Source: an uncultured Rhodospirillales bacterium (lineage in GTDB: Bacteria; Pseudomonadota; Alphaproteobacteria; CACIAM-22H2). From it: 64,000 nucleotides of DNA. Shown piece by piece: positions 1 to 64,000 of this stretch. Under the pieces are notes generated by a model, which saw nothing but the letters and a program-made list of their open reading frames with translations, did not search any database and was not told where the DNA came from. The DNA lies in contig CALANV010000018.1 in NCBI GenBank assembly GCA_937926175.1, positions 128,621 through 192,620 of the forward strand. The letters are read 5' to 3'. How positions within the stretch are numbered: position 1 is the stretch's first letter; the number at the start of each line of letters is the position of its first letter. The position numbers and the translations under genes were made by a program.

Positions 1-483
1 AGGGGCCGTCGGTGTCTCTGATGCACCGACCATTACCGGCACCTGGTTGCGGATGGGCTCGAGACTCTTGAGGTATGACGCAAGAGCCTGAGCGTCGGCA
101 TCGGTCAGCTTGGCGTAGCTGTGATAGGGCATCACCGGCGCCAGCACGCGCCCGTCGGGCCGCACGCCCGTGCGCACCGCCTTGACGATGTCGGCCTCGC
201 TCCACCGGCCCAGACCCGTCTCCGGATCGGGGGTGAGATTGGGCGGATAGAAGATGCCGAGTCCTGGAATCTGGAAGCCGACCTCCGAACCCGCGAGATA
301 GCGCTGCAGATCGGGCTTGCCGAGCAACGTGCCCGGCGTGTGGCATCCGGTGCAGTCCATGATGGCAGCAAGGTATTCGCCGCGCTGAACCCGATCCTGC
401 GCCGGCACGGGTGTCGCCGTGGACAAGGTCGCCCCCAACAAGCCCAGCCCGATCACGGCCTTCATGACGATCGACGCGTGCAT
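1..483 (-). CDS. periplasmic mono-haem c-type cytochrome, C-terminal part cut by window edge
   Basis: Absent from the ORF track because it runs off the window. My reverse-strand translation from ATG 483..481 (GGAGG 9 nt upstream; second in-frame ATG at 465) gives MHASIVMKAVIGLGLLGATLSTATPVPAQDRVQRGEYLAAIMDCTGCHTPG... This shows a signal peptide plus a CxxCH haem-binding motif (CTGCH, nt 354..340). Confidence 0.7.
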   Translation of the reverse strand, partial: MHASIVMKAVIGLGLLGATLSTATPVPAQDRVQRGEYLAAIMDCTGCHTPGTLLGKPDLQRYLAGSEVGFQIPGLGIFYPPNLTPDPETGLGRWSEADIVKAVRTGVRPDGRVLAPVMPYHSYAKLTDADAQALASYLKSLEPIRNQVPVMVGASETPTAP

Positions 484-801
484 GGATATCAGCCTCCCTC
501 TCCTCGCTTCATCGAAAATGGTCCGGTTCCAAGCCGGATTGCCCCCCAAGGCTCTTTCCAAAACGAGCCTATACTTTCGGAAATGTTCCCGGAAGGCTGA
601 GGTTGAGACGATCGAACATACGTTGTCCCACGAGAGAAAGCCAATCACAACGGCGATCAAGAACAATCTCGCCCGCGTGCGGATCTCACGCGAGCAATTC
701 GCCGTCAAAGACGGAGTGCGACGATCGCCGAGACGGGACGGCCGCGACATCGTCGTCGGAAAGCTCAAAAAGGCCGGCGTCCCCGCGCAACGCAACGATC
801 A

Positions 802-1692
802 CTATCTGTGTCTCGGATCGAGCGCGTCGCGCAGTCCGTCGCCCAGCAGGTTGAACGAGAGGACGAGCAGGAAAATCGACAGGCCCGGCCACACCGCCAT
901 CCACGGCGCGTTGTCGATGTAGTTCTTCGCCGTGTTCAGCATGCTGCCCCAGCTCGGCGCCGGCGGCTGCTGGCCCAGGCCCAGGAACGACAGGCTGGCC
1001 TCGGCGATGATCGCGGCGGCAATCGCGAGCGTCGCCTGCACCATCAACGGCGCCGCGATGTTCGGCAGGATGTGCCGGAACGCGATGCGCAAGGGCGGAT
1101 TGCCGATGGCGCGTGCGGCTTCGACATAGTCTTCGACCTTGGTCGACAGCACGAGCCCGCGCGTCAGGCGGATGAAGATCGGCGTCGCCGAGATGCCGAT
1201 GGCGATCATCGCGTTGGTGAGGCTGGGCCCGAGGAACGCCGCGAGCGCGATCGCCAGAATGAGGAACGGGCAGGCGAGCATGGCATCGGTGATGCGCGAG
1301 ATGATCGCATCCGGCCACCGGCCGAGATAGCCCGCGAGCATGCCGATCGGCACGCCCAGGGACAGCGAAATGGATACCGACACCACACCGGCCAGGAGCG
1401 AGGCGCGGGCACCCCAGATGACGCGGGACAGCACGTCCCGGCCGATCTCGTCGGTGCCGAAGAGATACGTTGCGCTCGGCGGCTTGCGCACGGCGGCCCA
1501 GCTGGTCTTCAGCGGATCGTGCGGTGCGATATAGGGCGCGAGAATCGCGACCGCGACGAAGAACACGATCACGGCGAGACCGAACATCGCCCCGCGCCGG
1601 CGCACGAGGCGCCGGAGCGCGCGCCGGGTCGGGCTCAGCTCGCGGGGGGCGTCGGTCAGGACTTCGGCCGCGGCGGTCGCCATGCCGTTCAC
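802..1692 (-). CDS. ABC transporter permease, DppC/OppC family
   Basis: 296-aa multi-TM ORF with a typical binding-protein-dependent permease core (ASLSFLGLGQQPPAPSWGSML). The GTG start overlaps the upstream stop (GTGA). Confidence 0.85.
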   Translation of the reverse strand: MNGMATAAAEVLTDAPRELSPTRRALRRLVRRRGAMFGLAVIVFFVAVAILAPYIAPHDPLKTSWAAVRKPPSATYLFGTDEIGRDVLSRVIWGARASLLAGVVSVSISLSLGVPIGMLAGYLGRWPDAIISRITDAMLACPFLILAIALAAFLGPSLTNAMIAIGISATPIFIRLTRGLVLSTKVEDYVEAARAIGNPPLRIAFRHILPNIAAPLMVQATLAIAAAIIAEASLSFLGLGQQPPAPSWGSMLNTAKNYIDNAPWMAVWPGLSIFLLVLSFNLLGDGLRDALDPRHR

Positions 1693-2630
1693 CCCCTGAG
1701 CCGCGGATTGACCAGGAAATACGCGAGGTCGGCGAGCAGGTTCAGCGTGATGTACGCCGTCGCCGTGAACAGTACCACGCCCTGGACCACGGCGTAGTCG
1801 CGATTGAATACTGCGTCAACGATGAGCTTGCCGAAGCCCGGGATGGTGAACACCTGTTCGGTCAGCACGGCGCCCGAAAGCAGCGTGCCGAACTCCAGCG
1901 CCCCCAGCGTGATGACGGGGACGAGCGCATTGCGCAGCGCATGCTTGAGGATGACGACGCGCTCGGCGAGGCCCTTGGCGCGCGCCGTACGCACGTAGTC
2001 GGCGCTCAAGACCTGCAGCATGGCGCTGCGGGTATGCCGCATCAGCACCGCGGCGATGGCGTTGCCCAGCACGAATGCGGGCATGATCATGGCGGCGAGA
2101 TTGGCGCCGAGATCTTCCGTCGGCGGGACGTAGCCGGAGGCCGGTAGCCAGCCGAGCGACACCGAGAACAGCAGGATCAGCATGATCCCGAGCCAGAAGT
2201 TCGGCGTCGACAATCCCCACAGCGCGATCACGTTCGCGGCGTAGTCCCAGATCGTGTCCTTCTTGACCGCAGAGACGACGCCTGCGGTGACGCCGATCAC
2301 GAGCGCGATGACGATCGCCATCGAGGCAAGCTGAATCGTCACCGGAAGCTTCTCGAGGATCAGGTCGAGCACCGGCCGCTGAATCCGCAGGGATTCGCCG
2401 AGATCGCCCTGCAGCACCCCGCCGACCCAGTAGAGATAGCGGACCGGCAGCGGCTCATCGAGGTGAAGCCTGGCCCGGAGATAGGCGACGACGTCGGGAT
2501 CGCGCTCCTCGCCGGCGAGGATGATGGCCGGATCGCCGGGCAGCAACTGCTGCAGCCCGAAGATCAGCATCGAGACGAAGACCAGCGTCGGGATGATCGT
2601 GGCCAGACGCTGAACGAGATACGTGAACAT
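1689..2630 (-). CDS. ABC transporter permease, DppB/OppB family
   Basis: ORF 1689..2657. MFTYLVQRLATIIPTLVFVS is a family-typical N-terminus (ATG 2630; alternative ATG 2642). The ORF-track GTG start at 2657 lies inside the 2648..2678 hairpin. Confidence 0.85.
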   Translation of the reverse strand: MFTYLVQRLATIIPTLVFVSMLIFGLQQLLPGDPAIILAGEERDPDVVAYLRARLHLDEPLPVRYLYWVGGVLQGDLGESLRIQRPVLDLILEKLPVTIQLASMAIVIALVIGVTAGVVSAVKKDTIWDYAANVIALWGLSTPNFWLGIMLILLFSVSLGWLPASGYVPPTEDLGANLAAMIMPAFVLGNAIAAVLMRHTRSAMLQVLSADYVRTARAKGLAERVVILKHALRNALVPVITLGALEFGTLLSGAVLTEQVFTIPGFGKLIVDAVFNRDYAVVQGVVLFTATAYITLNLLADLAYFLVNPRLRG

Positions 2631-2647
2631 CGCAGCCGCCATCGCGG

Positions 2648-2678
2648 CCGGCGGCACGGCCCCGCCCCGTGCCGCCGG
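2648..2678 (-). terminator. GC-rich intercistronic stem-loop after the binding-protein gene (attenuator or mRNA-stabiliser candidate)
   Basis: CCGGCGGCACGG-N7-CCGTGCCGCCGG, a perfect 12-bp stem about 15 nt downstream of the SBP stop codon. No U-tract. Confidence 0.4.
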
Positions 2679-2693
2679 ACCATCACGTTCGGA

Positions 2694-4202
2694 TCAGCTC
2701 ATCTTCAGGCCCTGGACGCGAATCATCCCGTCGGGGACGGTGCGCAGGCCGCTGAGCTTGTTCGTGTACGCCCATAGCCAGTAGCGGTGATAGAGATAGA
2801 TGATCGGGCGGTCCTTCGAGACCTGTGCGGCGACCTGCTCGTAGATCTTCTTCCGCGCCTCGACGTCGAGCGTCGTGCGTGCCTGATTGATGAGGGCGTC
2901 GACCTCAGGATTGGAATAGCCGGAATTGTTGAGCGGCGCGCCGGTATGCAGGAACGAATACAGGTTTCCGTCCGGGTCGGCGCGGCCGCTCCACGCCAGC
3001 ACATAGGCCTCGAACTGGCCCTTGTCGGCGAGATTGAGCGACGTCGCGAACTCCGTCGACTGGATCTTGACGTCGAACCCGGCTTCCGCCGCCATGGCCT
3101 GGACGACCTGCGCGATCTTCTGCTGGTCGGTGTTGGTCGGCGTCATCAGCGTGAAGCTGGGGTTGGTGACACCCGCCTCCTTCAACAGCGCCTTGGCCTT
3201 CGCCACGTCCCGCTTCGGGATCGGGACGTTCTTCGCGTAGAACGGATTGCCGGGCGGCACCCATTGGTTCCCCGGCTGCGATTCGCCCTCCATCACGACC
3301 TGGACGATCGCGTCGCGATCGAGCGACAGCTCGAACGCCTCGCGGACGCGCGGATCGCGCCCCAGCGGGTTCTTTTGCGCGAGCTCGCTCTTGTTCACGT
3401 TGATGGTGATGCCCTGATAGCCGAGCTCGACGATCTTCGAGATCTTGAAACGGCTGTCGGACCGGAGCCCCGGAATGTCGGACGCCGCGACGCGCTCGAT
3501 GAAGTCGAGCTGGCCCGAGCGAAGATTGGCGAGGCGAACCGTCGCATCCGTGATCGGCACGTAGACGATCCGGTCGAAATGGATCTCGTCCTTGTTCCAG
3601 TAATTCGCGTAGCGCTCAAGCGTGATGCGGTCCTGCGCGATGCGCTCGACGAACTTGAACGGACCCGAGCAGACCGGTGCCGCGCCGAAGTTCTGGCCGG
3701 CGGCCTGGGCCGCCTTGGGCGATACCATCATGCCGGCGCGGTCGGTCAGCATGGCGAGCAGCGGCGAGAACGGCGCCGAAAGATTGAGCCGGACGGTATA
3801 TTCGTCGACGACGTCGACGCTCGTCACCGGCGCCAGCTCGCCCCGCCGGTTCGAGCCGGGCATCGTCTTGTGGCGCTCGATGTTGAACTTGACGGCCTCG
3901 GCATTGAACTTTTCGCCGTCGTGAAAGGTCACGCCCTCGCGCAGCTTGATGAGCAGCGACTTGTTGTCGCCGGACCATTCATAGGCGGTCGCAAGCTGCG
4001 GGACGATGTTCAGGTTCTCGTCGAGGTCGAACAGCTTGTCGCACAGCGCCGCGAAGACGATGCGCCCGACGAAGGTGCGCGCGAGCGTCGGATCGAGGAT
4101 GTCGGGATCCTCGGCGAGCCCGATGCGGAGCGTCTGTGCCGACGCGGCACCCGCGGCCACCGCGATGGCCGCGGCGAGCATCAATCCCTTGACCTTTCGC
4201 AT
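2694..4202 (-). CDS. ABC transporter substrate-binding protein, family 5 (DppA/OppA-like)
   Basis: 502 aa with signal peptide MRKVKGLMLAAAIAVAAGAASAQT. Length and sequence are typical of peptide/nickel-type SBPs, and it sits inside the Dpp-type operon. Confidence 0.85.
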   Translation of the reverse strand: MRKVKGLMLAAAIAVAAGAASAQTLRIGLAEDPDILDPTLARTFVGRIVFAALCDKLFDLDENLNIVPQLATAYEWSGDNKSLLIKLREGVTFHDGEKFNAEAVKFNIERHKTMPGSNRRGELAPVTSVDVVDEYTVRLNLSAPFSPLLAMLTDRAGMMVSPKAAQAAGQNFGAAPVCSGPFKFVERIAQDRITLERYANYWNKDEIHFDRIVYVPITDATVRLANLRSGQLDFIERVAASDIPGLRSDSRFKISKIVELGYQGITINVNKSELAQKNPLGRDPRVREAFELSLDRDAIVQVVMEGESQPGNQWVPPGNPFYAKNVPIPKRDVAKAKALLKEAGVTNPSFTLMTPTNTDQQKIAQVVQAMAAEAGFDVKIQSTEFATSLNLADKGQFEAYVLAWSGRADPDGNLYSFLHTGAPLNNSGYSNPEVDALINQARTTLDVEARKKIYEQVAAQVSKDRPIIYLYHRYWLWAYTNKLSGLRTVPDGMIRVQGLKMS

Positions 4203-4259
4203 TCCTGATTCTCCCTGTTCAAGACGTCTCCGAATCCGATTTACCCGGATCCCGCCCGG

Positions 4260-5408
4260 TTATTCCGGAACATTAGACACCGTCGGCGATGGCGCGCCAA
4301 GCGGTGCGCCCCTGGCCTGCGGTGGCGGGCGTCGGAAGAAGGATTGCAGGCGGCGCAGCCGCTCGGCTCCGGCCCCCGCGCCGGCCGGCACCGCGTCCGC
4401 CGGCCGCTCGATTTCCCGCCAGAAATGGCACGCCGTCGCATGGCCCGAGGCGTCGGGAACGAGGGCCGGTTCCTCGGCCCGGCACCGCGGCCGGGCATGA
4501 GGACAGCGCGTATGAAACCGGCATCCCGACGGCGGGTCGATGGGGCTGGGGACGTCGCCCTGAAGAAGGGTGCGCTGACGCCGGATGCCGGTGTCCGGCA
4601 CCGGGATCGCCGACAGCAGCGCCTGCGTATAGGGATGTCGCGGCTGCCGGAACAACGCCGTCTTGTCCGCGATCTCGACGATCTTGCCGAGATACATGAC
4701 CGCGACGCGCGTCGCGATGTGCTTCACTACCGCGAGATCGTGCGCGATGAACACGTAGCTCAGGCCGAAATGCGCCTGCAGGTCCATGAGAAGATTCACG
4801 ACCTGGGCCTGGATGGAGACGTCGAGCGCCGAGACCGGCTCGTCGCAGACGATGAGGTGCGGTTCGACCGCGAGCGCGCGGGCGATGCCGATGCGTTGCC
4901 GCTGTCCGCCCGAAAATTCGTGCGGATAGCGCTGGGCGTGATAGTCGGCGAGACCGACAAGGCGGAGCAGCTCGGCGACGCGCGCCTTCGCGGCCGCGCC
5001 GCTCGCAAGCCCGTGGAGTGCCAACGGCTCCGACAGGATCTGCCCGACCGTCATGCGGGGATTGAGCGAGGCATACGGGTCCTGGAAGATGATCTGCATC
5101 TCGCGCCGCAGGGCCCGCATGCCGCGCGTGTCCTGCGCGAACACGTCACGGCCGCGGAACCAGACGCGGCCCGCGGTCGGCTCGATGAGGCGCAGGATGA
5201 GACGGCCGGTCGTCGATTTGCCGCATCCGCTCTCGCCGACCAGTCCCAGCGTCTCGCCCCGGCGCATGTCGAAACTGATGCCGTCGACGGCCTTGACCCA
5301 CGCCGTCGCGCGCCCGAGGAGGTTGCGTCGCGCGGGGAAATGTTTGACCAGGCCCTCCACCCGGAGTAGCGGCGTCACGTCGTGCGTTTGCGCCGGCACG
5401 CCCGTCAC
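4260..5408 (-). CDS. ABC transporter ATP-binding protein (DppF/OppF-like)
   Basis: Walker [10 protein letters not shown], signature FSGGQRQR, Walker B LIVCDEP. I placed the start at GTG 5408, which overlaps the upstream stop (GTGA), rather than at the ORF-track start 5534. It carries a Pro/Ala/Arg-rich C-terminal tail of about 50 aa. Confidence 0.8.
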
Positions 5409-6388
5409 AGCACGTGCTCCTCGAGCGGCACCCGCCAGCAGGCAGCACGGTGGCCCGGCTTCACCTCGGCGAGCGGCGGCGCCTCGCGCCGGCACAGGTC
5501 GGTCGCGAACGGACAGCGCGGACTGAAGCGGCATCCGCCCGGCATCGCCAGTGGATTCGGCACCGTGCCCTCGATCGCGGCGAGCCGGTCCTGGACGACG
5601 TGCAGCTTCGGAATCGAGCCGAGCAAGCCGATCGTATAGGGATGCTGCGGCTCGTCGAACACGCGCGCGACCGACGCCTGTTCGACGATGCGGCCCGCAT
5701 ACATGACGACGACGTCGTGCGCGAGCTCGGCGACGACGCCGAGATCATGCGTGATGAGGATGATGGCCGTGCCCATCTCCTCGCGCAGGCGGCGCATCAG
5801 GTCCAGGATCTGTGCCTGGATCGTGACGTCGAGCGCCGTGGTCGGCTCGTCGGCGATCAACAGCTTCGGATCGCAGGCGAGCGCCATCGCGATCATCACC
5901 CGCTGACGCATGCCGCCCGAAAGCCGGTGCGGATAGTCGTCGATGCGGCGTTCGGGCGAGGGAATGCGGACCCGGCGCAGCATCTCGATCGCATGCGCCC
6001 GTGCCTCGGCACGGCCGATGCGCCAATGACGGCGGATGACCTCGATGATCTGGTCGCCGACGGTGAACGCCGGGTTGAGCGAGGTCATCGGCTCCTGAAA
6101 GATCATCGACAGCTTGTTGCCGCGAAGATCGCTCATGGCGTAGCGATCGAGCTTCAGCAGATCGACGCCATCGAAAACAATCTCGCCACCGGCGATGCGG
6201 CCCGGCGGCTGCGGCACGAGGCCCATGATCGACAGCGCCGTCACGCTTTTGCCGCAACCGGACTCACCCACGATGCCGAGCGTGTGGCCGGGCGCGAGCG
6301 CGAAGCTCACGCCATCGACGGCACGAAACTCGCCGGCGTCGCCGGCGAAGTAGGTCTTGAGATCCCGCACCTCGAGGAGAGGCGTCAT
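5405..6388 (-). CDS. ABC transporter ATP-binding protein (DppD/OppD-like)
   Basis: Walker [10 protein letters not shown], signature LSGGMRQR, Walker [13 protein letters not shown]. 4-nt overlap with the upstream gene. Confidence 0.85.
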
Positions 6389-7098
6389 CGCGAGTCCGGC
6401 GGCGCGTGTCGGGCGATCTCCGCCTCGATGACCGCCCGGTCAAAGACGCCGCCGGGCCAATCGCGTCGGGCGAAGAATTTCATGAAATGAACGAACCGCT
6501 CCTGGCTTTTCGCATAAAGCCGCTGCAGTTCGCGGAGCGGATCGGGGTGATCGTCGACGCGGAGGCTGAGCTCCGGATATTCCTCGGTCGAATAGATGAT
6601 GAGCGCCGCCGACTGCTTGCCGCGCTTGTCGCCGCCCGCCGCCTCGCCGGCCTCGAGTGCATGGATCAGACGCTCGGCGAACGGCTGATCGATATTGGCC
6701 GTGTAGGCGGCGGCCGTATCCGCGACGACCCAGGGACCCGCGAGCATGTTGCCGGCCACGGAGAAGCCGTCACCGGTAACATGGCCGCACCAGTCGATGC
6801 ATTCGTCCCCCGTGTGCACGGCGACGCGGCCCGCGCCGTCGACGACGTGCAACTGGCGATGCGCACGGCCCGGATCCGAGCCGATCAGGATGGCGACGAC
6901 GTCGGCAGCGGGCACGCCTTCCTGCAGCAGTCGAAGGCCGCGTGGTCCATAGGTCGGATTCACGAGCGCCTGGGTCGAAAGTGCGCCAACGCCGCCCAGC
7001 GCATAGGGACAGAGCGCCCCGACCGCGAAGAACCGCGTGCTGATCGCGACGCCGAAGGCGTTCGTCCGAGGGTCGCGAGCAACGATCGACCAGGTCAT
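6385..7098 (-). CDS. DUF1028 family protein (Ntn-hydrolase-like fold)
   Basis: 237 aa. The [10 protein letters not shown]-terminus has Thr2 as the putative N-terminal nucleophile, and a [12 protein letters not shown] motif is present. It is the first gene of the Dpp-type operon. Confidence 0.7.
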
Positions 7099-7130
7099 TC
7101 GGCCTTCCCTGGCTGCCGGTATCCGAGACC

Positions 7131-8342
7131 CTAACGCCCGCCGGCGCGACGCTCAAGCGCACGCAGCACGAAGCCGAACGCGATCCCGATCGATGCCGCC
7201 GTCACGAGCACGACCGGCGACCAATGCCAACTTCCGACGGCCGCCGCCAGGGCCGCCGTTAGCGGCGGGCCGACCGCCTGGCCCAGATTGGAGCCCTGCA
7301 TGATCAGGCCGTTCGTCGCCGCGATCAGATGCGGGCTCGGCGCATGAACGGGTGCCGCCCCCAGCAACGTCGAGGGTATCATGCCGCACAACAGCGAGAA
7401 GGCGACGGCAAACCCGTAGCGAAGCCAGAGCGGAAACGCCGGCGCATAGATGCCGAGCGCGAGAAGCCCCATGATCGCGCTCACCACCACGACCACCGCC
7501 CAACGCGGCGCGCCGCGGTGAAGGATCATTCCACCCATGAGGTTGCCCGGAACGTTGGCCGCGATGGCGATTGCCGTCAACCCAGCGGCCGCAGCCTGCG
7601 ACAGGCCTTCCTCTTCGACGAGAATTGTCGGCAGAAAGCCGAAGACGACGAGGTACTGCAGCGCGTAGCTCGCGAACGCAAGCGCGAGCACCGGCGGGCC
7701 GGGCGACGTCAGGGTCCGCCACATGTCGCCCAATATCGATGAAGACAGCTCCGTCCGTCGCGGTGCGACATAGGCCTGCGTCGTGCGCGCCAGCAGTATT
7801 GCGAACAGGGCAACCAGGACCGCGTTCGCAACCCACAGTCCGCGCCAGCCGAATGGCGCCAAAAGAAGCGGCGAAAGCGCCATCATCGTGGCCGTGCCGG
7901 CCGGCATGTAGGCGCCCCAAGCGCCGAACGCGAGCTTGAGATCGTCGGGCGCTGCCGCCCGCACGATCAGGCCGGGCGTTGCGGTGACAACCACGACGAA
8001 TCCGAGGCCTTCGAGGAAGCGGCTGGTGAGCAGCGCCGCCGCCCCCTGTGCCGCGGCGCCCACGAGACTCGCCAGCGCCACGACCGCGAGCCCCGTGAGG
8101 ACCATGCGCCGGTGGCCGATCCGGTCGGCGAGCACGCCGATCGCCATGCCCGTGACCAATCCGATCACGTTGAACATCGAGATGACCCAGCCTGCCGTGA
8201 CGAGGCTGAGGCGGAGATCGTCGCGTAGAATGGGGAGTGCGGCGGGGGCCTTGCCGATCTGAAAGGCGACGACGACGCCGGCGCCGACCAAGAGCAGGAC
8301 GACAAACCAGTTGGTGGGGGACGATCGCGTGGTGGACTCCAT
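7131..8342 (-). CDS. MFS transporter
   Basis: 403-aa hydrophobic ORF with about 12 TM segments and an MFS loop-type motif (LADRIGHRRMV). Confidence 0.8.
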   Translation of the reverse strand: MESTTRSSPTNWFVVLLLVGAGVVVAFQIGKAPAALPILRDDLRLSLVTAGWVISMFNVIGLVTGMAIGVLADRIGHRRMVLTGLAVVALASLVGAAAQGAAALLTSRFLEGLGFVVVVTATPGLIVRAAAPDDLKLAFGAWGAYMPAGTATMMALSPLLLAPFGWRGLWVANAVLVALFAILLARTTQAYVAPRRTELSSSILGDMWRTLTSPGPPVLALAFASYALQYLVVFGFLPTILVEEEGLSQAAAAGLTAIAIAANVPGNLMGGMILHRGAPRWAVVVVVSAIMGLLALGIYAPAFPLWLRYGFAVAFSLLCGMIPSTLLGAAPVHAPSPHLIAATNGLIMQGSNLGQAVGPPLTAALAAAVGSWHWSPVVLVTAASIGIAFGFVLRALERRAGGR

Positions 8343-8450
8343 TGCCGCGGGACCTTACCGAGTCGCCCGCACCATCACAACGGCCCATCGTCCTTGCGGA
8401 CGTGCATGCCGGCCGTTATGCCGGGGCATTCATATCCGCAAGAGGGACAC

Positions 8451-8872
8451 ATGAACGCACGGGCGTTCATCGAAAGGCGGCGGCTGAGCTGGGGCGAGGC
8501 CGATCCGGCCGGTACCATCTATGCGCCGCGCGCGATCGATTTCGCGATTCAGGCGATCGAGGCGGCATGGATCGACGCGGTCGGGCTGTCCTTCCGCGCG
8601 CGTTTCAGATCCGGCACGGCATCGGCACGCCGTGGGTCCACACGTCGTGCGAGTTCGAGAAACCGCTCCATGCCGGCGAGCCATTCGAGCTGCGGCTCTG
8701 GCTGGAGAAGATTGGCAGCACGTCCTTCGTCTGGCGCGGCGAAGCAGCGCGCCCCGCGGGCGAGATCCTGTTCCGCCTCAAGCTCGTGTCCGTCATGGTC
8801 GATCTGTCGACCGGCAAAGCGCAAGCGATTCCCGAGGATATCCGCGCGAAGCTTTCGCGCTATGTCGCTTGA
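8451..8872 (+). pseudogene. 4HBT-fold acyl-CoA thioesterase (YbgC-like) with a broken reading frame
   Basis: The N-terminal half (MNARAFIERRRLSWGEADPAGTIYAPRAIDFAIQAIEAAWIDAVGLSFRA) lies in the frame of ORF 8394..8951. The C-terminal half (FQIRHGIGTPWVHTSCEFEKPLHAGEPFELRLWLEKIGSTSFVW...AIPEDIRAKLSRYVA) lies in the frame of ORF 8237..8872. The span is 422 nt (3n+2). The frames switch at the CGCGCGCG tract 8595..8602. Confidence 0.6.
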
Positions 8873-9082
8873 AGAGGCCGCCGGGCCACACCTGATGTGG
8901 TGCACGCGCATCCCGACGGGCGTTCGGGAGAGCAATCGGGTCGCCCTGTGACGGCCCGGTGCCCTTGTCACAGCGAAGTCCCCGCCTTGCCGCTGAAATA
9001 TCTGAAATAGAACGTCGGGGTTGCACGTTCCCCCTTGCGCTACGGGCTCGCTTGCGGTGCCCGACAAGGACGACGTCGCCCT

Positions 9083-9511
9083 ATGAAGCTGTCCCGAATG
9101 GCCTTGCCCGTCATCGCCGTGCTGGTCGCCGTTGCAGGTCCCGCCCCCGCCCACGGCCACCATCGTCATCACCGGCCGTACACGTACGAGTACCGGATCG
9201 GCGGCTGCAAATACGCGTACAAGGCCGGCCGGCACGGGTTCAAAGAGGAATACAAGTGCAGGCGCGCGCCGCACGTCCATGTCGTGCGTCCGCTCGTCGT
9301 GGTGTGGGAGCCGGCCCCGATCCATCAGTTGCCGCGCGCGTACGATATCTATGCGGTGCCGACCCGTGATGTCGCGCCGTCCGGCGGTCGTTACTGCCGC
9401 GAGTATCAGCACACGGCTACGATCGGCGGGCGGCCGCAGCAGGTCTATGGAACGGCCTGCCTGATGCCGGACGGGTCGTGGCAGATCGTCGATCGACGCG
9501 CCGGCCGATGA
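9083..9511 (+). CDS. small secreted His/Cys-rich protein, function unknown
   Basis: Start at MKLSRMALPVIAVLVAVAGPAPA (signal peptide) inside ORF 9035..9511. The mature N-terminus is HGHHRHHRPY. There are four Cys, and the C-terminal segment is YCREYQHTATIGGRPQQVYGTACLMPDGSWQIV. Confidence 0.5.
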   Translation: MKLSRMALPVIAVLVAVAGPAPAHGHHRHHRPYTYEYRIGGCKYAYKAGRHGFKEEYKCRRAPHVHVVRPLVVVWEPAPIHQLPRAYDIYAVPTRDVAPSGGRYCREYQHTATIGGRPQQVYGTACLMPDGSWQIVDRRAGR

Positions 9512-9709
9512 GACCCTCGCCCACCTGACGACGGCAAGACCGTCGCCGATCGCAGAACCTCGGCCGCGCCGACGACTGCCGAATTCTTGACCATCTCGAC
9601 GATCGAGGGGCTGTCGACGCCCCCTCGACCCGGAATGATGATGCCCGTCGGCCGGGCGCCGGTGCGACGGCATCGCCCGGTACCCTCCCCGGTGCCAGCC
9701 GGCACGGGC

Positions 9710-9732
9710 GATTGTTTGACGGTCAAACAATC
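9710..9732. promoter_or_regulatory. perfect 23-bp palindrome, operator candidate upstream of the first Liv-type operon
   Basis: GATTGTTTGAC-G-GTCAAACAATC (11-nt arms), locally AT-rich, 115 nt upstream of the SBP start at 9847. Confidence 0.4.
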
Positions 9733-9846
9733 TTTCATTAGGCTCGATCACCACAAGACAAGCCCGAAAACGGGCACGCGGACGACAGGACGCGACAAGC
9801 GGTCGCCGATGGCGACCGAAACAGGTGAAGGGAGGAGACGCAGTCG

Positions 9847-11037
9847 ATGAAGCACCTCAAGGCATGGCTGGGCGCTGCGGCGCTCATGCTGGCTGGCACG
9901 GCAGCCCAGGCCGACACGATCAAGGTCGGCCTGCTGTTCACCCTGTCGGGCCCGGGCGCATCGCTCGGCGACCAGATGGACAAGGCGGTGCGGCTCTACA
10001 TCAAACAGCACGAGAAAGAGCTGCCGCCGGGAACGAAGATCGAGCTCATTCGCCGCGATGAGACCGGCCCCAAGCCGGACGTCGTCAAGCGTCTGGCGCA
10101 GGAACTCATCACCCGCGACCGGGTCCAGGTCCTGGCGGGGTTCACCTATACGCCGAACGCCATGGCCACGGCGCCGCTCGCGACCGAGGCCAAGGTCCCG
10201 ATGGTCGTCATGAACGCCGGCACCTCGGCGATCGTGCGGCAGTCGCCGTACATCGTCCGGACCTCGTTCACGATGTGGCAGTCCGGCTATCCGCTGGGCC
10301 AGTGGGCGGCGGCGCAGCAGGGCGTCAAGACCGGCTATACGGCGGTCGCCGACTATGCCCCCGGCCATGACATCGAGCAGTCGTTCATCAAGGGCTTCAC
10401 CGAGGCCGGGGGCGAGATCATCGGGTCGGTGCGCATGCCGGTGTTCGCCCAGGACTACACGCCGTTCCTGCAGCGCGTGAAGGACGCCAAGCCGGACGTG
10501 CTGTGCATCTTCGTGCCGGCCGGCAAGCAGGCGACGGCGATCGTCAAGGCCTACAACGACCTGGGCATGGCCGAAGCCGGCATCCGCCTGATCGGCCCCG
10601 GCGACCTGACGCCGGACGACGAGCTCGCCAACATGAACGAGTTGCCCGAAGGCGTCATCACCACCATCCATCACTACTCCGCTGCCGGTGACCGCCCGGC
10701 GAACAAGGCGTTTGTCGAAGCCTGGCAAAAGGAATACGGGCAGGACTCGGTCCCGGGCTTCCTTGCCGTCGGTGCCTATGACGGCATGGCGGCGATCTTC
10801 CATGCCATCAAGGCGCAGAACGGCAAGTGGGATCCCGACCGGGCGATGGAGATGCTCAAAGGCTGGAAGCACGAGAGTCCGCGCGGGCCGATGATGATCG
10901 ACCCCAAAACGCGCGACATCGTCCAGAACGAATACCTGCGCAAGCTGGTGCGGGTGAACGGCAAGCTGGCGAACGTCGAGATCGAGACGATCCCGATGGT
11001 CGAGGACCCGTGGGTGAAGTTCAACCCGCCGAAATAA
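9847..11037 (+). CDS. ABC transporter substrate-binding protein, Leu/Ile/Val-binding (LivJ/K-like) family
   Basis: 396 aa with signal peptide MKHLKAWLGAAALMLAGTAAQA followed by DTIKVGLLFTLSGPGASLG, typical of type-I periplasmic binding proteins. Confidence 0.85.
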   Translation: MKHLKAWLGAAALMLAGTAAQADTIKVGLLFTLSGPGASLGDQMDKAVRLYIKQHEKELPPGTKIELIRRDETGPKPDVVKRLAQELITRDRVQVLAGFTYTPNAMATAPLATEAKVPMVVMNAGTSAIVRQSPYIVRTSFTMWQSGYPLGQWAAAQQGVKTGYTAVADYAPGHDIEQSFIKGFTEAGGEIIGSVRMPVFAQDYTPFLQRVKDAKPDVLCIFVPAGKQATAIVKAYNDLGMAEAGIRLIGPGDLTPDDELANMNELPEGVITTIHHYSAAGDRPANKAFVEAWQKEYGQDSVPGFLAVGAYDGMAAIFHAIKAQNGKWDPDRAMEMLKGWKHESPRGPMMIDPKTRDIVQNEYLRKLVRVNGKLANVEIETIPMVEDPWVKFNPPK

Positions 11038-11059
11038 CCCGACAAGAGATGGCGAACGG

Positions 11060-11085
11060 GGCCGCCGCGTGCCCTCGCGGCGGCC
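11060..11085 (+). terminator. stem-loop after the SBP gene (partial terminator / mRNA stabiliser)
   Basis: GGCCGCCGCG-TGCCCT-CGCGGCGGCC followed by TCTCGTTTA, 23 nt after the stop codon and upstream of the permease genes. Confidence 0.5.
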
Positions 11086-11211
11086 TCTCGTTTACGACAA
11101 ACGACGTCGTCACATGATCCGATGCACGCCGAAACAGGGATCAGTGCAGGGCCGGCCCGCGTCCGGTGACGCGCCGGATTCCGTCCAGCGCCGCCGCGGA
11201 ATGAGGAGACG

Positions 11212-12087
11212 GTGATGGACGCGACCATTTCCGCTGCCGTCAGCATCCTGTTCCACGGGACGGCCTATGCGATGATCCTGTACATCGTGTCGGTCGGCCT
11301 GTCGGTGACGATGGGCCTCATGGGTTTCGCGAATCTTGCGCACGGCGTGTTCGCCATGGCAGGCGGATACGTGACCGTCACGCTGATGAACGACTACGGC
11401 GTGCCGTTTGCTGCGTCGCTTCTTATCGCGTGCCTCGTCGTCGGCCTCGCCAGCATCGTGATCGAGCGTACGCTCTATGCGCGCCTCTATACGGCCAGCG
11501 AGCTCGAACAGGTGCTGTTCACGATCGGCCTGATCTTCATGGCGATCGCCGCGGCGAAGTTCGTCTGGGGACCGTTCGCACAACGCTTCGCCATGCCCGA
11601 GGCGCTTCAGGGCCAGATCGAACTGGGCACGCGGAGCTTTCCGGCCTACCGCGCCTTTCTGATCGTCGTCAGCATCGCGATCATTCTCGGCCTGTGGCTG
11701 GGAATCGAGCGGACGAATCTCGGCGCACGCATCCGTGCCGCCGTCGACAATCGCCGGATGGCGCAGTCGCTCGGCATCAACACCGGCCGGCTGTTCACGC
11801 TGACCTTTGCACTCGGCAGCGCGCTCGCCGCGCTGGGGGGCGGACTGGGCGCGGAGATCCTCGCCATAAATCCGAGCTATGCGATCGAACACCTCGTCTA
11901 CTTCCTGATCGTCGTTTCCGTCGGCGGACTCGGCTCGATCCGCGGTCCGTTCTTCGCGGCACTGCTGCTCGGCATCGGCGACACGGCCTGCAAGTATCTG
12001 GTGCCGGAAATCGGCGCCTTCTTCATCTACGCGGCGACGATGGCGCTGCTCCTGTGGCGCCCGGCGGGCCTGTTCGGACGCGCCTGA
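11212..12087 (+). CDS. branched-chain amino acid-type ABC permease (LivH family)
   Basis: 291-aa multi-TM ORF with LivH-like motifs (GFANLAHGVFAMAGGY). Confidence 0.85.
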   Translation: MMDATISAAVSILFHGTAYAMILYIVSVGLSVTMGLMGFANLAHGVFAMAGGYVTVTLMNDYGVPFAASLLIACLVVGLASIVIERTLYARLYTASELEQVLFTIGLIFMAIAAAKFVWGPFAQRFAMPEALQGQIELGTRSFPAYRAFLIVVSIAIILGLWLGIERTNLGARIRAAVDNRRMAQSLGINTGRLFTLTFALGSALAALGGGLGAEILAINPSYAIEHLVYFLIVVSVGGLGSIRGPFFAALLLGIGDTACKYLVPEIGAFFIYAATMALLLWRPAGLFGRA

Positions 12088-12098
12088 GGTTCACCCTC

Positions 12099-13106
12099 AT
12101 GATCCCGCCCGGCAAATCGTCCCTCAAGAGGCCGCCCGCCGTCGAAGCGCTGATCAAACGCCACCGGCTGCGCCCGATCGAGCTGCTGCCGTGGGCGATC
12201 GCCGTCGCCGCCTACTTCCTGTTCCCGGGTTATCTGGCGCTCGGCGCCCAGATCTTCATCATGGTGCTGTTCGCGCTGTCGCTCGACCTGATCCTGGGAT
12301 ATGCGGGCATCATTACGCTGGGCCACGCGGCGTTCTTCGGCGTCGGTGCGTACACGGCAGGCATCCTGGCGGTTCAGGGCTGGCACGAGCCGATTTCCGG
12401 CCTGATCGCCGCCGGCGTCGCCGCCGCGGTCGTCGGCCTGGTCTCGGGCCTCGTCATCCTGCGGACGCACGGCCTGACCCTGCTCATGCTGACGCTCGCG
12501 ATCGTCTTCATGCTGCACGAAGCCGCCAACAAGGCCGGCTTCATCACCGGCGGCGCCGACGGCCTGCAAGGCATTGCCATCGACCCGATCTTCGGCGCGT
12601 TCCGCTTCGACATGTTCGGCCGCACGGCGTACTGGTACGCGCTCGTGGTCCTGTTCCTCGGCTGGGCGTTCGTCCGTCTGCTGGTCCATTCGCCCTTCGG
12701 GCGATCGTTGACCGGAATCCGCGAGAACGTCGTGCGCATGCACGCGATCGGCACGCCGGTGCGCCGGCGCCTCGTGACCGCCTATACGATCTCCGCCGGC
12801 CTCGCCGGCGTCGCTGGCGGCCTGCTCGCCCAGACCACCGAGTTCGTCGCGCTCAACGTCATCAGCTTCGAGCTCTCGGGCGCGGTTCTCATCATGCTGA
12901 TCTTCGGCGGCGTCGGGCGACTTTACGGCGCCTTCATCGGCGCGCCGGTCTACATGATCGCGGAAGACGAACTCGCCAAGGCCGATCCCGTGTACTGGCT
13001 GTTCTGGATCGGCCTGATCCTGATTCTGCTCGTCATGTTCGCGCGCGGCGGCATTCTCGGCCTGATCGATCAGGCGATGCATCTGGTCAGGTGGAGGCGC
13101 AAATGA
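12099..13106 (+). CDS. branched-chain amino acid-type ABC permease (LivM family)
   Basis: The 3' part of ORF 11430..13106. The in-frame ATG at 12099 gives MIPPGKSS...LSLDLILGYAGIITLGHAAFFGVGAYTAG, a typical LivM core. Confidence 0.85.
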   Translation: MIPPGKSSLKRPPAVEALIKRHRLRPIELLPWAIAVAAYFLFPGYLALGAQIFIMVLFALSLDLILGYAGIITLGHAAFFGVGAYTAGILAVQGWHEPISGLIAAGVAAAVVGLVSGLVILRTHGLTLLMLTLAIVFMLHEAANKAGFITGGADGLQGIAIDPIFGAFRFDMFGRTAYWYALVVLFLGWAFVRLLVHSPFGRSLTGIRENVVRMHAIGTPVRRRLVTAYTISAGLAGVAGGLLAQTTEFVALNVISFELSGAVLIMLIFGGVGRLYGAFIGAPVYMIAEDELAKADPVYWLFWIGLILILLVMFARGGILGLIDQAMHLVRWRRK

Positions 13107-13855
13107 CGGCGGTGCTCGAGACCCGCGGCCTCAACAAGAGCTTCGGCGCGCTGCAGGTCGCCCAGAACATCAATTTCCGCCTCGAGGCGGGCGCACGCCA
13201 TGCCCTGATCGGCCCCAACGGCGCCGGCAAGACGACGCTCGTCAACCTGATCACCGGACGGCTCAGACCGACCGGCGGAAAGATTTTCCTGTCCGGCGAG
13301 GACATCACCGATTTGCCCCCGGAGGCACGAGTCAAGCGCGGCCTGGGGCGCACCTTTCAGATCAATCAGCTCTTCAAGGGGCTCTCGGTTCTCGAGAACG
13401 TGGCGCTTGCCGTGGCGGAACGCGACGGCGTCGGCGGCAACATGTTCGGCGCCGCGCGCGCGCGACGCGCGGTGGCGGAGGAAGCCTATGCGCTGCTCGA
13501 GCGGCTGCGAATCGCGGACGACGCGCTGAAGCCCGTCCGCGAGCTTCCCTATGGCCGCCAGCGACTGGTCGAGATCGCGATCGCGCTCGGGTTGAACCCG
13601 AAGGTCCTGCTGCTGGACGAACCCGCGGCCGGCGTTCCGTCGACCGAAAGCGCGATCATCCTCGAAATGATCGCGGGGCTGCCGCCCGACATCGCCGTGC
13701 TGATCATCGAGCACGACATGGATTTGGTCTTCCGCTTCGCGCGCCGCATCACCGTTCTGGTCCAGGGCGCCGTCCTGGTCGAGGGCACGCCGGGCGAAAT
13801 CGCCGCCGACACGCGGGTGCGCGAGGTGTATCTGGGTGAGCGCAGCCATGTCTGA
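13103..13855 (+). CDS. ABC transporter ATP-binding protein (LivG-like)
   Basis: ATG 13103 overlaps the LivM stop (ATGA). Sequence MTAVLETRGLNKSFG, Walker A GPNGAGKTT, Walker B LLLLDEPAAG. Confidence 0.85.
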   Translation: MTAVLETRGLNKSFGALQVAQNINFRLEAGARHALIGPNGAGKTTLVNLITGRLRPTGGKIFLSGEDITDLPPEARVKRGLGRTFQINQLFKGLSVLENVALAVAERDGVGGNMFGAARARRAVAEEAYALLERLRIADDALKPVRELPYGRQRLVEIAIALGLNPKVLLLDEPAAGVPSTESAIILEMIAGLPPDIAVLIIEHDMDLVFRFARRITVLVQGAVLVEGTPGEIAADTRVREVYLGERSHV

Positions 13856-14552
13856 ACTGCTCGCCCTCGCCCACGTGTCGGCCGGCTACGGCGAAACGGT
13901 GGTGCTCGAGAACGTGACGCTGGCGATCGAGCCCGGCGCCACGCTGGCGGTCCTCGGCCGCAACGGCGTCGGCAAGACCACGCTTCTCGCCACCGTCATG
14001 GGGCATACGACGCTCCATGCCGGCGAGATCCGGTTCGACGGGCAGGACGTCACGCGGCTGCCGACCTTCAGGCGCGCGCTCGCCGGTATCGGCTATGTGC
14101 CGCAGGAACGCGAGATCTTCCCGTCGCTGACCGTCGACGAGAACCTGAACGTGGCAAAGCGCCCGGGGCGGTGGACCGCCGAACGGATCTTCGACCTGTT
14201 TCCGAACCTGGCCAATCGCCGGCGGAACATGGGCAACCAGCTTTCGGGCGGCGAGCAGCAGATGCTCGCCATCGGACGTGCGCTCATGGGCAATCCGTCG
14301 CTGCTGCTCATGGACGAGCCGCTCGAAGGTCTGGCTCCGGTCATCGTCGACGGGCTCATCGCCGCTTTCCACCGGCTGCGGCAGGAAGACGGGCTCGCGA
14401 TCGTGCTGGTGGAGCAGCATGCGCGGCTTGCTCTCGAATTCGCGCCGCGTGCGGTCGTCCTCGATCGCGGACGCGTCGTCTACGACGGCGGGAGCCGGCC
14501 GCTGCTCGACGATCCGGACCGGCTATCCGCGCTGATCGGTGTCACCGGCTGA
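13848..14552 (+). CDS. ABC transporter ATP-binding protein (LivF-like)
   Basis: Walker A GRNGVGKTT, signature LSGGEQQML, Walker B LLLMDEP. ATG 13848 gives an 8-nt overlap with the upstream gene; the ORF-track GTG at 13836 is an alternative. Confidence 0.85.
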   Translation: MSELLALAHVSAGYGETVVLENVTLAIEPGATLAVLGRNGVGKTTLLATVMGHTTLHAGEIRFDGQDVTRLPTFRRALAGIGYVPQEREIFPSLTVDENLNVAKRPGRWTAERIFDLFPNLANRRRNMGNQLSGGEQQMLAIGRALMGNPSLLLMDEPLEGLAPVIVDGLIAAFHRLRQEDGLAIVLVEQHARLALEFAPRAVVLDRGRVVYDGGSRPLLDDPDRLSALIGVTG

Positions 14553-14602
14553 ACGCCGGCCCCCCAGGCCGCCCGCGGTACGGCCGGCGGCGATGACGAT
14601 GC

Positions 14603-15211
14603 TCAGCGGGCGGTGCGTCCCGACCGCCGACGGGACGCAGCGGACTTGCGGGCCGCAGACTTCGCCGACGACGTCTTCGCGCGGGACGACTTTGGTTGAT
14701 GTTCGAGCCGTGCGTAGGTGCCGCTCGCATACACGAGCGGGCGCGCCTTGGGCCGGATGCGCACGTCCACCACGCGGCCGATGAAGATCGTGTGCGTCGC
14801 CGCCTGGATACGCTCGGTGACGATGCAGTCGAAGCTGGCGAGCGCATCCTCGAGCACGGGCGCGCCGGTCTTCAACGTCATCCAGCGCCCGGCGTTGAAG
14901 CGCTCGCGACCGTAGATGCCGAGCTGACCGCTGAATCGCGCCGCCAGATTCTTGTGCCGATGGGACAGCACGTTCACGCACATGCGCGAACCCTTGTGGA
15001 TCAGATCATGGGCACCGGCACGCCGGTTGACGCAGACCAGGACCTGCGGCGGCTCGGCCGAGAGCGAGGTCACCGCCGTCGCCGTCAGGCCGTTCCGCTC
15101 GCCGTCATGGACGGTCGTGACGATCGTCACGCCGGCCGCCAGCCGGCGCATGCCTTCCTTGAACCGCTCGGGCGTGACCGTCTCGATATTGGCCCACGCC
15201 TGCATGGTCAC
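14603..15211 (-). CDS. flavin reductase family protein (FMN-binding split barrel) with a basic C-terminal tail
   Basis: 202 aa. The core GVTIVTTVHDGERNGLTATAVTSLSAEPPQVLVCV is typical of flavin reductase-like domains. The last ~30 aa are a Lys/Arg/Ser/Ala-rich tail (KSSRAKTSSAKSAARKSAASRRRSGRTAR). Confidence 0.75.
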   Translation of the reverse strand: MTMQAWANIETVTPERFKEGMRRLAAGVTIVTTVHDGERNGLTATAVTSLSAEPPQVLVCVNRRAGAHDLIHKGSRMCVNVLSHRHKNLAARFSGQLGIYGRERFNAGRWMTLKTGAPVLEDALASFDCIVTERIQAATHTIFIGRVVDVRIRPKARPLVYASGTYARLEHQPKSSRAKTSSAKSAARKSAASRRRSGRTAR

Positions 15212-15466
15212 GGCTCCCGCCGCCAGAGTGGCACAGTCGTGCCGGCGGCTTCATCGACAAGGGCGGCAAGGAAGGTCGGGCAGGGTAAACGTTCAAATCG
15301 GCGTTTCATGATGCGGTGCGTCAGGTAGCCGAAGTCGGGCCGGCCGGGGGCCCGGCCGACGGCGGGGGTACAGTACATCGGGGCCGCGCCAAGCTCCAGC
15401 GGCGGCGCGGGAACCGCCGGGCACGGTTCCGCATCTCACGAATGAGAACGGCGGCGGACGGATGCA

Positions 15467-16165
15467 ATGGACGCAAACACCGTAGAAGCGAGCGCCGGAA
15501 CGAACAGCGACGCACAGCTGGTGCGACGGGCACAGGCCGGCGAGGCGCTGGCGTTCGAGCAGATCATGCGGCGTTTCAACCGCCGTCTCTTCCGCGTCGC
15601 TTACAGCATCACGAAGGACGTGAACGAGGCCGAGGACGTCGTCCAGGAGGCATATGTGCGCGCCTTTACCGCGATCGGCGATCTGATCGACGCGACGCGG
15701 CTGTCGACCTGGCTGGTCACGATCGCCGTGAACGAGGCCCGCGGGCGTCTTCGCCGCCGCCAACGCTATCTCCCCCTCGACGAACCCGGCCGGCCGGAGG
15801 ACGCCGACGGCGAGACAGAGCCCATGCCAATGTTCACCGTTCCCGCAACCACCCCCGAACATCTCGCCCATTCGTCCGAGCTGCGCCGCATCCTCGAGGC
15901 GGCGATCGATGCGCTGCCGGAGTCGTTCCGCACGGTCTTCATGCTGCGGGCGGTCGAGCAACTGGGCGTCGACGAGACCGCCGAATGCCTCGGCATTCCG
16001 GCGGCCACGGTGAAAACCCGGTTTCACCGGGCGCGCACGCGGCTGCGCCGCGCGCTCGAGGCGCAATCGCGCGATCTGATGCCCGAGCTTTATCCGTTCG
16101 ACGGCGCGCGCTGCGACCGCATCGTCGCACAGGTGCGACTGCGCCTGGGACTCGCCCCACCCTGA
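15467..16165 (+). CDS. RNA polymerase sigma-70 factor, ECF subfamily, with a ~40-aa C-terminal extension
   Basis: 232 aa with region 2 (DVNEAEDVVQEAYVRAF) and region 4 (LGVDETAECLGIPAATVKTRFHRARTRLRRAL). An extra tail follows: SRDLMPELYPFDGARCDRIVAQVRLRLGLAPP. Confidence 0.8.
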   Translation: MDANTVEASAGTNSDAQLVRRAQAGEALAFEQIMRRFNRRLFRVAYSITKDVNEAEDVVQEAYVRAFTAIGDLIDATRLSTWLVTIAVNEARGRLRRRQRYLPLDEPGRPEDADGETEPMPMFTVPATTPEHLAHSSELRRILEAAIDALPESFRTVFMLRAVEQLGVDETAECLGIPAATVKTRFHRARTRLRRALEAQSRDLMPELYPFDGARCDRIVAQVRLRLGLAPP

Positions 16166-16244
16166 CCCATCGCCGGCGCCCATCGGCCACGGGCGCCGAA
16201 GACACATTTCGATCATTTCCGCATGACACTCGATGGAGGAGATC

Positions 16245-16670
16245 ATGAGACGAGGAACGACTGCCTGCGCCGCGGGACTGTTCGGGCTTGCACTCACGGC
16301 GTGCGCCGCCGACGCCCAGCAGACGAGCGCGAACAGGGCGCCGCCGGGCGGCGAATACAAGAAGGTCAGCACGCTCGTCCCGCTGCCCGAATTCATTCCG
16401 GGGCTGGGGACGCTCTATGTCCAGCCGTCGACGCTGCCGGCCGGCCCGTTCCTTGCCTATGACCGCGACGGGCGTCTGGTCAGCACGATCTACATGGTGC
16501 CGATCAAGGACATGGAGGCGCGCAAGACATTCGACGATCTTGCCGTGGGCGCGGACCGCGTCGATCACGTCGACTTTCACTACAACGCCGGCCACCCGGG
16601 CGTTCCCGAGCCGCACTACCACATCGTGCTGTGGCACATTCCGCCGGCACAGGAGGCGCGCCTCAAATAA
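16245..16670 (+). CDS. putative lipoprotein, His-rich, function unknown
   Basis: ATG 16245 lies 5 nt after GGAGG. MRRGTTACAAGLFGLALTAC contains a lipobox-like LTAC. A C-terminal His cluster reads HVDFHYNAGHPGVPEPHYHIVLWH. Confidence 0.55.
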   Translation: MRRGTTACAAGLFGLALTACAADAQQTSANRAPPGGEYKKVSTLVPLPEFIPGLGTLYVQPSTLPAGPFLAYDRDGRLVSTIYMVPIKDMEARKTFDDLAVGADRVDHVDFHYNAGHPGVPEPHYHIVLWHIPPAQEARLK

Positions 16671-16671
16671 C

Positions 16672-17226
16672 ATGCTCACGCGCCGCAACGTCCTGATGCG
16701 CGGCGCCGCCGCCGCGCTCTGCGGCCTTTCGGCCGGATCGGGTCGCGCACGCGCCGCGCCGCGGCCGCTGATCGTCCGCATGCGGGCGAAGCCCGACGGC
16801 AGCGACATGTGGTTCGACCCGATCGGCGCCTTGGTCGAGCCGGGACAGATCATCCGCTGGATCGTCGAACGCGACGTCCATACGACGACGGCCTACCATC
16901 CGCGCAACGACAACCACTCGCTGCGCATTCCGGAAAGTGCGGAACCGTGGGACTCCGGCTACTTGGTGGAACCGGGCAGCAGCTTCGAGATCGCGCTGAC
17001 GGTGCCGGGCGTCTACGACTATTTCTGCGCGCCGCACGAGCAGGCGGGCATGGTCGGGCGGCTCATCGTCGGCCACCCGGACGGCCCAGGCCTGCTTCCC
17101 TTCGACTATTTCAAGGCCGACGCGGCACGCCGGCATTTGGCCGACGTGCCGCCGGCAGCGCGCGCGGCGTTTCCGCCGGTCGAACGGATCATGCGCGCGC
17201 GCATCGTCCGCCGCGACGATTCCTGA
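16672..17226 (+). CDS. Tat-exported cupredoxin (plastocyanin/pseudoazurin-like type-1 copper protein)
   Basis: In-frame ATG 16672 inside ORF 16288..17226. Twin-arginine signal MLTRRNVLMRGAAAALCG. Type-1 Cu ligand pattern: VH...YDYFCAPHEQAGM (C-X2-H-X4-M). Confidence 0.75.
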   Translation: MLTRRNVLMRGAAAALCGLSAGSGRARAAPRPLIVRMRAKPDGSDMWFDPIGALVEPGQIIRWIVERDVHTTTAYHPRNDNHSLRIPESAEPWDSGYLVEPGSSFEIALTVPGVYDYFCAPHEQAGMVGRLIVGHPDGPGLLPFDYFKADAARRHLADVPPAARAAFPPVERIMRARIVRRDDS

Positions 17227-17244
17227 TGTCGTGTGTGCGACGCG

Positions 17245-18315
17245 CTACGCTGCCGCCGTTTGCGTCCTGAAACGCGGCATGACCTTCTCGGCGAAGAGGC
17301 GCATCGAGGCTTCGGCCTGATCCTGGTCGATGGTGTTGAAGTTGACCTGGAGCGAGGCGATTTCGAAGCCGCCGGTGAGTTCCTGATAGGCTTCGATCTG
17401 GCGGGCGATGTCGTCGGGCGAGCCGACCCAGGCGGCGCCCTTCTGAACCTGGCTCTCGAAGGTCTCGGCGGCGAGCCCGGCGATGATCTTGTCGTAGCCC
17501 GGATAGTCCTTGGAGCTGAGTCCCTCGGTCCAGGCCGACGCCGCAGCGACCAGCGACTTGAGGTAGCGATTGAGCGGCTCGCGGGCGATCGCGACCGCCT
17601 CGGCGGTGGTCGGGGCGCAGTACATGTGGAAGGCCAGCATCACCTTGCCGCGGCCCGGGTGCCCGGCCGCCACCCAGGCGTCGCGGTAGAGCGCCAACAG
17701 ATCCTTCATCTTGCCGCCGGCCAGCGGAATCGCCATCACCCAGTAGCCGGCCTGACCGGCCTCGATGAAGGATTGCGGCGTGCCCAGCGCCGCCACCCAG
17801 AAAGGCGGACGCGGCTTCTGGGTCGGACGCGGCAGCGACGTCACGTCGCGGAAGCTGTGGAAGCGCCCGTTATGGCTGACGCGTTCGTTCTCGAGCAGGA
17901 GGCGCACCTGTTCGAGCCCCTCGGTGAAGCGGGCGCGGCTCTCGTCCGGACTGATGCCGAAGCGCTGGAACTCGTGCGGCAGGAAGGCGCGGGCGAAGCC
18001 GACCTCGAGCCGGCCGCCCGAGATCGCATCGAGCATGCCGATCTCGCCGGCGAGCTTAAGCGGGTTGTTGAACACTGGCAGCACCGCCCCCGTCACCAGC
18101 CGCGCCTTGCGGGTCTTCATCGCGGCTGCGGTCAGGAACACGATCGGATTGGGACTGTAGCCGCCGTAATCCTCGAAATAATGCTCGACCGTGCGAATAT
18201 GCGTGTAGCCGAGCTCGTCGGCCAGGCTGCATAAGTAAAGTGATTCGGCGAAGTACCGCTCGGCCGACTTCACCTGCGGTCCAACGTCCGGAAAAAACTG
18301 AATCCCAAACTCCAT
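17245..18315 (-). CDS. LLM-class (luciferase-like) flavin-dependent oxidoreductase
   Basis: The start MEFGIQFFPDVGP (ATG 18315) is the family-typical N-terminus inside ORF 17245..18399. 356 aa. Confidence 0.85.
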   Translation of the reverse strand: MEFGIQFFPDVGPQVKSAERYFAESLYLCSLADELGYTHIRTVEHYFEDYGGYSPNPIVFLTAAAMKTRKARLVTGAVLPVFNNPLKLAGEIGMLDAISGGRLEVGFARAFLPHEFQRFGISPDESRARFTEGLEQVRLLLENERVSHNGRFHSFRDVTSLPRPTQKPRPPFWVAALGTPQSFIEAGQAGYWVMAIPLAGGKMKDLLALYRDAWVAAGHPGRGKVMLAFHMYCAPTTAEAVAIAREPLNRYLKSLVAAASAWTEGLSSKDYPGYDKIIAGLAAETFESQVQKGAAWVGSPDDIARQIEAYQELTGGFEIASLQVNFNTIDQDQAEASMRLFAEKVMPRFRTQTAAA

Positions 18316-18643
18316 GGGCGCTCCCTCTCCGTCCTTGGCGTCGGGCGCCACGCAGGCGGCCGCTGCCACTCTATCGCAATGAGTCTTCGGGTAAAGCACC
18401 CGCGTCGTATCGGTGGCAATCGGATACCGCGGCAGTTGGGGTTGAATCGGATTCGATCGTCCTTGCCTCCGGTTGTGATTGTGCGCTTAACTCGCCCGTG
18501 CAACCGCACGGCTCGATACCGCGAACGGCATGACCGATCCGAACGGACGCGGCTCCATCGGCACGTACCGGTTTGACGGTACGCCGGCCTATCTCTCTAC
18601 CCACGTTCGCCTTATGGGGACGGGATATGGTGCATGCCGGCTG

Positions 18644-19117
18644 ATGCATCGGCTCCGGCGCGCGTTGCTGGGTGTGCCGCTCGCTGCCGCGCTGATTGCG
18701 CCGGCGGACGCCCAGAGTGTCGACCATGCGCTCGACCTGGAACTCGCACGCGAATTCATGGCGCTCGAGACTGCCGGCTGGCGCCTGCCGGACCCGGTCG
18801 AGACCTGCCTTACCGGTCTTGCGCTGCGTCGTCTCGAGCCGATGGCATTCGGCAGTACGGAGCTGGTCGACGAGCCCGAACTCGTCGATCCGCCGGGCCC
18901 GCACTATCGCATCCTGCGCGTCGAACCGGAGCCGGGCGACCGGCGTCGCCGCGTGGCCCACATCGAGTGGCTCCTGGCCGGACCGGCCGGCGCACGGCGA
19001 GCCGAACCGGATTCGTTCGTTTTCATCATCAATGACCCCGGCGGCGAGCGCGGCATCGCGGCGATGGTGACGGAGCCCGCGCGCCTCGTCGTACGCCGCG
19101 AGTGCTTCGGGACCTGA
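18644..19117 (+). CDS. secreted hypothetical protein
   Basis: ATG 18644 gives MHRLRRALLGVPLAAALIAPADAQS (signal peptide). I recognise no family. Confidence 0.45.
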   Translation: MHRLRRALLGVPLAAALIAPADAQSVDHALDLELAREFMALETAGWRLPDPVETCLTGLALRRLEPMAFGSTELVDEPELVDPPGPHYRILRVEPEPGDRRRRVAHIEWLLAGPAGARRAEPDSFVFIINDPGGERGIAAMVTEPARLVVRRECFGT

Positions 19118-19212
19118 CCGACCGCGGCGCGAAAGCCTACGCCGATACGTCGAACGGGTATCGAGATCGGGACTCGTCCCGACCGCGCGGGAGATGTTAG
19201 CCTGCGCGAGCC

Positions 19213-19905
19213 ATGCGCGCCCGGCTTCTATTCGTCGGTATCCTGGTCGCGACGATGCTCGCCGCGCGTCCGGCGGCCTCCGAGCGGCATGTCGACCTCG
19301 AGCTCGTCCTCGCCGTCGACTGTTCGCGCAGCATCGATGACCGCGAGTTCGCGCTGCAGATCCAGGGATATGCGGCGGCTTTCCGCCATCCCAGCGTGCT
19401 TCGCGCCATACAGTCCGGGACACATCGCGCGATCGCCGTGACCTACGTGCAATGGGCCGGCCCGTTCCTTCAGAACCAGACGATCGACTGGATGATCATC
19501 GACAGCGCCGAGACGGCGGCCACGTTCGCAACCGAAATGCTCGAGGTGCCGCGCACGTTTTCCGGCGGCGGCACGAGCCTGAGCGGGATCATCGATTTCG
19601 GCCGCACGCTGTTCGGCAAGCACGGAATTACGAGCAGCCGCCGCGTCATCGACATCTCCGGCGACGGCGTGAACAATTCCGGCCGGCTGGCCACGGCCGC
19701 GCGCGACGACGCCGTCCGCGAGGGCATCACCATCAACGGTCTCGCGATCCTCAGCGACATCGGCGCGCTCGACGTCTACTTCCGCGACAACGTCATCGGC
19801 GGCGAGGGTGCCTTCGTCATCGCCGCCGAGAACTTCGATGCCTTCGCCCAGGCGATCCTCAACAAGTTGATCCGCGAGATCGCCGAGGTCCCGGCCGACC
19901 GCTGA
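19213..19905 (+). CDS. DUF1194 family protein (vWA-like, secreted)
   Basis: 230 aa with a signal peptide and a MIDAS-like DCSRS motif, plus VIDISGDGVNNSG and ITINGLAI motifs characteristic of DUF1194. Confidence 0.7.
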   Translation: MRARLLFVGILVATMLAARPAASERHVDLELVLAVDCSRSIDDREFALQIQGYAAAFRHPSVLRAIQSGTHRAIAVTYVQWAGPFLQNQTIDWMIIDSAETAATFATEMLEVPRTFSGGGTSLSGIIDFGRTLFGKHGITSSRRVIDISGDGVNNSGRLATAARDDAVREGITINGLAILSDIGALDVYFRDNVIGGEGAFVIAAENFDAFAQAILNKLIREIAEVPADR

Positions 19906-19921
19906 CGCGGCAACCGCCGAC

Positions 19922-20632
19922 CTATTCCGCGAGCGCGACGACGATGCGGCGGTTGCGCCTGCCCTTGCTTTCGATCTTTTCGACCGCGACACGCCCGATC
20001 TCGCCGGTCGCGCGGACATGGGTGCCGCCGCAGGGCTGAAGGTCGACCCCCACGATGTCGAGAAGCCGCACCCGCCCCTGTCCCGTGGGCGGTTTGACCG
20101 ACATGGTCCGGACTAGCTCCGGCCTTGCGGCGAGTTCGTCGTCGGTGATCCAGCGCGGCACCACGTCGTGGTTGCCCGCGATCAACTCGTTCAGTTTTGC
20201 CGTGATCGCGTCCTTGTCGAGCACCATGTCGCCGGAATCGAAATCGAGACGGCTGCGCTCGGCGCCGACCTGCCCGCCGGTCACGCCGGCCGGCACCACC
20301 GCGCAAAGCAGGTGCAGGCATGTATGCATGCGCATGTGGCGATAGCGCCGCGCCCAGTCGATCGCCGCGACCACGCGCTCGCCCACGGCCGGAAGATCCT
20401 GGCCCGGTGCGGGAATGTGAACGATCTCGCCGGGCGCAGTGCCCTTGCGGGTATCGACGATCGCGATCGGACCGCCGTCGGCGCGCCGCAACACACCGCT
20501 GTCCCCCGGCTGACCGCCGCCCATCGGATAGAACACGGTGCGATCGAGCCGGATGCCTGCCTCGTCCACGGCGGTGACGGTGGCGTCGCACTCCGTCAGA
20601 TACGCGTCATCGCGGAACAGTTCCTCGGTCAT
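19922..20632 (-). CDS. alanyl-tRNA editing protein (AlaX-type, Thr/Ala-tRNA synthetase second additional domain)
   Basis: In-frame ATG 20632 gives MTEELFRDDAYLTECDATVTAV... The metal/editing motifs HTCLH (HxxxH) and CGGTH (CxxxH) are present. 236 aa. Confidence 0.8.
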   Translation of the reverse strand: MTEELFRDDAYLTECDATVTAVDEAGIRLDRTVFYPMGGGQPGDSGVLRRADGGPIAIVDTRKGTAPGEIVHIPAPGQDLPAVGERVVAAIDWARRYRHMRMHTCLHLLCAVVPAGVTGGQVGAERSRLDFDSGDMVLDKDAITAKLNELIAGNHDVVPRWITDDELAARPELVRTMSVKPPTGQGRVRLLDIVGVDLQPCGGTHVRATGEIGRVAVEKIESKGRRNRRIVVALAE

Positions 20633-20635
20633 CTG

Positions 20636-20650
20636 CCCCCCCCCCCCCCC
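20636..20650 (-). repeat. G15 homopolymer (C15 on + strand) 3 nt upstream of the alaX-like start codon
   Basis: Direct reading: 5 C at 20636-20640 plus 10 C at 20641-20650. On the coding strand this reads GAGAGC-G15-CAG-ATG. Confidence 0.95.
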
Positions 20651-20694
20651 GCTCTCGTCCATACATCCACTTCCACGCAATGCCCGACGCCCGC

Positions 20695-21690
20695 TCAGGC
20701 CGACTGGGCCGCGGCCCGGTCCTCGACGTCGGCCTCGGCAAGGACGGCGGCAAAGACCTCGCGGTCGACGTTGCCGCCCGAAAGAACGAGGCCGATCCGC
20801 CTGCCGGCATTCAGCCGACGTTCCTTGAGCGCGGCGGCAAGCGGCGCCGCCCCGGCACCCTCGGCGACGTTGTGCGTATCGCTGAAATAGGCGCGCATCG
20901 CGGCGCGAATCTCGGCCTCGCTGACGGTGACGACGCGCGCGGCACGTTTCAGGATGACGGCGAGCGCATCGGGATTGGGAACGCGGCATGCCATGCCGTC
21001 GGCGATCGTGTCGGCGCTGTTGGTGCTGACCGGCCGTCCGGATGCGAACGAGAGCGCGTAGGCGGCGGCGCGCTCGGCCACCACGCCGACGACCTCGGTA
21101 CGCAACCCGAGCGCGTCACGCGCCGCGATCACACCGCAGATGCCCGAGCCGAGCCCGATCGGCACGTAGACACGGTCAAGCTCGCCCGCCGCGCGGAACA
21201 GCTCGAGCGCATATGACGCGACGCCGCGGACGAGGTCGGGGGCAAAGGATTCGACGAAGAAGAGGCCGCGCGCGGCGGCGAGTTCGCGCGCATGCTCGAA
21301 CGCCGCCTGGAAATCGGCCCCGTGCACGATCAGCTCTGCCCCCAAGGCGCGCATGGCCGCGTTCTTCTCGACGCTGTTGCCGACAGGTACGACGATCGTC
21401 GCGGCGAGCCCGACGCGCCCGGCGGCAAAGGCGACGCTCTGGCCATGATTGCCGCGCGTCGCAGCGATCACGCCCGCGAGCCCCGGCCGGGCCGATTTCA
21501 GCGCCGCCATGTACACGATCCCGCCGCGCACCTTGAAGGCGCCGAGCGGCGTATGGTTCTCGTGCTTGACCCAGACTTCGGCGCCGACCCGCGCCGCGAG
21601 AAGAGGCCAACGGTACTGCGGCGTCGGCGGCAGCACCGCGTAGACCTGCCGCGCTGCGGCTTCGAGCTCATCGAGCGTGAACGACATCAT
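20695..21690 (-). CDS. PLP-dependent threonine/serine dehydratase family protein
   Basis: PLP-lysine motif HTPLGAFKVRGG, then ATRGNHGQSVAFAA. The start is taken at MMSFTLDEL (ATG 21690); the ORF track extends to 21729. Confidence 0.8.
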   Translation of the reverse strand: MMSFTLDELEAAARQVYAVLPPTPQYRWPLLAARVGAEVWVKHENHTPLGAFKVRGGIVYMAALKSARPGLAGVIAATRGNHGQSVAFAAGRVGLAATIVVPVGNSVEKNAAMRALGAELIVHGADFQAAFEHARELAAARGLFFVESFAPDLVRGVASYALELFRAAGELDRVYVPIGLGSGICGVIAARDALGLRTEVVGVVAERAAAYALSFASGRPVSTNSADTIADGMACRVPNPDALAVILKRAARVVTVSEAEIRAAMRAYFSDTHNVAEGAGAAPLAAALKERRLNAGRRIGLVLSGGNVDREVFAAVLAEADVEDRAAAQSA

Positions 21691-21902
21691 CGCCGCCGAG
21701 AATACCGCGAACCCCGGCCGTGCCCGCAAGCCTCGGCATGTATCCAGACATTTGATGCGGCCGAGCTGAGTTGCGCCGAACGATCCCGGCCTGCCGGACC
21801 GGATGGAACTGTGCCGCAGCGCACGCCGAGGACGTTGCGCCCAAGGCGCCCGCTGCGGCCGAGGAGCGGAACAATTCGTGTGCGCAAATATTTTAGTCCG
21901 GC

Positions 21903-23057
21903 ATGTTCACCATCAACGATCTGCGCACCCTCATGGGCCAGACGGCCCGCCCCGCCGTTTCCATTTTCCTTCCCACCCACGTTCGAGGCCGTGAAATCCG
22001 CCAGGACCCGATCCGGCTGAAAAATCTGCTGAGCGAGGCCGAGGCGCAGCTCGTCGCGCGCGGCCAGCGCGCGGAAGCCGCGCGCGACATGCTCAAACCC
22101 GCACGCGACCTGCTCGACGACGGCCCGTTCTGGCGGCACCAGGACCAGGGCCTTGCCCTGTTCCTCGCCCCGGGCGTCTTTCACCGCTATCACGTTCCGC
22201 TGGTGCTACCGGAACGCGTGTTCGTCGGGCCGTTCTTCCACATCAAGCCGCTCCTGAATCTGCTGGCGGTCGACGGACGCTTCCTGGTGCTGACGATCAG
22301 CAACGCGCGCACACGCCTGTTCGAGTGCTCGCGTTTCAAACTGACGGAACGTACGGACCTGAACGTGCCGCACGGCGTCGAGGCCATCGTGCAGGAGACC
22401 GAGTATCAGGAGATGCTCGATGCCAACCCGGTGGGGCGCAAACGGGCCGGCATGACGGGCGGCGTGCAAGGCTCGCAAAGCCTGGGCGAGGATCCGGAAC
22501 AGGTCCGCAAGAACCAGCAGATCGAGTATCTGCGTCGCGTCGCGGCCGGCATCGATACGGCCCTTGGCGGCGACGACGCCCCGGTCGTGCTGGCGGCCGA
22601 GAGTCAGATCCGCGGTCACTTCAAGAAGATCAGCGGACTCGAGCCCGTGAGCGAACTGGAACTGAACCCCGATGCATTCGAGCCGGGAGAGCTGCACCAG
22701 CTCGCCTTCGAGCAGATCCGGCCACATTTTCTCGATACGCGCCGGCGTGCGCTCGACCAATTCAACACGCTGCTCGGCAACAACGACCCGCGCGCCGGCA
22801 TCCGCGTCGAAGACATCGTCAAGGGGGCCCGCTATGCCCGTGTCGAGATACTGTTCGTCGCGGACGGTGAACACCTGTGGGGCCAGTTCGACGAGAAAAC
22901 GGGTCAAGTGACGGTACACGGCCGACCGAACGGCGACGACTGCGACCTGCTCGACTACGCCGCCGCACAGACGCTGCTCAATGGCGGTCGCGTCGACCTG
23001 CTGCCGCGCGCGGAGATGCCACGCGGCGCGCTCGCCGCAGCGATCTTCCGGTATTGA
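21903..23057 (+). CDS. baeRF-like protein (bacterial homologue of archaeo-eukaryotic release factor eRF1/Pelota), tentative
   Basis: 384-aa ORF with good coding character. By recollection, the N-terminus (PAVSIFLPTHVRGREIRQDPIRLKNLL) resembles the baeRF3-type family. A Gly/Gln loop MTGGVQGSQS sits at residues ~184-193, where eRF1-like proteins carry GGQ. No search was run. Confidence 0.45.
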   Translation: MFTINDLRTLMGQTARPAVSIFLPTHVRGREIRQDPIRLKNLLSEAEAQLVARGQRAEAARDMLKPARDLLDDGPFWRHQDQGLALFLAPGVFHRYHVPLVLPERVFVGPFFHIKPLLNLLAVDGRFLVLTISNARTRLFECSRFKLTERTDLNVPHGVEAIVQETEYQEMLDANPVGRKRAGMTGGVQGSQSLGEDPEQVRKNQQIEYLRRVAAGIDTALGGDDAPVVLAAESQIRGHFKKISGLEPVSELELNPDAFEPGELHQLAFEQIRPHFLDTRRRALDQFNTLLGNNDPRAGIRVEDIVKGARYARVEILFVADGEHLWGQFDEKTGQVTVHGRPNGDDCDLLDYAAAQTLLNGGRVDLLPRAEMPRGALAAAIFRY

Positions 23058-23118
23058 GAGCCTGGTCGCGTCGCCCACGTGCCGGCCCCTTACCGGCGCG
23101 ACGGACCGGGAAACCGCC

Positions 23119-23349
23119 GGGACACGACGACGACCGGGTATGGGACCGTGTCCCGAGACAGCGTTCCGGAACACGGTGCTCCACCGTCCCACCCGCCACA
23201 TCTATCGGGCCGGCGTCGGCTGCGAGTCCAACCGACATTTCAATGCGTTGCCTCGTTTCACGCGACCGGCGTCGCAGCCGTTTGCGGGACAAGCGGGACA
23301 CCGGAACCGCGGGACAGCGGGGCGCTGGGACCGTGGGACACCTGGGACA
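23119..23349. repeat. cluster of GGGAC(A) motifs in a gene-free gap between convergent genes
   Basis: GGGAC starts at 23119, 23142, 23286, 23295, 23311, 23327, 23335 and 23344. Inverted GTCCC copies lie at 23150 and 23186. 23142..23154 forms GGGAC-CGT-GTCCC. In the core array 23284..23349, GCGGGACA occurs 3 times and TGGGAC 3 times. Confidence 0.8.
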
Positions 23350-23554
23350 ACGGCACCTGCGGAAGCCGGTCCAAACGAAACGCCCGCCTTTAGCCTTTCG
23401 ACCCGGCGGGCGCACCGATCCGGCCCCGAGGACACCACGAACCGGCCATCCCTCAACCCACGGTGGTCGTGAAACGCTGGCGCATTCAGGCCGTCGCGCG
23501 ATGAGGAACACCATCGCGTCTACCGGGTCGAACACCGCCCCTCGCCCTAAGCCT

Positions 23555-25159
23555 CTAGCCGTTGCGCGATCCGTGCCGAAACCTCTCCGGCGCGTCGTGC
23601 GGTCGTCCCACGCCGAACGGCAAGATCGCGACAGTCCATCGCAGCGCGTCGCGAATCATCTGCCGCTCCGGATCGCCGGCGAGACCAAGGTAGCCGGTCA
23701 TGTACACCACGGCACCGGCAGCCGCCGTCGCGACGAGCGAGACGACGGAGTGCGTTTCGACGACCCAGCCCGAAACATGAAGCAGGGCCGCCATCGGCAC
23801 GGCCGGCAACAGGGCAGGCAGAAGAATCTGCCCGATCACGTCGCGCATGCCGACGCCGAGCATTCGGTTCACGTATGGCAGCACGAAGCCGAGACAGACC
23901 GCCGCGGTCGGGACGAGGGTGCCGACCGCCACACCCACGGCGCCATAGGGCCGGACGAGCAGCAGCGAGAGGATCAGAATCGCAACCGCCATCACGACCG
24001 TGGCGACGGCGAGAAGATGATGCCGCGCCATGCCCCGCAGGATGAACGTGCCCGGCCATTGACTGGTCTCGATGGCGATCGCCAGCGTGAGGATGACGAC
24101 GAGCGGGGCATGAGCGGCATAGTCCGGGCCGATCCAGACCGTCAGCGTCGATCCGGCGAGCGCGATGAGCGGCCCCGCGACGAGCGTCAGGGCCGCGAGC
24201 GTCAGGCGACTGGCAACGAGATAAAGCGACCGCAGCCGGCGCATATCCTCTTCGGCATGAAGCTGCGAGGCGAGCGGCACGAGGATCTTGAGGAACTGGT
24301 CGCTGACGACCTGGGGAAGAAGGCTCAACCGGCGCGCCACGGCATAAGGGGCGACGGTGCCCGCCGACAGGAACGCACCGATGACGATTTCCGCCCCTTT
24401 CATCTGCACGAGAAAGGCCGCTTGCATGGCGAACATCGACGAGCTGAAGGTCACGACCTTGCGCACGACGCCGCGCCGCGCTCCCCGCCATCCGAAACGG
24501 AGCTCGGGCGCAAGGCGGCGCACGCACCATGCGGTGAGGCCGTGGACGCCGAACGATGCGAGCATGCTCGCAATCGCGATCTCGATGAGACCGCCGCCGC
24601 GCAACACGATCCACACGATCGCCGCAGCCGACACGAGCTGGCCGAACACGCTGACCGCATTGAGGACGCCGAACCGCTGCAGCCCCCGCAGGATCGCCGC
24701 GAAGACGGCACATGGAATCGAGATCGCGGCCTGAACGCCGACGAGCAGGACCAGAATCTCTGCCGTCGCGTGCAAGGATGCCGGTATCGCAAACAGATCG
24801 GGGAAGATCGGCGCGAAGGCGGCGCTGAGCATCAGCGCGGCCACACCCAGAACGGCGTAGAGACGGAATGCGGCGGCGATGACCTCGTTCGTGCGCGCGT
24901 GCTCGCCCCGGGCGCGATGCTCCGCGACATACTTGGTTATGGCATCGGCAATGCCGAGATCGAGCAGGCCGACGTAGGCAAGAGTCGAACCGACGAGGAT
25001 CCAGAGCCCATATTGGAGTTCGCCGAGCCGGTGCAGGAGAAACGGCATGAGCAGAAACGCCAGCACCACCGTGACCAGCTTGCCTGCGGCATTGCCGGCC
25101 GTCGCGATCAGAACCTGTCGGCGGATCGCGACCGCAGCATCCGGTGGGTGAGCAGCCAT
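23555..25159 (-). CDS. polysaccharide flippase, MOP/Wzx family
   Basis: 534-aa highly hydrophobic multi-TM ORF with an N-terminus typical of oligosaccharide flippases (GNAAGKLVTVVLAFLLMPFLLHRLGELQYGLW). It is the last gene of the glycosyltransferase cluster. Confidence 0.7.
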   Translation of the reverse strand: MAAHPPDAAVAIRRQVLIATAGNAAGKLVTVVLAFLLMPFLLHRLGELQYGLWILVGSTLAYVGLLDLGIADAITKYVAEHRARGEHARTNEVIAAAFRLYAVLGVAALMLSAAFAPIFPDLFAIPASLHATAEILVLLVGVQAAISIPCAVFAAILRGLQRFGVLNAVSVFGQLVSAAAIVWIVLRGGGLIEIAIASMLASFGVHGLTAWCVRRLAPELRFGWRGARRGVVRKVVTFSSSMFAMQAAFLVQMKGAEIVIGAFLSAGTVAPYAVARRLSLLPQVVSDQFLKILVPLASQLHAEEDMRRLRSLYLVASRLTLAALTLVAGPLIALAGSTLTVWIGPDYAAHAPLVVILTLAIAIETSQWPGTFILRGMARHHLLAVATVVMAVAILILSLLLVRPYGAVGVAVGTLVPTAAVCLGFVLPYVNRMLGVGMRDVIGQILLPALLPAVPMAALLHVSGWVVETHSVVSLVATAAAGAVVYMTGYLGLAGDPERQMIRDALRWTVAILPFGVGRPHDAPERFRHGSRNG

Positions 25160-25602
25160 TCCAATGCTCCAAATATGACGCCGGTGGCATACGGCGCGTC
25201 GCCGGCGGCCAGATGCGGCGCCCGGCGCGACCGGGAAAGCGCGCGGACGATGGCACCGAACCAGCCCGGCGGCGCGAGAACATCGTCATGCGTGAAGACC
25301 AGAAGGTCGTGACGGGCGGCGACGACGCCCCTGTTGTTGGCACGGCTCAAGCCAACCGAGCGGGTCCTCAAGTACCGGATGCCGCACAGGCGCGCAGTAC
25401 GCAGGCAGGACAGGCGCGGGTGCCGCGCGTCGCTCTGGTCCACGATTATCAGCTCCGCCGGCACGTCCTCGCCCGCCAGGATCGAGGCGGCCGCGGCCTT
25501 GAGGCGATCGGGGCGATTGCGCGTGGCGATGATCAGCGATGCGGGCGACAGAGACGGCTGCATCGGTGACGGCGTTGCGGCGGCGTCATCGACCCGGGGC
25601 AT
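25108..25602 (-). CDS. short or truncated family-2 glycosyltransferase
   Basis: GT2 N-terminal motifs are present (SLIIATRNRPDRL, DQSD, LLVFTHDDVLAPPGW). The ORF has only ~165 aa, and its last 52 nt overlap the flippase start. Confidence 0.5.
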   Translation of the reverse strand: MPRVDDAAATPSPMQPSLSPASLIIATRNRPDRLKAAAASILAGEDVPAELIIVDQSDARHPRLSCLRTARLCGIRYLRTRSVGLSRANNRGVVAARHDLLVFTHDDVLAPPGWFGAIVRALSRSRRAPHLAAGDAPYATGVIFGALEWLLTHRMLRSRSADRF

Positions 25603-25624
25603 AAATCGGCCTCGCCCGACGCCA

Positions 25625-26341
25625 TCACGTCTTGACGGCCCGGATGGCGACGACAAGGGGGAAGCGGTCGTCGGCCGTATCGAGCTCGCGCGCGGAAAGC
25701 TCTTCCGCCGCCATTCCGAACAGGAAGGCGGCCCCGACCAGGACGTTCCCGTAGGTGCGTATCGTCAGCTGATCGGGGGTGAACAGCCGTCCAAAGAGCT
25801 CACCGCACGACGCGGCGGTGAATCGCCAGTAGTCCTTTTCGCACGCCAGCCGACTGACCGACGGCACCGTGACGAGAAGCACGCCGCCGGGACGCAAAAT
25901 CCGGTGCGCGTGGGCAAGCGCGGCGCGCGTGTCGTAGATAAGCTGAAGCGTCTGGGTCAGAATGAAGCAGTCGAACTGTCCGGACGGAATCGAATGCGCC
26001 GCGGCCAGATCGGCGTAGATCGTTGCTTCGGCATTCGACGTGTCGATATCGAGCACGTCGCTGCGCTCGACGGCGACGCCGAACCGGCTCGTATAACGCC
26101 TGTCCCTTACCTCGAGCACATGGCCGCGAATGTCGCCGCGATGCTCGGCGATGAACCGCTCGATGAAATACCGATCGACCGGCGTCCCCCGTTCGGCGCC
26201 CCAATGGTCGCTCAGGGGTGTCGTCCGACGAAGGGTGCCGAAGGACGCCGGACGCCGCAGACGGCAGAGCCGTTGGCGCAGCCGGTCCGGCGGCACGAAG
26301 GGAAAGAATGTGCGCACCAGAGTCACGACCGGGTCGTACAT
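25625..26341 (-). CDS. class I SAM-dependent methyltransferase
   Basis: HVLEVRDRRYTSRFG...FDCFILTQTLQLIYD...ILRPGGVLLVTVP (methyltransferase type 11/12-like). ATG 26341 is preferred over the ORF-track start 26413. Confidence 0.7.
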   Translation of the reverse strand: MYDPVVTLVRTFFPFVPPDRLRQRLCRLRRPASFGTLRRTTPLSDHWGAERGTPVDRYFIERFIAEHRGDIRGHVLEVRDRRYTSRFGVAVERSDVLDIDTSNAEATIYADLAAAHSIPSGQFDCFILTQTLQLIYDTRAALAHAHRILRPGGVLLVTVPSVSRLACEKDYWRFTAASCGELFGRLFTPDQLTIRTYGNVLVGAAFLFGMAAEELSARELDTADDRFPLVVAIRAVKT

Positions 26342-27999
26342 GCGGACCGCCCCACCTGTTGCGGAAGAGGTCTTCGCGTATGGCGTGCGGACACGCCGGC
26401 GCGCGTCGTCCACGACGCTGACCGAACCTCTTCCTCCCAGAATGCCAGAAACGCGCTACGGCCGAGGGCCGTTCGATCCGGCGGACCACCGGCTTCGGCC
26501 GCAAGCTGCCGATAGTCCGAGCGCGAATGGATGAGCCAGGCGAGTGCGGCAAGCGATGGCAATGTCGCGGCGTCCAGGCCGAGCCGCCTGGCGTACAAAG
26601 CCAGACACTCCGCGCGCACTCGCCCCGTGAAGCTGGCCGGATCGAGCGCCCGACGATATGACTCGCGAAGCCGCGCCGATGCCGTGTCGTACGGGACGCG
26701 GTCGAGTTCGCAGGCGAGATACGTAAGGAAATAGATCAGATCGAGACCGGGCAGGCCGTCGAGTTCCGCCGATTCCCAGTCGAGGACGACCAACTCGCCC
26801 TGCGAGTCGATCAGCACGTTCCAGGGCGAGAAATCGCGTTGCTCCACGATGACCGGCAACGGCCCCAGCGACGCAATCGCCGCGCGCGTCCGGCGAAGCA
26901 GGCCGTCATCGGCCACCGCGCCGAAGGCATCGGTGAAGTCGGCGAGCGCGGGTGCGGCGATGCGTTCGCGCCAGTCGGCGCTGGGCTGCCGCGCGGTGCG
27001 CTGCGCGAAATCGGCCAGCCACGTCGTCGCCTTCAGCGCTAGGTCGCGATAGTTACCACGATGGACGACGGCGTTCACGGGCGCGCCGAGCAGCGCAGTC
27101 TCGCCGAGGAGCGTGACGGCGCCCCGCTTCTCTTCGAATACGATCCGAGGGATGCCGGGAAACGCACCCGGATGCCGTGCATGAAGCGTCCTGAGGACGG
27201 TGGCTTCCCGTGCCAGGGCCGGGACGGCCTCCGGCACGCGCGGGAGCTTGATCGCCAGCCGGGGCCGTGGATCCGGCCCCGCGAAGACCAGGGCGACACA
27301 CTTGCTGATGCTGCGACGGCCCTCGGTCACCAAGAGACAGGAAAGACTCCGGGGTACTGGACCGAGCCCCCATACCGGCCAGCCCTCGCGCACACGGTCG
27401 AGCAAGGCCCGGCGTTCGAAAGACGCATCGAACGCCGAGTCCGGCGGCTTTCTGGCGATCGCGCAGACCGGGCGAAGCAGTTGCGCCCACCCGGCGATGG
27501 GCCAAAGGATTCGGCGCGCTGCCCTTCCGGCGCGACGAACCAGCGTGCGGCCGCCCCGCTGCAAATGCCGGAAGTGGCGCGGTGCGCCCCAGCGGTCGAG
27601 CGGGATCCAGAAGCGCGCCCGGGTCGGTGACGGCCACGGCCAAAAGCATGCGACGTCATCGAACCCGGCGGCCCTCAGCATGCCGCGAATGCGCCGCGGT
27701 CCGGCCGCGAACGGCGCGTGCCACTCCATATAACACCACGCGCCGGGTGCCAGTGTGCGTTGCGCAGCGCGCAGGGTCGAGACATCGGGATCGACCGCGA
27801 CCACCAGATCGCACGCGTCCCCGAGATTCGGGTCCGTCTTGATCCGGCCGGAGATCGAGGCGACCGCCTCACCCAAGAGGCCGCCGGCGAGGCAGAGGCT
27901 GCGAGCCGGCGCGGGATCCGGCAAAAGGAAACGCCAGTCCACGCGGCGCAGGCATGCGTTGCGATCCTCGACCCGCGGCAATTCATCCACGATCGGCAT
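26323..27999 (-). CDS. two-domain protein: N-terminal methyltransferase-like (degenerate) domain plus C-terminal APH/choline-kinase-type phosphotransferase domain
   Basis: 558 aa. The N-terminal part has SLCLAGGLLGEAV and DLVVAVDPDVSTLRAAQRTLAPGAWCYMEW (Rossmann methyltransferase-like). The C-terminal part has IVEQRDFSPWNVLIDSQGELVVLDWESAE (kinase catalytic-loop D..N plus DxE/DW metal motif). Confidence 0.6.
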   Translation of the reverse strand: MPIVDELPRVEDRNACLRRVDWRFLLPDPAPARSLCLAGGLLGEAVASISGRIKTDPNLGDACDLVVAVDPDVSTLRAAQRTLAPGAWCYMEWHAPFAAGPRRIRGMLRAAGFDDVACFWPWPSPTRARFWIPLDRWGAPRHFRHLQRGGRTLVRRAGRAARRILWPIAGWAQLLRPVCAIARKPPDSAFDASFERRALLDRVREGWPVWGLGPVPRSLSCLLVTEGRRSISKCVALVFAGPDPRPRLAIKLPRVPEAVPALAREATVLRTLHARHPGAFPGIPRIVFEEKRGAVTLLGETALLGAPVNAVVHRGNYRDLALKATTWLADFAQRTARQPSADWRERIAAPALADFTDAFGAVADDGLLRRTRAAIASLGPLPVIVEQRDFSPWNVLIDSQGELVVLDWESAELDGLPGLDLIYFLTYLACELDRVPYDTASARLRESYRRALDPASFTGRVRAECLALYARRLGLDAATLPSLAALAWLIHSRSDYRQLAAEAGGPPDRTALGRSAFLAFWEEEVRSASWTTRAGVSARHTRRPLPQQVGRSACTTRS

Positions 28000-29104
28000 T
28001 TCCTCCGCGCAAGCTCAGGACCTCGTCATAGATTTCGAACGTTTGCTTGCACATCGTTTCGGCCGAGAACTCCGCGGCGCGCGCCCGGGCGGCAGCCGCC
28101 AGTCGCGCCGCCAAGGCCGGTTCGGACAGCAACGTCCGGATCGCCTTCGCCAGGGCGGCGGGATCGGCGGGCGGCACGAGCAGACCGGTCTCGCCGTGGC
28201 GGATTGCTTCGTCGGTGCCGCCGACAGCGGTGGCGACGATGGGCTTTTGCGCCGCGGCAGCCTCCATGACCGAAAGTGGGTAGCCTTCGAACAGCGAGGG
28301 AAGAACGAACAGATCGCAGGCGGCAAGGAGCGCGGGAATGTCCTCGCGGTAGCCGAGAAACACGACCCGATCCGCCACCCCCAGCGCGCGGGCCTGCTCT
28401 TCCAGCTCGGCACGCAACGGACCGTCGCCGGCCAGCACGAACACGGCCTCGGGCACCATGGCGGCGGCTTTCAGGAGGTATTTGTGACCCTTCTGCTCGT
28501 CGAGGCGGGCCGGCGTCAGAATCAAAGACCGCGCCGATCCGCCCGACAGCATCGCGCGCAGTCTTTCATCGACGCGCCCCTCGAAGGCGCGCAGGGGAAT
28601 GCCGTTGCGGACGACGCGGATCTTCCGCGCCGGCACCTTCGAGACGTGCCACAGCCCGTGTGCCACCCAGTCCGACACGGCAAGAAACCGGTCGACGCCC
28701 TTCGAGATGACCTGCTGGACGAGACTGGGCGGGCACCGCTCAGGCCCGCCGAAAAGCTGCACGGTGGCCACCACCGCTGGCACGCGCGCAAGCACCGCGG
28801 CAGCCAGCCCGCGCCTGCAGGCCAGAGGCCAATTCAGGTGCGCGTGGAAGACGGACGGCCGCACCGTCCGCAGGACACGCCGAAGCTGGACGATGCCGGC
28901 GAGAGCGTCGCCCATGCGCGGCACGGGCCGCAGCTCGACGCCGTGCCGCTCGGCGTCCTTCAGCAGCGGCGCAAGACCTGGTGCCGGGTGATGAACGAGC
29001 ACCGGCCGCCAGCGATTGCGATCGAGACCGGCAAGCAACATCGCGGCGATCTGCTCCGCGCCACCGAAGGCCTGACCATCGACAAAATGGACGACCGTAC
29101 GCAT
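27983..29104 (-). CDS. glycosyltransferase family 4 (GT-B, Glycos_transf_1)
   Basis: 373 aa. C-terminal motif FVLPSLFEGYPLSVMEAAAAQKPIVATAVGGTDEAIRHGETGLLV, typical of the E-x7-E GT4 signature. Confidence 0.85.
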   Translation of the reverse strand: MRTVVHFVDGQAFGGAEQIAAMLLAGLDRNRWRPVLVHHPAPGLAPLLKDAERHGVELRPVPRMGDALAGIVQLRRVLRTVRPSVFHAHLNWPLACRRGLAAAVLARVPAVVATVQLFGGPERCPPSLVQQVISKGVDRFLAVSDWVAHGLWHVSKVPARKIRVVRNGIPLRAFEGRVDERLRAMLSGGSARSLILTPARLDEQKGHKYLLKAAAMVPEAVFVLAGDGPLRAELEEQARALGVADRVVFLGYREDIPALLAACDLFVLPSLFEGYPLSVMEAAAAQKPIVATAVGGTDEAIRHGETGLLVPPADPAALAKAIRTLLSEPALAARLAAAARARAAEFSAETMCKQTFEIYDEVLSLRGGNADRG

Positions 29105-29116
29105 GGGCGGGCGTTC

Positions 29117-30121
29117 TCACGTCGTCCGGGGCAGAGCCGTCAGGCCCCGTCCGGTACGCCGGTTCGCCCGCAAGGCGGCGCGGACCCCCACCCAGTAGAA
29201 GTAATCGAGTGCCAGCCTGTAGATCGTGTTCAGGCCGGGCGGGCGACGCCGCTCCGCCCATTCGATCAGGCGGATCAGCGCCTCGGGCGTACCGCCCCAA
29301 AGCGCCTGCAGTCCGAGCAGACCGGAGCGAAGAAGGCGCCATTCGGGCGATGCGCGACGATAGGCGCCGAGCTGAAGGTCGGGCAGTACGGCCGGGTGCT
29401 TGCTGGCGAAGAGAACGGCGGTGCGCCCTTTCGCAATGTTGTCGCGGGCGAGCTGCGCGAATGTCTTCGTGTAATGCTGAAGGGCGATCGCATCGGGATC
29501 GTAGGCAAGGCGGATTCCGGCCTGTGCGAGACGCACCGACAGTTCCAGATCCTCGTTCCCGTAGATCGTGAACGCCTCGTCGAAGCCGCCGACGGCGAGC
29601 AACGCACGACGCGGGATCGAGCAGTTGCCGCCGTAGAAATCCCTGAGCGCGAGCTTGTGATCGGGCCGCGCCAGACGCTCGAGATGCCGATTGAATTTGT
29701 CGGCGATGTACCGGGTCGCGGGCGGTGATGCGTGATCGACCGGAATGGGTACTGCGCCCATCACGCAGCGGGGCGCATCCGCGTCCGCTGCATGCGCCCG
29801 AAGATGAGCGTCGAGGAATCCCGCCGTCGGCTCCATGTCGTCGTCCAGCAGCACCACCAGCTCAGCCTCGGCGAGGCCAATGCCGGCATTGCGTGCCGCA
29901 GCGCGCCCGCGATTGGGCTGCCAGAGCCAGCGAAGTCGATAGGGTGCGGGAAAGTGCGCGAGCATTTCCCGTGTCCCATCCTCGGAACCGTCCACCACCA
30001 CGACGACTTCGTACTGATCGGCCGGCAGGGTCTGGACAGCGAGCGCGCGCAATGCCCGCTCGACCGATGCACGGCGGCGATAGGTGGGAATGACGACGCT
30101 GATCCGCGGCGGAGCCGTCAT
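29117..30121 (-). CDS. glycosyltransferase family 2
   Basis: The start MTAPPRISVVIPTYRR (ATG 30121) is the classic GT2 N-terminus. VVVVDGSEDGT and LLDDD motifs are present. Confidence 0.85.
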   Translation of the reverse strand: MTAPPRISVVIPTYRRRASVERALRALAVQTLPADQYEVVVVVDGSEDGTREMLAHFPAPYRLRWLWQPNRGRAAARNAGIGLAEAELVVLLDDDMEPTAGFLDAHLRAHAADADAPRCVMGAVPIPVDHASPPATRYIADKFNRHLERLARPDHKLALRDFYGGNCSIPRRALLAVGGFDEAFTIYGNEDLELSVRLAQAGIRLAYDPDAIALQHYTKTFAQLARDNIAKGRTAVLFASKHPAVLPDLQLGAYRRASPEWRLLRSGLLGLQALWGGTPEALIRLIEWAERRRPPGLNTIYRLALDYFYWVGVRAALRANRRTGRGLTALPRTT

Positions 30122-30354
30122 GGCAGTGCCCTTTTCCTTCGCCGCGGGACTTCCCATCGCCGCGGAACGGGGCGCACCGGCTCGACGCCGCCGCGACCAG
30201 CGTCGTCAAACGCGACCAGCGGACAGCCCGCGCGCGCCGACCGCTTCGTCCGCGTCGCACGGCGAACCGGCATGACGACACCCACCATGGTTCGACGCCG
30301 ACATGGATCGAAGCGTTTCAAACCGCCCCCTCAAACTGGCTCACGCCACCGACC

Positions 30355-30391
30355 GTTCGCCAGACATCGACCGTTCGCCAGCGTTCGCCAG
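30355..30391. repeat. three direct copies of CGTTCGCCAG in the leader of the polysaccharide cluster
   Basis: Copies at 30355, 30373 and 30382. The larger unit CGACCGTTCGCCAGACAT is partly duplicated. The repeats lie ~235-270 nt upstream of the GT2 start at 30121. Confidence 0.8.
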
Positions 30392-30934
30392 ACATCCCGC
30401 CCGTCACCGGACACGTCGACAATCACGCGGCGTGCGGTGGGAACGGACATGGCAACGATCGATCGTGTTTCTTCCCGAGCGGAATCGGACGAGCGATTCG
30501 CGCATGAAAGCCGCCGCGGCTCAATCGGACCGGTGGTAGCACCGCCGTCAATTTCGGATAGGATGCCTATCCCGGCGCTCGTCGGCGCCGCTCTCGCCCG
30601 CAATGTTGATGCGCATTCGACGCCTGACCGGTCTCACGCGCGGGCGATGGCAGTGCGACGATGCTCTTGATGAGGCGCCCCTGATGAACGGACGCATCTT
30701 CGTTCGCAAAATGCAGCGGTGCCCTCTGCCCTCACGGACACGAGCAGGCGCCGATCACAACGCGCGGACAAACTGCAAATCTTCCTGGATGCGGATGACC
30801 ACGGCGACGGTGGAACACGGGGACGCCGTGGCGACGAACATCGCTGACCGCCGACACACGCCCGCCTCGTCTTCATCGACAGCCATTCGGCCTTCACCGG
30901 CGCGGCCCGTGCGGACATGTCGTTAGATGGAGGA

Positions 30935-31009
30935 TGGTGCCGCAGGAGGGATTTGAACCCCCGACCCGCGCATTACGAATGCGCTGCTCTACCCCTGAGC
31001 TACTGCGGC
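30935..31009 (-). tRNA. tRNA-Thr (anticodon CGU)
   Basis: Reverse complement: GCCGCAG-TA-GCTC-AGGGGTA-GAGC-A-GCGCA-TTCGTAA-TGCGC-GGGTC-GGGGG-TTCAAAT-CCCTC-CTGCGGC-A-CCA. This is a full cloverleaf with a 7-bp acceptor stem, a TTC T-loop, anticodon CGT and an encoded CCA. Confidence 0.9.
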
Positions 31010-31155
31010 ATGCCGTGGGCGGGCGGAAAGTAGTGCCAACCGCCCGGTATCGCAAGCGTCAGATTGATTTCAGATGGGAACGCCGCCCCGGCCCGGCCAG
31101 AGGCAGGGCAGAAACCGGTGCCGGCCGGCCCGGTCCCGGGCCCGGCGCGGCCATA

Positions 31156-31743
31156 TCAGGCCGGCGCGCGTGCGGCAGCCGTGTTGCGGCCAAGCTCGGC
31201 GAGGTCGTTCCAGACCTGCTGATCGACCAGGCGGCCGTCCCTGACCGTGAAGCGGTCGATGAAGCGGATGCCGGCAAACGTCGTGCCGTCCGGCCATTCG
31301 CCCTCGAGCGTGCCGAAGCAGTAGACGACCGTGCCGTCGTCGGCCAGCGCCTCGTCGAACCGTTCGTAGACCTTCCGCACGGTGCGGTAGCGCGTCCGCG
31401 CCCAGGCGACGAGATCGGCGAGCGCCGTAAAACGCCGGGCCCCGGGAAAGGTCATGACGAAGCCGGGGGCGAGAAACGTCGCGGCCTTGTCGAGGTCGCG
31501 CGCCTCCGTCGCCGCGAGGAAGGCGCGCACCACGCCGACCGCGTCCGGCAGGGGCGGCCCCGGCCGGCGGCCGGACACGCCGCCCCGCATGTAGGACGAC
31601 GGCGCCACCTCGTTGATGATGATCGTCGTGCCGTCGAGCGGTGCCGCCATGGTCGCGCGGACGGCGCGGGTCAGCCGCCGCGCCAGCGCCTCGCGCGTCT
31701 CCGCATCGTAGCCTTCGAGCAATGTCACGCTGACGACCGGCAT
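31156..31743 (-). CDS. fusion protein: 4-oxalocrotonate tautomerase-family domain plus SnoaL/NTF2-like domain
   Basis: ATG 31743 gives MPVVSVTLLEGYDAETREALARRLTRAV (Pro1 tautomerase signature). This is followed by VVRAFLAATEARDLDKAATFLAPGFVMTFPG...FTVRDGRLVDQQVWND (NTF2-like). Confidence 0.65.
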   Translation of the reverse strand: MPVVSVTLLEGYDAETREALARRLTRAVRATMAAPLDGTTIIINEVAPSSYMRGGVSGRRPGPPLPDAVGVVRAFLAATEARDLDKAATFLAPGFVMTFPGARRFTALADLVAWARTRYRTVRKVYERFDEALADDGTVVYCFGTLEGEWPDGTTFAGIRFIDRFTVRDGRLVDQQVWNDLAELGRNTAAARAPA

Positions 31744-31787
31744 TTCCCTTCCCCCTCGGGCCGCCGCCACCGACGGCTGCCCGTCAA

Positions 31788-31807
31788 ATGATATATTCAT
31801 ATAGCAT
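31788..31807. promoter_or_regulatory. AT-rich imperfect palindrome in a divergent promoter region (operator candidate)
   Basis: ATGATATATTCATATAGCAT matches its own reverse complement at 16 of 20 positions. It is the most AT-rich spot between the tautomerase-fusion gene (start 31743) and the GntR gene (start 31859). Confidence 0.3.
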
Positions 31808-31858
31808 TTAGACGTTTTGCCGTGCTAGCTTCACCGTAATCAGACCGGTGATCCGCCC

Positions 31859-32734
31859 GTGCCGAACGTCGTTCGTCACCCCGCCCGCACGCAGGCCCGC
31901 GCCACGACGCGCCAGCCGCCCGCGCATGCCGGTACGGCACCGTCGCGGCCCGGTCCCGCGGCCGCCGCGACGGTCGATCCGCGGCTGCCGACCCCGCTCT
32001 ATCACCAGATCTATGTCCTGCTGCGCGAGCAGATCCTCTCCGGCGTCTACGGCGACCAGGCGATGGTCCCGACCGAACAGGAGCTGAGCCGCCGCTTCGG
32101 CGTGTCACGCATCACGGCCAAGCGCGCGCTGGACGAGCTTGCGGCCGAAGGCCTGGTCGTGCGGCGGCGGGGTCGCGGCACGAGCGTCGCCGGGCCGCTG
32201 CCGACGCGCCCCTACAACGCCAATCTCTCGGGCCTGCTCGAGAACCTGCTGATGATGGGGCTCAAGACGTCGGTCGAGATCCTCGAATTCGGCTACGTCA
32301 CGGCCCCGGACGACGTGCGCAGCGCGCTTTGCCTCGCCCCGGGCGCGGAGGTGCAGCGCGCCGTCCGCGTCCGCTCGCTCGACGGCGAGCCGCTTTCCTA
32401 CACGACCAGCTTCGTTCCCGCCGAGATCGGCCGCGCCTACGACCGCAAGGATCTGGCGACGAGTCCGCTTCTCGCCCTGCTCGAGCGCGCGGGAATCCTG
32501 ATCGGCAGCGCCGACCAGACGATCACCGCCACGCTCGCCGACACGGTCGTCGCACCGCGCCTCGGCGTGCGCGTCGGCTCGCCGCTTCTGTCCATCACGC
32601 GAACGGTGTTCGACCAGAACGGCCGGCCGGTCGAATACATCAACCTGCTGTACCGGCCCGACCGCTACCAATACCGCATGAAGCTGACGCGCGTTCAGGG
32701 CGCCGCCACCAAGATGTGGTCGCAGGCGGAATGA
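31859..32734 (+). CDS. GntR family transcriptional regulator, HutC/UTRA subfamily
   Basis: Winged-helix motif PLYHQIYVLLREQILSGVYGDQAMVPTEQELSRRFGVSRITAKRALDELAAEGLVVRRRGRGTSV plus a UTRA-like C-terminal half. The GTG start at 31859 is uncertain (a Pro/Ala-rich leader of ~45 aa). Confidence 0.8.
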   Translation: MPNVVRHPARTQARATTRQPPAHAGTAPSRPGPAAAATVDPRLPTPLYHQIYVLLREQILSGVYGDQAMVPTEQELSRRFGVSRITAKRALDELAAEGLVVRRRGRGTSVAGPLPTRPYNANLSGLLENLLMMGLKTSVEILEFGYVTAPDDVRSALCLAPGAEVQRAVRVRSLDGEPLSYTTSFVPAEIGRAYDRKDLATSPLLALLERAGILIGSADQTITATLADTVVAPRLGVRVGSPLLSITRTVFDQNGRPVEYINLLYRPDRYQYRMKLTRVQGAATKMWSQAE

Positions 32735-32787
32735 CGCGCAGGACACGAGGACCGATCGAACAATCGATCGAACAGAGGAGGAAAGCA

Positions 32788-34026
32788 ATGATGCGAAGGA
32801 CGAAGACGAATGTGACGCGTCGCCAGCTGCTCGCCGGGGCCGCCGCCGGTGCCGCGATCGGCACGCTCGGATTTCCGGCCGTGCTGCGCGCGCAAGTGCC
32901 GAGCGTGAAGGTCGGCATCCTGCACCCGGTGACGGGAGCGATCAGCTATTCCGGCACGCAGTCGCGCGCCGGCGCGCTGATCGCGATCGAGGAGATCAAC
33001 GCGGCCGGCGGCATCAAGGCGCTCGGCGGGGCCAAGATCGAACCGTTGCTCGCCGACGCGCAGTCGCGTCCCGACGTCGGCGCCGCCGAGATCGAGAAGC
33101 TGAACGAGGCCGGCGCCGTCGCGGTCATCGGTCCCTATGCCAGCGCGATCGCGATCGCCACCACCGCCGCCGCCGCGAAGCACAACCTGCCGCATCTCGT
33201 CGACGTCGGCGTCGCCGACCAGGTCGTCACCCGGGGACTGACCAATACGTTCCGCTTCGCGCCCGGCCTTGCCAAGACGGTCGAGACCGCGATCAACAAC
33301 CTGGTCAAGCTGAACGAGGCGGCCGGCAAGCCGGTCAAGACGGTGATGATCATCCACGAGGAGTCGGCCTTCGGCTCCGGCATGGCCAGCACGCTCAACG
33401 CCGAACTGCCGAAGCACGGCTTCGAGATCGTGGAGACGATCAAGCACGCCAACCCGACGCGCGACTTCTCCAACATCGTGCTGCGCGTGCAGGCGCGCAA
33501 GCCCGACCTGATCATCCCGTCGAACTACTACAACGAATATGTCCTGTTCGCGCGCGCGCTGCGGCAGCAGCGCGTCCAGACCAAGGGCATCTATTCGATC
33601 CTCGGCGGCGGCGCCTCGAGCTACAAGTTCGTCAAGGAGTTCCCGGACGCGGCGGCCTACGTGATGGACTGCAATCACTGGTTCGATCCGCGCAAGGCGC
33701 AGGCGCTCGCCCTCAAGGACAAGGTCGAGAAGCAGGGCCTGTTCTTCACCTACGAGGTGTTCCTCAACTACTGCAACGTCTATCTGCTGGCCGATGCCCT
33801 GGAGCGCGCGGCGTCGACGAAGCGCGAGGACATCATCGCCGCGCTCGCGAGCAGCACGTGGGACAAGCACATCATGCCCTACGGGCCGACCAAGTTCGTC
33901 AACGGACAGAACGAGGGCGCCCAGCCGGTGAACACGCAGGTGCTGGACAACGACATCAAGGTGATCTTCCCGCTCGAGTTCGCCTCGGCGAACGCCGTGT
34001 TCCCGGTGCCCGAGCGGAAGGGCTGA
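32788..34026 (+). CDS. ABC transporter substrate-binding protein, Leu/Ile/Val-binding family, Tat-type signal
   Basis: ATG 32788 follows AGGAGGA. MMRRTKTNVTRRQLLAGAAAGAAIGTLGFPAVLRAQ is followed by VKVGILHPVTGAISYSG. Confidence 0.85.
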   Translation: MMRRTKTNVTRRQLLAGAAAGAAIGTLGFPAVLRAQVPSVKVGILHPVTGAISYSGTQSRAGALIAIEEINAAGGIKALGGAKIEPLLADAQSRPDVGAAEIEKLNEAGAVAVIGPYASAIAIATTAAAAKHNLPHLVDVGVADQVVTRGLTNTFRFAPGLAKTVETAINNLVKLNEAAGKPVKTVMIIHEESAFGSGMASTLNAELPKHGFEIVETIKHANPTRDFSNIVLRVQARKPDLIIPSNYYNEYVLFARALRQQRVQTKGIYSILGGGASSYKFVKEFPDAAAYVMDCNHWFDPRKAQALALKDKVEKQGLFFTYEVFLNYCNVYLLADALERAASTKREDIIAALASSTWDKHIMPYGPTKFVNGQNEGAQPVNTQVLDNDIKVIFPLEFASANAVFPVPERKG

Positions 34027-34100
34027 GTCCGTCCCGGCGTCGAGGCTCGTCCCCCGCCGCGGCGGCAGGGACGGGCCGAGGCGCCGCAAAGAATCCGCAC

Positions 34101-34976
34101 ATGCTCGAGCTCACGATCCTTCTTCCCGCGCTGATCAACGGCCTTACGCTCGGGGCCGTCTATGCCCTCGTCGCGCTGGGGCTGACGCTGATCTACGGCG
34201 TGCTGCACATCATCAACTTCGCCCACGGCAGCCTGCTGATGGCGGCGCTCTACGGCGTCTTCTTCCTGAACACCGGTCTCGGCATCGATCCCTACGCGGC
34301 GATCGTCGTCATGGTGCCGGCGCTGTTCGCCGCGGGCTACGTTCTGCAGCGCAGCGTGATCGGCAAGGCGAGCCACGGCAAGGACCAGAACGTGCTGCTG
34401 GTCACGCTCGGCATCGCGATCGTGATCGAGAACCTCGCGCTGGCGCTGTTCAGCGCCGACACGCGCACGATCGACACGCCCTATGCGTTCGAGATGGTCG
34501 ATCTGGGCATCGCCTTCGTGCCGCTGCCGCGGGTCATCGCCTTCATCGCAGCACTGGCGGTCACCGCCGTGCTCTGGTTCATCATCGCGCGCACGGACTT
34601 GGGCCGCGCCATCCGCGCCGTCGCCAAGGAGCGGCAGGGTGCGAGACTCGTCGGCATCGACGTCGACCACATCTTCGCCATGAGCTTCGGCATCGGCACG
34701 GCGTGCCTGGGGGCTGCGGCCTGTCTGCTGCTGCCGACCTTCTACGTGTCGCCGGGCGTGGGACACGTCTTCGTGCTGATCGCCTTCACCGTCGTCGTGC
34801 TGGGCGGCATGGGCAGCTTCGTCGGCGCGCTCGTCGGCGGATTCATCATCGGCGTCACCGAATCGCTCGGCGGCCTGCTCCTGGGCGAGTCGCTGGGCCA
34901 GATCGGGATCTTCCTGATCTTCATCGCCATCCTGCTGCTTCGCCCGACCGGCCTGTTCGGGAGCCGCCTGTCATGA
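34101..34976 (+). CDS. ABC permease (LivH family)
   Basis: In-frame ATG 34101 gives MLELTILLPALINGLTLGAVYALVALGLTLIYGVLHIINFAHGS. Confidence 0.85.
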   Translation: MLELTILLPALINGLTLGAVYALVALGLTLIYGVLHIINFAHGSLLMAALYGVFFLNTGLGIDPYAAIVVMVPALFAAGYVLQRSVIGKASHGKDQNVLLVTLGIAIVIENLALALFSADTRTIDTPYAFEMVDLGIAFVPLPRVIAFIAALAVTAVLWFIIARTDLGRAIRAVAKERQGARLVGIDVDHIFAMSFGIGTACLGAAACLLLPTFYVSPGVGHVFVLIAFTVVVLGGMGSFVGALVGGFIIGVTESLGGLLLGESLGQIGIFLIFIAILLLRPTGLFGSRLS

Positions 34977-35932
34977 CCGCCCGCACGGCATTCGCCGTCA
35001 TCGCCTTCGCCGCGGCGCTGATCGCGCCCTTCGTCGTGCACTCCGATTTCTGGATGGGGTTCCTGATCACGACGCTGCTCTATGCCTACATGGGCATGGC
35101 CTGGAACGTGCTGGGCGGCTATGCCGGCCAGGTCTCGTTCGGCCACGCGATCTTCTTCGGTACCGGCGCCTATACCTCGACCATCCTGCACATCTCGTTC
35201 GGCCTCAACCCCTGGCTGGGCATGGTCGCGGCGGCGGTCGCCGCCGGCCTCGTCGGCGCGCTGATCGGGTATCTGAGCTTCCGCTACGGGCTGAGGGGAT
35301 CCTATTTCGCGCTCATCACGCTCGCCTTCGCGGAAGTGTTCCGCATCCTCGCCAATTCGTTCGAGTTCACCGGCGGCGGCGTCGGCCTGTACGTGCCGCT
35401 CAAGATCGGCTGGTGGAACCTGCAGTTCCCGAGCAAGACCGGCTTCTATTACCTGGCGCTCGCGCTGACCTGCCTGTCGCTTGCGATCGGCGCCTGGCTC
35501 GAGAACTCGCGTTTCGGCGCCTCGCTCATGGCGATCCGCGAAAACGAGTCTGCCGCCGAGGCGCTCGGCGTCAACGCGTTCGCGTGCAAGCTGAAGGCCA
35601 TCATCCTGTCCGGCGCCATGATGGGTGTCGGCGGCACGTTCTATGCCCAGCACTATCTCTATATCGATCCGACCATCGCCTACGGACCCGGCGTCTCGGT
35701 CGAGGTCCTGCTCGTGCCGATCATCGGCGGGCTCGGGACGATGCTGGGACCGCTCTTGGGTTCGGCCGTGCTGCACGGAGCGGGCGAGCTCGCGCGCCGA
35801 CTGATGGGCGACGTGCCGGGGCTCGACCTCGTCTTCTACGGCGTTCTCCTGATCGTCATGGTGCGCTTCCTGCCCGAAGGCGTCATCGGCCTGTTGCGGC
35901 GGCGACACAAGCCGGGGGCGGCGCATGCTTGA
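34973..35932 (+). CDS. ABC permease (LivM family)
   Basis: ATGA overlap with the upstream gene. MTARTAFAVIAF...NVLGGYAGQVSFGHAIFFGTGAY. Confidence 0.85.
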   Translation: MTARTAFAVIAFAAALIAPFVVHSDFWMGFLITTLLYAYMGMAWNVLGGYAGQVSFGHAIFFGTGAYTSTILHISFGLNPWLGMVAAAVAAGLVGALIGYLSFRYGLRGSYFALITLAFAEVFRILANSFEFTGGGVGLYVPLKIGWWNLQFPSKTGFYYLALALTCLSLAIGAWLENSRFGASLMAIRENESAAEALGVNAFACKLKAIILSGAMMGVGGTFYAQHYLYIDPTIAYGPGVSVEVLLVPIIGGLGTMLGPLLGSAVLHGAGELARRLMGDVPGLDLVFYGVLLIVMVRFLPEGVIGLLRRRHKPGAAHA

Positions 35933-36667
35933 GGCGAAGGGACTCACCAAGCATTTCGGCGGGCTCGTCGCGGTGGCCGACGTGTCATTCAGCGTCCCGG
36001 AAGGGAAGATCGTCGCGCTGATCGGACCGAACGGTGCCGGCAAGACGACGCTATTCGCGATCATCGCCGGGTTCACGCAACCGGATGCCGGCCGCGTCAT
36101 GTTCCTGGGCCAGGACATCACCTTCATGGCCCCGCACCGTATCTGCGCGCTGGGCCTCGTGCGTACCTACCAGATCGTTCAGCCCTTCGGCGCGCTGACC
36201 GTGCGCGAGAACATCGCCGTCGGCGCCCATCTGCGCCTCAAGAGCCGCAAGGCCGCACTCGCATTTGCCGAAGAGGTGGCAAGGCAGGTCGGCATGGGGG
36301 ACGTCCTCGATCGGGCGGCGGCGGTGCTGACCGTTGCCGGACGCAAGCGGCTGGAACTCGCGCGGGCGCTGGCGACCCGCCCGAAGCTCCTGCTTCTCGA
36401 CGAGGTCATGGCCGGCCTCAACCCGACCGAGGTCGAAGAGATCGTTCAGGTGATCCGGGCGATCCGCGACTCCGGCGTCACGATCCTGCTGATCGAGCAC
36501 GTGATGCAGGCGGTAATGAGCCTGGCAGATCACGCCTATGTCCTGAACCAGGGACGCATCATCGCCGAAGGACATCCGCACGCGGTCGCCGAAATGCCGC
36601 ACGTGATCGAGGCGTATCTGGGACATGGCGCGGCGGCGCGTCTGCGCGCCCGCGCGGGCGGTGCCGC

Positions 36668-36671
<4 letters not shown>
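35925..36671 (+). CDS. ABC transporter ATP-binding protein (LivG-like)
   Basis: Walker A GPNGAGKTT, Walker B LLLLDEVMAG. 8-nt overlap with the upstream gene. Confidence 0.85.
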
Positions 36672-37378
<707 letters not shown>

Positions 37379-37381
37379 ACC

Positions 37382-38662
37382 ATGGGCATGACGCTTGCCG
37401 AGAAGATCATCGCGCGGGCGGCCGGACGATCCGAGGTCCGGCCGGGCGAGATCGTCACCTGCAAGGTCGATCTGGCGATGATGCACGATTCGGGCGGCCC
37501 GCGCCGCGTCGCGCCGATGCTGGAGTGGCTCGGCGCCAAGGTGTGGGATCCCAGCCGCGTCGTCGTCATCGCCGACCACTACGTTCCGGCGATCGATGCC
37601 GACAGCGCCGCGATCCTGAACCTGACGCGCAAGTGGGTGAAGAGCGCGGGCATCGAGTCGTTCTACGACATGCAGGGCATCTGCCACGTCGTGCTGCCGG
37701 AGCGCGGCCACGTGCGGCCCGGTCTCTTCGCGGTTGGCGGCGACTCCCATTCGCCGACCGCGGGCGCGTTCGGCTGCTTCATGTTCGGCATCGGCGCGAC
37801 CGAAATGGCGGGCGTGCTCGTCACCGGCGAAATCTGGGTCAAGGTGCCGGAAACCCATCTGGTGCGCTGGCACGGCCGGCTGCGGCACGGCGTCGTCGCC
37901 AAGGACATGATGCTGAAGATGTGCCGCGACATCGGACTTTCCACCGTGCGCTACGGCGTGGTGCAGTACACCGGCGATGCGATCGCCGCCCTGCCGATGG
38001 CCGAGCGCATGGTGCTGACCAACATGGCGGCCGAGCTCGGCGCGCAGACCGGCCTGATCGAGCCCGACGACGTGACCGTGCAGACGCTCCGCGACATCGG
38101 CGTCGATGCGCCCGATGCGCTCAGCTGGAAAAGCGACGCCGACGCGCGCTACGTCCGGACCTGGACGTTCGATGCGGATACACTCGAACCGCAGATCGCC
38201 GCCCCGCATTCGCCGGAAAATTCGGCCCCGGCCGCCGACTACGAGGGTGTCGCCATCGACCAGTGCTACATCGGCGCCTGCACGGGCGCCAAGCTCAGCG
38301 ATCTCCACATGGCGGCGGAAGTCCTGCGCGGCCGGAAGGTCGCGTCGACGACGCGCCTGCTGGTGGCGCCGGCATCGACGCGGATCACGGCGCAGGCGGC
38401 CGCGGACAGCACTCTCGCCACGCTGACCGAAGCGGGCGCGATCCTGCTGCCCAGCGGCTGTGGCGCCTGCGCCGGCCTCGGTGCCGGTCTTCTCGCGGAA
38501 AAGGAAGTGTGCCTGTCGTCGACGGCACGCAACTTCAAGGGACGCATGGGCGCCCATTCCGCGCTCGTCTATCTGGGCTCGCCCTACACGGTCGCGGCAT
38601 CGGCCGTCACCGGCCGGATCACCGATCCGCGCGTCATCCTGGCAGAAAGGGCAGCGGCATGA
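37382..38662 (+). CDS. aconitase-family dehydratase large subunit (LeuC/HacA/DmdA-like, ~420-aa short type)
   Basis: 426 aa. MHDSGGP, GGDSHSPTAG and the cluster cysteines in IGACTGAK and PSGCGACAGLG fit the [4Fe-4S] hydro-lyase pattern. Confidence 0.8.
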   Translation: MGMTLAEKIIARAAGRSEVRPGEIVTCKVDLAMMHDSGGPRRVAPMLEWLGAKVWDPSRVVVIADHYVPAIDADSAAILNLTRKWVKSAGIESFYDMQGICHVVLPERGHVRPGLFAVGGDSHSPTAGAFGCFMFGIGATEMAGVLVTGEIWVKVPETHLVRWHGRLRHGVVAKDMMLKMCRDIGLSTVRYGVVQYTGDAIAALPMAERMVLTNMAAELGAQTGLIEPDDVTVQTLRDIGVDAPDALSWKSDADARYVRTWTFDADTLEPQIAAPHSPENSAPAADYEGVAIDQCYIGACTGAKLSDLHMAAEVLRGRKVASTTRLLVAPASTRITAQAAADSTLATLTEAGAILLPSGCGACAGLGAGLLAEKEVCLSSTARNFKGRMGAHSALVYLGSPYTVAASAVTGRITDPRVILAERAAA

Positions 38663-39162
38663 CGACGACCGACGGCGGCCGCGCCTTCGTCTTCGGCGAC
38701 AATGTCGACACCGACACGCTGGCGCCCGGCCTCTACATGAAGCGGCCGATCGAGGAGATGGCGAGTCACTGCCTGGAGGCGCTGGATCCGACCTTCGCCA
38801 AGACCGTGCGGCCCGGCGACATCGTGGTCGGCGGCGAGAATTTCGGCATGGGATCGTCGCGCGAGCAGGCGGCGATGGCGCTGCGTCATCTCGGCGTCGC
38901 CGCCGTCGTGGCCAAGAGCTTCGCGGGGCTGTTCTTCCGCAACGCGCTGAATCTCGGCCTCGTCGCCCTGGTCTGCCCGGCGGCGGACAGAATCCGGCCC
39001 GGCGACCGCCTGTCCGTCGACGCCGAAGCGGGGCGCATCACCAACCTGACCACCGGCGAGACCTATGCGTGCGAGCCGATCCCGCCGCATCTCGTCGAAA
39101 TGATCCGCGACGGTGGACTGCTCCCGCATCTGAAGAAGAAGCTGAAGAAGAAATCGGTATGA
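38659..39162 (+). CDS. aconitase-family dehydratase small subunit (LeuD/DmdB-like)
   Basis: ATGA overlap. 167 aa with FGDNVDTDTLAPG and GENFGMGSSREQA motifs. Confidence 0.8.
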   Translation: MTTTDGGRAFVFGDNVDTDTLAPGLYMKRPIEEMASHCLEALDPTFAKTVRPGDIVVGGENFGMGSSREQAAMALRHLGVAAVVAKSFAGLFFRNALNLGLVALVCPAADRIRPGDRLSVDAEAGRITNLTTGETYACEPIPPHLVEMIRDGGLLPHLKKKLKKKSV

Positions 39163-40031
39163 CGACCCTGCGCGAACTGCTCGAGGGGCCGGAGATCGTC
39201 GTGGCCCCCGGCGTCTATGACGGCCTGACGGCGATCCTGGCCGAGCAGGCCGGCTTCGGCGCGATCTACCTGTCGGGAGCAAGCGTGTGCTATGCGCGCG
39301 CGCTGCCCGACATCGGCCTCGTGTCGATGGCCGAAGTCGCGGACGTCCTCGGCATGGTGCGGGAGCGCACGACGATTCCGGTGATCGTCGACATCGACAC
39401 CGGTTTCGGCAACGCTCTCAACGTCCGCCGGACCGTACAGGTGTTCGAGCGGCGCGGCGCCTCGGCGCTTCAGCTCGAGGACCAGATCACGCCGAAACGC
39501 TGCGGCCACCTCAAGGACAAGGCGCTGATCTCGACGGCGGAGATGATCGGCAAGATCAAGGCGGCGGTCGACGCGCGCGCCTCGCGCGACACGCTGCTGA
39601 TCGCCCGCACCGATGCGATCGCCGTCGAAGGCTTCGCGGCCGCGCTCGATCGCGCCGAGGCCTATGCCGAGGCCGGGGCCGACGTGCTGTTCATCGAGGC
39701 GCCGCGCGACCGCACCGAGCTCGTCGCCATCGCGAAACGGTTCCGCGACCGCGTGCCGGTGATGGCCAACATGGTCGAGGGCGGCGTGACGCCGATCCTC
39801 TCGGCCGCCGAGCTTCAGGCGCTGGGCTTCCAACTCGTGATCTTCCCGGGCGGGACGGTGCGGGCGCTCGCCTTCGCCCTCAGGGAATACTTCGCGATGC
39901 TCAAGACGCACGGCACCACGACGCCGTTCCGCGACCGCATGCTCGACTTTGCGGCGCTCAACCAGCTGCTCGATACCGACGGATTTCTTGCGCGCGGCAA
40001 ACGGTTCGACCCGACGGAGGCGGCCCGATGA
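39159..40031 (+). CDS. isocitrate lyase/PEP mutase superfamily lyase (methylisocitrate lyase / 2,3-dimethylmalate lyase-like)
   Basis: ATGA overlap. 290 aa with DIDTGFGN and the lyase-type LEDQITPKRCGH motif. Confidence 0.8.
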   Translation: MTTLRELLEGPEIVVAPGVYDGLTAILAEQAGFGAIYLSGASVCYARALPDIGLVSMAEVADVLGMVRERTTIPVIVDIDTGFGNALNVRRTVQVFERRGASALQLEDQITPKRCGHLKDKALISTAEMIGKIKAAVDARASRDTLLIARTDAIAVEGFAAALDRAEAYAEAGADVLFIEAPRDRTELVAIAKRFRDRVPVMANMVEGGVTPILSAAELQALGFQLVIFPGGTVRALAFALREYFAMLKTHGTTTPFRDRMLDFAALNQLLDTDGFLARGKRFDPTEAAR

Positions 40032-41758
40032 TCGATCCCGTCACTCTCGCGGTCCTCAAGGGCCGGCTGGAACAGATCGCCGACGAAATGGACGCGACGC
40101 TGTTCCGGTCCGCCTTCAACCCGATCATCGCCGAGGCGCACGACGCCTCGCACGGCATCTACGATGCGGTGACCGGCGATACGCTGGTTCAGGGCAAGTT
40201 CGGGCTGCCGATCTTCGTCGGCGTCATGGCGTTCGCCGTCAAGGCGACCATCGACAAGGCGGCACGCGACGGCGATCTCGCCGACGGCGACGTCTATCTG
40301 TTCAACGATCCCTACGACGGTGGCACGCATCTTTCCGACTTCAAGCTCGTCCGGCCGTTCTTCCACCAGGGACGCCTGTTCTGCTGGCTCGCCTCGGTCG
40401 GCCACTGGCACGACGTCGGCGGCAATGTGCCCGGCAACTACAACCCGATCGCGACCGAAAGCCATCAGGAGGGCATGCACATTCCGCCCGTGCGGCTGGT
40501 GCGGCGCGGCGTTCTCAACGGCGACATCGTCGAGATCCTGAAGGCGAATTCGCGCCTACCGCTGTCGCTCTACGGCGATCTCAACGGACAGCTCAACGCG
40601 CTCGACCTGGGCGCGCGGCGTCTCGCCGAGCTTCTCGCCGATTACGGCGCCGACACGGTCGCCGAGGCCCTGCGCGAGCTGCGCGCGCGCGGGGCGCAAC
40701 TGATGCGCGCCAACATCGCCGAGCTTCCGGACGGCACCTATTCGGCCGAAGACTTTCTCGACAACGACGGCATCGACGACGTCCCGCTGAAGATCGCGCT
40801 CGACGTCACCATCCGCGGGCAGGAGATGACGCTCGACTTCTCGCGCTCGGCGCCGGCGTGCCTGGGGCCGGTCAACATCGCGCGGTCCACCGCGATCGCG
40901 AGCTGTTACGTCGCCCTCAAGCACGTGTTCCGGGACGTGCCGGCCAATGCCGGCTGCCTGGAGCCGATCCGGTTCGTCATCCCCGAGACGTCGATCCTGT
41001 CGGCGAAGGCGCCGAAGCCGGTCGGTGGCTATACCGAGACGATCCTGCGCGTGATCGACGTCGTCTTTCAGGCACTGGCCCAGGCCGCGCCCGATCGCGT
41101 CAACGGCTGTGCCTACGGCACCATCAACGCGCTGTCCCTGGCCGGCCACCGTCGCGACGGACGGCGCTGGGTGATGTTCTCGTTCTTCGGCGGCGGACTG
41201 GGCGGCAACCCCGAAGGCGACGGCCTCAATCATGGCAACGCGCCGATCTCGACCGCGACCATCCCGCCGCTCGAAATCCTCGAGGCGGCCTATCCGGTCA
41301 TGTTCACGCGCTGGGCGCTCCGGCCCGACAGTGCCGGCCCGGGACGGCATCGCGGCGGGTTGGGCGCGATCTACGAGATCGAACTCCTGGAAGAGGAGGC
41401 CGACGTCTTCGTGTTCGGCGAGCGCGGCAAGTTCCCACCCGCCGGCGTGATCGGCGGCGGTCCGGGTGCCCTCAACCGCTTCACCTATCAGCAAGGCGAC
41501 GACTTCAAGACGCCGCCGATGGTCTCGAAGATGGTCGGCATCAAGATCAGGCGCGGCGAGCGGGTACGGCTGGAGACGCCGGGCGGGGGCGGCTACGGCC
41601 CGCCTCTGGCGCGCGCCCCCGAAGACGTCGCCCGCGACGTGCGGCAAGGCTATGTGAGCCCCGAGGCGGCGCGGCGCGACTACGGCGTCGTCGTCGATGC
41701 GGACGGCCGAATTGACATGGCCGCCACGGCCATGCTGCGCCGGAGGGCGGCGGAATGA
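40028..41758 (+). CDS. hydantoinase B/oxoprolinase family protein (HyuB-like)
   Basis: ATGA overlap. 576 aa. MIDPVTLAVLKGRLEQIADEMDATLFRSAFNPIIAEAHDAS is the typical HyuB N-terminus. Confidence 0.85.
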   Translation: MIDPVTLAVLKGRLEQIADEMDATLFRSAFNPIIAEAHDASHGIYDAVTGDTLVQGKFGLPIFVGVMAFAVKATIDKAARDGDLADGDVYLFNDPYDGGTHLSDFKLVRPFFHQGRLFCWLASVGHWHDVGGNVPGNYNPIATESHQEGMHIPPVRLVRRGVLNGDIVEILKANSRLPLSLYGDLNGQLNALDLGARRLAELLADYGADTVAEALRELRARGAQLMRANIAELPDGTYSAEDFLDNDGIDDVPLKIALDVTIRGQEMTLDFSRSAPACLGPVNIARSTAIASCYVALKHVFRDVPANAGCLEPIRFVIPETSILSAKAPKPVGGYTETILRVIDVVFQALAQAAPDRVNGCAYGTINALSLAGHRRDGRRWVMFSFFGGGLGGNPEGDGLNHGNAPISTATIPPLEILEAAYPVMFTRWALRPDSAGPGRHRGGLGAIYEIELLEEEADVFVFGERGKFPPAGVIGGGPGALNRFTYQQGDDFKTPPMVSKMVGIKIRRGERVRLETPGGGGYGPPLARAPEDVARDVRQGYVSPEAARRDYGVVVDADGRIDMAATAMLRRRAAE

Positions 41759-43824
41759 GCACCAGGCCTACGACCGTCGTCGGCGTGGACGTCGGCGGCA
41801 CCTTCACGGACCTTTTCTTCTATGACGAGGCGTCGGGCGCGGCACGCACCCACAAGGTGCCTTCCACGCGCGGCGACCAGTCGCTCGGGTTCCTCGACGG
41901 AATCGCCGCCGGGCTCGCCAACGGCAAGCCGGCCGATTTCCGTTCGCTCGCCGCCGTCATCCACGGCACGACGGTCGGCACCAATGCGCTCTTGGAGCGC
42001 AAGGGAGCGACGACCGGCATCATCACGACGGAAGGATTCCGCGACGTGCTGGAGATGCGCCGGCGCGACCGGCGGCAGACCTGGGGCCTGTGGGGCGACT
42101 TCGTCCCGGTGGTGCCGCGCGACCTGCGCCTCGAGGTCCGGGAGCGTACGCTCGCCGACGGCACGGTTCGCATTCCCGTCGACACCGACGAGGTCAAGCG
42201 CGCCGCGCGCGAGCTGCTCGCCCGCGGCGCCGAGGCCGTCGCCGTCTTCTTCATCAACGCCTATGCGAACGCGGCGAACGAGCGTGCGGCGCTGGCCGCG
42301 CTGCGCGAGGTGTGGCCGAATCCGTTCATCACCGCCTCGAGCGAGATCCTGCCCGAGATCCGCGAGTTCGAGCGCTGCTCGACCGCAACGCTGAACGCGT
42401 ATCTGCAGCCGGTCGTCGCGAAATACATCAGGTCGCTCGACGAGCGTCTGAGCCAAGCGGGAAGCACGGGCACACTCCTGATCGTGCAGTCGAACGGCGG
42501 CGTGATGACCGTCGATACGGCGGCACGGCTGCCCATCCGCACCGCGCTGTCCGGCCCCGCGGCGGGCGTGATCGCGGCCGCGCACATCGCGGAAAGCGCC
42601 GGGTTTCCCAACGTCATCACCGGCGACATGGGCGGGACCAGCTTCGACGTGGCGCTGATCGCTGGCGGCCGCTCGGTCCTGTCGGCGCAGACGACGATCG
42701 ATTTCGGCATGGTCGTGCGCACGCCGATGATCGAGATCACGACGATCGGCGCCGGCGGCGGCTCGATTGCCGGCGTGGATCGCGGCGGGCTGCTGCAGGT
42801 GGGCCCCGAGTCCGCCGGCTCCGATCCCGGACCCGCCGCCTACGGCAAGGGACAGACGCGCCCGACCGTCACCGACGCGAACATCGTGCTCGGCCGGATC
42901 AACGCCGAGCGCCCGATCGGCGGCAAGCTCGCGCGGCTCGACGTCGAGGCCGCGCGCGAGGCGATCGCGGCGCATGTCGCAAAGCCGCTGGGGCTCGACG
43001 TCATGCAGGCCGCCGAGGCCATCATCCGCGTCGCCAACTCGCGCATGGCCGGCGCCATCCGGCTGGTGTCGATCGAGCGGGGTCACGATCCCAAGCGCTT
43101 CGCGCTGATGCCGTTCGGCGGCGCCGGTGCGCTCCATGCCGGCGCGTTGATGAAGGAGGTCGGTCTCGCCTCGACGATCGTACCGCGCTATCCCGGCGTC
43201 ACGTCGGCGCTCGGCTGCGTCATCGCCGACATGCGCCACGACTTCGTCCAGACGATCAACCGGCCGCTCGACGACCTCGACTGCGCGGCGCTCGGCGCCG
43301 CGATCATGGCGATCTCGGCCGAGGGGCGCGACTTCGTCACGCGCGGCGCGGTCAAGCTCGACGGGCTCGCGACGGTGGTCGAACTCGACATGTGCTATGT
43401 CGGACAGACCCACACGGTGTCGGTGCCGCTGACGATCGGGGCCGACGGCGTCATCGACGCCAGCACCATCCGCCAGGCGTTCGAAGCCACCTACCGCACG
43501 GCGTTCGGCCGCCTGCTCGAGGGTGTGCCGCTGCGCGTGCTGAGCCTGCGCGTGGCCGCCATCGGCCGGCGGCCGAAATTCGATCTGGCCATTCTGGCCC
43601 CCGGTACCGGCACGCTCGCCGCCGCCGAACGCGGCGAGCGCACCGTGTGGTTCGACGGCCGCCCGCACACGACGCGGATCTATGACCGCCTCGCCCTTCC
43701 GGTCGGCGCCGAGATTCCCGGCCCGGCCATCCTCGAGCAGCCCGATGCGACGACGTGGATCGATCCCGACCTGACGGGGCGCGTCGACCGCTTCGGCAAC
43801 CTCATCCTGACGCGGAAGCCATGA
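41755..43824 (+). CDS. hydantoinase A/oxoprolinase family protein (HyuA-like)
   Basis: ATGA overlap. 689 aa with VGVDVGGTFTDLFFYD (ASKHA ATPase phosphate-1 motif) and DMGGTSFDV. Confidence 0.85.
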   Translation: MSTRPTTVVGVDVGGTFTDLFFYDEASGAARTHKVPSTRGDQSLGFLDGIAAGLANGKPADFRSLAAVIHGTTVGTNALLERKGATTGIITTEGFRDVLEMRRRDRRQTWGLWGDFVPVVPRDLRLEVRERTLADGTVRIPVDTDEVKRAARELLARGAEAVAVFFINAYANAANERAALAALREVWPNPFITASSEILPEIREFERCSTATLNAYLQPVVAKYIRSLDERLSQAGSTGTLLIVQSNGGVMTVDTAARLPIRTALSGPAAGVIAAAHIAESAGFPNVITGDMGGTSFDVALIAGGRSVLSAQTTIDFGMVVRTPMIEITTIGAGGGSIAGVDRGGLLQVGPESAGSDPGPAAYGKGQTRPTVTDANIVLGRINAERPIGGKLARLDVEAAREAIAAHVAKPLGLDVMQAAEAIIRVANSRMAGAIRLVSIERGHDPKRFALMPFGGAGALHAGALMKEVGLASTIVPRYPGVTSALGCVIADMRHDFVQTINRPLDDLDCAALGAAIMAISAEGRDFVTRGAVKLDGLATVVELDMCYVGQTHTVSVPLTIGADGVIDASTIRQAFEATYRTAFGRLLEGVPLRVLSLRVAAIGRRPKFDLAILAPGTGTLAAAERGERTVWFDGRPHTTRIYDRLALPVGAEIPGPAILEQPDATTWIDPDLTGRVDRFGNLILTRKP

Positions 43825-44432
43825 CCGATATCCGCTTCACGCCGGCGACGACGGCGCTCGTCCTCGTCGACCTGCAGAACGACTTCCTGCATCCGAACGG
43901 CGCCTATGGCCGTGCCGGCCAGACCGCGCCTGCGATCGCCGCTTTGCCGCAGCGCCTCAAGCCGGTCGCGGACGCGGTGCGGCGCGCCGGCGGATGGATC
44001 GTCGCCACCCAGTTCACCCTCGTGCCCGGCAAGAACGGTGCGCCGATGATCTCGCCGCATCTCAAGAAGCTGCGGCCGTTTCTGACAATGGGCGATTTCG
44101 CGCCGGGGTCGTTCGGACACGATCTGGTCGACGAACTCAAGCCCGCAGACCTGATGGTCGAGAAGGTCGCCTATTCGGCCTTCTACATGAGCCGGCTCGA
44201 ATTCGTGCTGCGCAGGGCCGGCATCGAGACGCTCGTCTTCGCCGGGATCGTGACCAATGGCGGCGTCGCCTCGACGCTTCGCGATGCGCATGTACGCGAC
44301 TTCGCGACCGTGCTGCTGTCCGACGGCTGTGCCGCCTTCAGCGAGAAGGTGCACGAGACGACCGTCGCCGCGCTGGCCGCGATCTCGCCGGTCATGACCT
44401 GTGCCGAGTTCACCGCCGCCATTTCGGCATGA
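43821..44432 (+). CDS. isochorismatase-family hydrolase lacking the canonical nucleophilic Cys
   Basis: ATGA overlap. 203 aa. The Asp (LVLVDLQNDF) and Lys (VEKVAYSAF) positions are retained. The usual T-N-x-C-V motif reads T-N-G-G-V (GIVTNGGVASTLRDA; the Gly codon at the Cys position is 44262..44264). Confidence 0.75.
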   Translation: MTDIRFTPATTALVLVDLQNDFLHPNGAYGRAGQTAPAIAALPQRLKPVADAVRRAGGWIVATQFTLVPGKNGAPMISPHLKKLRPFLTMGDFAPGSFGHDLVDELKPADLMVEKVAYSAFYMSRLEFVLRRAGIETLVFAGIVTNGGVASTLRDAHVRDFATVLLSDGCAAFSEKVHETTVAALAAISPVMTCAEFTAAISA

Positions 44433-45838
44433 CGATCCTCGACGCGTCCGACGCCAGGTTCGAAGCCGCCTTTCCGGTCGTGATCGTCGGCGCGGGTGCC
44501 GCCGGCCTCACGGCGGCGCTGGCGGCGCGCGAGGCCGGGGCCGACGTCCTGGTCCTCGAACGCGATCCGGTCCCGCAGGGCTCGACCGCGCTGTCGTCCG
44601 GGCTGATTCCGGCCGCGGGCACGACATTCCAGCACGCCAAGGGAGTCGACGACAGTCCGGCGACATTCGCCCGCGACATTCAGAACAAGGCAAAGGGGCA
44701 GGCCGATCCGACGCTCGTGGATCTCCTGACGCGCCATGCGGGCCCGACGGTCGACTGGCTTGCCGCCAGCTACGGCGTGCCGTTCACCCTGATCGAGGGT
44801 TTCCTCTATCCCGGGCACAGCGTGCCGCGCATGCACGGCACGCCGCGGCGAACCGGAAGCGAGCTGATGCAGTTTCTGGCCGCGGCGGCATCAGGCGCGG
44901 GCGCCGAGATCGTGACGTCGGCGCATGTCGATGCGCTCTATGCCGACAGCAACGGATCCGTCGCCGGAGTGCGCATCCGCCGGCCCGACGGTTCGGTCGA
45001 AGCGGTCGGGTGCACCGCGCTCGTGCTCGCCTGCAACGGCTTCGGCGGCAACGCGGCGATGGTCCGGCACTACATTCCCGAGATGGCCGACGCGCTGTTC
45101 TTCGGCCATACTGGGAACCAGGGTGAAGGCATCGCCTGGGGCATGGCGCTCGGCGCGGCGGTGCGGCACATGGGAGCCTATCAAGGGCATGGGTCGGTCG
45201 CGACGCCCTACAACGTGCTCATCACCTGGGCGCTGATGATGGAAGGCGGCATCCAGGTCAATGCGCACGGCAAGCGCTTCTCCAACGAACACCAGGGCTA
45301 TTCCGAGCAGGCGATGGCGGTGCTGGCCCAGCCCGGCGGCGTCGCCTACAATATCTATGACGCACGGCTGCATGCGTTGGGCGTCGCGTTCGAGGACTAC
45401 CGGCAGGCCGTCGAGGCCGGCGCGATCAAGTCGGCGGAAACGATCGAGGCGCTTGCCGTCGCGCTGGGCCTGCCGCCGGCCGCACTTGCCGCCACGATCG
45501 ACGAAACGCGCCGGTTCGCGGCGGGATCGGCCGCCGATCCGTTCGGCCGCGAATTCATGTCGAAGCCGCCGCTCGCCGCGCCGTTTTACGGCGTCAAGGT
45601 GACGGGCGCGCTGTTCCATACGCAGGGCGGCCTCGTCGTCGACGCCGACGCACGGGTCTGCCGTACGGACGGCACGACCCTGCCGAACCTGTTCGCCGCC
45701 GGCGGCACGGCCTGCGGCGTCTCCGGCCCGACGGCCTCGGGCTATCTCTCCGGCAACGGCCTGCTGTCGGCGGTGACGCTGGGGCGGATTGCCGGCCGGG
45801 CAGCGGCGAAATTGCACACCGGCGCGGGCGAGCTATAA
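44429..45838 (+). CDS. FAD-dependent oxidoreductase, fumarate reductase/succinate dehydrogenase flavoprotein-like (FAD_binding_2; TcuA/KstD-like)
   Basis: ATGA overlap. 469 aa. Dinucleotide fold VVIVGAGAAGLTAALAAREAGADVLVLER and C-terminal LPNLFAAGGTACGVSG. Confidence 0.8.
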   Translation: MTILDASDARFEAAFPVVIVGAGAAGLTAALAAREAGADVLVLERDPVPQGSTALSSGLIPAAGTTFQHAKGVDDSPATFARDIQNKAKGQADPTLVDLLTRHAGPTVDWLAASYGVPFTLIEGFLYPGHSVPRMHGTPRRTGSELMQFLAAAASGAGAEIVTSAHVDALYADSNGSVAGVRIRRPDGSVEAVGCTALVLACNGFGGNAAMVRHYIPEMADALFFGHTGNQGEGIAWGMALGAAVRHMGAYQGHGSVATPYNVLITWALMMEGGIQVNAHGKRFSNEHQGYSEQAMAVLAQPGGVAYNIYDARLHALGVAFEDYRQAVEAGAIKSAETIEALAVALGLPPAALAATIDETRRFAAGSAADPFGREFMSKPPLAAPFYGVKVTGALFHTQGGLVVDADARVCRTDGTTLPNLFAAGGTACGVSGPTASGYLSGNGLLSAVTLGRIAGRAAAKLHTGAGEL

Positions 45839-45872
45839 CCGAAGGGTCGCAACCAGCCAGACGGTGAACGGA

Positions 45873-46508
45873 ATGCGGCTCTATTACTCGCCCGGCGCGT
45901 GCTCGCTCGCCGCCCACATCGCACTCGAGGATACTGGCACGCCGTTCGAGGTCGAATGCGTGTCGACAGCCGAGGGAGCGCACAAGAGGCCCGAATACCT
46001 CGCCATCAATCCCAAGGGCCGCGTACCGGCATTGGTCGACGGCGATTTCATCCTGACGGAACTCGTCGCGATCCTCTGCTACATCGCGCATGCGGTGCCA
46101 TCGGCCGACCTGATCCCGCTTCCCGGCAGCCGCGACCATGCGCGCGCGCTCGAATGGCTCTCGTGGCTTTCCAACACCGTGCATCCGGCATATGCGCAGA
46201 TCCGGCGGCCCGAGCGCTATGTCGCCGACGAGCGCGACTATCCGCCGGTCATCGAAAAGGGACGCATGAACCTGCGCGACAACTTCCGCATGATCGAGGA
46301 AAAGCTTCGCGACCGGACCTTTGCGCTGGGCGAGCGCTACTCGGTCGTCGATCCGTTCCTGCTCGTCCTCTACAACTGGGGCTGCGGCAAGTTCGCCGGC
46401 CTCGACATGCGCAACGATTTCCCGGCCTGGACCATGCATTTCGAGCGCATGAAGACCCGTCCCGCCGTGCAACGCGCGGTCGCGCGCGAGGGGATCACGC
46501 TTGCCTGA
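45873..46508 (+). CDS. glutathione S-transferase
   Basis: ATG 45873 gives MRLYYSPGACSLAAHIALEDTG...INPKGRVPALV, a typical GST N-terminal domain. 211 aa. Confidence 0.85.
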   Translation: MRLYYSPGACSLAAHIALEDTGTPFEVECVSTAEGAHKRPEYLAINPKGRVPALVDGDFILTELVAILCYIAHAVPSADLIPLPGSRDHARALEWLSWLSNTVHPAYAQIRRPERYVADERDYPPVIEKGRMNLRDNFRMIEEKLRDRTFALGERYSVVDPFLLVLYNWGCGKFAGLDMRNDFPAWTMHFERMKTRPAVQRAVAREGITLA

Positions 46509-46522
46509 CCGCGCAGGCGGCT

Positions 46523-47308
46523 TCAGATGCTTCGCGTGATGCCGCCGTCCATGTCGACGAGCGCGCCCTGGATGTAGTCGGCGCGCGCGCTGGCGAGGAA
46601 ACAGACGAGCTGGCCGATCTCCTCCGGCCGACCGAAGCGCGCCACGCCCAGCGCGGCGAGGTTGCGTCTGCGGGCCTCGTCTTCGCCGACACCGAGCTCG
46701 CGCGCCAGGGCCTCGAGGCGGGCCTTGAGCCGGTCGGTCTCGACCGATCCCGGATTGATGGCGTTGACGCGCACGCCGTCACGGATGCCGATCTGCGCCA
46801 ATGCCTTGGTGAAATTGTAGAGCGCGGCATTGACCGCGCCGCCGATGGTGAAATCGGGCGATGCGGTGCGGCCGCCGGCGCCGATGATGTTGACGATCGA
46901 TCCCCGACTCGACTTCAGATGCGGCCACGCCGCGCGCGACAGCCGCACATAGCCGTGGAACTTGAGCGCGAATCCGTCGACGAAGTCGTCGTCGGACAGC
47001 GCGAAGAAGTCGCCGCGTCTGGTGGCGCCCGCATTGTTGACGACGATGTCGATCCGCCCGAACGCGCCGATCGCCGCATCGACGAGGGCTGCGATGCCGT
47101 CCGCCGCCCGCAGATCACGGGCCACCGCGACGACGCGCCGGCCATGGTTTCGTTCGATCTCGTCCGCGAGTTCTTTCAGACGGTCGGCGCTTCGCGCCGC
47201 GGCGACGATGTCGCAGCCTTCCTTTGCGAGTTCGACGGCGACGGCGCGTCCGATGCCGCCGCTTGCCCCCGTCACGACGGCGATCTTGTCCTTCAGCCCG
47301 AGATCCAT
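46523..47308 (-). CDS. SDR family oxidoreductase
   Basis: ATG 47308 gives MDLGLKDKIAVVTGASGGIGRAV (TGxxxGxG). The NNAG motif is present. Confidence 0.85.
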   Translation of the reverse strand: MDLGLKDKIAVVTGASGGIGRAVAVELAKEGCDIVAAARSADRLKELADEIERNHGRRVVAVARDLRAADGIAALVDAAIGAFGRIDIVVNNAGATRRGDFFALSDDDFVDGFALKFHGYVRLSRAAWPHLKSSRGSIVNIIGAGGRTASPDFTIGGAVNAALYNFTKALAQIGIRDGVRVNAINPGSVETDRLKARLEALARELGVGEDEARRRNLAALGVARFGRPEEIGQLVCFLASARADYIQGALVDMDGGITRSI

Positions 47309-47445
47309 GCGCTTCCCCCGATCGACGTGATCATCCGCCAAGGTGGCCGACGATGCCGATAGGCCGCGCCGGCATGTTTGACAAGCACAGGCCGGCCGCA
47401 CAAAACAGCCATGGATGCAGCGACAGCACGATGGAGGAAGTGCGC

Positions 47446-47829
47446 ATGCGGATCTGGCTCGTGCTTGCGGCCATCAACGGGATCGTCGGCGTCGGTCTCG
47501 GCGCCATCGGCTCGCACGTGCTGCGTGGAACGCTCACGCCGGAGCGTTTCGGCTGGCTCGAGACCGGATTACGCTATCACATGTGGCATGCGCTCGCCCT
47601 GCTCGCCGTCGCGATCCTGATCGGACTCGCCGGCGAACAGCGGTCGGGTCCGGCGCTGCGGATCGCCGCGTGGTGCTTCCTCGGCGGAATGGTGCTGTTC
47701 AGCGGCGGGCTCTACCTGATGGCGCTCGCGGGCCTGCGCTCGCTTGGTCCCATCGTGCCGACGGGCGGCCTGCTGTTCATCGCCGGCTGGATCGCGCTCG
47801 CGGTCTACGGCTTCAGTCTGCGGCAGTAG
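47446..47829 (+). CDS. DUF423 domain membrane protein (YgdD-like)
   Basis: ATG 47446 follows GGAGGAAG. 127 aa, 4 TM, with GAIGSHVL and YHMWHALALL motifs. Confidence 0.75.
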   Translation: MRIWLVLAAINGIVGVGLGAIGSHVLRGTLTPERFGWLETGLRYHMWHALALLAVAILIGLAGEQRSGPALRIAAWCFLGGMVLFSGGLYLMALAGLRSLGPIVPTGGLLFIAGWIALAVYGFSLRQ

Positions 47830-47837
47830 CTGAACGG

Positions 47838-48236
47838 TCAGTTCGGCCGGACCAAAACGATCTCGTCCTCGGCCGGGACATGGGCGGTCGGTCCGGCCTG
47901 ATGGTGGACGATTTTCCACGTGCGTCCGTCGCGCCGGAACACGTTGGTGGCGACGAGAAAGTTGCCGGAAATTTCCTCGTAGCAGATGACGAAGGCGACA
48001 TCGCCCATGACGACGGCGCGCGGCTGCCGGCAGGTGACCTGCGGCGCATTGTCGCTGGTCAGGATGCGGCGCCAGCTTTCCAGCACGTCATGGCGGGTCG
48101 TCAGCGCGCCCCAGCCGGGGTGAATGCAGGCAACCGGGTCGTCCGCCCAAAGCGCCTGCATGCCGGCGACGTCGCGGTCGGTAAAGGCGCGATAGAACAG
48201 CTCATTGACAAACAGGACGGCATCGCGTTCGGACAT
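47838..48236 (-). CDS. NTF2/SnoaL-like (DUF4440-type) protein
   Basis: 132 aa starting at MSERDAVLFVNELFYRAFTDRDVAGMQALWADD. The ORF track extends upstream to 48467. Confidence 0.7.
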   Translation of the reverse strand: MSERDAVLFVNELFYRAFTDRDVAGMQALWADDPVACIHPGWGALTTRHDVLESWRRILTSDNAPQVTCRQPRAVVMGDVAFVICYEEISGNFLVATNVFRRDGRTWKIVHHQAGPTAHVPAEDEIVLVRPN

Positions 48237-48447
48237 GGCGGCGATTATAGAGTCCCGCCACGATGCCGCGCCAGCGCCGGGCGATGATGCCGAGCGGGCG
48301 ATGACGCACCGAACGAGTTCCTGAAACGCCCGGCCCGGCCGGGCGCCGAGCACCCTCGCAATTCGTTCACGCGGCGCGGGATTCTCCCTCGCAAACCACG
48401 CTTGCCTTTGCCATCCGTGCGCACCATTCTCTGCGTTCAAAATTACA

Positions 48448-49467
48448 ATGGAGCGAACGCTGATCACGACCTCGGGCGCAAGCGGCCGTAACGATGCCCA
48501 TGTCGCGCGCCTCCTCGAGCTCTATCGGACGATGGCGCGTATCCGCGCCTTCGAGGAAGCGGCCGAGGCCGCCGTCGGTGCCGGCCTGGTAAAGGGCGTC
48601 GTTCACCTGTCGACCGGCCAGGAGGCCGTGGCGGCGGGCGTGTGCCTCAACCTGACGCGCACGGACCTGATCACCTCGACCCATCGCGGCCATGGCCACA
48701 CGCTGGCCAAGGGTGCCGATCCTCGGTCGATGATGTGCGAGCTGTTCGGACGCGCGAGCGGCATATGCGGCGGCAAGGGCGGCTCGATGCACATCGCCGA
48801 TTTCGGGATCGGCATGCTGGGCGCGAACGGTGTCGTCGCGGCCGGCATTCCGATCGCCGTCGGCGCCGCGCACGCGATGAAACTGAGCGGCGAAGACCGC
48901 ATCGTGGTCTGTTTCTTCGGTGACGGCGCGATCAACCGCGGTCCGTTTCTCGAGGGGCTCAACTGGGCCAAGGCATACGGCCTTCCGGTCCTTTTCGTGT
49001 GCGAGGACAACCAGTATTCGGCCACGACCTGCACCGCACAGGTCTCGGCCGGGGCGGGCCCGCTCGCCCGCGCCCGGGCTATCGGACTCGACGGCCTCGA
49101 GGTGGACGGCAACGACGTCGTCGCCGTGGATCGCGCGGCCGGCGAACTGATCCGGCGCGTTCGCGCCGGCGAGGGGCCGATGCTCCTGCACGCCAGGACC
49201 TACCGGATCAAGGGCCATACCTCCTCGGACCCGGGCGCCTATCGCAGCCCGGATGAGCTCGCCGCCCAGATCGCGCGCGATCCGCTGCAGCGTGCGGCCC
49301 GGATGCTCGTCGAGCTGGGCGTCCAGCCGGATGCGATCCAGGCGATCGAACGCGCGGCCAAGGACGAGATCGACGCCGCCTATGCCGCGGCCGCGGCGGC
49401 ACCTTGGCCGGAAGCCATGCACGCCTTCAGCGACGTGCAGGATGTCGGAGCCGGCCAATGGCGGTGA
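48448..49467 (+). CDS. thiamine diphosphate-dependent 2-oxo acid/acetoin dehydrogenase E1 component, alpha subunit
   Basis: 339 aa with HLSTGQEAVAAG, HRGHGH and the ThDP motif GDGAINRGPFLEGLNWA. Confidence 0.85.
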   Translation: MERTLITTSGASGRNDAHVARLLELYRTMARIRAFEEAAEAAVGAGLVKGVVHLSTGQEAVAAGVCLNLTRTDLITSTHRGHGHTLAKGADPRSMMCELFGRASGICGGKGGSMHIADFGIGMLGANGVVAAGIPIAVGAAHAMKLSGEDRIVVCFFGDGAINRGPFLEGLNWAKAYGLPVLFVCEDNQYSATTCTAQVSAGAGPLARARAIGLDGLEVDGNDVVAVDRAAGELIRRVRAGEGPMLLHARTYRIKGHTSSDPGAYRSPDELAAQIARDPLQRAARMLVELGVQPDAIQAIERAAKDEIDAAYAAAAAAPWPEAMHAFSDVQDVGAGQWR

Positions 49468-50456
49468 TGACCTACGCCGAAGCGGCGCGGCAAGCGCTGC
49501 GCGACGCGATGCGGCGCGATCCGCGCGTGGTGGCCATAGGTGAGGATCTGGGCCGCGGCGGCGTGTTCGGACAGTACAAGGGACTGCAGCAGGAATTCGG
49601 CGCGCATCGCATCATCGATACGCCGATCTCCGAGGCGACCATCGTCGGCGCCGCCGTGGGCATGGCACTGGTTGGCCATCGCCCGGTCGTGGAGATGCGG
49701 ATCGCCGATTTCGCGTTGTGCGCGGCCGACGAGCTGGTCAATCAGGGCGCGAAGGCCCGGTACATGTTCGGCGGCCAGGGGCGCGTCCCGCTGGTCGTGC
49801 GCCAGCCGATCGGGATCTGGACCGGTTTCGCCGCGCAGCACTCGCAGTCGCTCGAGGCCTGGTACGTGCATGTGCCGGGCTTCGTCGTGGTGGCGCCGTC
49901 GACGCCGGCCGACAACTACGCACTGCTTTCGGCGGCGATCCGCTGCGACGATCCCGTCATCTACATGGAGCACAAGGAGCTGTGGGCGACGAGCGGCGAC
50001 GTACCCGACGGATACGACGCCGCGCTCGGCAAGGCGCGCATCGCGCGCCCGGGTAACGACCTTACCATCGTCACGTGGTCGAAGGCCGTGCACCTCGCCC
50101 TCGAAGCGGCCGACGCCGCCGCGCGGGACGGCCTGTCCGTGGAAGTGATCGATCTTCGTACGCTGTGGCCCTGGGACCGCGAGACCGTATTCGCCTCGGT
50201 AGCGCGGACCGGCCGGCTGCTCGTCGTGCACGAGGCCGTCCAGGCTGCCGGGTTCGGCGCCGAGATCGCCGCCACCGTGGCCGAATGTCTCGACGGCGAG
50301 CTGGTGGCGCCGGTGCGGCGGCTGGGCGCGCCGCGCATCCCCGTCCCGTACGCGCCGCCGCTCGAGGATGCGGCGCGCATCACGGCCGAACAGATCCTTG
50401 CCGCCGCCCGGCAAACCGTCGCGGCGACGCGGCGCCGGCGCTCCGCCGCCGAGTAG
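49458..50456 (+). CDS. E1 component, beta subunit
   Basis: MAVMTYAEAARQALRDAMRRDPRVVAIGEDLG...DTPISEA. It overlaps the alpha-subunit stop; ATG 49467 is an alternative start. Confidence 0.85.
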   Translation: MAVMTYAEAARQALRDAMRRDPRVVAIGEDLGRGGVFGQYKGLQQEFGAHRIIDTPISEATIVGAAVGMALVGHRPVVEMRIADFALCAADELVNQGAKARYMFGGQGRVPLVVRQPIGIWTGFAAQHSQSLEAWYVHVPGFVVVAPSTPADNYALLSAAIRCDDPVIYMEHKELWATSGDVPDGYDAALGKARIARPGNDLTIVTWSKAVHLALEAADAAARDGLSVEVIDLRTLWPWDRETVFASVARTGRLLVVHEAVQAAGFGAEIAATVAECLDGELVAPVRRLGAPRIPVPYAPPLEDAARITAEQILAAARQTVAATRRRRSAAE

Positions 50457-50512
50457 GCCCGCAAGGAGGCGTTCGTTCAACAAGTCCGACCAAGAAGCAA
50501 GGAGCCAGGGAT

Positions 50513-51532
50513 ATGAAACGCAGAACAGTTCTTGCCGCATTGGCCGCGATCGGCATGATCACCGCCGTTCCCGCCGGGGCGCAGACCTACAAACCCGAGT
50601 ACAAGCTGTCGACCGTCGTCGGCACGCCGTTCCCGTGGGGCATCGCCGGCGAACGCTGGGGAGAGCTGGTGCGGGAACGCACCCAAGGCCGCATCAACAT
50701 CAAGATGTATCCGGGTGCTGCGCTCGTGGGCGGCGACCAGACGCGCGAGTTCACGGCGCTGCGGCAGGGAGCGATCGACCTGGCGATCGGTTCCACGATC
50801 AACTGGTCGCCGCAGATCAAGGAGCTCAACCTCTTTTCGCTCCCCTTCCTGATGCCGGACTACAAGGCGATCGACGCGCTGACGCAGGGCGAGGTCGGCA
50901 AGCAGCTGTTCGAGATCATCGAGAAGCGCGGCGCGATCCCGCTGGCCTGGGGCGAGAACGGCTTCCGCGAGGTCTCGAACTCCAAGCATCCCATCAAGTC
51001 GCCCGCGGACATGAAGGGCCTCAAGTTCCGCGTCGTCGGCTCGCCGCTGTTCAACGACACGTTCACCGCGCTCGGCGCCAACCCGACGCAGATGAGCTGG
51101 GCCGATGCGCAGCCCGCGCTCTCGACCGGCGCGGTCGACGGCCAGGAGAATCCGTTGACGATCTTCACGGCCGCAAAACTGCATACGGTGGGACAGAAAT
51201 ACGTGACCCTGTGGGGCTACGTCGCCGACCCGCTGGTCTTCGTCGTCAATCCCGACGTGTGGAAGAGCTGGACGGAGGAAGACCGCAAGATCGTGCGTGA
51301 AGCAGCGATCCAGGCCGCCAAGGAGAACATCGAGCTCGCGCGCAAGGGCCTGATCCCGCCTGACGACAGCACGATCAAGGAGATCGAGAAGCTGGGCGTG
51401 ACCGTCACGCGCCTCTCGGATGCCGAGCTCGATGCGTTCCGCAAAGCGACCCGGCCCGTCTTCGACAAATGGGCGCAGCAGATCGGACCCGAGCTCGTGA
51501 AGAAGGCGGAAGCCGCGATCGCCAACCGCTGA
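50513..51532 (+). CDS. TRAP transporter substrate-binding protein (DctP family)
   Basis: ATG 50513 follows AAGGAG. Signal peptide MKRRTVLAALAAIGMITAVPAGAQ. 339 aa. Confidence 0.85.
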   Translation: MKRRTVLAALAAIGMITAVPAGAQTYKPEYKLSTVVGTPFPWGIAGERWGELVRERTQGRINIKMYPGAALVGGDQTREFTALRQGAIDLAIGSTINWSPQIKELNLFSLPFLMPDYKAIDALTQGEVGKQLFEIIEKRGAIPLAWGENGFREVSNSKHPIKSPADMKGLKFRVVGSPLFNDTFTALGANPTQMSWADAQPALSTGAVDGQENPLTIFTAAKLHTVGQKYVTLWGYVADPLVFVVNPDVWKSWTEEDRKIVREAAIQAAKENIELARKGLIPPDDSTIKEIEKLGVTVTRLSDAELDAFRKATRPVFDKWAQQIGPELVKKAEAAIANR

Positions 51533-51544
51533 GTCCGTAACCCG

Positions 51545-51571
51545 GGGCGCCGCCGGTCACCGGCGGCGCCC
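51545..51571 (+). terminator. stem-loop between the dctP-like and dctQ-like genes
   Basis: GGGCGCCGCCGG-TCA-CCGGCGGCGCCC, a perfect 12-bp stem followed by GCTTCGTTC, 13 nt after the SBP stop. Confidence 0.5.
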
Positions 51572-51589
51572 GCTTCGTTCAAGAAAGCG

Positions 51590-52096
51590 ATGACCGACTT
51601 GCCCGAAGCCGAATCGCGAATTCCCGAAACACCGCCGCGGATCCCGATCAAGTTCGAACAGTTCTTCGCCGCGATGGCGATGGCGCTCCTGTGCTGCATC
51701 ACCTTCGCCAACGTCATCGCGCGCTATCTCACCAATTACTCCTTCGCCTTCACCGAGGAGTATTCCGTATTCCTGATGGTGGTGCTGACGTTCTTCGGCA
51801 GCGCTGCGGCGTTCGCGGCCAACCGGCATATCCGGATGACGTTCCTCGTCGACCGCCTGCCCGTCCGTCTCGCTCGGCCGGTCGAATACCTAGTCCTGGC
51901 GCTGTCGGTGATCATGTTCGGCATGCTCGTCTGGTACGGCGCCTGGATCACGTGGGACGATTATGAATTCGAGACGACGTCGCCGGGCCTCGGCGTGCCG
52001 CAGTGGTGGTACACGATCTGGCTGCCGATTCTCTCCGCCCTGATCGTCGCCCGGATCCTCGGGCGCATCTGGCGCATCGCGCGGGCCGCCCGCTGA
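51590..52096 (+). CDS. TRAP transporter small permease (DctQ family)
   Basis: 168 aa, 4 TM, located between the DctP and DctM genes. Confidence 0.8.
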   Translation: MTDLPEAESRIPETPPRIPIKFEQFFAAMAMALLCCITFANVIARYLTNYSFAFTEEYSVFLMVVLTFFGSAAAFAANRHIRMTFLVDRLPVRLARPVEYLVLALSVIMFGMLVWYGAWITWDDYEFETTSPGLGVPQWWYTIWLPILSALIVARILGRIWRIARAAR

Positions 52097-53388
52097 TGTT
52101 GCTCGAGGGCAGCATTCTCCTCTTCGTCGGTTTCGCCGTCCTGCTTGCGCTCGGCGCGCCGCTCGCCGTCGCCCTCGGCATCACGGGAACGGTCGTGATC
52201 CTGGTCGAAGGACTCGGGATCATGTCCGTGCCCACCAACACCTACACGGGCATCGCGAAGTACCCGCTTCTCGCGCTGCCGGTATTCGTGCTGGCGGGCA
52301 TGATCTTCGAGCGCGCCGGCGTGGCGCTGCGTCTCGTCAAATTCGCCTCGGCGCTGGTCGGCCCGCGCCGCGGCGGACTCGGCGTCGTCGCCGTCCTCGT
52401 CTGCATGGTGCTCGGCGGCATTTCCGGCTCCGGCCCGGCCGATGCGGCCGCGGTCGCGATGGTCATGATTCCGAGCATGGTGAAGCAGGGCTATCCGAAG
52501 GCGTTTTCGGCCAGCCTGATCGCGGCGGCTGGCGCCACCGCAATCCTGATCCCGCCCTCGATCGCCTTCATCGTCTACGGCGTGCTGGTACCGGGCGCGT
52601 CGGTGCCGGCGCTGTTCGCGGCCGGCATCGTGCCCGGGCTTCTCGCCAATCTTGCCCTGATCATCCCGACGCTGATCTTCGCGCGCCGGCACGGTTTCGG
52701 CGCCGATGTCGACGGCGAACGGCCACCGGTCTGGACGAGCTTCAAGGAAGCAAGCTGGGGGCTGCTGGCGCCGGTCATCATCCTCGGCGGTCTCAGGACC
52801 GGCGCCTTCACGCCGACGGAGGCGGCGGTGGTGGCCGCCTTTTACGGCCTGTTCGTCGGCGTGTTCATCTACCGCACGCTGACCCTCCGCAAGCTCTACG
52901 AGGTTCTGGTCGATTCGGCCGAAATCTCGGCCATCGTCATGATCATCATCGCGCTCGCCAGCGTGTTCGCGCATGCCGGTTCGACGCTCGGCGCCTTCGA
53001 TGCGTTCGCGCACGGGCTCGTTCAGCTGACGCAGAACGAGACGGTCATGCTGCTGCTGATCACGGCAATGCTGCTGGTCGCCGGCATGCTGCTCGACGCC
53101 GTGTCGATCTTTCTGATCTTCCTGCCGATTCTCGTGCCGATCGCAAAGACGTTCGGCTGGGACCTGGTATGGTTCGGCGTGATCTTGACCATGAACATGG
53201 CCATCGGCCAGTTCACGCCGCCCATGGCGGTGAATCTGATGGTGACGACGAAGATCGCCGGAATCCCGGTGGAATCGACAGTACCGTGGGTGGTGTGGTT
53301 CGTCGCGGCAATGCTCGTCGCATTGCTGCTGGTGACCTTCATACCCGGGCTTGCGCTCTGGCTGCCCGACGTACTGGGCTATCAATAG
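52096..53388 (+). CDS. TRAP transporter large permease (DctM family)
   Basis: ATG 52096 overlaps the upstream stop (TGATG). MLLEGSILLFVGFAVLLALGAPLAVALG. 430 aa. Confidence 0.85.
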   Translation: MLLEGSILLFVGFAVLLALGAPLAVALGITGTVVILVEGLGIMSVPTNTYTGIAKYPLLALPVFVLAGMIFERAGVALRLVKFASALVGPRRGGLGVVAVLVCMVLGGISGSGPADAAAVAMVMIPSMVKQGYPKAFSASLIAAAGATAILIPPSIAFIVYGVLVPGASVPALFAAGIVPGLLANLALIIPTLIFARRHGFGADVDGERPPVWTSFKEASWGLLAPVIILGGLRTGAFTPTEAAVVAAFYGLFVGVFIYRTLTLRKLYEVLVDSAEISAIVMIIIALASVFAHAGSTLGAFDAFAHGLVQLTQNETVMLLLITAMLLVAGMLLDAVSIFLIFLPILVPIAKTFGWDLVWFGVILTMNMAIGQFTPPMAVNLMVTTKIAGIPVESTVPWVVWFVAAMLVALLLVTFIPGLALWLPDVLGYQ

Positions 53389-53424
53389 CCGGATGTCGCG
53401 GCGGCGACATCCGGCCGTGCAGAC

Positions 53425-53577
53425 CTACTTGCGCAGTTCCTGCGCCGTGTCGATCAGCATCAGCACAAAGCCGATCCCGGCCACCACCCAGAAGGGCAGA
53501 TGCGCGATCTTGATGCCGTAAAACCCCAAATAGATCGCGAAGAACAATACGGCAATGGCCGCCAGTACGAAATGCAC
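53425..53577 (-). CDS. 50-aa two-TM membrane protein
   Basis: GTG 53577 lies 7 nt after GGGAGG. VHFVLAAIAVLFFAIYLGFYGIKIAHLPFWVVAGIGFVLMLIDTAQELRK. The ORF-track version (53425..53775) has an implausible N-terminal extension. Confidence 0.5.
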   Translation of the reverse strand: MHFVLAAIAVLFFAIYLGFYGIKIAHLPFWVVAGIGFVLMLIDTAQELRK

Positions 53578-53931
53578 GCTTGAACCTCCCTGCGAATAAA
53601 TCTCCCTGCGACCCGGCTGGCCGGCCGGCTGATCCAATGTGTTACGGCCGATGCGCCCGGATCGTCCGCCATGTTCTTGATCCAGTCTAGCAGGGCTCGT
53701 CAGACGATACCACGGCTGGACATCCCCGGTGGCGGCCAACGACGGACCTCGGGGCGCTCGCCATCGTGTCGCCAAGCCACCCTTGCCTTTATGCCCGGGG
53801 ATAGGGCAAATTTCGCGGGCCCTCGTCAGAAAGGGTGATCTCGCGGGGTGAATGAGCCGTCCTCAGACGGGCGGGAATTCAGGATAGCCCGCGGCTGTTT
53901 AATAGACGACGTAGCGGAGGAGGATACGCTC

Positions 53932-55074
53932 ATGACGGATCTCAAGAAAAACAGATCAGGTCGGGCCAAGAGCCGGCGCTCGTTCCTGAAGGCGACGGCA
54001 GCCGGCACCGTTGCGGCAGCCGCCGGGTCGATTGCCGCACCGAATATCTCCCGTGCCCAGACAATCACCTGGCGTTTCCAGAGCACGTGGCCCCAGAAGG
54101 ACATCTTCCACGAGTTCGCGCAGGACTACGTCAAGCGCGTGAACGAGATGTCGGGTGGGCGTCTGCGCCTCGAGCTGCTCGCGGCCGGCGCGGTCGTCGG
54201 CGCATTCCAGATGCAGGATGCGGTGCATGCCGGCGTGCTGGACGGCGGCCACGGCGTGGCTGCCTACTGGTACGGCAAGCACAAGGCATTCTCGCTGTTC
54301 GGCACGCAGCCGCCGGTCATCCCCGACGCCAACCAGCTGCTCGGCTGGTTCTACTACGGGGGCGGTGAGCAGTTCTACAACGAGCTCGTGCAGGACATAC
54401 TGAAGCTCAATATCGTCGGCTTCCTGACCGGCCCCATGCCGACACAGCCGCTCGGCTGGTTCAAGCAGGAGATCACGAGCCCCGACCAGCTGAAGAACCT
54501 CAAATACCGTACGGTCGGCCTGTCCGCGGACCTGTTCAAGGAGCTCGGCTCCGCGGTGACCATCCTGCCGGGAGGCGAAATCGTGCCGGCGATCGACCGC
54601 GGCCTGATCGACGGTGCGGAGTTCAACAACCCTTCGTCCGACCGCGCCCTGGGATTCCCCGACGTATCGAAGATCTTCATGATCCAGAGCTTCCACCAGC
54701 GGGCGGAATGCTTCGAGATCATCTTCAACAAGAGCAAATACGACGCCCTGCCGGCCGAGCTGAAGGCGATCGTTCGCTACGCGGCTGAAGCGGCATCGTC
54801 GGACATGTCCTGGAAGGCGCAAGACCGCTACTCCAAGGATCTGGAGGCGATGAAGAAGGAGCAGGGCGTCAAGGCCATACAGACGCCGAAGGCCGTACTC
54901 GAGGCGCAGCTCGCCGCCTGGGACCGGTTGCTTCCGGAGCTCACCAAGGATCCCTTCTTCAACAAGGTGTACGAGTCGCAGAAGGCGTGGGCGCAGCGCG
55001 TCACCGGCTTCTTCCTCGAGTACGACGCGCCGGTGGAAATGGCCTACAACCACTACTTCCCGAAGCGCGGATAA
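53932..55074 (+). CDS. TRAP transporter substrate-binding protein (DctP-like, Tat signal)
   Basis: ATG 53932 follows GGAGGAGGA. MTDLKKNRSGRAKSRRSFLKATAAGTVAAAAGSIAAPNISRAQ. 380 aa. Confidence 0.8.
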   Translation: MTDLKKNRSGRAKSRRSFLKATAAGTVAAAAGSIAAPNISRAQTITWRFQSTWPQKDIFHEFAQDYVKRVNEMSGGRLRLELLAAGAVVGAFQMQDAVHAGVLDGGHGVAAYWYGKHKAFSLFGTQPPVIPDANQLLGWFYYGGGEQFYNELVQDILKLNIVGFLTGPMPTQPLGWFKQEITSPDQLKNLKYRTVGLSADLFKELGSAVTILPGGEIVPAIDRGLIDGAEFNNPSSDRALGFPDVSKIFMIQSFHQRAECFEIIFNKSKYDALPAELKAIVRYAAEAASSDMSWKAQDRYSKDLEAMKKEQGVKAIQTPKAVLEAQLAAWDRLLPELTKDPFFNKVYESQKAWAQRVTGFFLEYDAPVEMAYNHYFPKRG

Positions 55075-55118
55075 TCGCAAACATTTGCCTCATCTTCGAC
55101 AAGAACTCAGATCAACTG

Positions 55119-55145
55119 ACGGGGCGGCGCGATGCGCCGCCCCGT
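55119..55145 (+). terminator. stem-loop after the second TRAP SBP gene
   Basis: ACGGGGCGGCGC-GAT-GCGCCGCCCCGT, a perfect 12-bp stem with no U-tract. Confidence 0.45.
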
Positions 55146-55207
55146 AACTACGTGAAGACCACTTTCCTGCACGACGGGACAGCATCCGAGGGGGCTTGGG
55201 AGGCAAC

Positions 55208-55795
55208 GTGAACCGGTTTCTGCTCTTGATCGACGAGATCAGTACATGGACGGGCAAGGTCTTCGCCTGGACCATCGTGATCCTGACACTCGGCATCAGC
55301 TACGAGGTTTTCGCGCGCTACCTCATGCGTGCACCTACCGACTGGGCGTATGACGTCAGCTACATTCTCTACGGCACGCTGTTCATGATGGCCGGCGCCT
55401 ACACCCTGGCGCGGAACGGTCACGTACGTGGCGACTTCATCTACCGCACCCTCTCGCCCCGCCGGCAGGCGATGTTCGATCTGGTGCTCTACGTTCTGTT
55501 TTTCTTCCCCGGCATGATCGCCTTCGTCTACTCGGGCTGGCAGTTCTTCAACCTTTCCTGGCTGATGAACGAGCGATCTTCGTTCAGTCCGGCAGGACCG
55601 CCGATATGGCCGTTCAAAGGTCTGATCCCGATCGTCGGCGTTCTCATGATTCTGCAGGGTCTGGCCGAAGTCATCCGCTGCGTGATCTGCATTCGCACGG
55701 GGACATGGCCGCAACGCCTCCACGACGTGGAAGAGCTGGAAAAGATCGTCCTTGAACAGGCGCAAGCTGCCAAGCGCCAGGAGGCCGCGCGATGA
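55208..55795 (+). CDS. TRAP transporter small permease
   Basis: The ORF track starts at TTG 55196. GTG 55208 lies 4 nt after GGGAGG. VNRFLLLIDEISTWTGKVFAWTIVIL. 4 TM. Confidence 0.75.
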   Translation: MNRFLLLIDEISTWTGKVFAWTIVILTLGISYEVFARYLMRAPTDWAYDVSYILYGTLFMMAGAYTLARNGHVRGDFIYRTLSPRRQAMFDLVLYVLFFFPGMIAFVYSGWQFFNLSWLMNERSSFSPAGPPIWPFKGLIPIVGVLMILQGLAEVIRCVICIRTGTWPQRLHDVEELEKIVLEQAQAAKRQEAAR

Positions 55796-57114
55796 CCGAC
55801 CCGCAGCTCGGCCTGCTGATGCTGGCCCTCTTCGTCGTCTGCATTCTGCTGGGATTCCCGATTGCCTTCACGCTCATGGCCCTGGGCATCTTCTTCGGAT
55901 ACCTCGGCATGGGCGATCTCGTCTTCAATCTGCTCGTTCAACGGACCTATGCCGTCATGGCGAGTGAGGTCCTGATCTCGGTGCCGCTGTTCGTTTTCAT
56001 GGGTTACGTCATCGAGCGCGCGAACATCCTGGACCGCCTGTTCCGCGCGCTGCAGCTGGCATCCGGCGCGATACCCGGAGCGCTTGCCGTGGCGACTCTC
56101 GCGACGTGTGCCCTGTTTGCGACCGCGACCGGCATCGTCGGCGCCGTGGTGACGCTGATGGGCCTTCTCGCGTTTCCGGCGATGCTGCGTGCGGGCTATG
56201 ACGTGAGGCTTTCGTCCGGCGTCATCTGTGCCGGCGGATGTCTCGGCATCCTCATCCCGCCGTCGGTGATGCTCATCCTGTACGGCGCGACGGCCGGCAG
56301 TTCGGTCGTCAAGCTCTATGCGGCCGCCTTCTTCCCCGGTCTTCTGCTCGCCGGCCTCTACATTCTCTACGCGATGGGGGTCGCGATCATCGACCCGTCG
56401 AAAGCGCCGAAATTGCCGCCCGAGGAGCGAAACGTCCCCTTCACGACCATCATCTACGCGCTGGTGACGTCGTTCCTGCCGCTCGCCGCGCTCATTCTGG
56501 CCGTGCTCGGCGCGATCATGTTCGGACTTGCCACGCCGTCGGAGGCAGCCTCGATGGGCGCGCTCGGCGCGCTCGTGCTCGCCGCCGGCTATCGTGCGCT
56601 GACCTTCGAGCGGCTGAAAGAGTCGGTCTATCTGACCGCCCGTACGTCGGCGATGGTGTGCTGGCTGTTCGTCGGCTCGTACCTGTTCTCGGCCGTGTTC
56701 GGTTACCTCGGCGGACAGCAGGTGGTCGAGGAATTCATCCTGGGTCTGAATCTGGGTTCATTCGGCTTCATGATCCTGGCCCAGGTGATCATTTTCCTGC
56801 TCGGCTGGCCGCTCGAGTGGACCGAGATCATCGTGATTTTTCTGCCGATCTTTCTGCCGTTGCTCGACGAGTTCGGCATCGATCCGCTGTTCTTCGGCGT
56901 GCTGGTCGCGTTGAACCTGCAGACCTCGTTCCTGTCGCCTCCGGTGGCGATGGCGCCTTTCTATCTGAAGGGCGTGGCACCGCCCCATATCAAGATCAAT
57001 GACATCTTCGCGGGCGTGATGCCGTTCATCGGCATCGTCATTCTCTGCATGGTGCTGCTGTACATATTCCCTGAAATCGCACTGTGGCTGCCAAGGCGGC
57101 TGTATGGAGCCTGA
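55792..57114 (+). CDS. TRAP transporter large permease
   Basis: 440-aa multi-TM ORF with an ATGA overlap with the small permease. Confidence 0.85.
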   Translation: MTDPQLGLLMLALFVVCILLGFPIAFTLMALGIFFGYLGMGDLVFNLLVQRTYAVMASEVLISVPLFVFMGYVIERANILDRLFRALQLASGAIPGALAVATLATCALFATATGIVGAVVTLMGLLAFPAMLRAGYDVRLSSGVICAGGCLGILIPPSVMLILYGATAGSSVVKLYAAAFFPGLLLAGLYILYAMGVAIIDPSKAPKLPPEERNVPFTTIIYALVTSFLPLAALILAVLGAIMFGLATPSEAASMGALGALVLAAGYRALTFERLKESVYLTARTSAMVCWLFVGSYLFSAVFGYLGGQQVVEEFILGLNLGSFGFMILAQVIIFLLGWPLEWTEIIVIFLPIFLPLLDEFGIDPLFFGVLVALNLQTSFLSPPVAMAPFYLKGVAPPHIKINDIFAGVMPFIGIVILCMVLLYIFPEIALWLPRRLYGA

Positions 57115-57165
57115 GACGAACCTGACGCCGGCCCATGAGGGCCGGCGTCGCCGCCGCACCGGACG

Positions 57166-58524
57166 GTGGACATGACGAGGCAAGGCCTGGAACTGACCGA
57201 GATGGGCGGGGCGGCCGCAGCCGCCGCGATCCGCGAAGGCCTGATCACGTCCGAAGAACTGGTCGCGGCGTGTCTGGCGCGGATCGATGCCCTCGAACCG
57301 CGCATTCAGGCCTGGGCTTTCATCGACAGCGACCTTGCCCTTGCGCAGGCCCGAGCGGCGGATCAGCGGCGACGGGAGGGCGAACCGATCGGCCCGCTTC
57401 ACGGCGTTCCGGTCGGCATCAAGGACATCTTCGATACCGCCGACATGCCGACGGAGAACGGCACCGTCCTTCACGCCGGGCGGCAGCCGGAGGCCGATGC
57501 GGCGGCCGTCGCACAGCTCCGCGCCGCCGGCGCCGTCATCCTGGGCAAGACCGTCACGACCGAACTCGCCGTCTACGCGCCCGGGAAAACCCGCAATCCG
57601 CTGGATCCCGATCGCACGCCGGGCGGATCTTCCAGCGGCTCGGCCGCGGCAGTGGCGGCCGGCATGGTGCCGCTCGCCATCGGCTCGCAGACGAACGGGT
57701 CGGTCATTCGACCGGCCGCCTATTGCGGCGTGTGGGGCTACAAGCCGACCCACGGTCTGATCTCGCGGCGCGGCGTGCTGCATCAATCGTACCTGCTCGA
57801 TCACGTCGGCGTATTCGGGCGCAGCGCCGAGGACGTCGCACTGCTCGCGGAAGCGATGATGGGCTACGATCCGGACGATCGCGACATGCGCCCGCGTGCC
57901 CGGCCGGCGCTGTCGCGCACGACGGCCGAAGAGCCGCCGGTTCCGCCGCGCATTGCGTTCGTCAGGACGCCGGTCTGGGATCAGCTCGACGCGAGTGCGG
58001 CGGCGGCGATCACCCGGTTCGCCCGCTCACTGGGCGAACACGTGCACGACGTCGATCTGCCGCCTGTGTTTGACCGCGCCGTCGATGCGCACCGCGTCAT
58101 CCACGAATCCGATCTCGCCGTAAGCTTCGCACCGGAATACGAGCGCGGTCGCGAGAAGCTCAGCGCGCGCCTTCGCGAGATGATCGAAAACGGACAGCGG
58201 CACTCGGCGGTGGACTATATTCGCGCAACCGAGTGCGCCATGACCCTCAGCAAGGCGCTCGCCGAGATCTTCGTGCACTACGATGCAATCCTGACGCCGG
58301 CAACGACGGGCGAGGCCCCGATCGGGCTGCAGAGCACGGGCAGCCCCACCTTCTGCACGATCTGGACGTTGCTCGGCGTTCCGACGGTGACGGCGCCATT
58401 GCTGCGCGGGCCGGCCGGCATGCCGCTCGGCGTTCAGCTCGTCGGCGCCCGAGGCGACGATGCGCGGCTGCTACGCCTCGCCCGCTGGCTTGCGCACAAG
58501 GCCGGTCCTGCGGCCGCTCACTAA
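57166..58524 (+). CDS. amidase (amidase-signature family)
   Basis: 452 aa with the signature GGSSSGSAAAVAAGMVPLAIGSQTNGSVIRPAAYCG. Confidence 0.85.
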   Translation: MDMTRQGLELTEMGGAAAAAAIREGLITSEELVAACLARIDALEPRIQAWAFIDSDLALAQARAADQRRREGEPIGPLHGVPVGIKDIFDTADMPTENGTVLHAGRQPEADAAAVAQLRAAGAVILGKTVTTELAVYAPGKTRNPLDPDRTPGGSSSGSAAAVAAGMVPLAIGSQTNGSVIRPAAYCGVWGYKPTHGLISRRGVLHQSYLLDHVGVFGRSAEDVALLAEAMMGYDPDDRDMRPRARPALSRTTAEEPPVPPRIAFVRTPVWDQLDASAAAAITRFARSLGEHVHDVDLPPVFDRAVDAHRVIHESDLAVSFAPEYERGREKLSARLREMIENGQRHSAVDYIRATECAMTLSKALAEIFVHYDAILTPATTGEAPIGLQSTGSPTFCTIWTLLGVPTVTAPLLRGPAGMPLGVQLVGARGDDARLLRLARWLAHKAGPAAAH

Positions 58525-59942
58525 GCGTTCACATCGCGGCTGTCGGTCGTATCCGCCGAACCGGCAGCGGTCGGAGACGTGGCCGGAAGTGCGTCCGTTT
58601 CCGTTTTGTCGCCTCGCCCCGCAGACTCGACCAGCTTCGGCATGACCCGTGCCGGTTGACGCCAAGCAAGACGGTTGAAGCTGTGGCAGCGGGCACAGCG
58701 TGCCTGCCACTGCTCGTATACGGCGCCGCAGGCGTCGCAAACCCAGGCCGGCTCGGGCGGTGCTTCGGCCGCGCGGGCAAGCCAGCGTCGCACGGCCGCC
58801 TGGTCGCCCGATTCATCGTCCTCCAGCTGGGCCATCAGCCGGCATATGCCGGAATCTGGCTGGCCGTTCGCTGCATCGAGCGCCGCGGTCAGATGGCGCC
58901 GCGCCTCTCCCCACAGCCTCGCTTCGAGATTGGCCTGCGCCAGCGCCAGCATGCTCTCGCGATGCAGCGGTGCGAGGCGGGCGAGACGCTCGACCTGTTT
59001 CACCCATTGCAGCGGCTCGGCGACCGGGCGCGCCTGACGATAGGCGGCCAAAAGATCCGGATGCGGCGTGCGGGCCCATTGCTCCTCGATGACCCGCTCG
59101 GCCGCGCGCGTCTTGCCGGTATCGATCGAACATCTGACCAGCCAGAGTGCCGCTGCCGGATGATCCGGATCGGCCCGGTAGGCCTGCTGAGCCAGCCGCA
59201 GCGCGTCCCGTCCATCCCCGGCGGCGGCGGCAGCGCGTGACAGCTCGATGAGGACGGCCGCCTCGTGGCGGCGCGCCTCGGCGGCAGGCAAAGCACCGGC
59301 CCGTTGTGCGAGGGCGAGCGTTTCGGCGGCGGCCCGCCACTCGCCGACGCGCGCCTCGAGCTCGAACAGCGTGCGCAACACCCACGGTGTCTTGGGCCGG
59401 AGCCGGCGGGCACGGCGCGCCAGTTCGATCGCGCGCGCATCGTCACCCGACCGCATGGCCTGGATCAGCAGCCCGCGCAGGCCGAGAAACTCCGTCTCGG
59501 GCCGCTCGAGCATCTGTGTGAAGTACCGGCTGGCGGCCTCCTCGTCGCCGTTGAGCTGTGCTGCCTGTGCCGACAGCAGCATCGTCAGGGGCGGTTCGTT
59601 GAGAAGAACGTCGGCACGGCGTGCCTGGCGCCGCGCCTCGTCCGGATCGCCGGCCGCGACCGCGACCATGCCCTGCGTCAGCGCGACATAGCCCTTGCGC
59701 CGGCGGCGCTCCCGACGCCAACGGCCGAAGGCGCGCGGCGCCCCGACAATGCCGCGCCAGAACCGATAGAGAAACGCCGCCGCCGCGGCGATCAGTGCCA
59801 CGACGGCGAGCAGGACCGGCACGGAGGTGTCAACGCGCCATTCCTGCCAGACGATCGCGACGGTGCCCGGCCGATCGGCAAACCACGAGACGGTGAGCAT
59901 CACCGTCGCAAGAAGGATGAGCAGACCGATCGCACGAATCAC
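58521..59942 (-). CDS. hemY: HemY N-terminal-domain / TPR protein with a C-terminal zinc-ribbon-like CxxC...CxxC
   Basis: GTG 59942 overlaps the upstream stop (GTGA). VIRAIGLLILLATVMLTVSWFADRPGTVAIVWQ matches the HemY_N pattern, followed by TPR-like repeats. The C-terminus contains WVCDACGAVYEQWQARCARCHSF. Confidence 0.7.
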   Translation of the reverse strand: MIRAIGLLILLATVMLTVSWFADRPGTVAIVWQEWRVDTSVPVLLAVVALIAAAAAFLYRFWRGIVGAPRAFGRWRRERRRRKGYVALTQGMVAVAAGDPDEARRQARRADVLLNEPPLTMLLSAQAAQLNGDEEAASRYFTQMLERPETEFLGLRGLLIQAMRSGDDARAIELARRARRLRPKTPWVLRTLFELEARVGEWRAAAETLALAQRAGALPAAEARRHEAAVLIELSRAAAAAGDGRDALRLAQQAYRADPDHPAAALWLVRCSIDTGKTRAAERVIEEQWARTPHPDLLAAYRQARPVAEPLQWVKQVERLARLAPLHRESMLALAQANLEARLWGEARRHLTAALDAANGQPDSGICRLMAQLEDDESGDQAAVRRWLARAAEAPPEPAWVCDACGAVYEQWQARCARCHSFNRLAWRQPARVMPKLVESAGRGDKTETDALPATSPTAAGSADTTDSRDVNA

Positions 59943-61762
59943 GGCGCGTCCGATCCCGTTCGCAGAACGTGCGCGGCGAGCCCGGCCAGCGCGGCTTCGG
60001 CCGCGAGTCGCGTGCGCGCATCGGCGAGCCACGATCCGGCAGCAGCGGCCGGCTCTCCCTGCAGCCGTTCGAGCTCGGCGACGGCGCCAGCGAGATCATC
60101 GGCCGCGAGCCGGCGCTCCGCCCGGGCGACCACCGCCTCGGGCGTGTCGCCGTCGACCTCGCCGATGCGCCGGATCGTGACGAGCGACGTCAGCCTGTCG
60201 AGCAGCTGCCGCCACCAGCTGTCGTCGCCGCCCGTGCGGGCCGCCCGTATGACATCCTTGGCGACCGCCTCGAAGCGGGCGCGCAGAATCGTCCGGCCCG
60301 GCACGCCGGCAGCCGCCCCCGGCTCCAGGTATGCGATCGCCGGCGTCAGACCGGCATCGTCGCCGGCGATCGCGCGCAACGTCGCGAGTTCGGCCGCGTA
60401 GGGTCTTCCACGCTCGATCGCCTCGCGAAGCTGTCCAAGAGCCAGAGAGAGGCTTTCGTTGCGTCGAAGCTCGGCACGCTCGTTGATGCTGGCGTTGAGG
60501 GCCGCGAATTCCTCCTGAAGGCGGGCAAGCTCCTGCGCGAGCCGACGGTTCTCCGCCGTCATCGACGCAAGCCGGGCAGGATCCGCCTGAACCTGAGGCG
60601 CCTCTTCGAGCTGCCGGAGCCGTTCGGTCAATCCTTCCACCGTGCGCACGACTTCGGCGATGCGTGTCTCAATCGTTGACGCACGTTCGGCCAGCACTTC
60701 CAGCCGCCGGTCGACATCGCCGCGCCCCTGTTCGAGAGTCGCAAGGCGCTGGGACAGATCACGCTCGAGGGCTGCCATGCGCGTGCTCGCGTCCCGTTCG
60801 ATCGTCGCGAGCCGTTGTTCCTGCTGTGCGAGGCGCTCCGCAGCCGGGTCGGATGCCGGATTGAGATCCCGCCAGGCGGTCCAGGCGAGTGCTGCGATGG
60901 CGAGCAGCAAGGCAAGGCCGGACACCACCCGCCAGCCGCTGCCCTGCCGGCCGGCAGTCGCGGCCGGCACGTTCGCGGACGGCCCTGATGCCGCCTGCGC
61001 CGGTTCCGGCGTCTTCCCGTTCCCCTCCTGAGTGGCTGCGTCGGCCATCGCTCCTTCACGTCGTTGAATGGCTTCGATCAGCGCCGCTTCGTTCGGACGT
61101 GCTGCCGCCTCCCGCGCGAGCCACGGCAGCTCCGCCGCAGCGGCGACCACGGCTGGGCTCAGCCCGAGCATGACGATCCTAGCGCAGGCCGCCCGGAGAT
61201 CCGCCGCCGCGGCCAAGCTAGCAAAGGTTTTCGCGGTGCGGGGGGAGAAAAAAACGACCATGTCGACGCGGCCGGCGCGCAGTGCGGCGACCGTGTCATC
61301 GGACAGGGCGGTGACCGGCTCGGCCCGGTAGAGTACGGCCCGCCGCACCTCGAACCCGTCGGCCTTAAGCATCCCGGGCAGGTCGCCGGCGGTGACGCTG
61401 CCTGCCGCATGCAGCACGGGTCCGTCGCCGGGCTTCAGGCGCTCGCGGACCAGCCGCGCCAGATCCCCGACATCGCCGTCCGCGCTCTCGACCTGCGTAA
61501 AACCGAATTCGCGGGCCGCAGCCGCCGTCGCGTCGCCGACGGCGAACACGCGCAGATCGCGCCGGGCCGAGCGCAAGGCAAAGGCACGTGCACCGTTGGC
61601 GCTGGTAAAGAGCACGGCCTGGACGCCGTCGAGATCGAGCGGACTGCCGAGATCGGGTTCGATCGTGAGCAGCGGCTCGATCAGTACCTCATGACCGAGC
61701 GCCTCGAGTTTTCGCGCCAGCCGCTCGGAATCCTCGCGCGGGCGTGTCAACAGTATTCGCAT
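59939..61762 (-). CDS. hemD: apparent fusion: uroporphyrinogen-III synthase (HemD) domain plus mitofilin/Mic60-like (COG4223-type) membrane coiled-coil protein
   Basis: ATG 61762 lies 1 nt after the hemC stop. Residues 1-~235 (MRILLTRPREDSERL...FTSANGARAF...VFFSPRTAKTF) are HemD-like. They are followed by a low-complexity linker, one TM (WRVVSGLALLLAIAALAWTAW), a long coiled coil, and a conserved C-terminal domain (WWRQLLDRLTSLVTIRR...). All of this is in one frame with no stop (ORF 59939..62071). Confidence 0.6.
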   Translation of the reverse strand: MRILLTRPREDSERLARKLEALGHEVLIEPLLTIEPDLGSPLDLDGVQAVLFTSANGARAFALRSARRDLRVFAVGDATAAAAREFGFTQVESADGDVGDLARLVRERLKPGDGPVLHAAGSVTAGDLPGMLKADGFEVRRAVLYRAEPVTALSDDTVAALRAGRVDMVVFFSPRTAKTFASLAAAADLRAACARIVMLGLSPAVVAAAAELPWLAREAAARPNEAALIEAIQRREGAMADAATQEGNGKTPEPAQAASGPSANVPAATAGRQGSGWRVVSGLALLLAIAALAWTAWRDLNPASDPAAERLAQQEQRLATIERDASTRMAALERDLSQRLATLEQGRGDVDRRLEVLAERASTIETRIAEVVRTVEGLTERLRQLEEAPQVQADPARLASMTAENRRLAQELARLQEEFAALNASINERAELRRNESLSLALGQLREAIERGRPYAAELATLRAIAGDDAGLTPAIAYLEPGAAAGVPGRTILRARFEAVAKDVIRAARTGGDDSWWRQLLDRLTSLVTIRRIGEVDGDTPEAVVARAERRLAADDLAGAVAELERLQGEPAAAAGSWLADARTRLAAEAALAGLAAHVLRTGSDAP

Positions 61763-61763
61763 C

Positions 61764-62702
61764 TCAGGCGCCCCCGAAAAAGTTCGGCCCGGCATCGCGC
61801 CGCAACTGTTCGCCGGCGTCGTGACCGAGAGCCACCGCATCGCCGATGCGCCCGTCGCGCGTCGTCCGCAGCACGCGCGATCCATCGGGCGTCGCGACAA
61901 GCGCGTCGAGATGGAGACCGCCGTCCGGTAAAACGACGGCAAGTGCCGCGATCGGCGTGCGGCAGGAGCCGTCCAGCCGTTCCAGAAGGGCGCGTTCGGC
62001 CGCAACGGCAGCACCGGTCTGCTGATCATGCAACGGCGCCAACCGCCGCAGCATCTCGTCGTCATCGGCACGGCATTCGACGCCGATCGCTCCTTGTGCG
62101 ACCGCCGGCAGCATTTCCGCGGGTTCGAGCACGGCGACCGCCCGGTCCTGAAGACCGAGACGCTTCAACCCGGCGAGCGCGAGCAGCGTACCGTCGGCCT
62201 CGCCTGCCGCGATCTTTCGCAGCCGGGTTTCGACGTTGCCCCGCAGGTTGACGATCCGCAGATCCGGCCGCAGCGCGAGGAGCTGCGCCTGCCGGCGCAG
62301 CGACGACGTTCCCATGACGGCGCCCGCCGGCAGATCGCTGATGCGGCGTGCCGCACCGCCGATCAGGACGTCACGCGGATCCTCGCGGGGCAGAAGACAG
62401 GGGATGACCAGCCCCTCGGGCAGCCGGGTCGGCATGTCCTTCATCGAATGGACCGCGATGTCGACGGTGCCGGCGAACAGAGCCTCCTCGATCTCCTTGG
62501 TGAAGAGCCCTTTGCCGCCCGCCGCCGCGAGCGTTCGGTCCTGAATGCGGTCACCCGTCGTCTTGATCGGGACGAGGGTGATCGCATCCGAATCGCCGAG
62601 GTCGGGCCACGCCGCCTCAAGTCGACGCTTCACTTCTTCAGCTTGCGCAAGCGCGAGCGGCGAGCCGCGCGTGCCGATACGTACACGTCGGGTTGCGGTC
62701 AT
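61764..62702 (-). CDS. hemC: hydroxymethylbilane synthase (porphobilinogen deaminase)
   Basis: 312 aa with RIGTRGSPLALAQA, HSMKD, RGNVETRL and the cofactor-Cys region LDGSCRTPIA. Confidence 0.9.
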   Translation of the reverse strand: MTATRRVRIGTRGSPLALAQAEEVKRRLEAAWPDLGDSDAITLVPIKTTGDRIQDRTLAAAGGKGLFTKEIEEALFAGTVDIAVHSMKDMPTRLPEGLVIPCLLPREDPRDVLIGGAARRISDLPAGAVMGTSSLRRQAQLLALRPDLRIVNLRGNVETRLRKIAAGEADGTLLALAGLKRLGLQDRAVAVLEPAEMLPAVAQGAIGVECRADDDEMLRRLAPLHDQQTGAAVAAERALLERLDGSCRTPIAALAVVLPDGGLHLDALVATPDGSRVLRTTRDGRIGDAVALGHDAGEQLRRDAGPNFFGGA

Positions 62703-62831
62703 GAACCCTGTCTAGCAGGTTAGCCCGCGATCTGCACCGTCCAATGCGGGTTGGCGATACCGCGTCCAGACACGTCCGGTGCCGTCATCCCCGGCATTGC
62801 CAGGGCACGGTGAACCGGGTAAGGCAGGGCA

Positions 62832-63905
62832 ATGGGCCGCGACATTCAACTCGTACTGGGTATCGAGACGAGCTGCGACGAGACCGCCGCCGCCGTCGTC
62901 GATTCCAACCGTCGAATTCTTGCGAATCCGGTGCTCAGCCAGATCGCTCTGCACGAACCTTATGGCGGCATCGTGCCGGAGATTGCCGCGCGTGCCCATC
63001 TCGATCATCTGGATGGGCTGATCAGACGTGCGTTGGACGAGGCGAAGATCGGATTCGGCGATCTCAGCGCCGTCGCGGCTACCGGCGGCCCCGGCCTGAT
63101 CGGTGGCGTGATCGTCGGCGTCATGACGGCAAAGGCGATCGCGCTTGCACGTCGCCTGCCCTTCATCGCCGTCAACCATCTCGAGGGACACGCCCTGTCG
63201 GGCCGCCTGTCGGACGGCATCGACTTTCCCTATCTCCTTCTGCTGGTCTCAGGGGGGCATTGCCAGCTGCTCATCGTCGAAGGCGTCGGTCGCTACGTTC
63301 GACTGGGCACGACCATCGACGACGCGGTTGGCGAAGCGTTCGACAAGACGGCGAAGCTGCTTGGGCTCGGCTATCCGGGAGGACCCGCGATCGAGCGTCT
63401 TGCCCGGTCGGGCGATCCGTCGCGTTTCGCTTTGCCGCGGCCGCTCAAGGGCCGGCCCGGCTGTGATTTCTCTTTTGCCGGCCTGAAGACGGCGATCCGC
63501 CAGCTGGTCGACAGCCTGTCGGTGACCGGATCCATCGATCGCGTCGCGGCCGACATCGCCGCGTCGTTTCAGGACGCCGTCGGCGACGTGCTGATCGACC
63601 GGACAGCAAACGCGATCGAGATCTTCCGCGCACGCCATCCGACCGGATCCAGCCTCGTCGTCGCCGGCGGCGTCGCGGCAAATGGCACGTTGCGGGCGCG
63701 CCTCAACGCGCTCGCCGAAAAATACGGTCTGGCCCTGATCGCGCCGCCCCCGCAGCTTTGCACCGACAATGCCGCGATGATCGCCTGGGCCGGCATCGAG
63801 CGTTTCCGGCTCGGCCTGACCGATTCGCTCGACTTCGCGCCGCGTCCGCGCTGGCCGCTTGACCCGAAGGCGCCGCGCGCCCCAGGCGCGGGCGTGAAAG
63901 CCTGA
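62832..63905 (+). CDS. tsaD: tRNA N6-adenosine threonylcarbamoyltransferase
   Basis: 357 aa with [21 protein letters not shown] and YPGGPAIE motifs of Kae1/TsaD. Confidence 0.9.
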
Positions 63906-64000
63906 TGGCATCGATGACGGAGACACCGTTTCAGCGCATCGCCGTGGTCGGCGCCGGCGCATGGGGCACGGCGCTTGCGATCGTCGCCGGACGCGCCGGG
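63905..64000 (+). CDS. gpsA: NAD(P)H-dependent glycerol-3-phosphate dehydrogenase, N-terminal fragment (window edge)
   Basis: ATG 63905 overlaps the tsaD stop (TGATG). [32 protein letters not shown] shows a Rossmann GxGxxG. Its position after tsaD matches the usual synteny. Confidence 0.6.
   Translation, partial: MASMTETPFQRIAVVGAGAWGTALAIVAGRAG

Follow-up and report, generated by a model that had tools for sequence, protein, structure and literature searches.

What does a conserved, GntR-controlled catabolic operon take up, and into what does it convert its substrate? The locus lies at positions 31859-45838 of a 64,000-nt stretch of bacterial DNA (the window). The compound taken up is most likely a cyclic amide or imide that bears a carboxylate. 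Regulated uptake of such a carboxylate-bearing ring and its catabolism to pyruvate and probably glutarate is our main reading, with a rough probability of 0.45. The data show which genes make up the set, that these are co-conserved and which residues are kept or replaced; every step of the route is what we infer.

Gene content of the locus

Pfam, unless another source is given, identifies the following genes:

31156..31743, - strand: tautomerase (4-OT type, Pro-1) fused to a SnoaL/NTF2-like domain (Tautomerase, SnoaL_2)
31859..32734, + strand: GntR-family regulator, HutC subfamily, winged helix and UTRA effector domain (GntR, UTRA)
32788..34026, + strand: periplasmic substrate-binding protein, Liv type (Peripla_BP_6)
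34101..34976, + strand: ABC permease, LivH type (BPD_transp_2)
34973..35932, + strand: ABC permease, LivM type (BPD_transp_2)
35925..36671, + strand: ABC ATPase, LivG type (ABC_tran, BCA_ABC_TP_C)
36668..37378, + strand: ABC ATPase, LivF type (ABC_tran)
37382..38662, + strand: Fe-S hydratase large subunit, Aconitase family, archaeal LeuC/HacA type (NCBIfam)
38659..39162, + strand: hydratase small subunit, Aconitase_C, LeuD/HacB/DmdB type (TIGR02087, 182 bits)
39159..40031, + strand: PEP-mutase/isocitrate-lyase-superfamily C-C lyase, PrpB/Dml-like (prpB model, 299.5 bits; cut-off 354.4)
40028..41758, + strand: ATP-dependent hydantoinase/oxoprolinase family B subunit, HyuB (Hydantoinase_B, 577 bits)
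41755..43824, + strand: ATP-binding hydantoinase/oxoprolinase family A subunit, HyuA (Hydant_A_N, Hydantoinase_A, Hydant_A_C)
43821..44432, + strand: isochorismatase-fold hydrolase without nucleophilic cysteine (Asp17, Lys115, Gly147)
44429..45838, + strand: soluble FAD_binding_2 flavoprotein, TcuA-like active-site signature (Tyr291, Tyr439)
45873..46508, + strand: glutathione-S-transferase-like gene (GST_N, GST_C)

Thirteen co-directional ORFs fill 31859-45838 on the + strand. Gaps separate the regulator from the binding protein (53 nt), the binding protein from LivH (74 nt, the largest) and LivF from the LeuC-like subunit (3 nt); at the other junctions, about eight, neighbouring genes overlap by 4-8 nt in ATGA fashion. 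The sequence-only reading of one strand with no gap above ~75 nt after the regulator is thus borne out, and its domain calls were all upheld when each product was checked against Pfam and NCBIfam profiles. An ORF at 39949-41715 was rejected as the HyuB reading frame for want of a Pfam match; the correct frame ends at 41758. The binding protein has an N-terminus that includes Arg-Arg, and its closest solved relative reaches just 123 bits.

Two genes flank this set. The tautomerase-SnoaL gene, divergent from the regulator and overlooked at first reading, is the fourteenth conserved member. The protein truly starts with the Met-Pro at ORF residue 20, which is the same in all orthologues (31/31); in the Rhodobacterales arrangement the gene heads the enzyme operon, and an orthologue has a solved structure named only 'Tautomerase' (PDB 9MUA/9MUP, E 2e-63). 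The glutathione-S-transferase-like gene, 35 nt past the flavoprotein gene and present only in the window and locus L004, is a lineage-specific passenger with which the transcript may end.

Conservation across genomes

With the lyase as query, at least 501 related loci were found in species-representative genomes, and co-conservation was counted on 49 full-length loci recovered in this way. HyuB and HyuA occur in 43 of them, the isochorismatase-like gene in 41, a LeuC-type hydratase in 42, the flavoprotein in 38, the regulator in 35 and the tautomerase-SnoaL gene in 32. Loci with the lyase, HyuB, HyuA, the isochorismatase-like gene and a LeuC-type hydratase were termed complete (37/49); in these, HyuB and HyuA always adjoin, with the isochorismatase-like gene immediately after them (37/37), accompanied by the flavoprotein (34/37), the GntR regulator (33/37) and the tautomerase-SnoaL fusion (32/37). 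Co-conservation of the cluster extends over many Alphaproteobacteria, with some Beta- and Gammaproteobacteria as well. This strong co-conservation shows that the genes are not a chance juxtaposition, and supports the single operon proposed from the sequence.

Among the recovered loci the genes come in at least three orders. Transporters are of two types (a TRAP DctPQM system replaces Liv-type uptake in other arrangements), and so are the hydratase pairs, which are non-orthologous: archaeal-type and bacterial-type, just 35% identical. A related cluster on Haloferax volcanii pHV4 keeps the flavoprotein (44% identity), the NTF2 domain (35%) and type-A LeuC and LeuD (40% and 51%), whereas a dihydropyrimidinase-like amidohydrolase and a cysteine-containing isochorismatase stand in for HyuAB and the Cys-less enzyme, and a CoA-transferase and an HMG-CoA-lyase-like enzyme for the lyase. 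Since the same roles are filled by different solutions in hydratases, uptake and the Haloferax replacements, functions are conserved, not merely genes.

Apart from NF001614 and TIGR01343, reached by the hydratase large subunit, the cluster enzymes attain no curated family cut-off. Neither curated models nor the searchable literature describe the cluster, in agreement with the initial view that it matches no characterised pathway. The locus is a real, widely conserved, uncharacterised bacterial operon.

Proposed route from ring to hydroxy acid

The proposed order runs from ring to half-amide, triacid, methyl-cis-homoaconitate-like alkene and hydroxy acid, and ends with pyruvate and glutarate. 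It would parallel the conversion of tricarballylate through cis-aconitate and isocitrate to glyoxylate and succinate, one carbon longer and methylated. The sequence-only reading had proposed ring opening, desaturation, LeuCD-type hydration and cleavage to pyruvate plus an acid, a logic that fits the comparative and residue-level evidence.

The substrate would enter through the Liv-type ABC system, or the TRAP system in other genomes. HyuAB would then cleave the ring amide bond at the expense of ATP, forming a half-amide. The two subunits score 340 bits (HyuB against CapB) and 527 bits (HyuA against CapA), each against a cut-off of 1000. Imide hydrolysis normally has no ATP requirement, which counts against an ATP-driven opening of an imide here.

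Nitrogen would be freed by the isochorismatase-fold enzyme, by acid/base or substrate-assisted hydrolysis, to give a saturated branched tricarboxylate. The enzyme reads TNGGV where RutB has TNVCV; the early description as 'Cys-less' holds, with Gly at the Cys position in 42/42 orthologues and D17, K115 and G147 all invariant (42/42). Invariant Asp and Lys with Gly for Cys would fit a hydrolase with no need of a thiol nucleophile. Known cysteine-less members of the fold hydrolyse vinyl ethers, and we know of no precedent for a cysteine-less amidase in it, which counts against this step.

The TcuA-like flavoprotein would desaturate the branched tricarboxylate. Its description as 'FrdA/TcuA-like' stands for the TcuA half: Tyr takes the place of Arg402 and Arg545 of flavocytochrome c3 in the window protein, in its orthologues and in a protein that PGAP annotates as TcuA, whereas a fumarate-reductase-type flavocytochrome has both Arg. 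An FrdA-like active site is rejected, as flavocytochrome c3's catalytic Arg is replaced, and so are the His and Arg that bind the carboxylate there. No TcuB-like electron-acceptor partner is encoded, which counts against the route. The tautomerase-SnoaL enzyme would set the double bond as the cis (maleate-type) isomer. Some clusters that are complete in other respects lack the flavoprotein and tautomerase-SnoaL genes (Paraburkholderia, Tistrella, L001, L047, L072 and L083), and the order and necessity of these steps are therefore uncertain.

Water would be added by the LeuCD/HacAB-type Fe-S hydratase, with 2-methyl-cis-homoaconitate as putative substrate. The large subunit, with cluster-ligand cysteines C300, C360 and C363, exceeds the cut-offs of NF001614 (534 bits) and TIGR01343 hacA_fam (472 bits) and reaches no NCBIfam equivalog model. 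In alignments to 3VBA and 2PKP, the specificity loop of the small subunit reads Y-M-K, compared with Y-L-R in M. jannaschii HacB and Y-L-V in LeuD. Its third position is Lys or Arg in all type-A orthologues seen and aligns with HacB Arg26, which we take to be the reader of the extra carboxylate.

Predicted cleavage and its products

The PrpB/Dml-like lyase would split a 2-hydroxy-2-methyl acid into pyruvate and a carboxylic acid, most probably glutarate. The KRCGH motif noted earlier is K113-R114-C115-G116-H117, and alignment with E. coli PrpB shows all catalytic and Mg residues kept. The PrpB pocket F186/L234/P236, presumably the site of the pyruvate methyl group, is retained as F178/I228/P230; T212 is replaced by V, F214 by G, L237-S238 by G-G and R270 by F. 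The lyase residues at these positions are invariant in 50 orthologues. Of the 'pyruvate or glyoxylate plus short acid' first suggested, the retained pocket points to pyruvate over glyoxylate. Succinate as the second product is ruled out by T212 to V, R270 to F and the pocket enlarged by the glycine substitutions.

Gene linkage points to glutarate as that second product. Seven loci have a physically linked gene for glutaryl-CoA dehydrogenase, in some cases together with one for a glutarate-type CoA-transferase. Between its isochorismatase-like gene and leuCD, Tistrella encodes a dehydrogenase (620 bits to the human enzyme) and a CoA-transferase whose best model, succinate-glutarate CoA-transferase, gives 533 bits against a cut-off of 750. 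Orthologues of this dehydrogenase (67-69% identity) begin at the end of the flavoprotein gene in L022, L026, L073 and L082 and adjoin the LeuCD-lyase genes in L053 and L067. Glutarate would then pass to glutarate CoA-transferase and glutaryl-CoA dehydrogenase, encoded in-cluster in some genomes. Against this, the dehydrogenase is absent from the window and from the surroundings of most loci. Its linkage may have another cause, such as a side branch that yields glutarate, or a lactam of the lysine/5-aminovalerate route. The lyase itself also speaks against glutarate: the PrpB alignment identified no residues for the distal carboxylate of a carboxyethyl side chain, and the invariant Asp263, beside the replaced Arg270, would suit a cationic group better.

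Regulation

Every NCBIfam match of the regulator falls under its cut-off. Two upstream elements were compared:

31786..31809, no strand: candidate GntR operator, AT-rich palindrome AAATGATATAT-TC-ATATAGCATTT, read from the sequence
32753..32774, + strand: direct repeat CGATCGAACA-AT-CGATCGAACA, ahead of the ribosome-binding site of the binding-protein gene

The 10-nt direct repeat is present as first described, with copies at 32753 and 32765. It is preserved only in the near-identical L004 and absent from all 13 other orthologous upstream regions compared, and the window has 5 copies of its 10-mer where 0.43 would be expected; the repeat is therefore real, with no sign of conserved function, and was rejected as a conserved regulatory element in favour of the palindrome. 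The latter, upstream of the regulator gene within the 115-nt divergent intergenic region, is likely the operator and the better candidate. Its core ATGATATATTCATATAGCAT also lies 5' of the regulator in L004 and Tistrella L087, with one to three bases changed in L008 and L047, and type B and C loci carry TGTAT-N8-ATACA in the same position. Across 1.09 Mb of loci, both strands, about 26/28 and 12/14 matches to the two patterns lie upstream of the regulator.

Operon layout and flanking genes

Thirteen plus-strand ORFs lie between 31859 and 45838 in a window with a G+C content of ~68%. According to Pfam, they encode, in order, a GntR/UTRA regulator, a Peripla_BP_6 binding protein, two BPD_transp_2 permeases and two ABC ATPases (products 1-6), an aconitase-family large subunit, an Aconitase_C small subunit and a PEP_mutase/ICL-family protein (products 7-9), and then Hydantoinase_B, Hydantoinase_A (three domains), an isochorismatase-fold protein and a FAD_binding_2 flavoprotein (products 10-13). 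Gaps occur at three junctions only (53, 74 and 3 nt); the remaining junctions overlap by 4-8 nt, consistent with translational coupling, which extends through the enzyme genes. ORFs, junctions and profile searches agree with the sequence-only reading, which had described a 13-gene, one-strand operon with these families. The correct HyuB frame is 40028-41758; another frame, 39949-41715, has no Pfam match and was discarded.

Features of the operon and its flanks
27983-30157, minus: two glycosyltransferases; appear unrelated to the cluster
30935-31009, minus: tRNA-Thr (anticodon CGT; Rfam, 70 bits; ARAGORN), 147 nt past the tautomerase-SnoaL 3' end
31156-31743, minus: tautomerase-SnoaL gene, divergent from the operon; part of the conserved set, not listed in the sequence-only reading
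31859-45838, plus: 13-gene operon
37382-39162, plus: hydratase pair (LeuC/LeuD-like)
39159-40031, plus: lyase (PEP_mutase/ICL family)
40028-41758, plus: HyuB
41755-43824, plus: HyuA
43821-44432, plus: isochorismatase-like protein
44429-45838, plus: flavoprotein
45873-46508, plus: glutathione-S-transferase-like (GST-like) gene, beginning 35 nt after the flavoprotein stop
46523-47401, minus: SDR-family gene, convergent to the operon
48448-49467, plus: thiamine-dependent dehydrogenase E1 component; appears unrelated to the cluster

An Rfam scan of 30500-47600 revealed no riboswitch and no leader, the tRNA-Thr being the sole element in the region, and promoter and terminator scans gave nothing rising above background. 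None of the operon enzymes reaches a curated equivalog cut-off in NCBIfam release 20, which holds no model specific to the cluster; in RefSeq, the hydratase genes are labelled leuC and leuD and the remaining enzymes bear generic names. The GST-like gene is present only in the window and in a near-identical locus from a metagenome-assembled genome (L004), and is therefore probably a lineage-specific passenger sharing the operon transcript. The SDR gene may be loosely associated with the cluster. A copy with 74% identity is found a few kb downstream of the cluster in locus L003 (14914-15699), and SDR genes additionally flank the cluster in loci L047 and L070 and on a Sulfitobacter plasmid.

Co-conservation and gene arrangements

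In a search with the lyase as query and one genome per species, relatives were found encoded in at least 501 stretches of species-representative genomes. The top 80 loci were retrieved together with 10 kb of flanking sequence, the window proteins were mapped onto them by tblastn, and counts were taken over 49 full-length loci. The presence of the lyase in 49/49 loci tests nothing, since it was the search query.

Occurrence of cluster members in full-length loci
HyuB and HyuA: 43/49
LeuC-type gene: 42/49
Isochorismatase-like gene: 41/49
Flavoprotein: 38/49
GntR regulator: 35/49
Tautomerase-SnoaL gene: 32/49

The lyase, HyuB, HyuA, the isochorismatase-like gene and the LeuC-type gene occur all together in 37 of the 49 loci, with a contiguous HyuB-HyuA-isochorismatase-like order in every one of these 37; the flavoprotein or the tautomerase is missing from some clusters. 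Several arrangements recur. In type A (window, Stappia, Hoeflea, Roseibium limicola, Ferrovibrio and Geminicoccaceae), the tautomerase-SnoaL gene is divergent to a main operon ordered as regulator, ABC system, hydratase, lyase, HyuBA, isochorismatase-like gene and flavoprotein. Type B is found in many Rhodobacterales and in Cohaesibacter, with a RefSeq-annotated example on a Sulfitobacter pontiacus plasmid; one strand carries TRAP DctPQM, a bacterial-type leuDC and the regulator, and the opposite strand the tautomerase-SnoaL gene, HyuB, HyuA, the isochorismatase-like gene, the lyase and the flavoprotein. In type C (Azospirillum), the operon ends with a bacterial-type leuCD. The large subunits of type-A and type-B hydratases share 35% identity only, so that the hydratase function is filled by two different branches of the family. 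Together with the two unrelated uptake systems, this argues for a selected pathway rather than a chance neighbourhood.

The sequence-only reading had taken these genes for one catabolic operon, and their co-conservation bears this out, spanning three or more arrangements and reaching from bacteria into archaea. That a transporter, a hydantoinase cluster and leucine-type isomerase genes came together by chance as separate operons, as the RefSeq names leuC and leuD and the generic names of the other enzymes might suggest, is scarcely credible: it is already contradicted by this co-conservation, and the translational coupling through the enzyme genes speaks against it as well.

The cluster spans soil, rhizosphere and marine Alphaproteobacteria, and a more distant relative can be recognised in haloarchaea. 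For the isochorismatase-like protein alone, public data contain ~8000 homologues at E < 1e-20, the best 120 of which show 76-100% identity. Overall, the operon is of a familiar catabolic type built from known families, while its combination of genes and active-site features is not previously described; a full-text literature search retrieved no paper on this gene combination, though one accompanying the structure 9MUA, for instance, could lie beyond it.

Some loci depart from these arrangements. In one type-A variant (L001, 10603-12598, and L002), an Amdase/Asp-Glu-racemase-family gene and a FAD_binding_3 monooxygenase replace the flavoprotein; L047 and L070 likewise have Amdase-family genes close to the lyase, accompanied by genes of the PrpD and GMC-oxidoreductase families. 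The Roseomonas cluster carries additional PrpD-family genes. A Paraburkholderia plasmid (L086) has a cluster copy without the flavoprotein, and the gene directly past it (16856-17590), annotated as 'hypothetical', matches an ISNCY-family transposase model with 292 bits.

The distant archaeal cousin lies on Haloferax volcanii pHV4 (L090, 566984-592225) and adjoins hutU. It retains a Liv-type ABC system, a type-A LeuC/LeuD (identities of 40% and 51%), an orthologue of the flavoprotein (44%) and, as counterpart of the SnoaL domain, a homologous NTF2 protein (35%). In place of HyuAB and the cysteine-less enzyme, it has a dihydropyrimidinase-like amidohydrolase and an isochorismatase-fold protein that does contain the cysteine; in place of the lyase, it has an HMG-CoA-lyase-like enzyme with a CaiB-type CoA-transferase. 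One LLM-class oxidoreductase and two genes of the PrpD family are additional.

Hydratase and lyase

The hydratase passes subfamily models only (aconitase/IPM dehydratase large subunit, hacA_fam and LeuD/DmdB small subunit). Its small subunit scores 182 bits, over the cut-off, with TIGR02087 ('LeuD/DmdB family'), and three Fe-S cysteines are present in the large subunit. The small-subunit loop by which HacB and LeuD can be told apart reads Y-M-K, where M. jannaschii HacB has YLRT and LeuD has YLVY; Lys or Arg occupies the position in all type-A orthologues. These sequences hint at an anionic substrate side chain, as in homoaconitate.

The lyase misses both PrpB equivalogs (TIGR02317, 299.5 bits with a cut-off of 354.4; NF008455, 239.6 with a cut-off of 353) and scores 200 bits with solved PrpB structures and 172 bits with fungal Dml (3FA3). 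Alignment with E. coli PrpB shows that the catalytic and Mg residues Y43, S45, D58, D85, D87, E115, K121, C123, H125, R158, E188, N210 and R241 are all kept. Also conserved is the PrpB pocket F186/L234/P236, which holds the methyl group of pyruvate and is filled by bulkier residues in isocitrate lyases. The changes are T212 to V206, R270 to F264, F214 to G and L237-S238 to G-G; in PrpB, T212 and R270 bind the distal carboxylate of succinate. Residues kept and changed alike are invariant in 50 orthologues, and an invariant Asp263 adjoins the position of the lost Arg270. Because the methyl pocket is kept and the succinate-binding residues are altered, the expected products, as judged from these residues, are pyruvate and an acid larger than or different from succinate.

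At the family level, this module is comparable with DmdAB/Dml of Eubacterium barkeri, in that a two-subunit archaeal-type hydratase adjoins a KRCGH lyase of the PEP-mutase/ICL superfamily (37382-40031, with overlapping stops and starts) with a pocket for a 2-methyl (pyruvate-forming) substrate, the C3 substituent of which is not carboxymethyl. However, 6-hydroxynicotinate reductase, enamidase, B12 mutase and methylitaconate isomerase are absent from the window cluster and from its conserved neighbours, and the second product is probably glutarate, not propionate. With the end of the 2-methylcitrate cycle (PrpD, aconitase, PrpB), the cluster shares a lyase nearest to PrpB by sequence, with catalytic residues and methyl pocket kept, and PrpD-family genes are added in the Roseomonas and Haloferax clusters; unlike that cycle, it has a lyase under the PrpB cut-off with T212 and R270 replaced, and methylcitrate synthase is absent.

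Proposed ring-opening pair and second hydrolase

HyuA and HyuB match Hydantoinase_A and Hydantoinase_B of Pfam with 310 and 577 bits, and both subunits are present, as in lactamases of the CapAB and 5-oxoprolinase types. Scores of 527 bits with CapA and 340 with CapB (cut-offs of 1000) do not reach the caprolactamase equivalog level, and those with acetophenone carboxylase subunits are below them (320 and 144 bits, respectively).

The isochorismatase-like protein scores 88 bits with the NCBIfam RutB model (cut-off 378). Alignment with RutB and a Streptomyces homologue places Gly147 at the position of the nucleophilic Cys of the amidases. Of the Asp-Lys-Cys triad of RutB, NicF, CSHase and BiuH, Asp17 and Lys115 are kept and Cys is changed to Gly147. 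All three residues are invariant in 42/42 orthologues and the surrounding active-site sequence is largely invariant as well; by this sequence pattern, the protein is a conserved catalytic site without a thiol rather than a decayed gene.

Several known systems resemble this pair. In the creatinine pathway (N-methylhydantoinase HyuAB and N-carbamoylsarcosine amidase), the same two families act in succession, an ATP-dependent ring hydrolase being followed by an isochorismatase-fold hydrolase, and in the cluster the two genes are always adjacent. In contrast, the cluster has Gly for Cys in 42/42 orthologues and continues into a module cleaving the carbon skeleton, not into sarcosine oxidation. The cyclic-imide pathway of Blastobacter reportedly consists of an imidase and a half-amidase. 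The proposed logic (ring imide to half-amide to dicarboxylate) is alike, also in view of the maleamate amidohydrolase NicF, and the Haloferax variant has exactly a dihydropyrimidinase-like hydrolase and a cysteine isochorismatase-fold amidase; the bacterial clusters differ in that the ring opener depends on ATP, the second hydrolase lacks the cysteine and the product is not passed directly to the TCA cycle. True isochorismatases (EntB, PhzD) retain Asp and Lys with Gly instead of the amidase Cys; yet the window protein is closer by sequence to RutB and to amidases of the biuret-hydrolase type, and the cluster has no siderophore or phenazine context. By analogy, the ring hydrolase and isochorismatase-fold hydrolase would parallel N-methylhydantoinase and N-carbamoylsarcosine amidase, and their Haloferax counterparts an imidase and a half-amidase.

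Flavoprotein and tautomerase-SnoaL protein

The flavoprotein remains under the cut-offs of the TcuA models (NF006130, 180 bits with a cut-off of 369; TIGR02485, 126 bits with a cut-off of 373) and of the flavocytochrome c subfamily model (266 bits, cut-off 285). In the window cluster, no TcuB-like gene or other electron-acceptor partner was found. Alignment with Shewanella flavocytochrome c3 shows that His365 (H254) and Thr377 (T266) are retained, and that Glu378, Arg381, the proton donor Arg402, His504 and Arg545 correspond to W267, M270 (Met/Ile), Y291, F396 and Y439. Most of the substrate and proton-delivery residues of fumarate reductase and flavocytochrome c3 are replaced, and 34 orthologues share the Tyr, Trp and Phe with essentially no variation. 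Tyr at the Arg402 and Arg545 positions is common to the window, Haloferax and Sulfitobacter proteins and to one Deinococcus TcuA annotated by PGAP; a Pantoea flavocytochrome c retains both Arg. From this distribution, the flavoprotein resembles the oxidative tricarballylate dehydrogenase type and not fumarate or urocanate reductase. Of the 'FrdA/TcuA-like' label given to it in the sequence-only reading, the TcuA side is upheld by the two Tyr shared with one TcuA sequence, though under the score cut-off, and the FrdA side falls with the replaced Arg and His. Action on the intact ring through a Tyr/Tyr site like that of ketosteroid dehydrogenases is possible, and was dropped as primary reading because TcuA has both Tyr.

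The tricarballylate route (TcuA, aconitase, isocitrate lyase) is alike in its soluble FAD_binding_2 dehydrogenase with Tyr at the Arg402 and Arg545 positions, followed by aconitase-family hydration and ICL-family cleavage. It differs in that the cluster is devoid of TcuB and TcuC, and in that its hydratase and lyase are dedicated and operon-encoded, the lyase being of the pyruvate-forming type.

The minus-strand ORF 31156-31800 encodes a tautomerase fused to a SnoaL_2 domain (Pfam), with a conserved Met-Pro start at 31743. This start is invariant in 31/31 orthologues, indicating that the catalytic Pro-1 is retained. Pfam assigns the first 56 residues to its Tautomerase domain, and Pro-1 stands on a ~60-residue beta-alpha-beta unit, as in the 4-oxalocrotonate tautomerase family, the canonical members of which are devoid of the SnoaL/NTF2 fusion of the window protein. 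In type-B loci, the gene is the first of the enzyme operon. The structure of an orthologue of 186 residues with ~60% identity has been solved (PDB 9MUA/9MUP, E 2e-63) and is labelled only 'Tautomerase'; a full-text literature search found no publication citing it.

Linkage to glutarate genes

On Tistrella mobilis pTM2, the operon comprises the regulator, HyuB, HyuA, the isochorismatase-like gene, an acyl-CoA dehydrogenase, a CaiB-type CoA-transferase, leuC and leuD. The dehydrogenase scores 620 bits with human glutaryl-CoA dehydrogenase, and the best model by far for the transferase is succinate-glutarate CoA-transferase (533 bits, the cut-off of 750 not being reached). The two were considered as a replacement of the flavoprotein and turned out to be a glutaryl-CoA dehydrogenase and a glutarate-type CoA-transferase instead. 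Dehydrogenase orthologues (67-69% identity) begin at the flavoprotein end in four type-B loci from different families (L022, L026, L073 and L082), followed in two of them by the CoA-transferase, and are also found beside LeuCD-lyase genes in L053 and L067; L060 has the transferase alone. In all, the dehydrogenase is present in 7 of ~85 loci, at four distinct positions relative to the cluster. By our estimate, chance alone would place a single-copy gene no farther than 10 kb from a given locus in far fewer than 1% of genomes, so that glutaryl-CoA dehydrogenase is strongly enriched near the cluster.

In the simplest reading, glutarate leaves the lyase as the second product. With glutarate and pyruvate as products, the lyase would act on 2-hydroxy-2-methyl-3-(2-carboxyethyl)succinate and the hydratase on 2-methyl-cis-homoaconitate, an assignment that fits the HacA-family hydratase, its basic loop residue and a TcuA-like dehydrogenase acting on a saturated triacid.

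L053 and L067 have no HyuAB. Their LeuCD-lyase and glutaryl-CoA dehydrogenase genes are accompanied by two genes of the polysaccharide-deacetylase family, an isochorismatase-fold gene of another kind, a methyltransferase and a FAD_binding_4 protein; this variant may represent a parallel upper pathway into the same lower module.

Proposed pathway and alternatives

From gene content, conservation and residue patterns, we infer the following chemistry. After uptake, HyuAB would open a ring amide in an ATP-dependent manner, the cysteine-less hydrolase would release the nitrogen, the TcuA-like flavoprotein would desaturate the product, the tautomerase-SnoaL enzyme would isomerise the double bond, the Fe-S hydratase would add water and the lyase would cleave the skeleton to pyruvate and glutarate. 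By analogy, the lower half would work like DmdAB/Dml, the end of the methylcitrate cycle and the TcuA-aconitase-ICL sequence, and the upper half resembles the creatinine-pathway pair without its cysteine.

When the propionate-bearing rings of heme, bilins and chlorophyll are oxidised, hematinic-acid-type imides are the end products that these have in common. It is tempting to propose, with a probability of about 15%, that the cluster is a bacterial route mineralising such monopyrrole imides, i.e. 3-(2-carboxyethyl)-4-methyl-maleimide and its dihydro form. Once the ring is open and the amide nitrogen gone, 2-methyl-3-(2-carboxyethyl)succinate or the corresponding maleate would result, to be turned into 2-methyl-cis-homoaconitate by the TcuA-like flavoprotein and the tautomerase-SnoaL enzyme; the homoaconitase-like hydratase and PrpB-like lyase would then lead to pyruvate and glutarate. 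No observation speaks against this carbon skeleton, and the class may be the sole natural one meeting all constraints, being the only one that we could think of. Very fast carboxylate-assisted hydrolysis of dialkylmaleamic acids could explain the loss of the cysteine in the second hydrolase; speculatively, nitrogen would be removed without cysteine by substrate-assisted hydrolysis of maleamic or succinamic acid. Difficulties for the proposed route are the ATP requirement if the ring is an imide, the invariant Asp263 at the site of the lost lyase Arg270, the clusters devoid of flavoprotein or tautomerase, and the missing partner for electron transfer.

Other substrates would use the same genes differently. 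A simple dialkylmaleate (dimethylmaleate, citraconate), cleaved by a DmdAB/Dml-type module to pyruvate and propionate or acetate with the glutarate genes unrelated, is unlikely: it would account for the E. barkeri family pairing (a LeuD/DmdB-family subunit and a KRCGH lyase with a hydrophobic, non-succinate pocket) and for the Haloferax CoA-transferase and HMG-CoA-lyase-like enzyme, as for citramalyl-CoA, but not for the glutaryl-CoA dehydrogenase linkage (seven loci, four distinct positions), for TRAP uptake in many genomes, which implies a free carboxylate on the imported ring, or for a lyase pocket that is enlarged and not merely hydrophobic. The ATP requirement is at home with a true lactam, since ATP-dependent HyuAB typically open lactams of unfavourable hydrolysis (5-oxoproline, valerolactam, caprolactam) and the closest models are CapA and CapB. 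Nitrogen would then be kept on the skeleton to the end, and a 2-methyl-3-(aminoalkyl)maleate, formed by desaturation and ring opening, would be hydrated and cleaved to pyruvate and an omega-amino acid (beta-alanine, GABA or 5-aminovalerate, the last leading to glutarate); the lyase has lost the Arg for the distal carboxylate of succinate and has an invariant Asp beside this position. This is nevertheless improbable, as it gives the isochorismatase-fold enzyme and the tautomerase no clear part to play, neither an aminotransferase nor a semialdehyde dehydrogenase is conserved alongside the cluster, and the Haloferax dihydropyrimidinase-like ring hydrolase and cysteine amidase follow the logic of an imidase and a half-amidase.

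The 6-hydroxynicotinate-type route of Azorhizobium also ends in glutarate, and Pro-1 tautomerases include malonate-semialdehyde decarboxylases. In pyridone catabolism of this kind, the flavoprotein would reduce the ring to a tetrahydro-oxo-pyridine carboxylate, HyuAB would open the lactam, the cysteine-less enzyme would hydrolyse the enamine to 2-formylglutarate and ammonia, and the tautomerase domain would decarboxylate or tautomerise it on the way to glutarate. Linkage to glutaryl-CoA dehydrogenase, the suitability of a cysteine-less isochorismatase fold for vinylogous (enamine or enol-ether) hydrolysis and, in L001, a FAD_binding_3 monooxygenase and a maleate-isomerase-family gene past the isochorismatase-like gene are in its favour. 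We consider it doubtful, for it gives no role to the Fe-S hydratase (42/49 full-length loci) or the lyase, the flavoprotein has TcuA-type Tyr and not the Arg proton donor of the reductases, and no molybdenum hydroxylase is among the conserved neighbours. In anaerobic indoleacetate degradation, the oxindole ring is opened by HyuAB-like enzymes. An aromatic lactam (oxindole-3-acetate or dioxindole-3-acetate), opened to (2-aminophenyl)succinate or malate and then desaturated, hydrated and cleaved, would suit this precedent, the many plant- and alga-associated genera among the hosts and the hydrophobic, enlarged C3 pocket of the lyase. It is very improbable, given that no further aromatic-ring degradation genes are conserved with the cluster and that the glutarate-gene linkage and the conserved methyl pocket are left unexplained (for the context of the indoleacetate pathway, see PMC8360864). 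Homarine catabolism was discarded: the published homABCDER operon encodes other enzyme families (a flavin oxygenase pair, a peptidase and an aldehyde dehydrogenase).

Assignment of the substrate would reveal a new pathway by which a natural and evidently widespread nitrogen heterocycle is degraded. It would give a function to an isochorismatase-fold hydrolase working without the usual cysteine and to a tautomerase-NTF2 fusion already having a crystal structure, and would place a homoaconitate-type route in parallel with those of methylcitrate and tricarballylate. Should the substrate stem from the breakdown of tetrapyrroles, as in the hematinic-acid reading, a missing step would be filled in for how carbon and nitrogen from chlorophyll and heme are turned over.

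Uptake and candidate regulatory site

Solved structures of binding-protein relatives gave no usable ligand clue; the best match scores 123 bits for the Liv-type binding protein and 165 bits (4MNC) for the TRAP binding protein. The direct repeat at 32753 and 32765, before the binding-protein gene, exists as the sequence-only reading had it, but is conserved only in the near-identical locus L004, and was rejected as an operator. Its 10-mer, CGATCGAACA, has five plus-strand copies in the window (609, 11882, 32753, 32765 and 59123), with 0.43 expected from shuffles.

An AT-rich palindrome, AAATGATATAT-TC-ATATAGCATTT, is located at 31786-31809, inside the 115-nt region between the tautomerase-SnoaL and regulator genes, and is the better operator candidate. 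The same core is found upstream of the regulator in loci with proteins just 65-75% identical, Tistrella included, and type B and C loci have TGTAT-N8-ATACA in the corresponding position. In 1.09 Mb of loci, either pattern occurs almost nowhere but upstream of the regulator.
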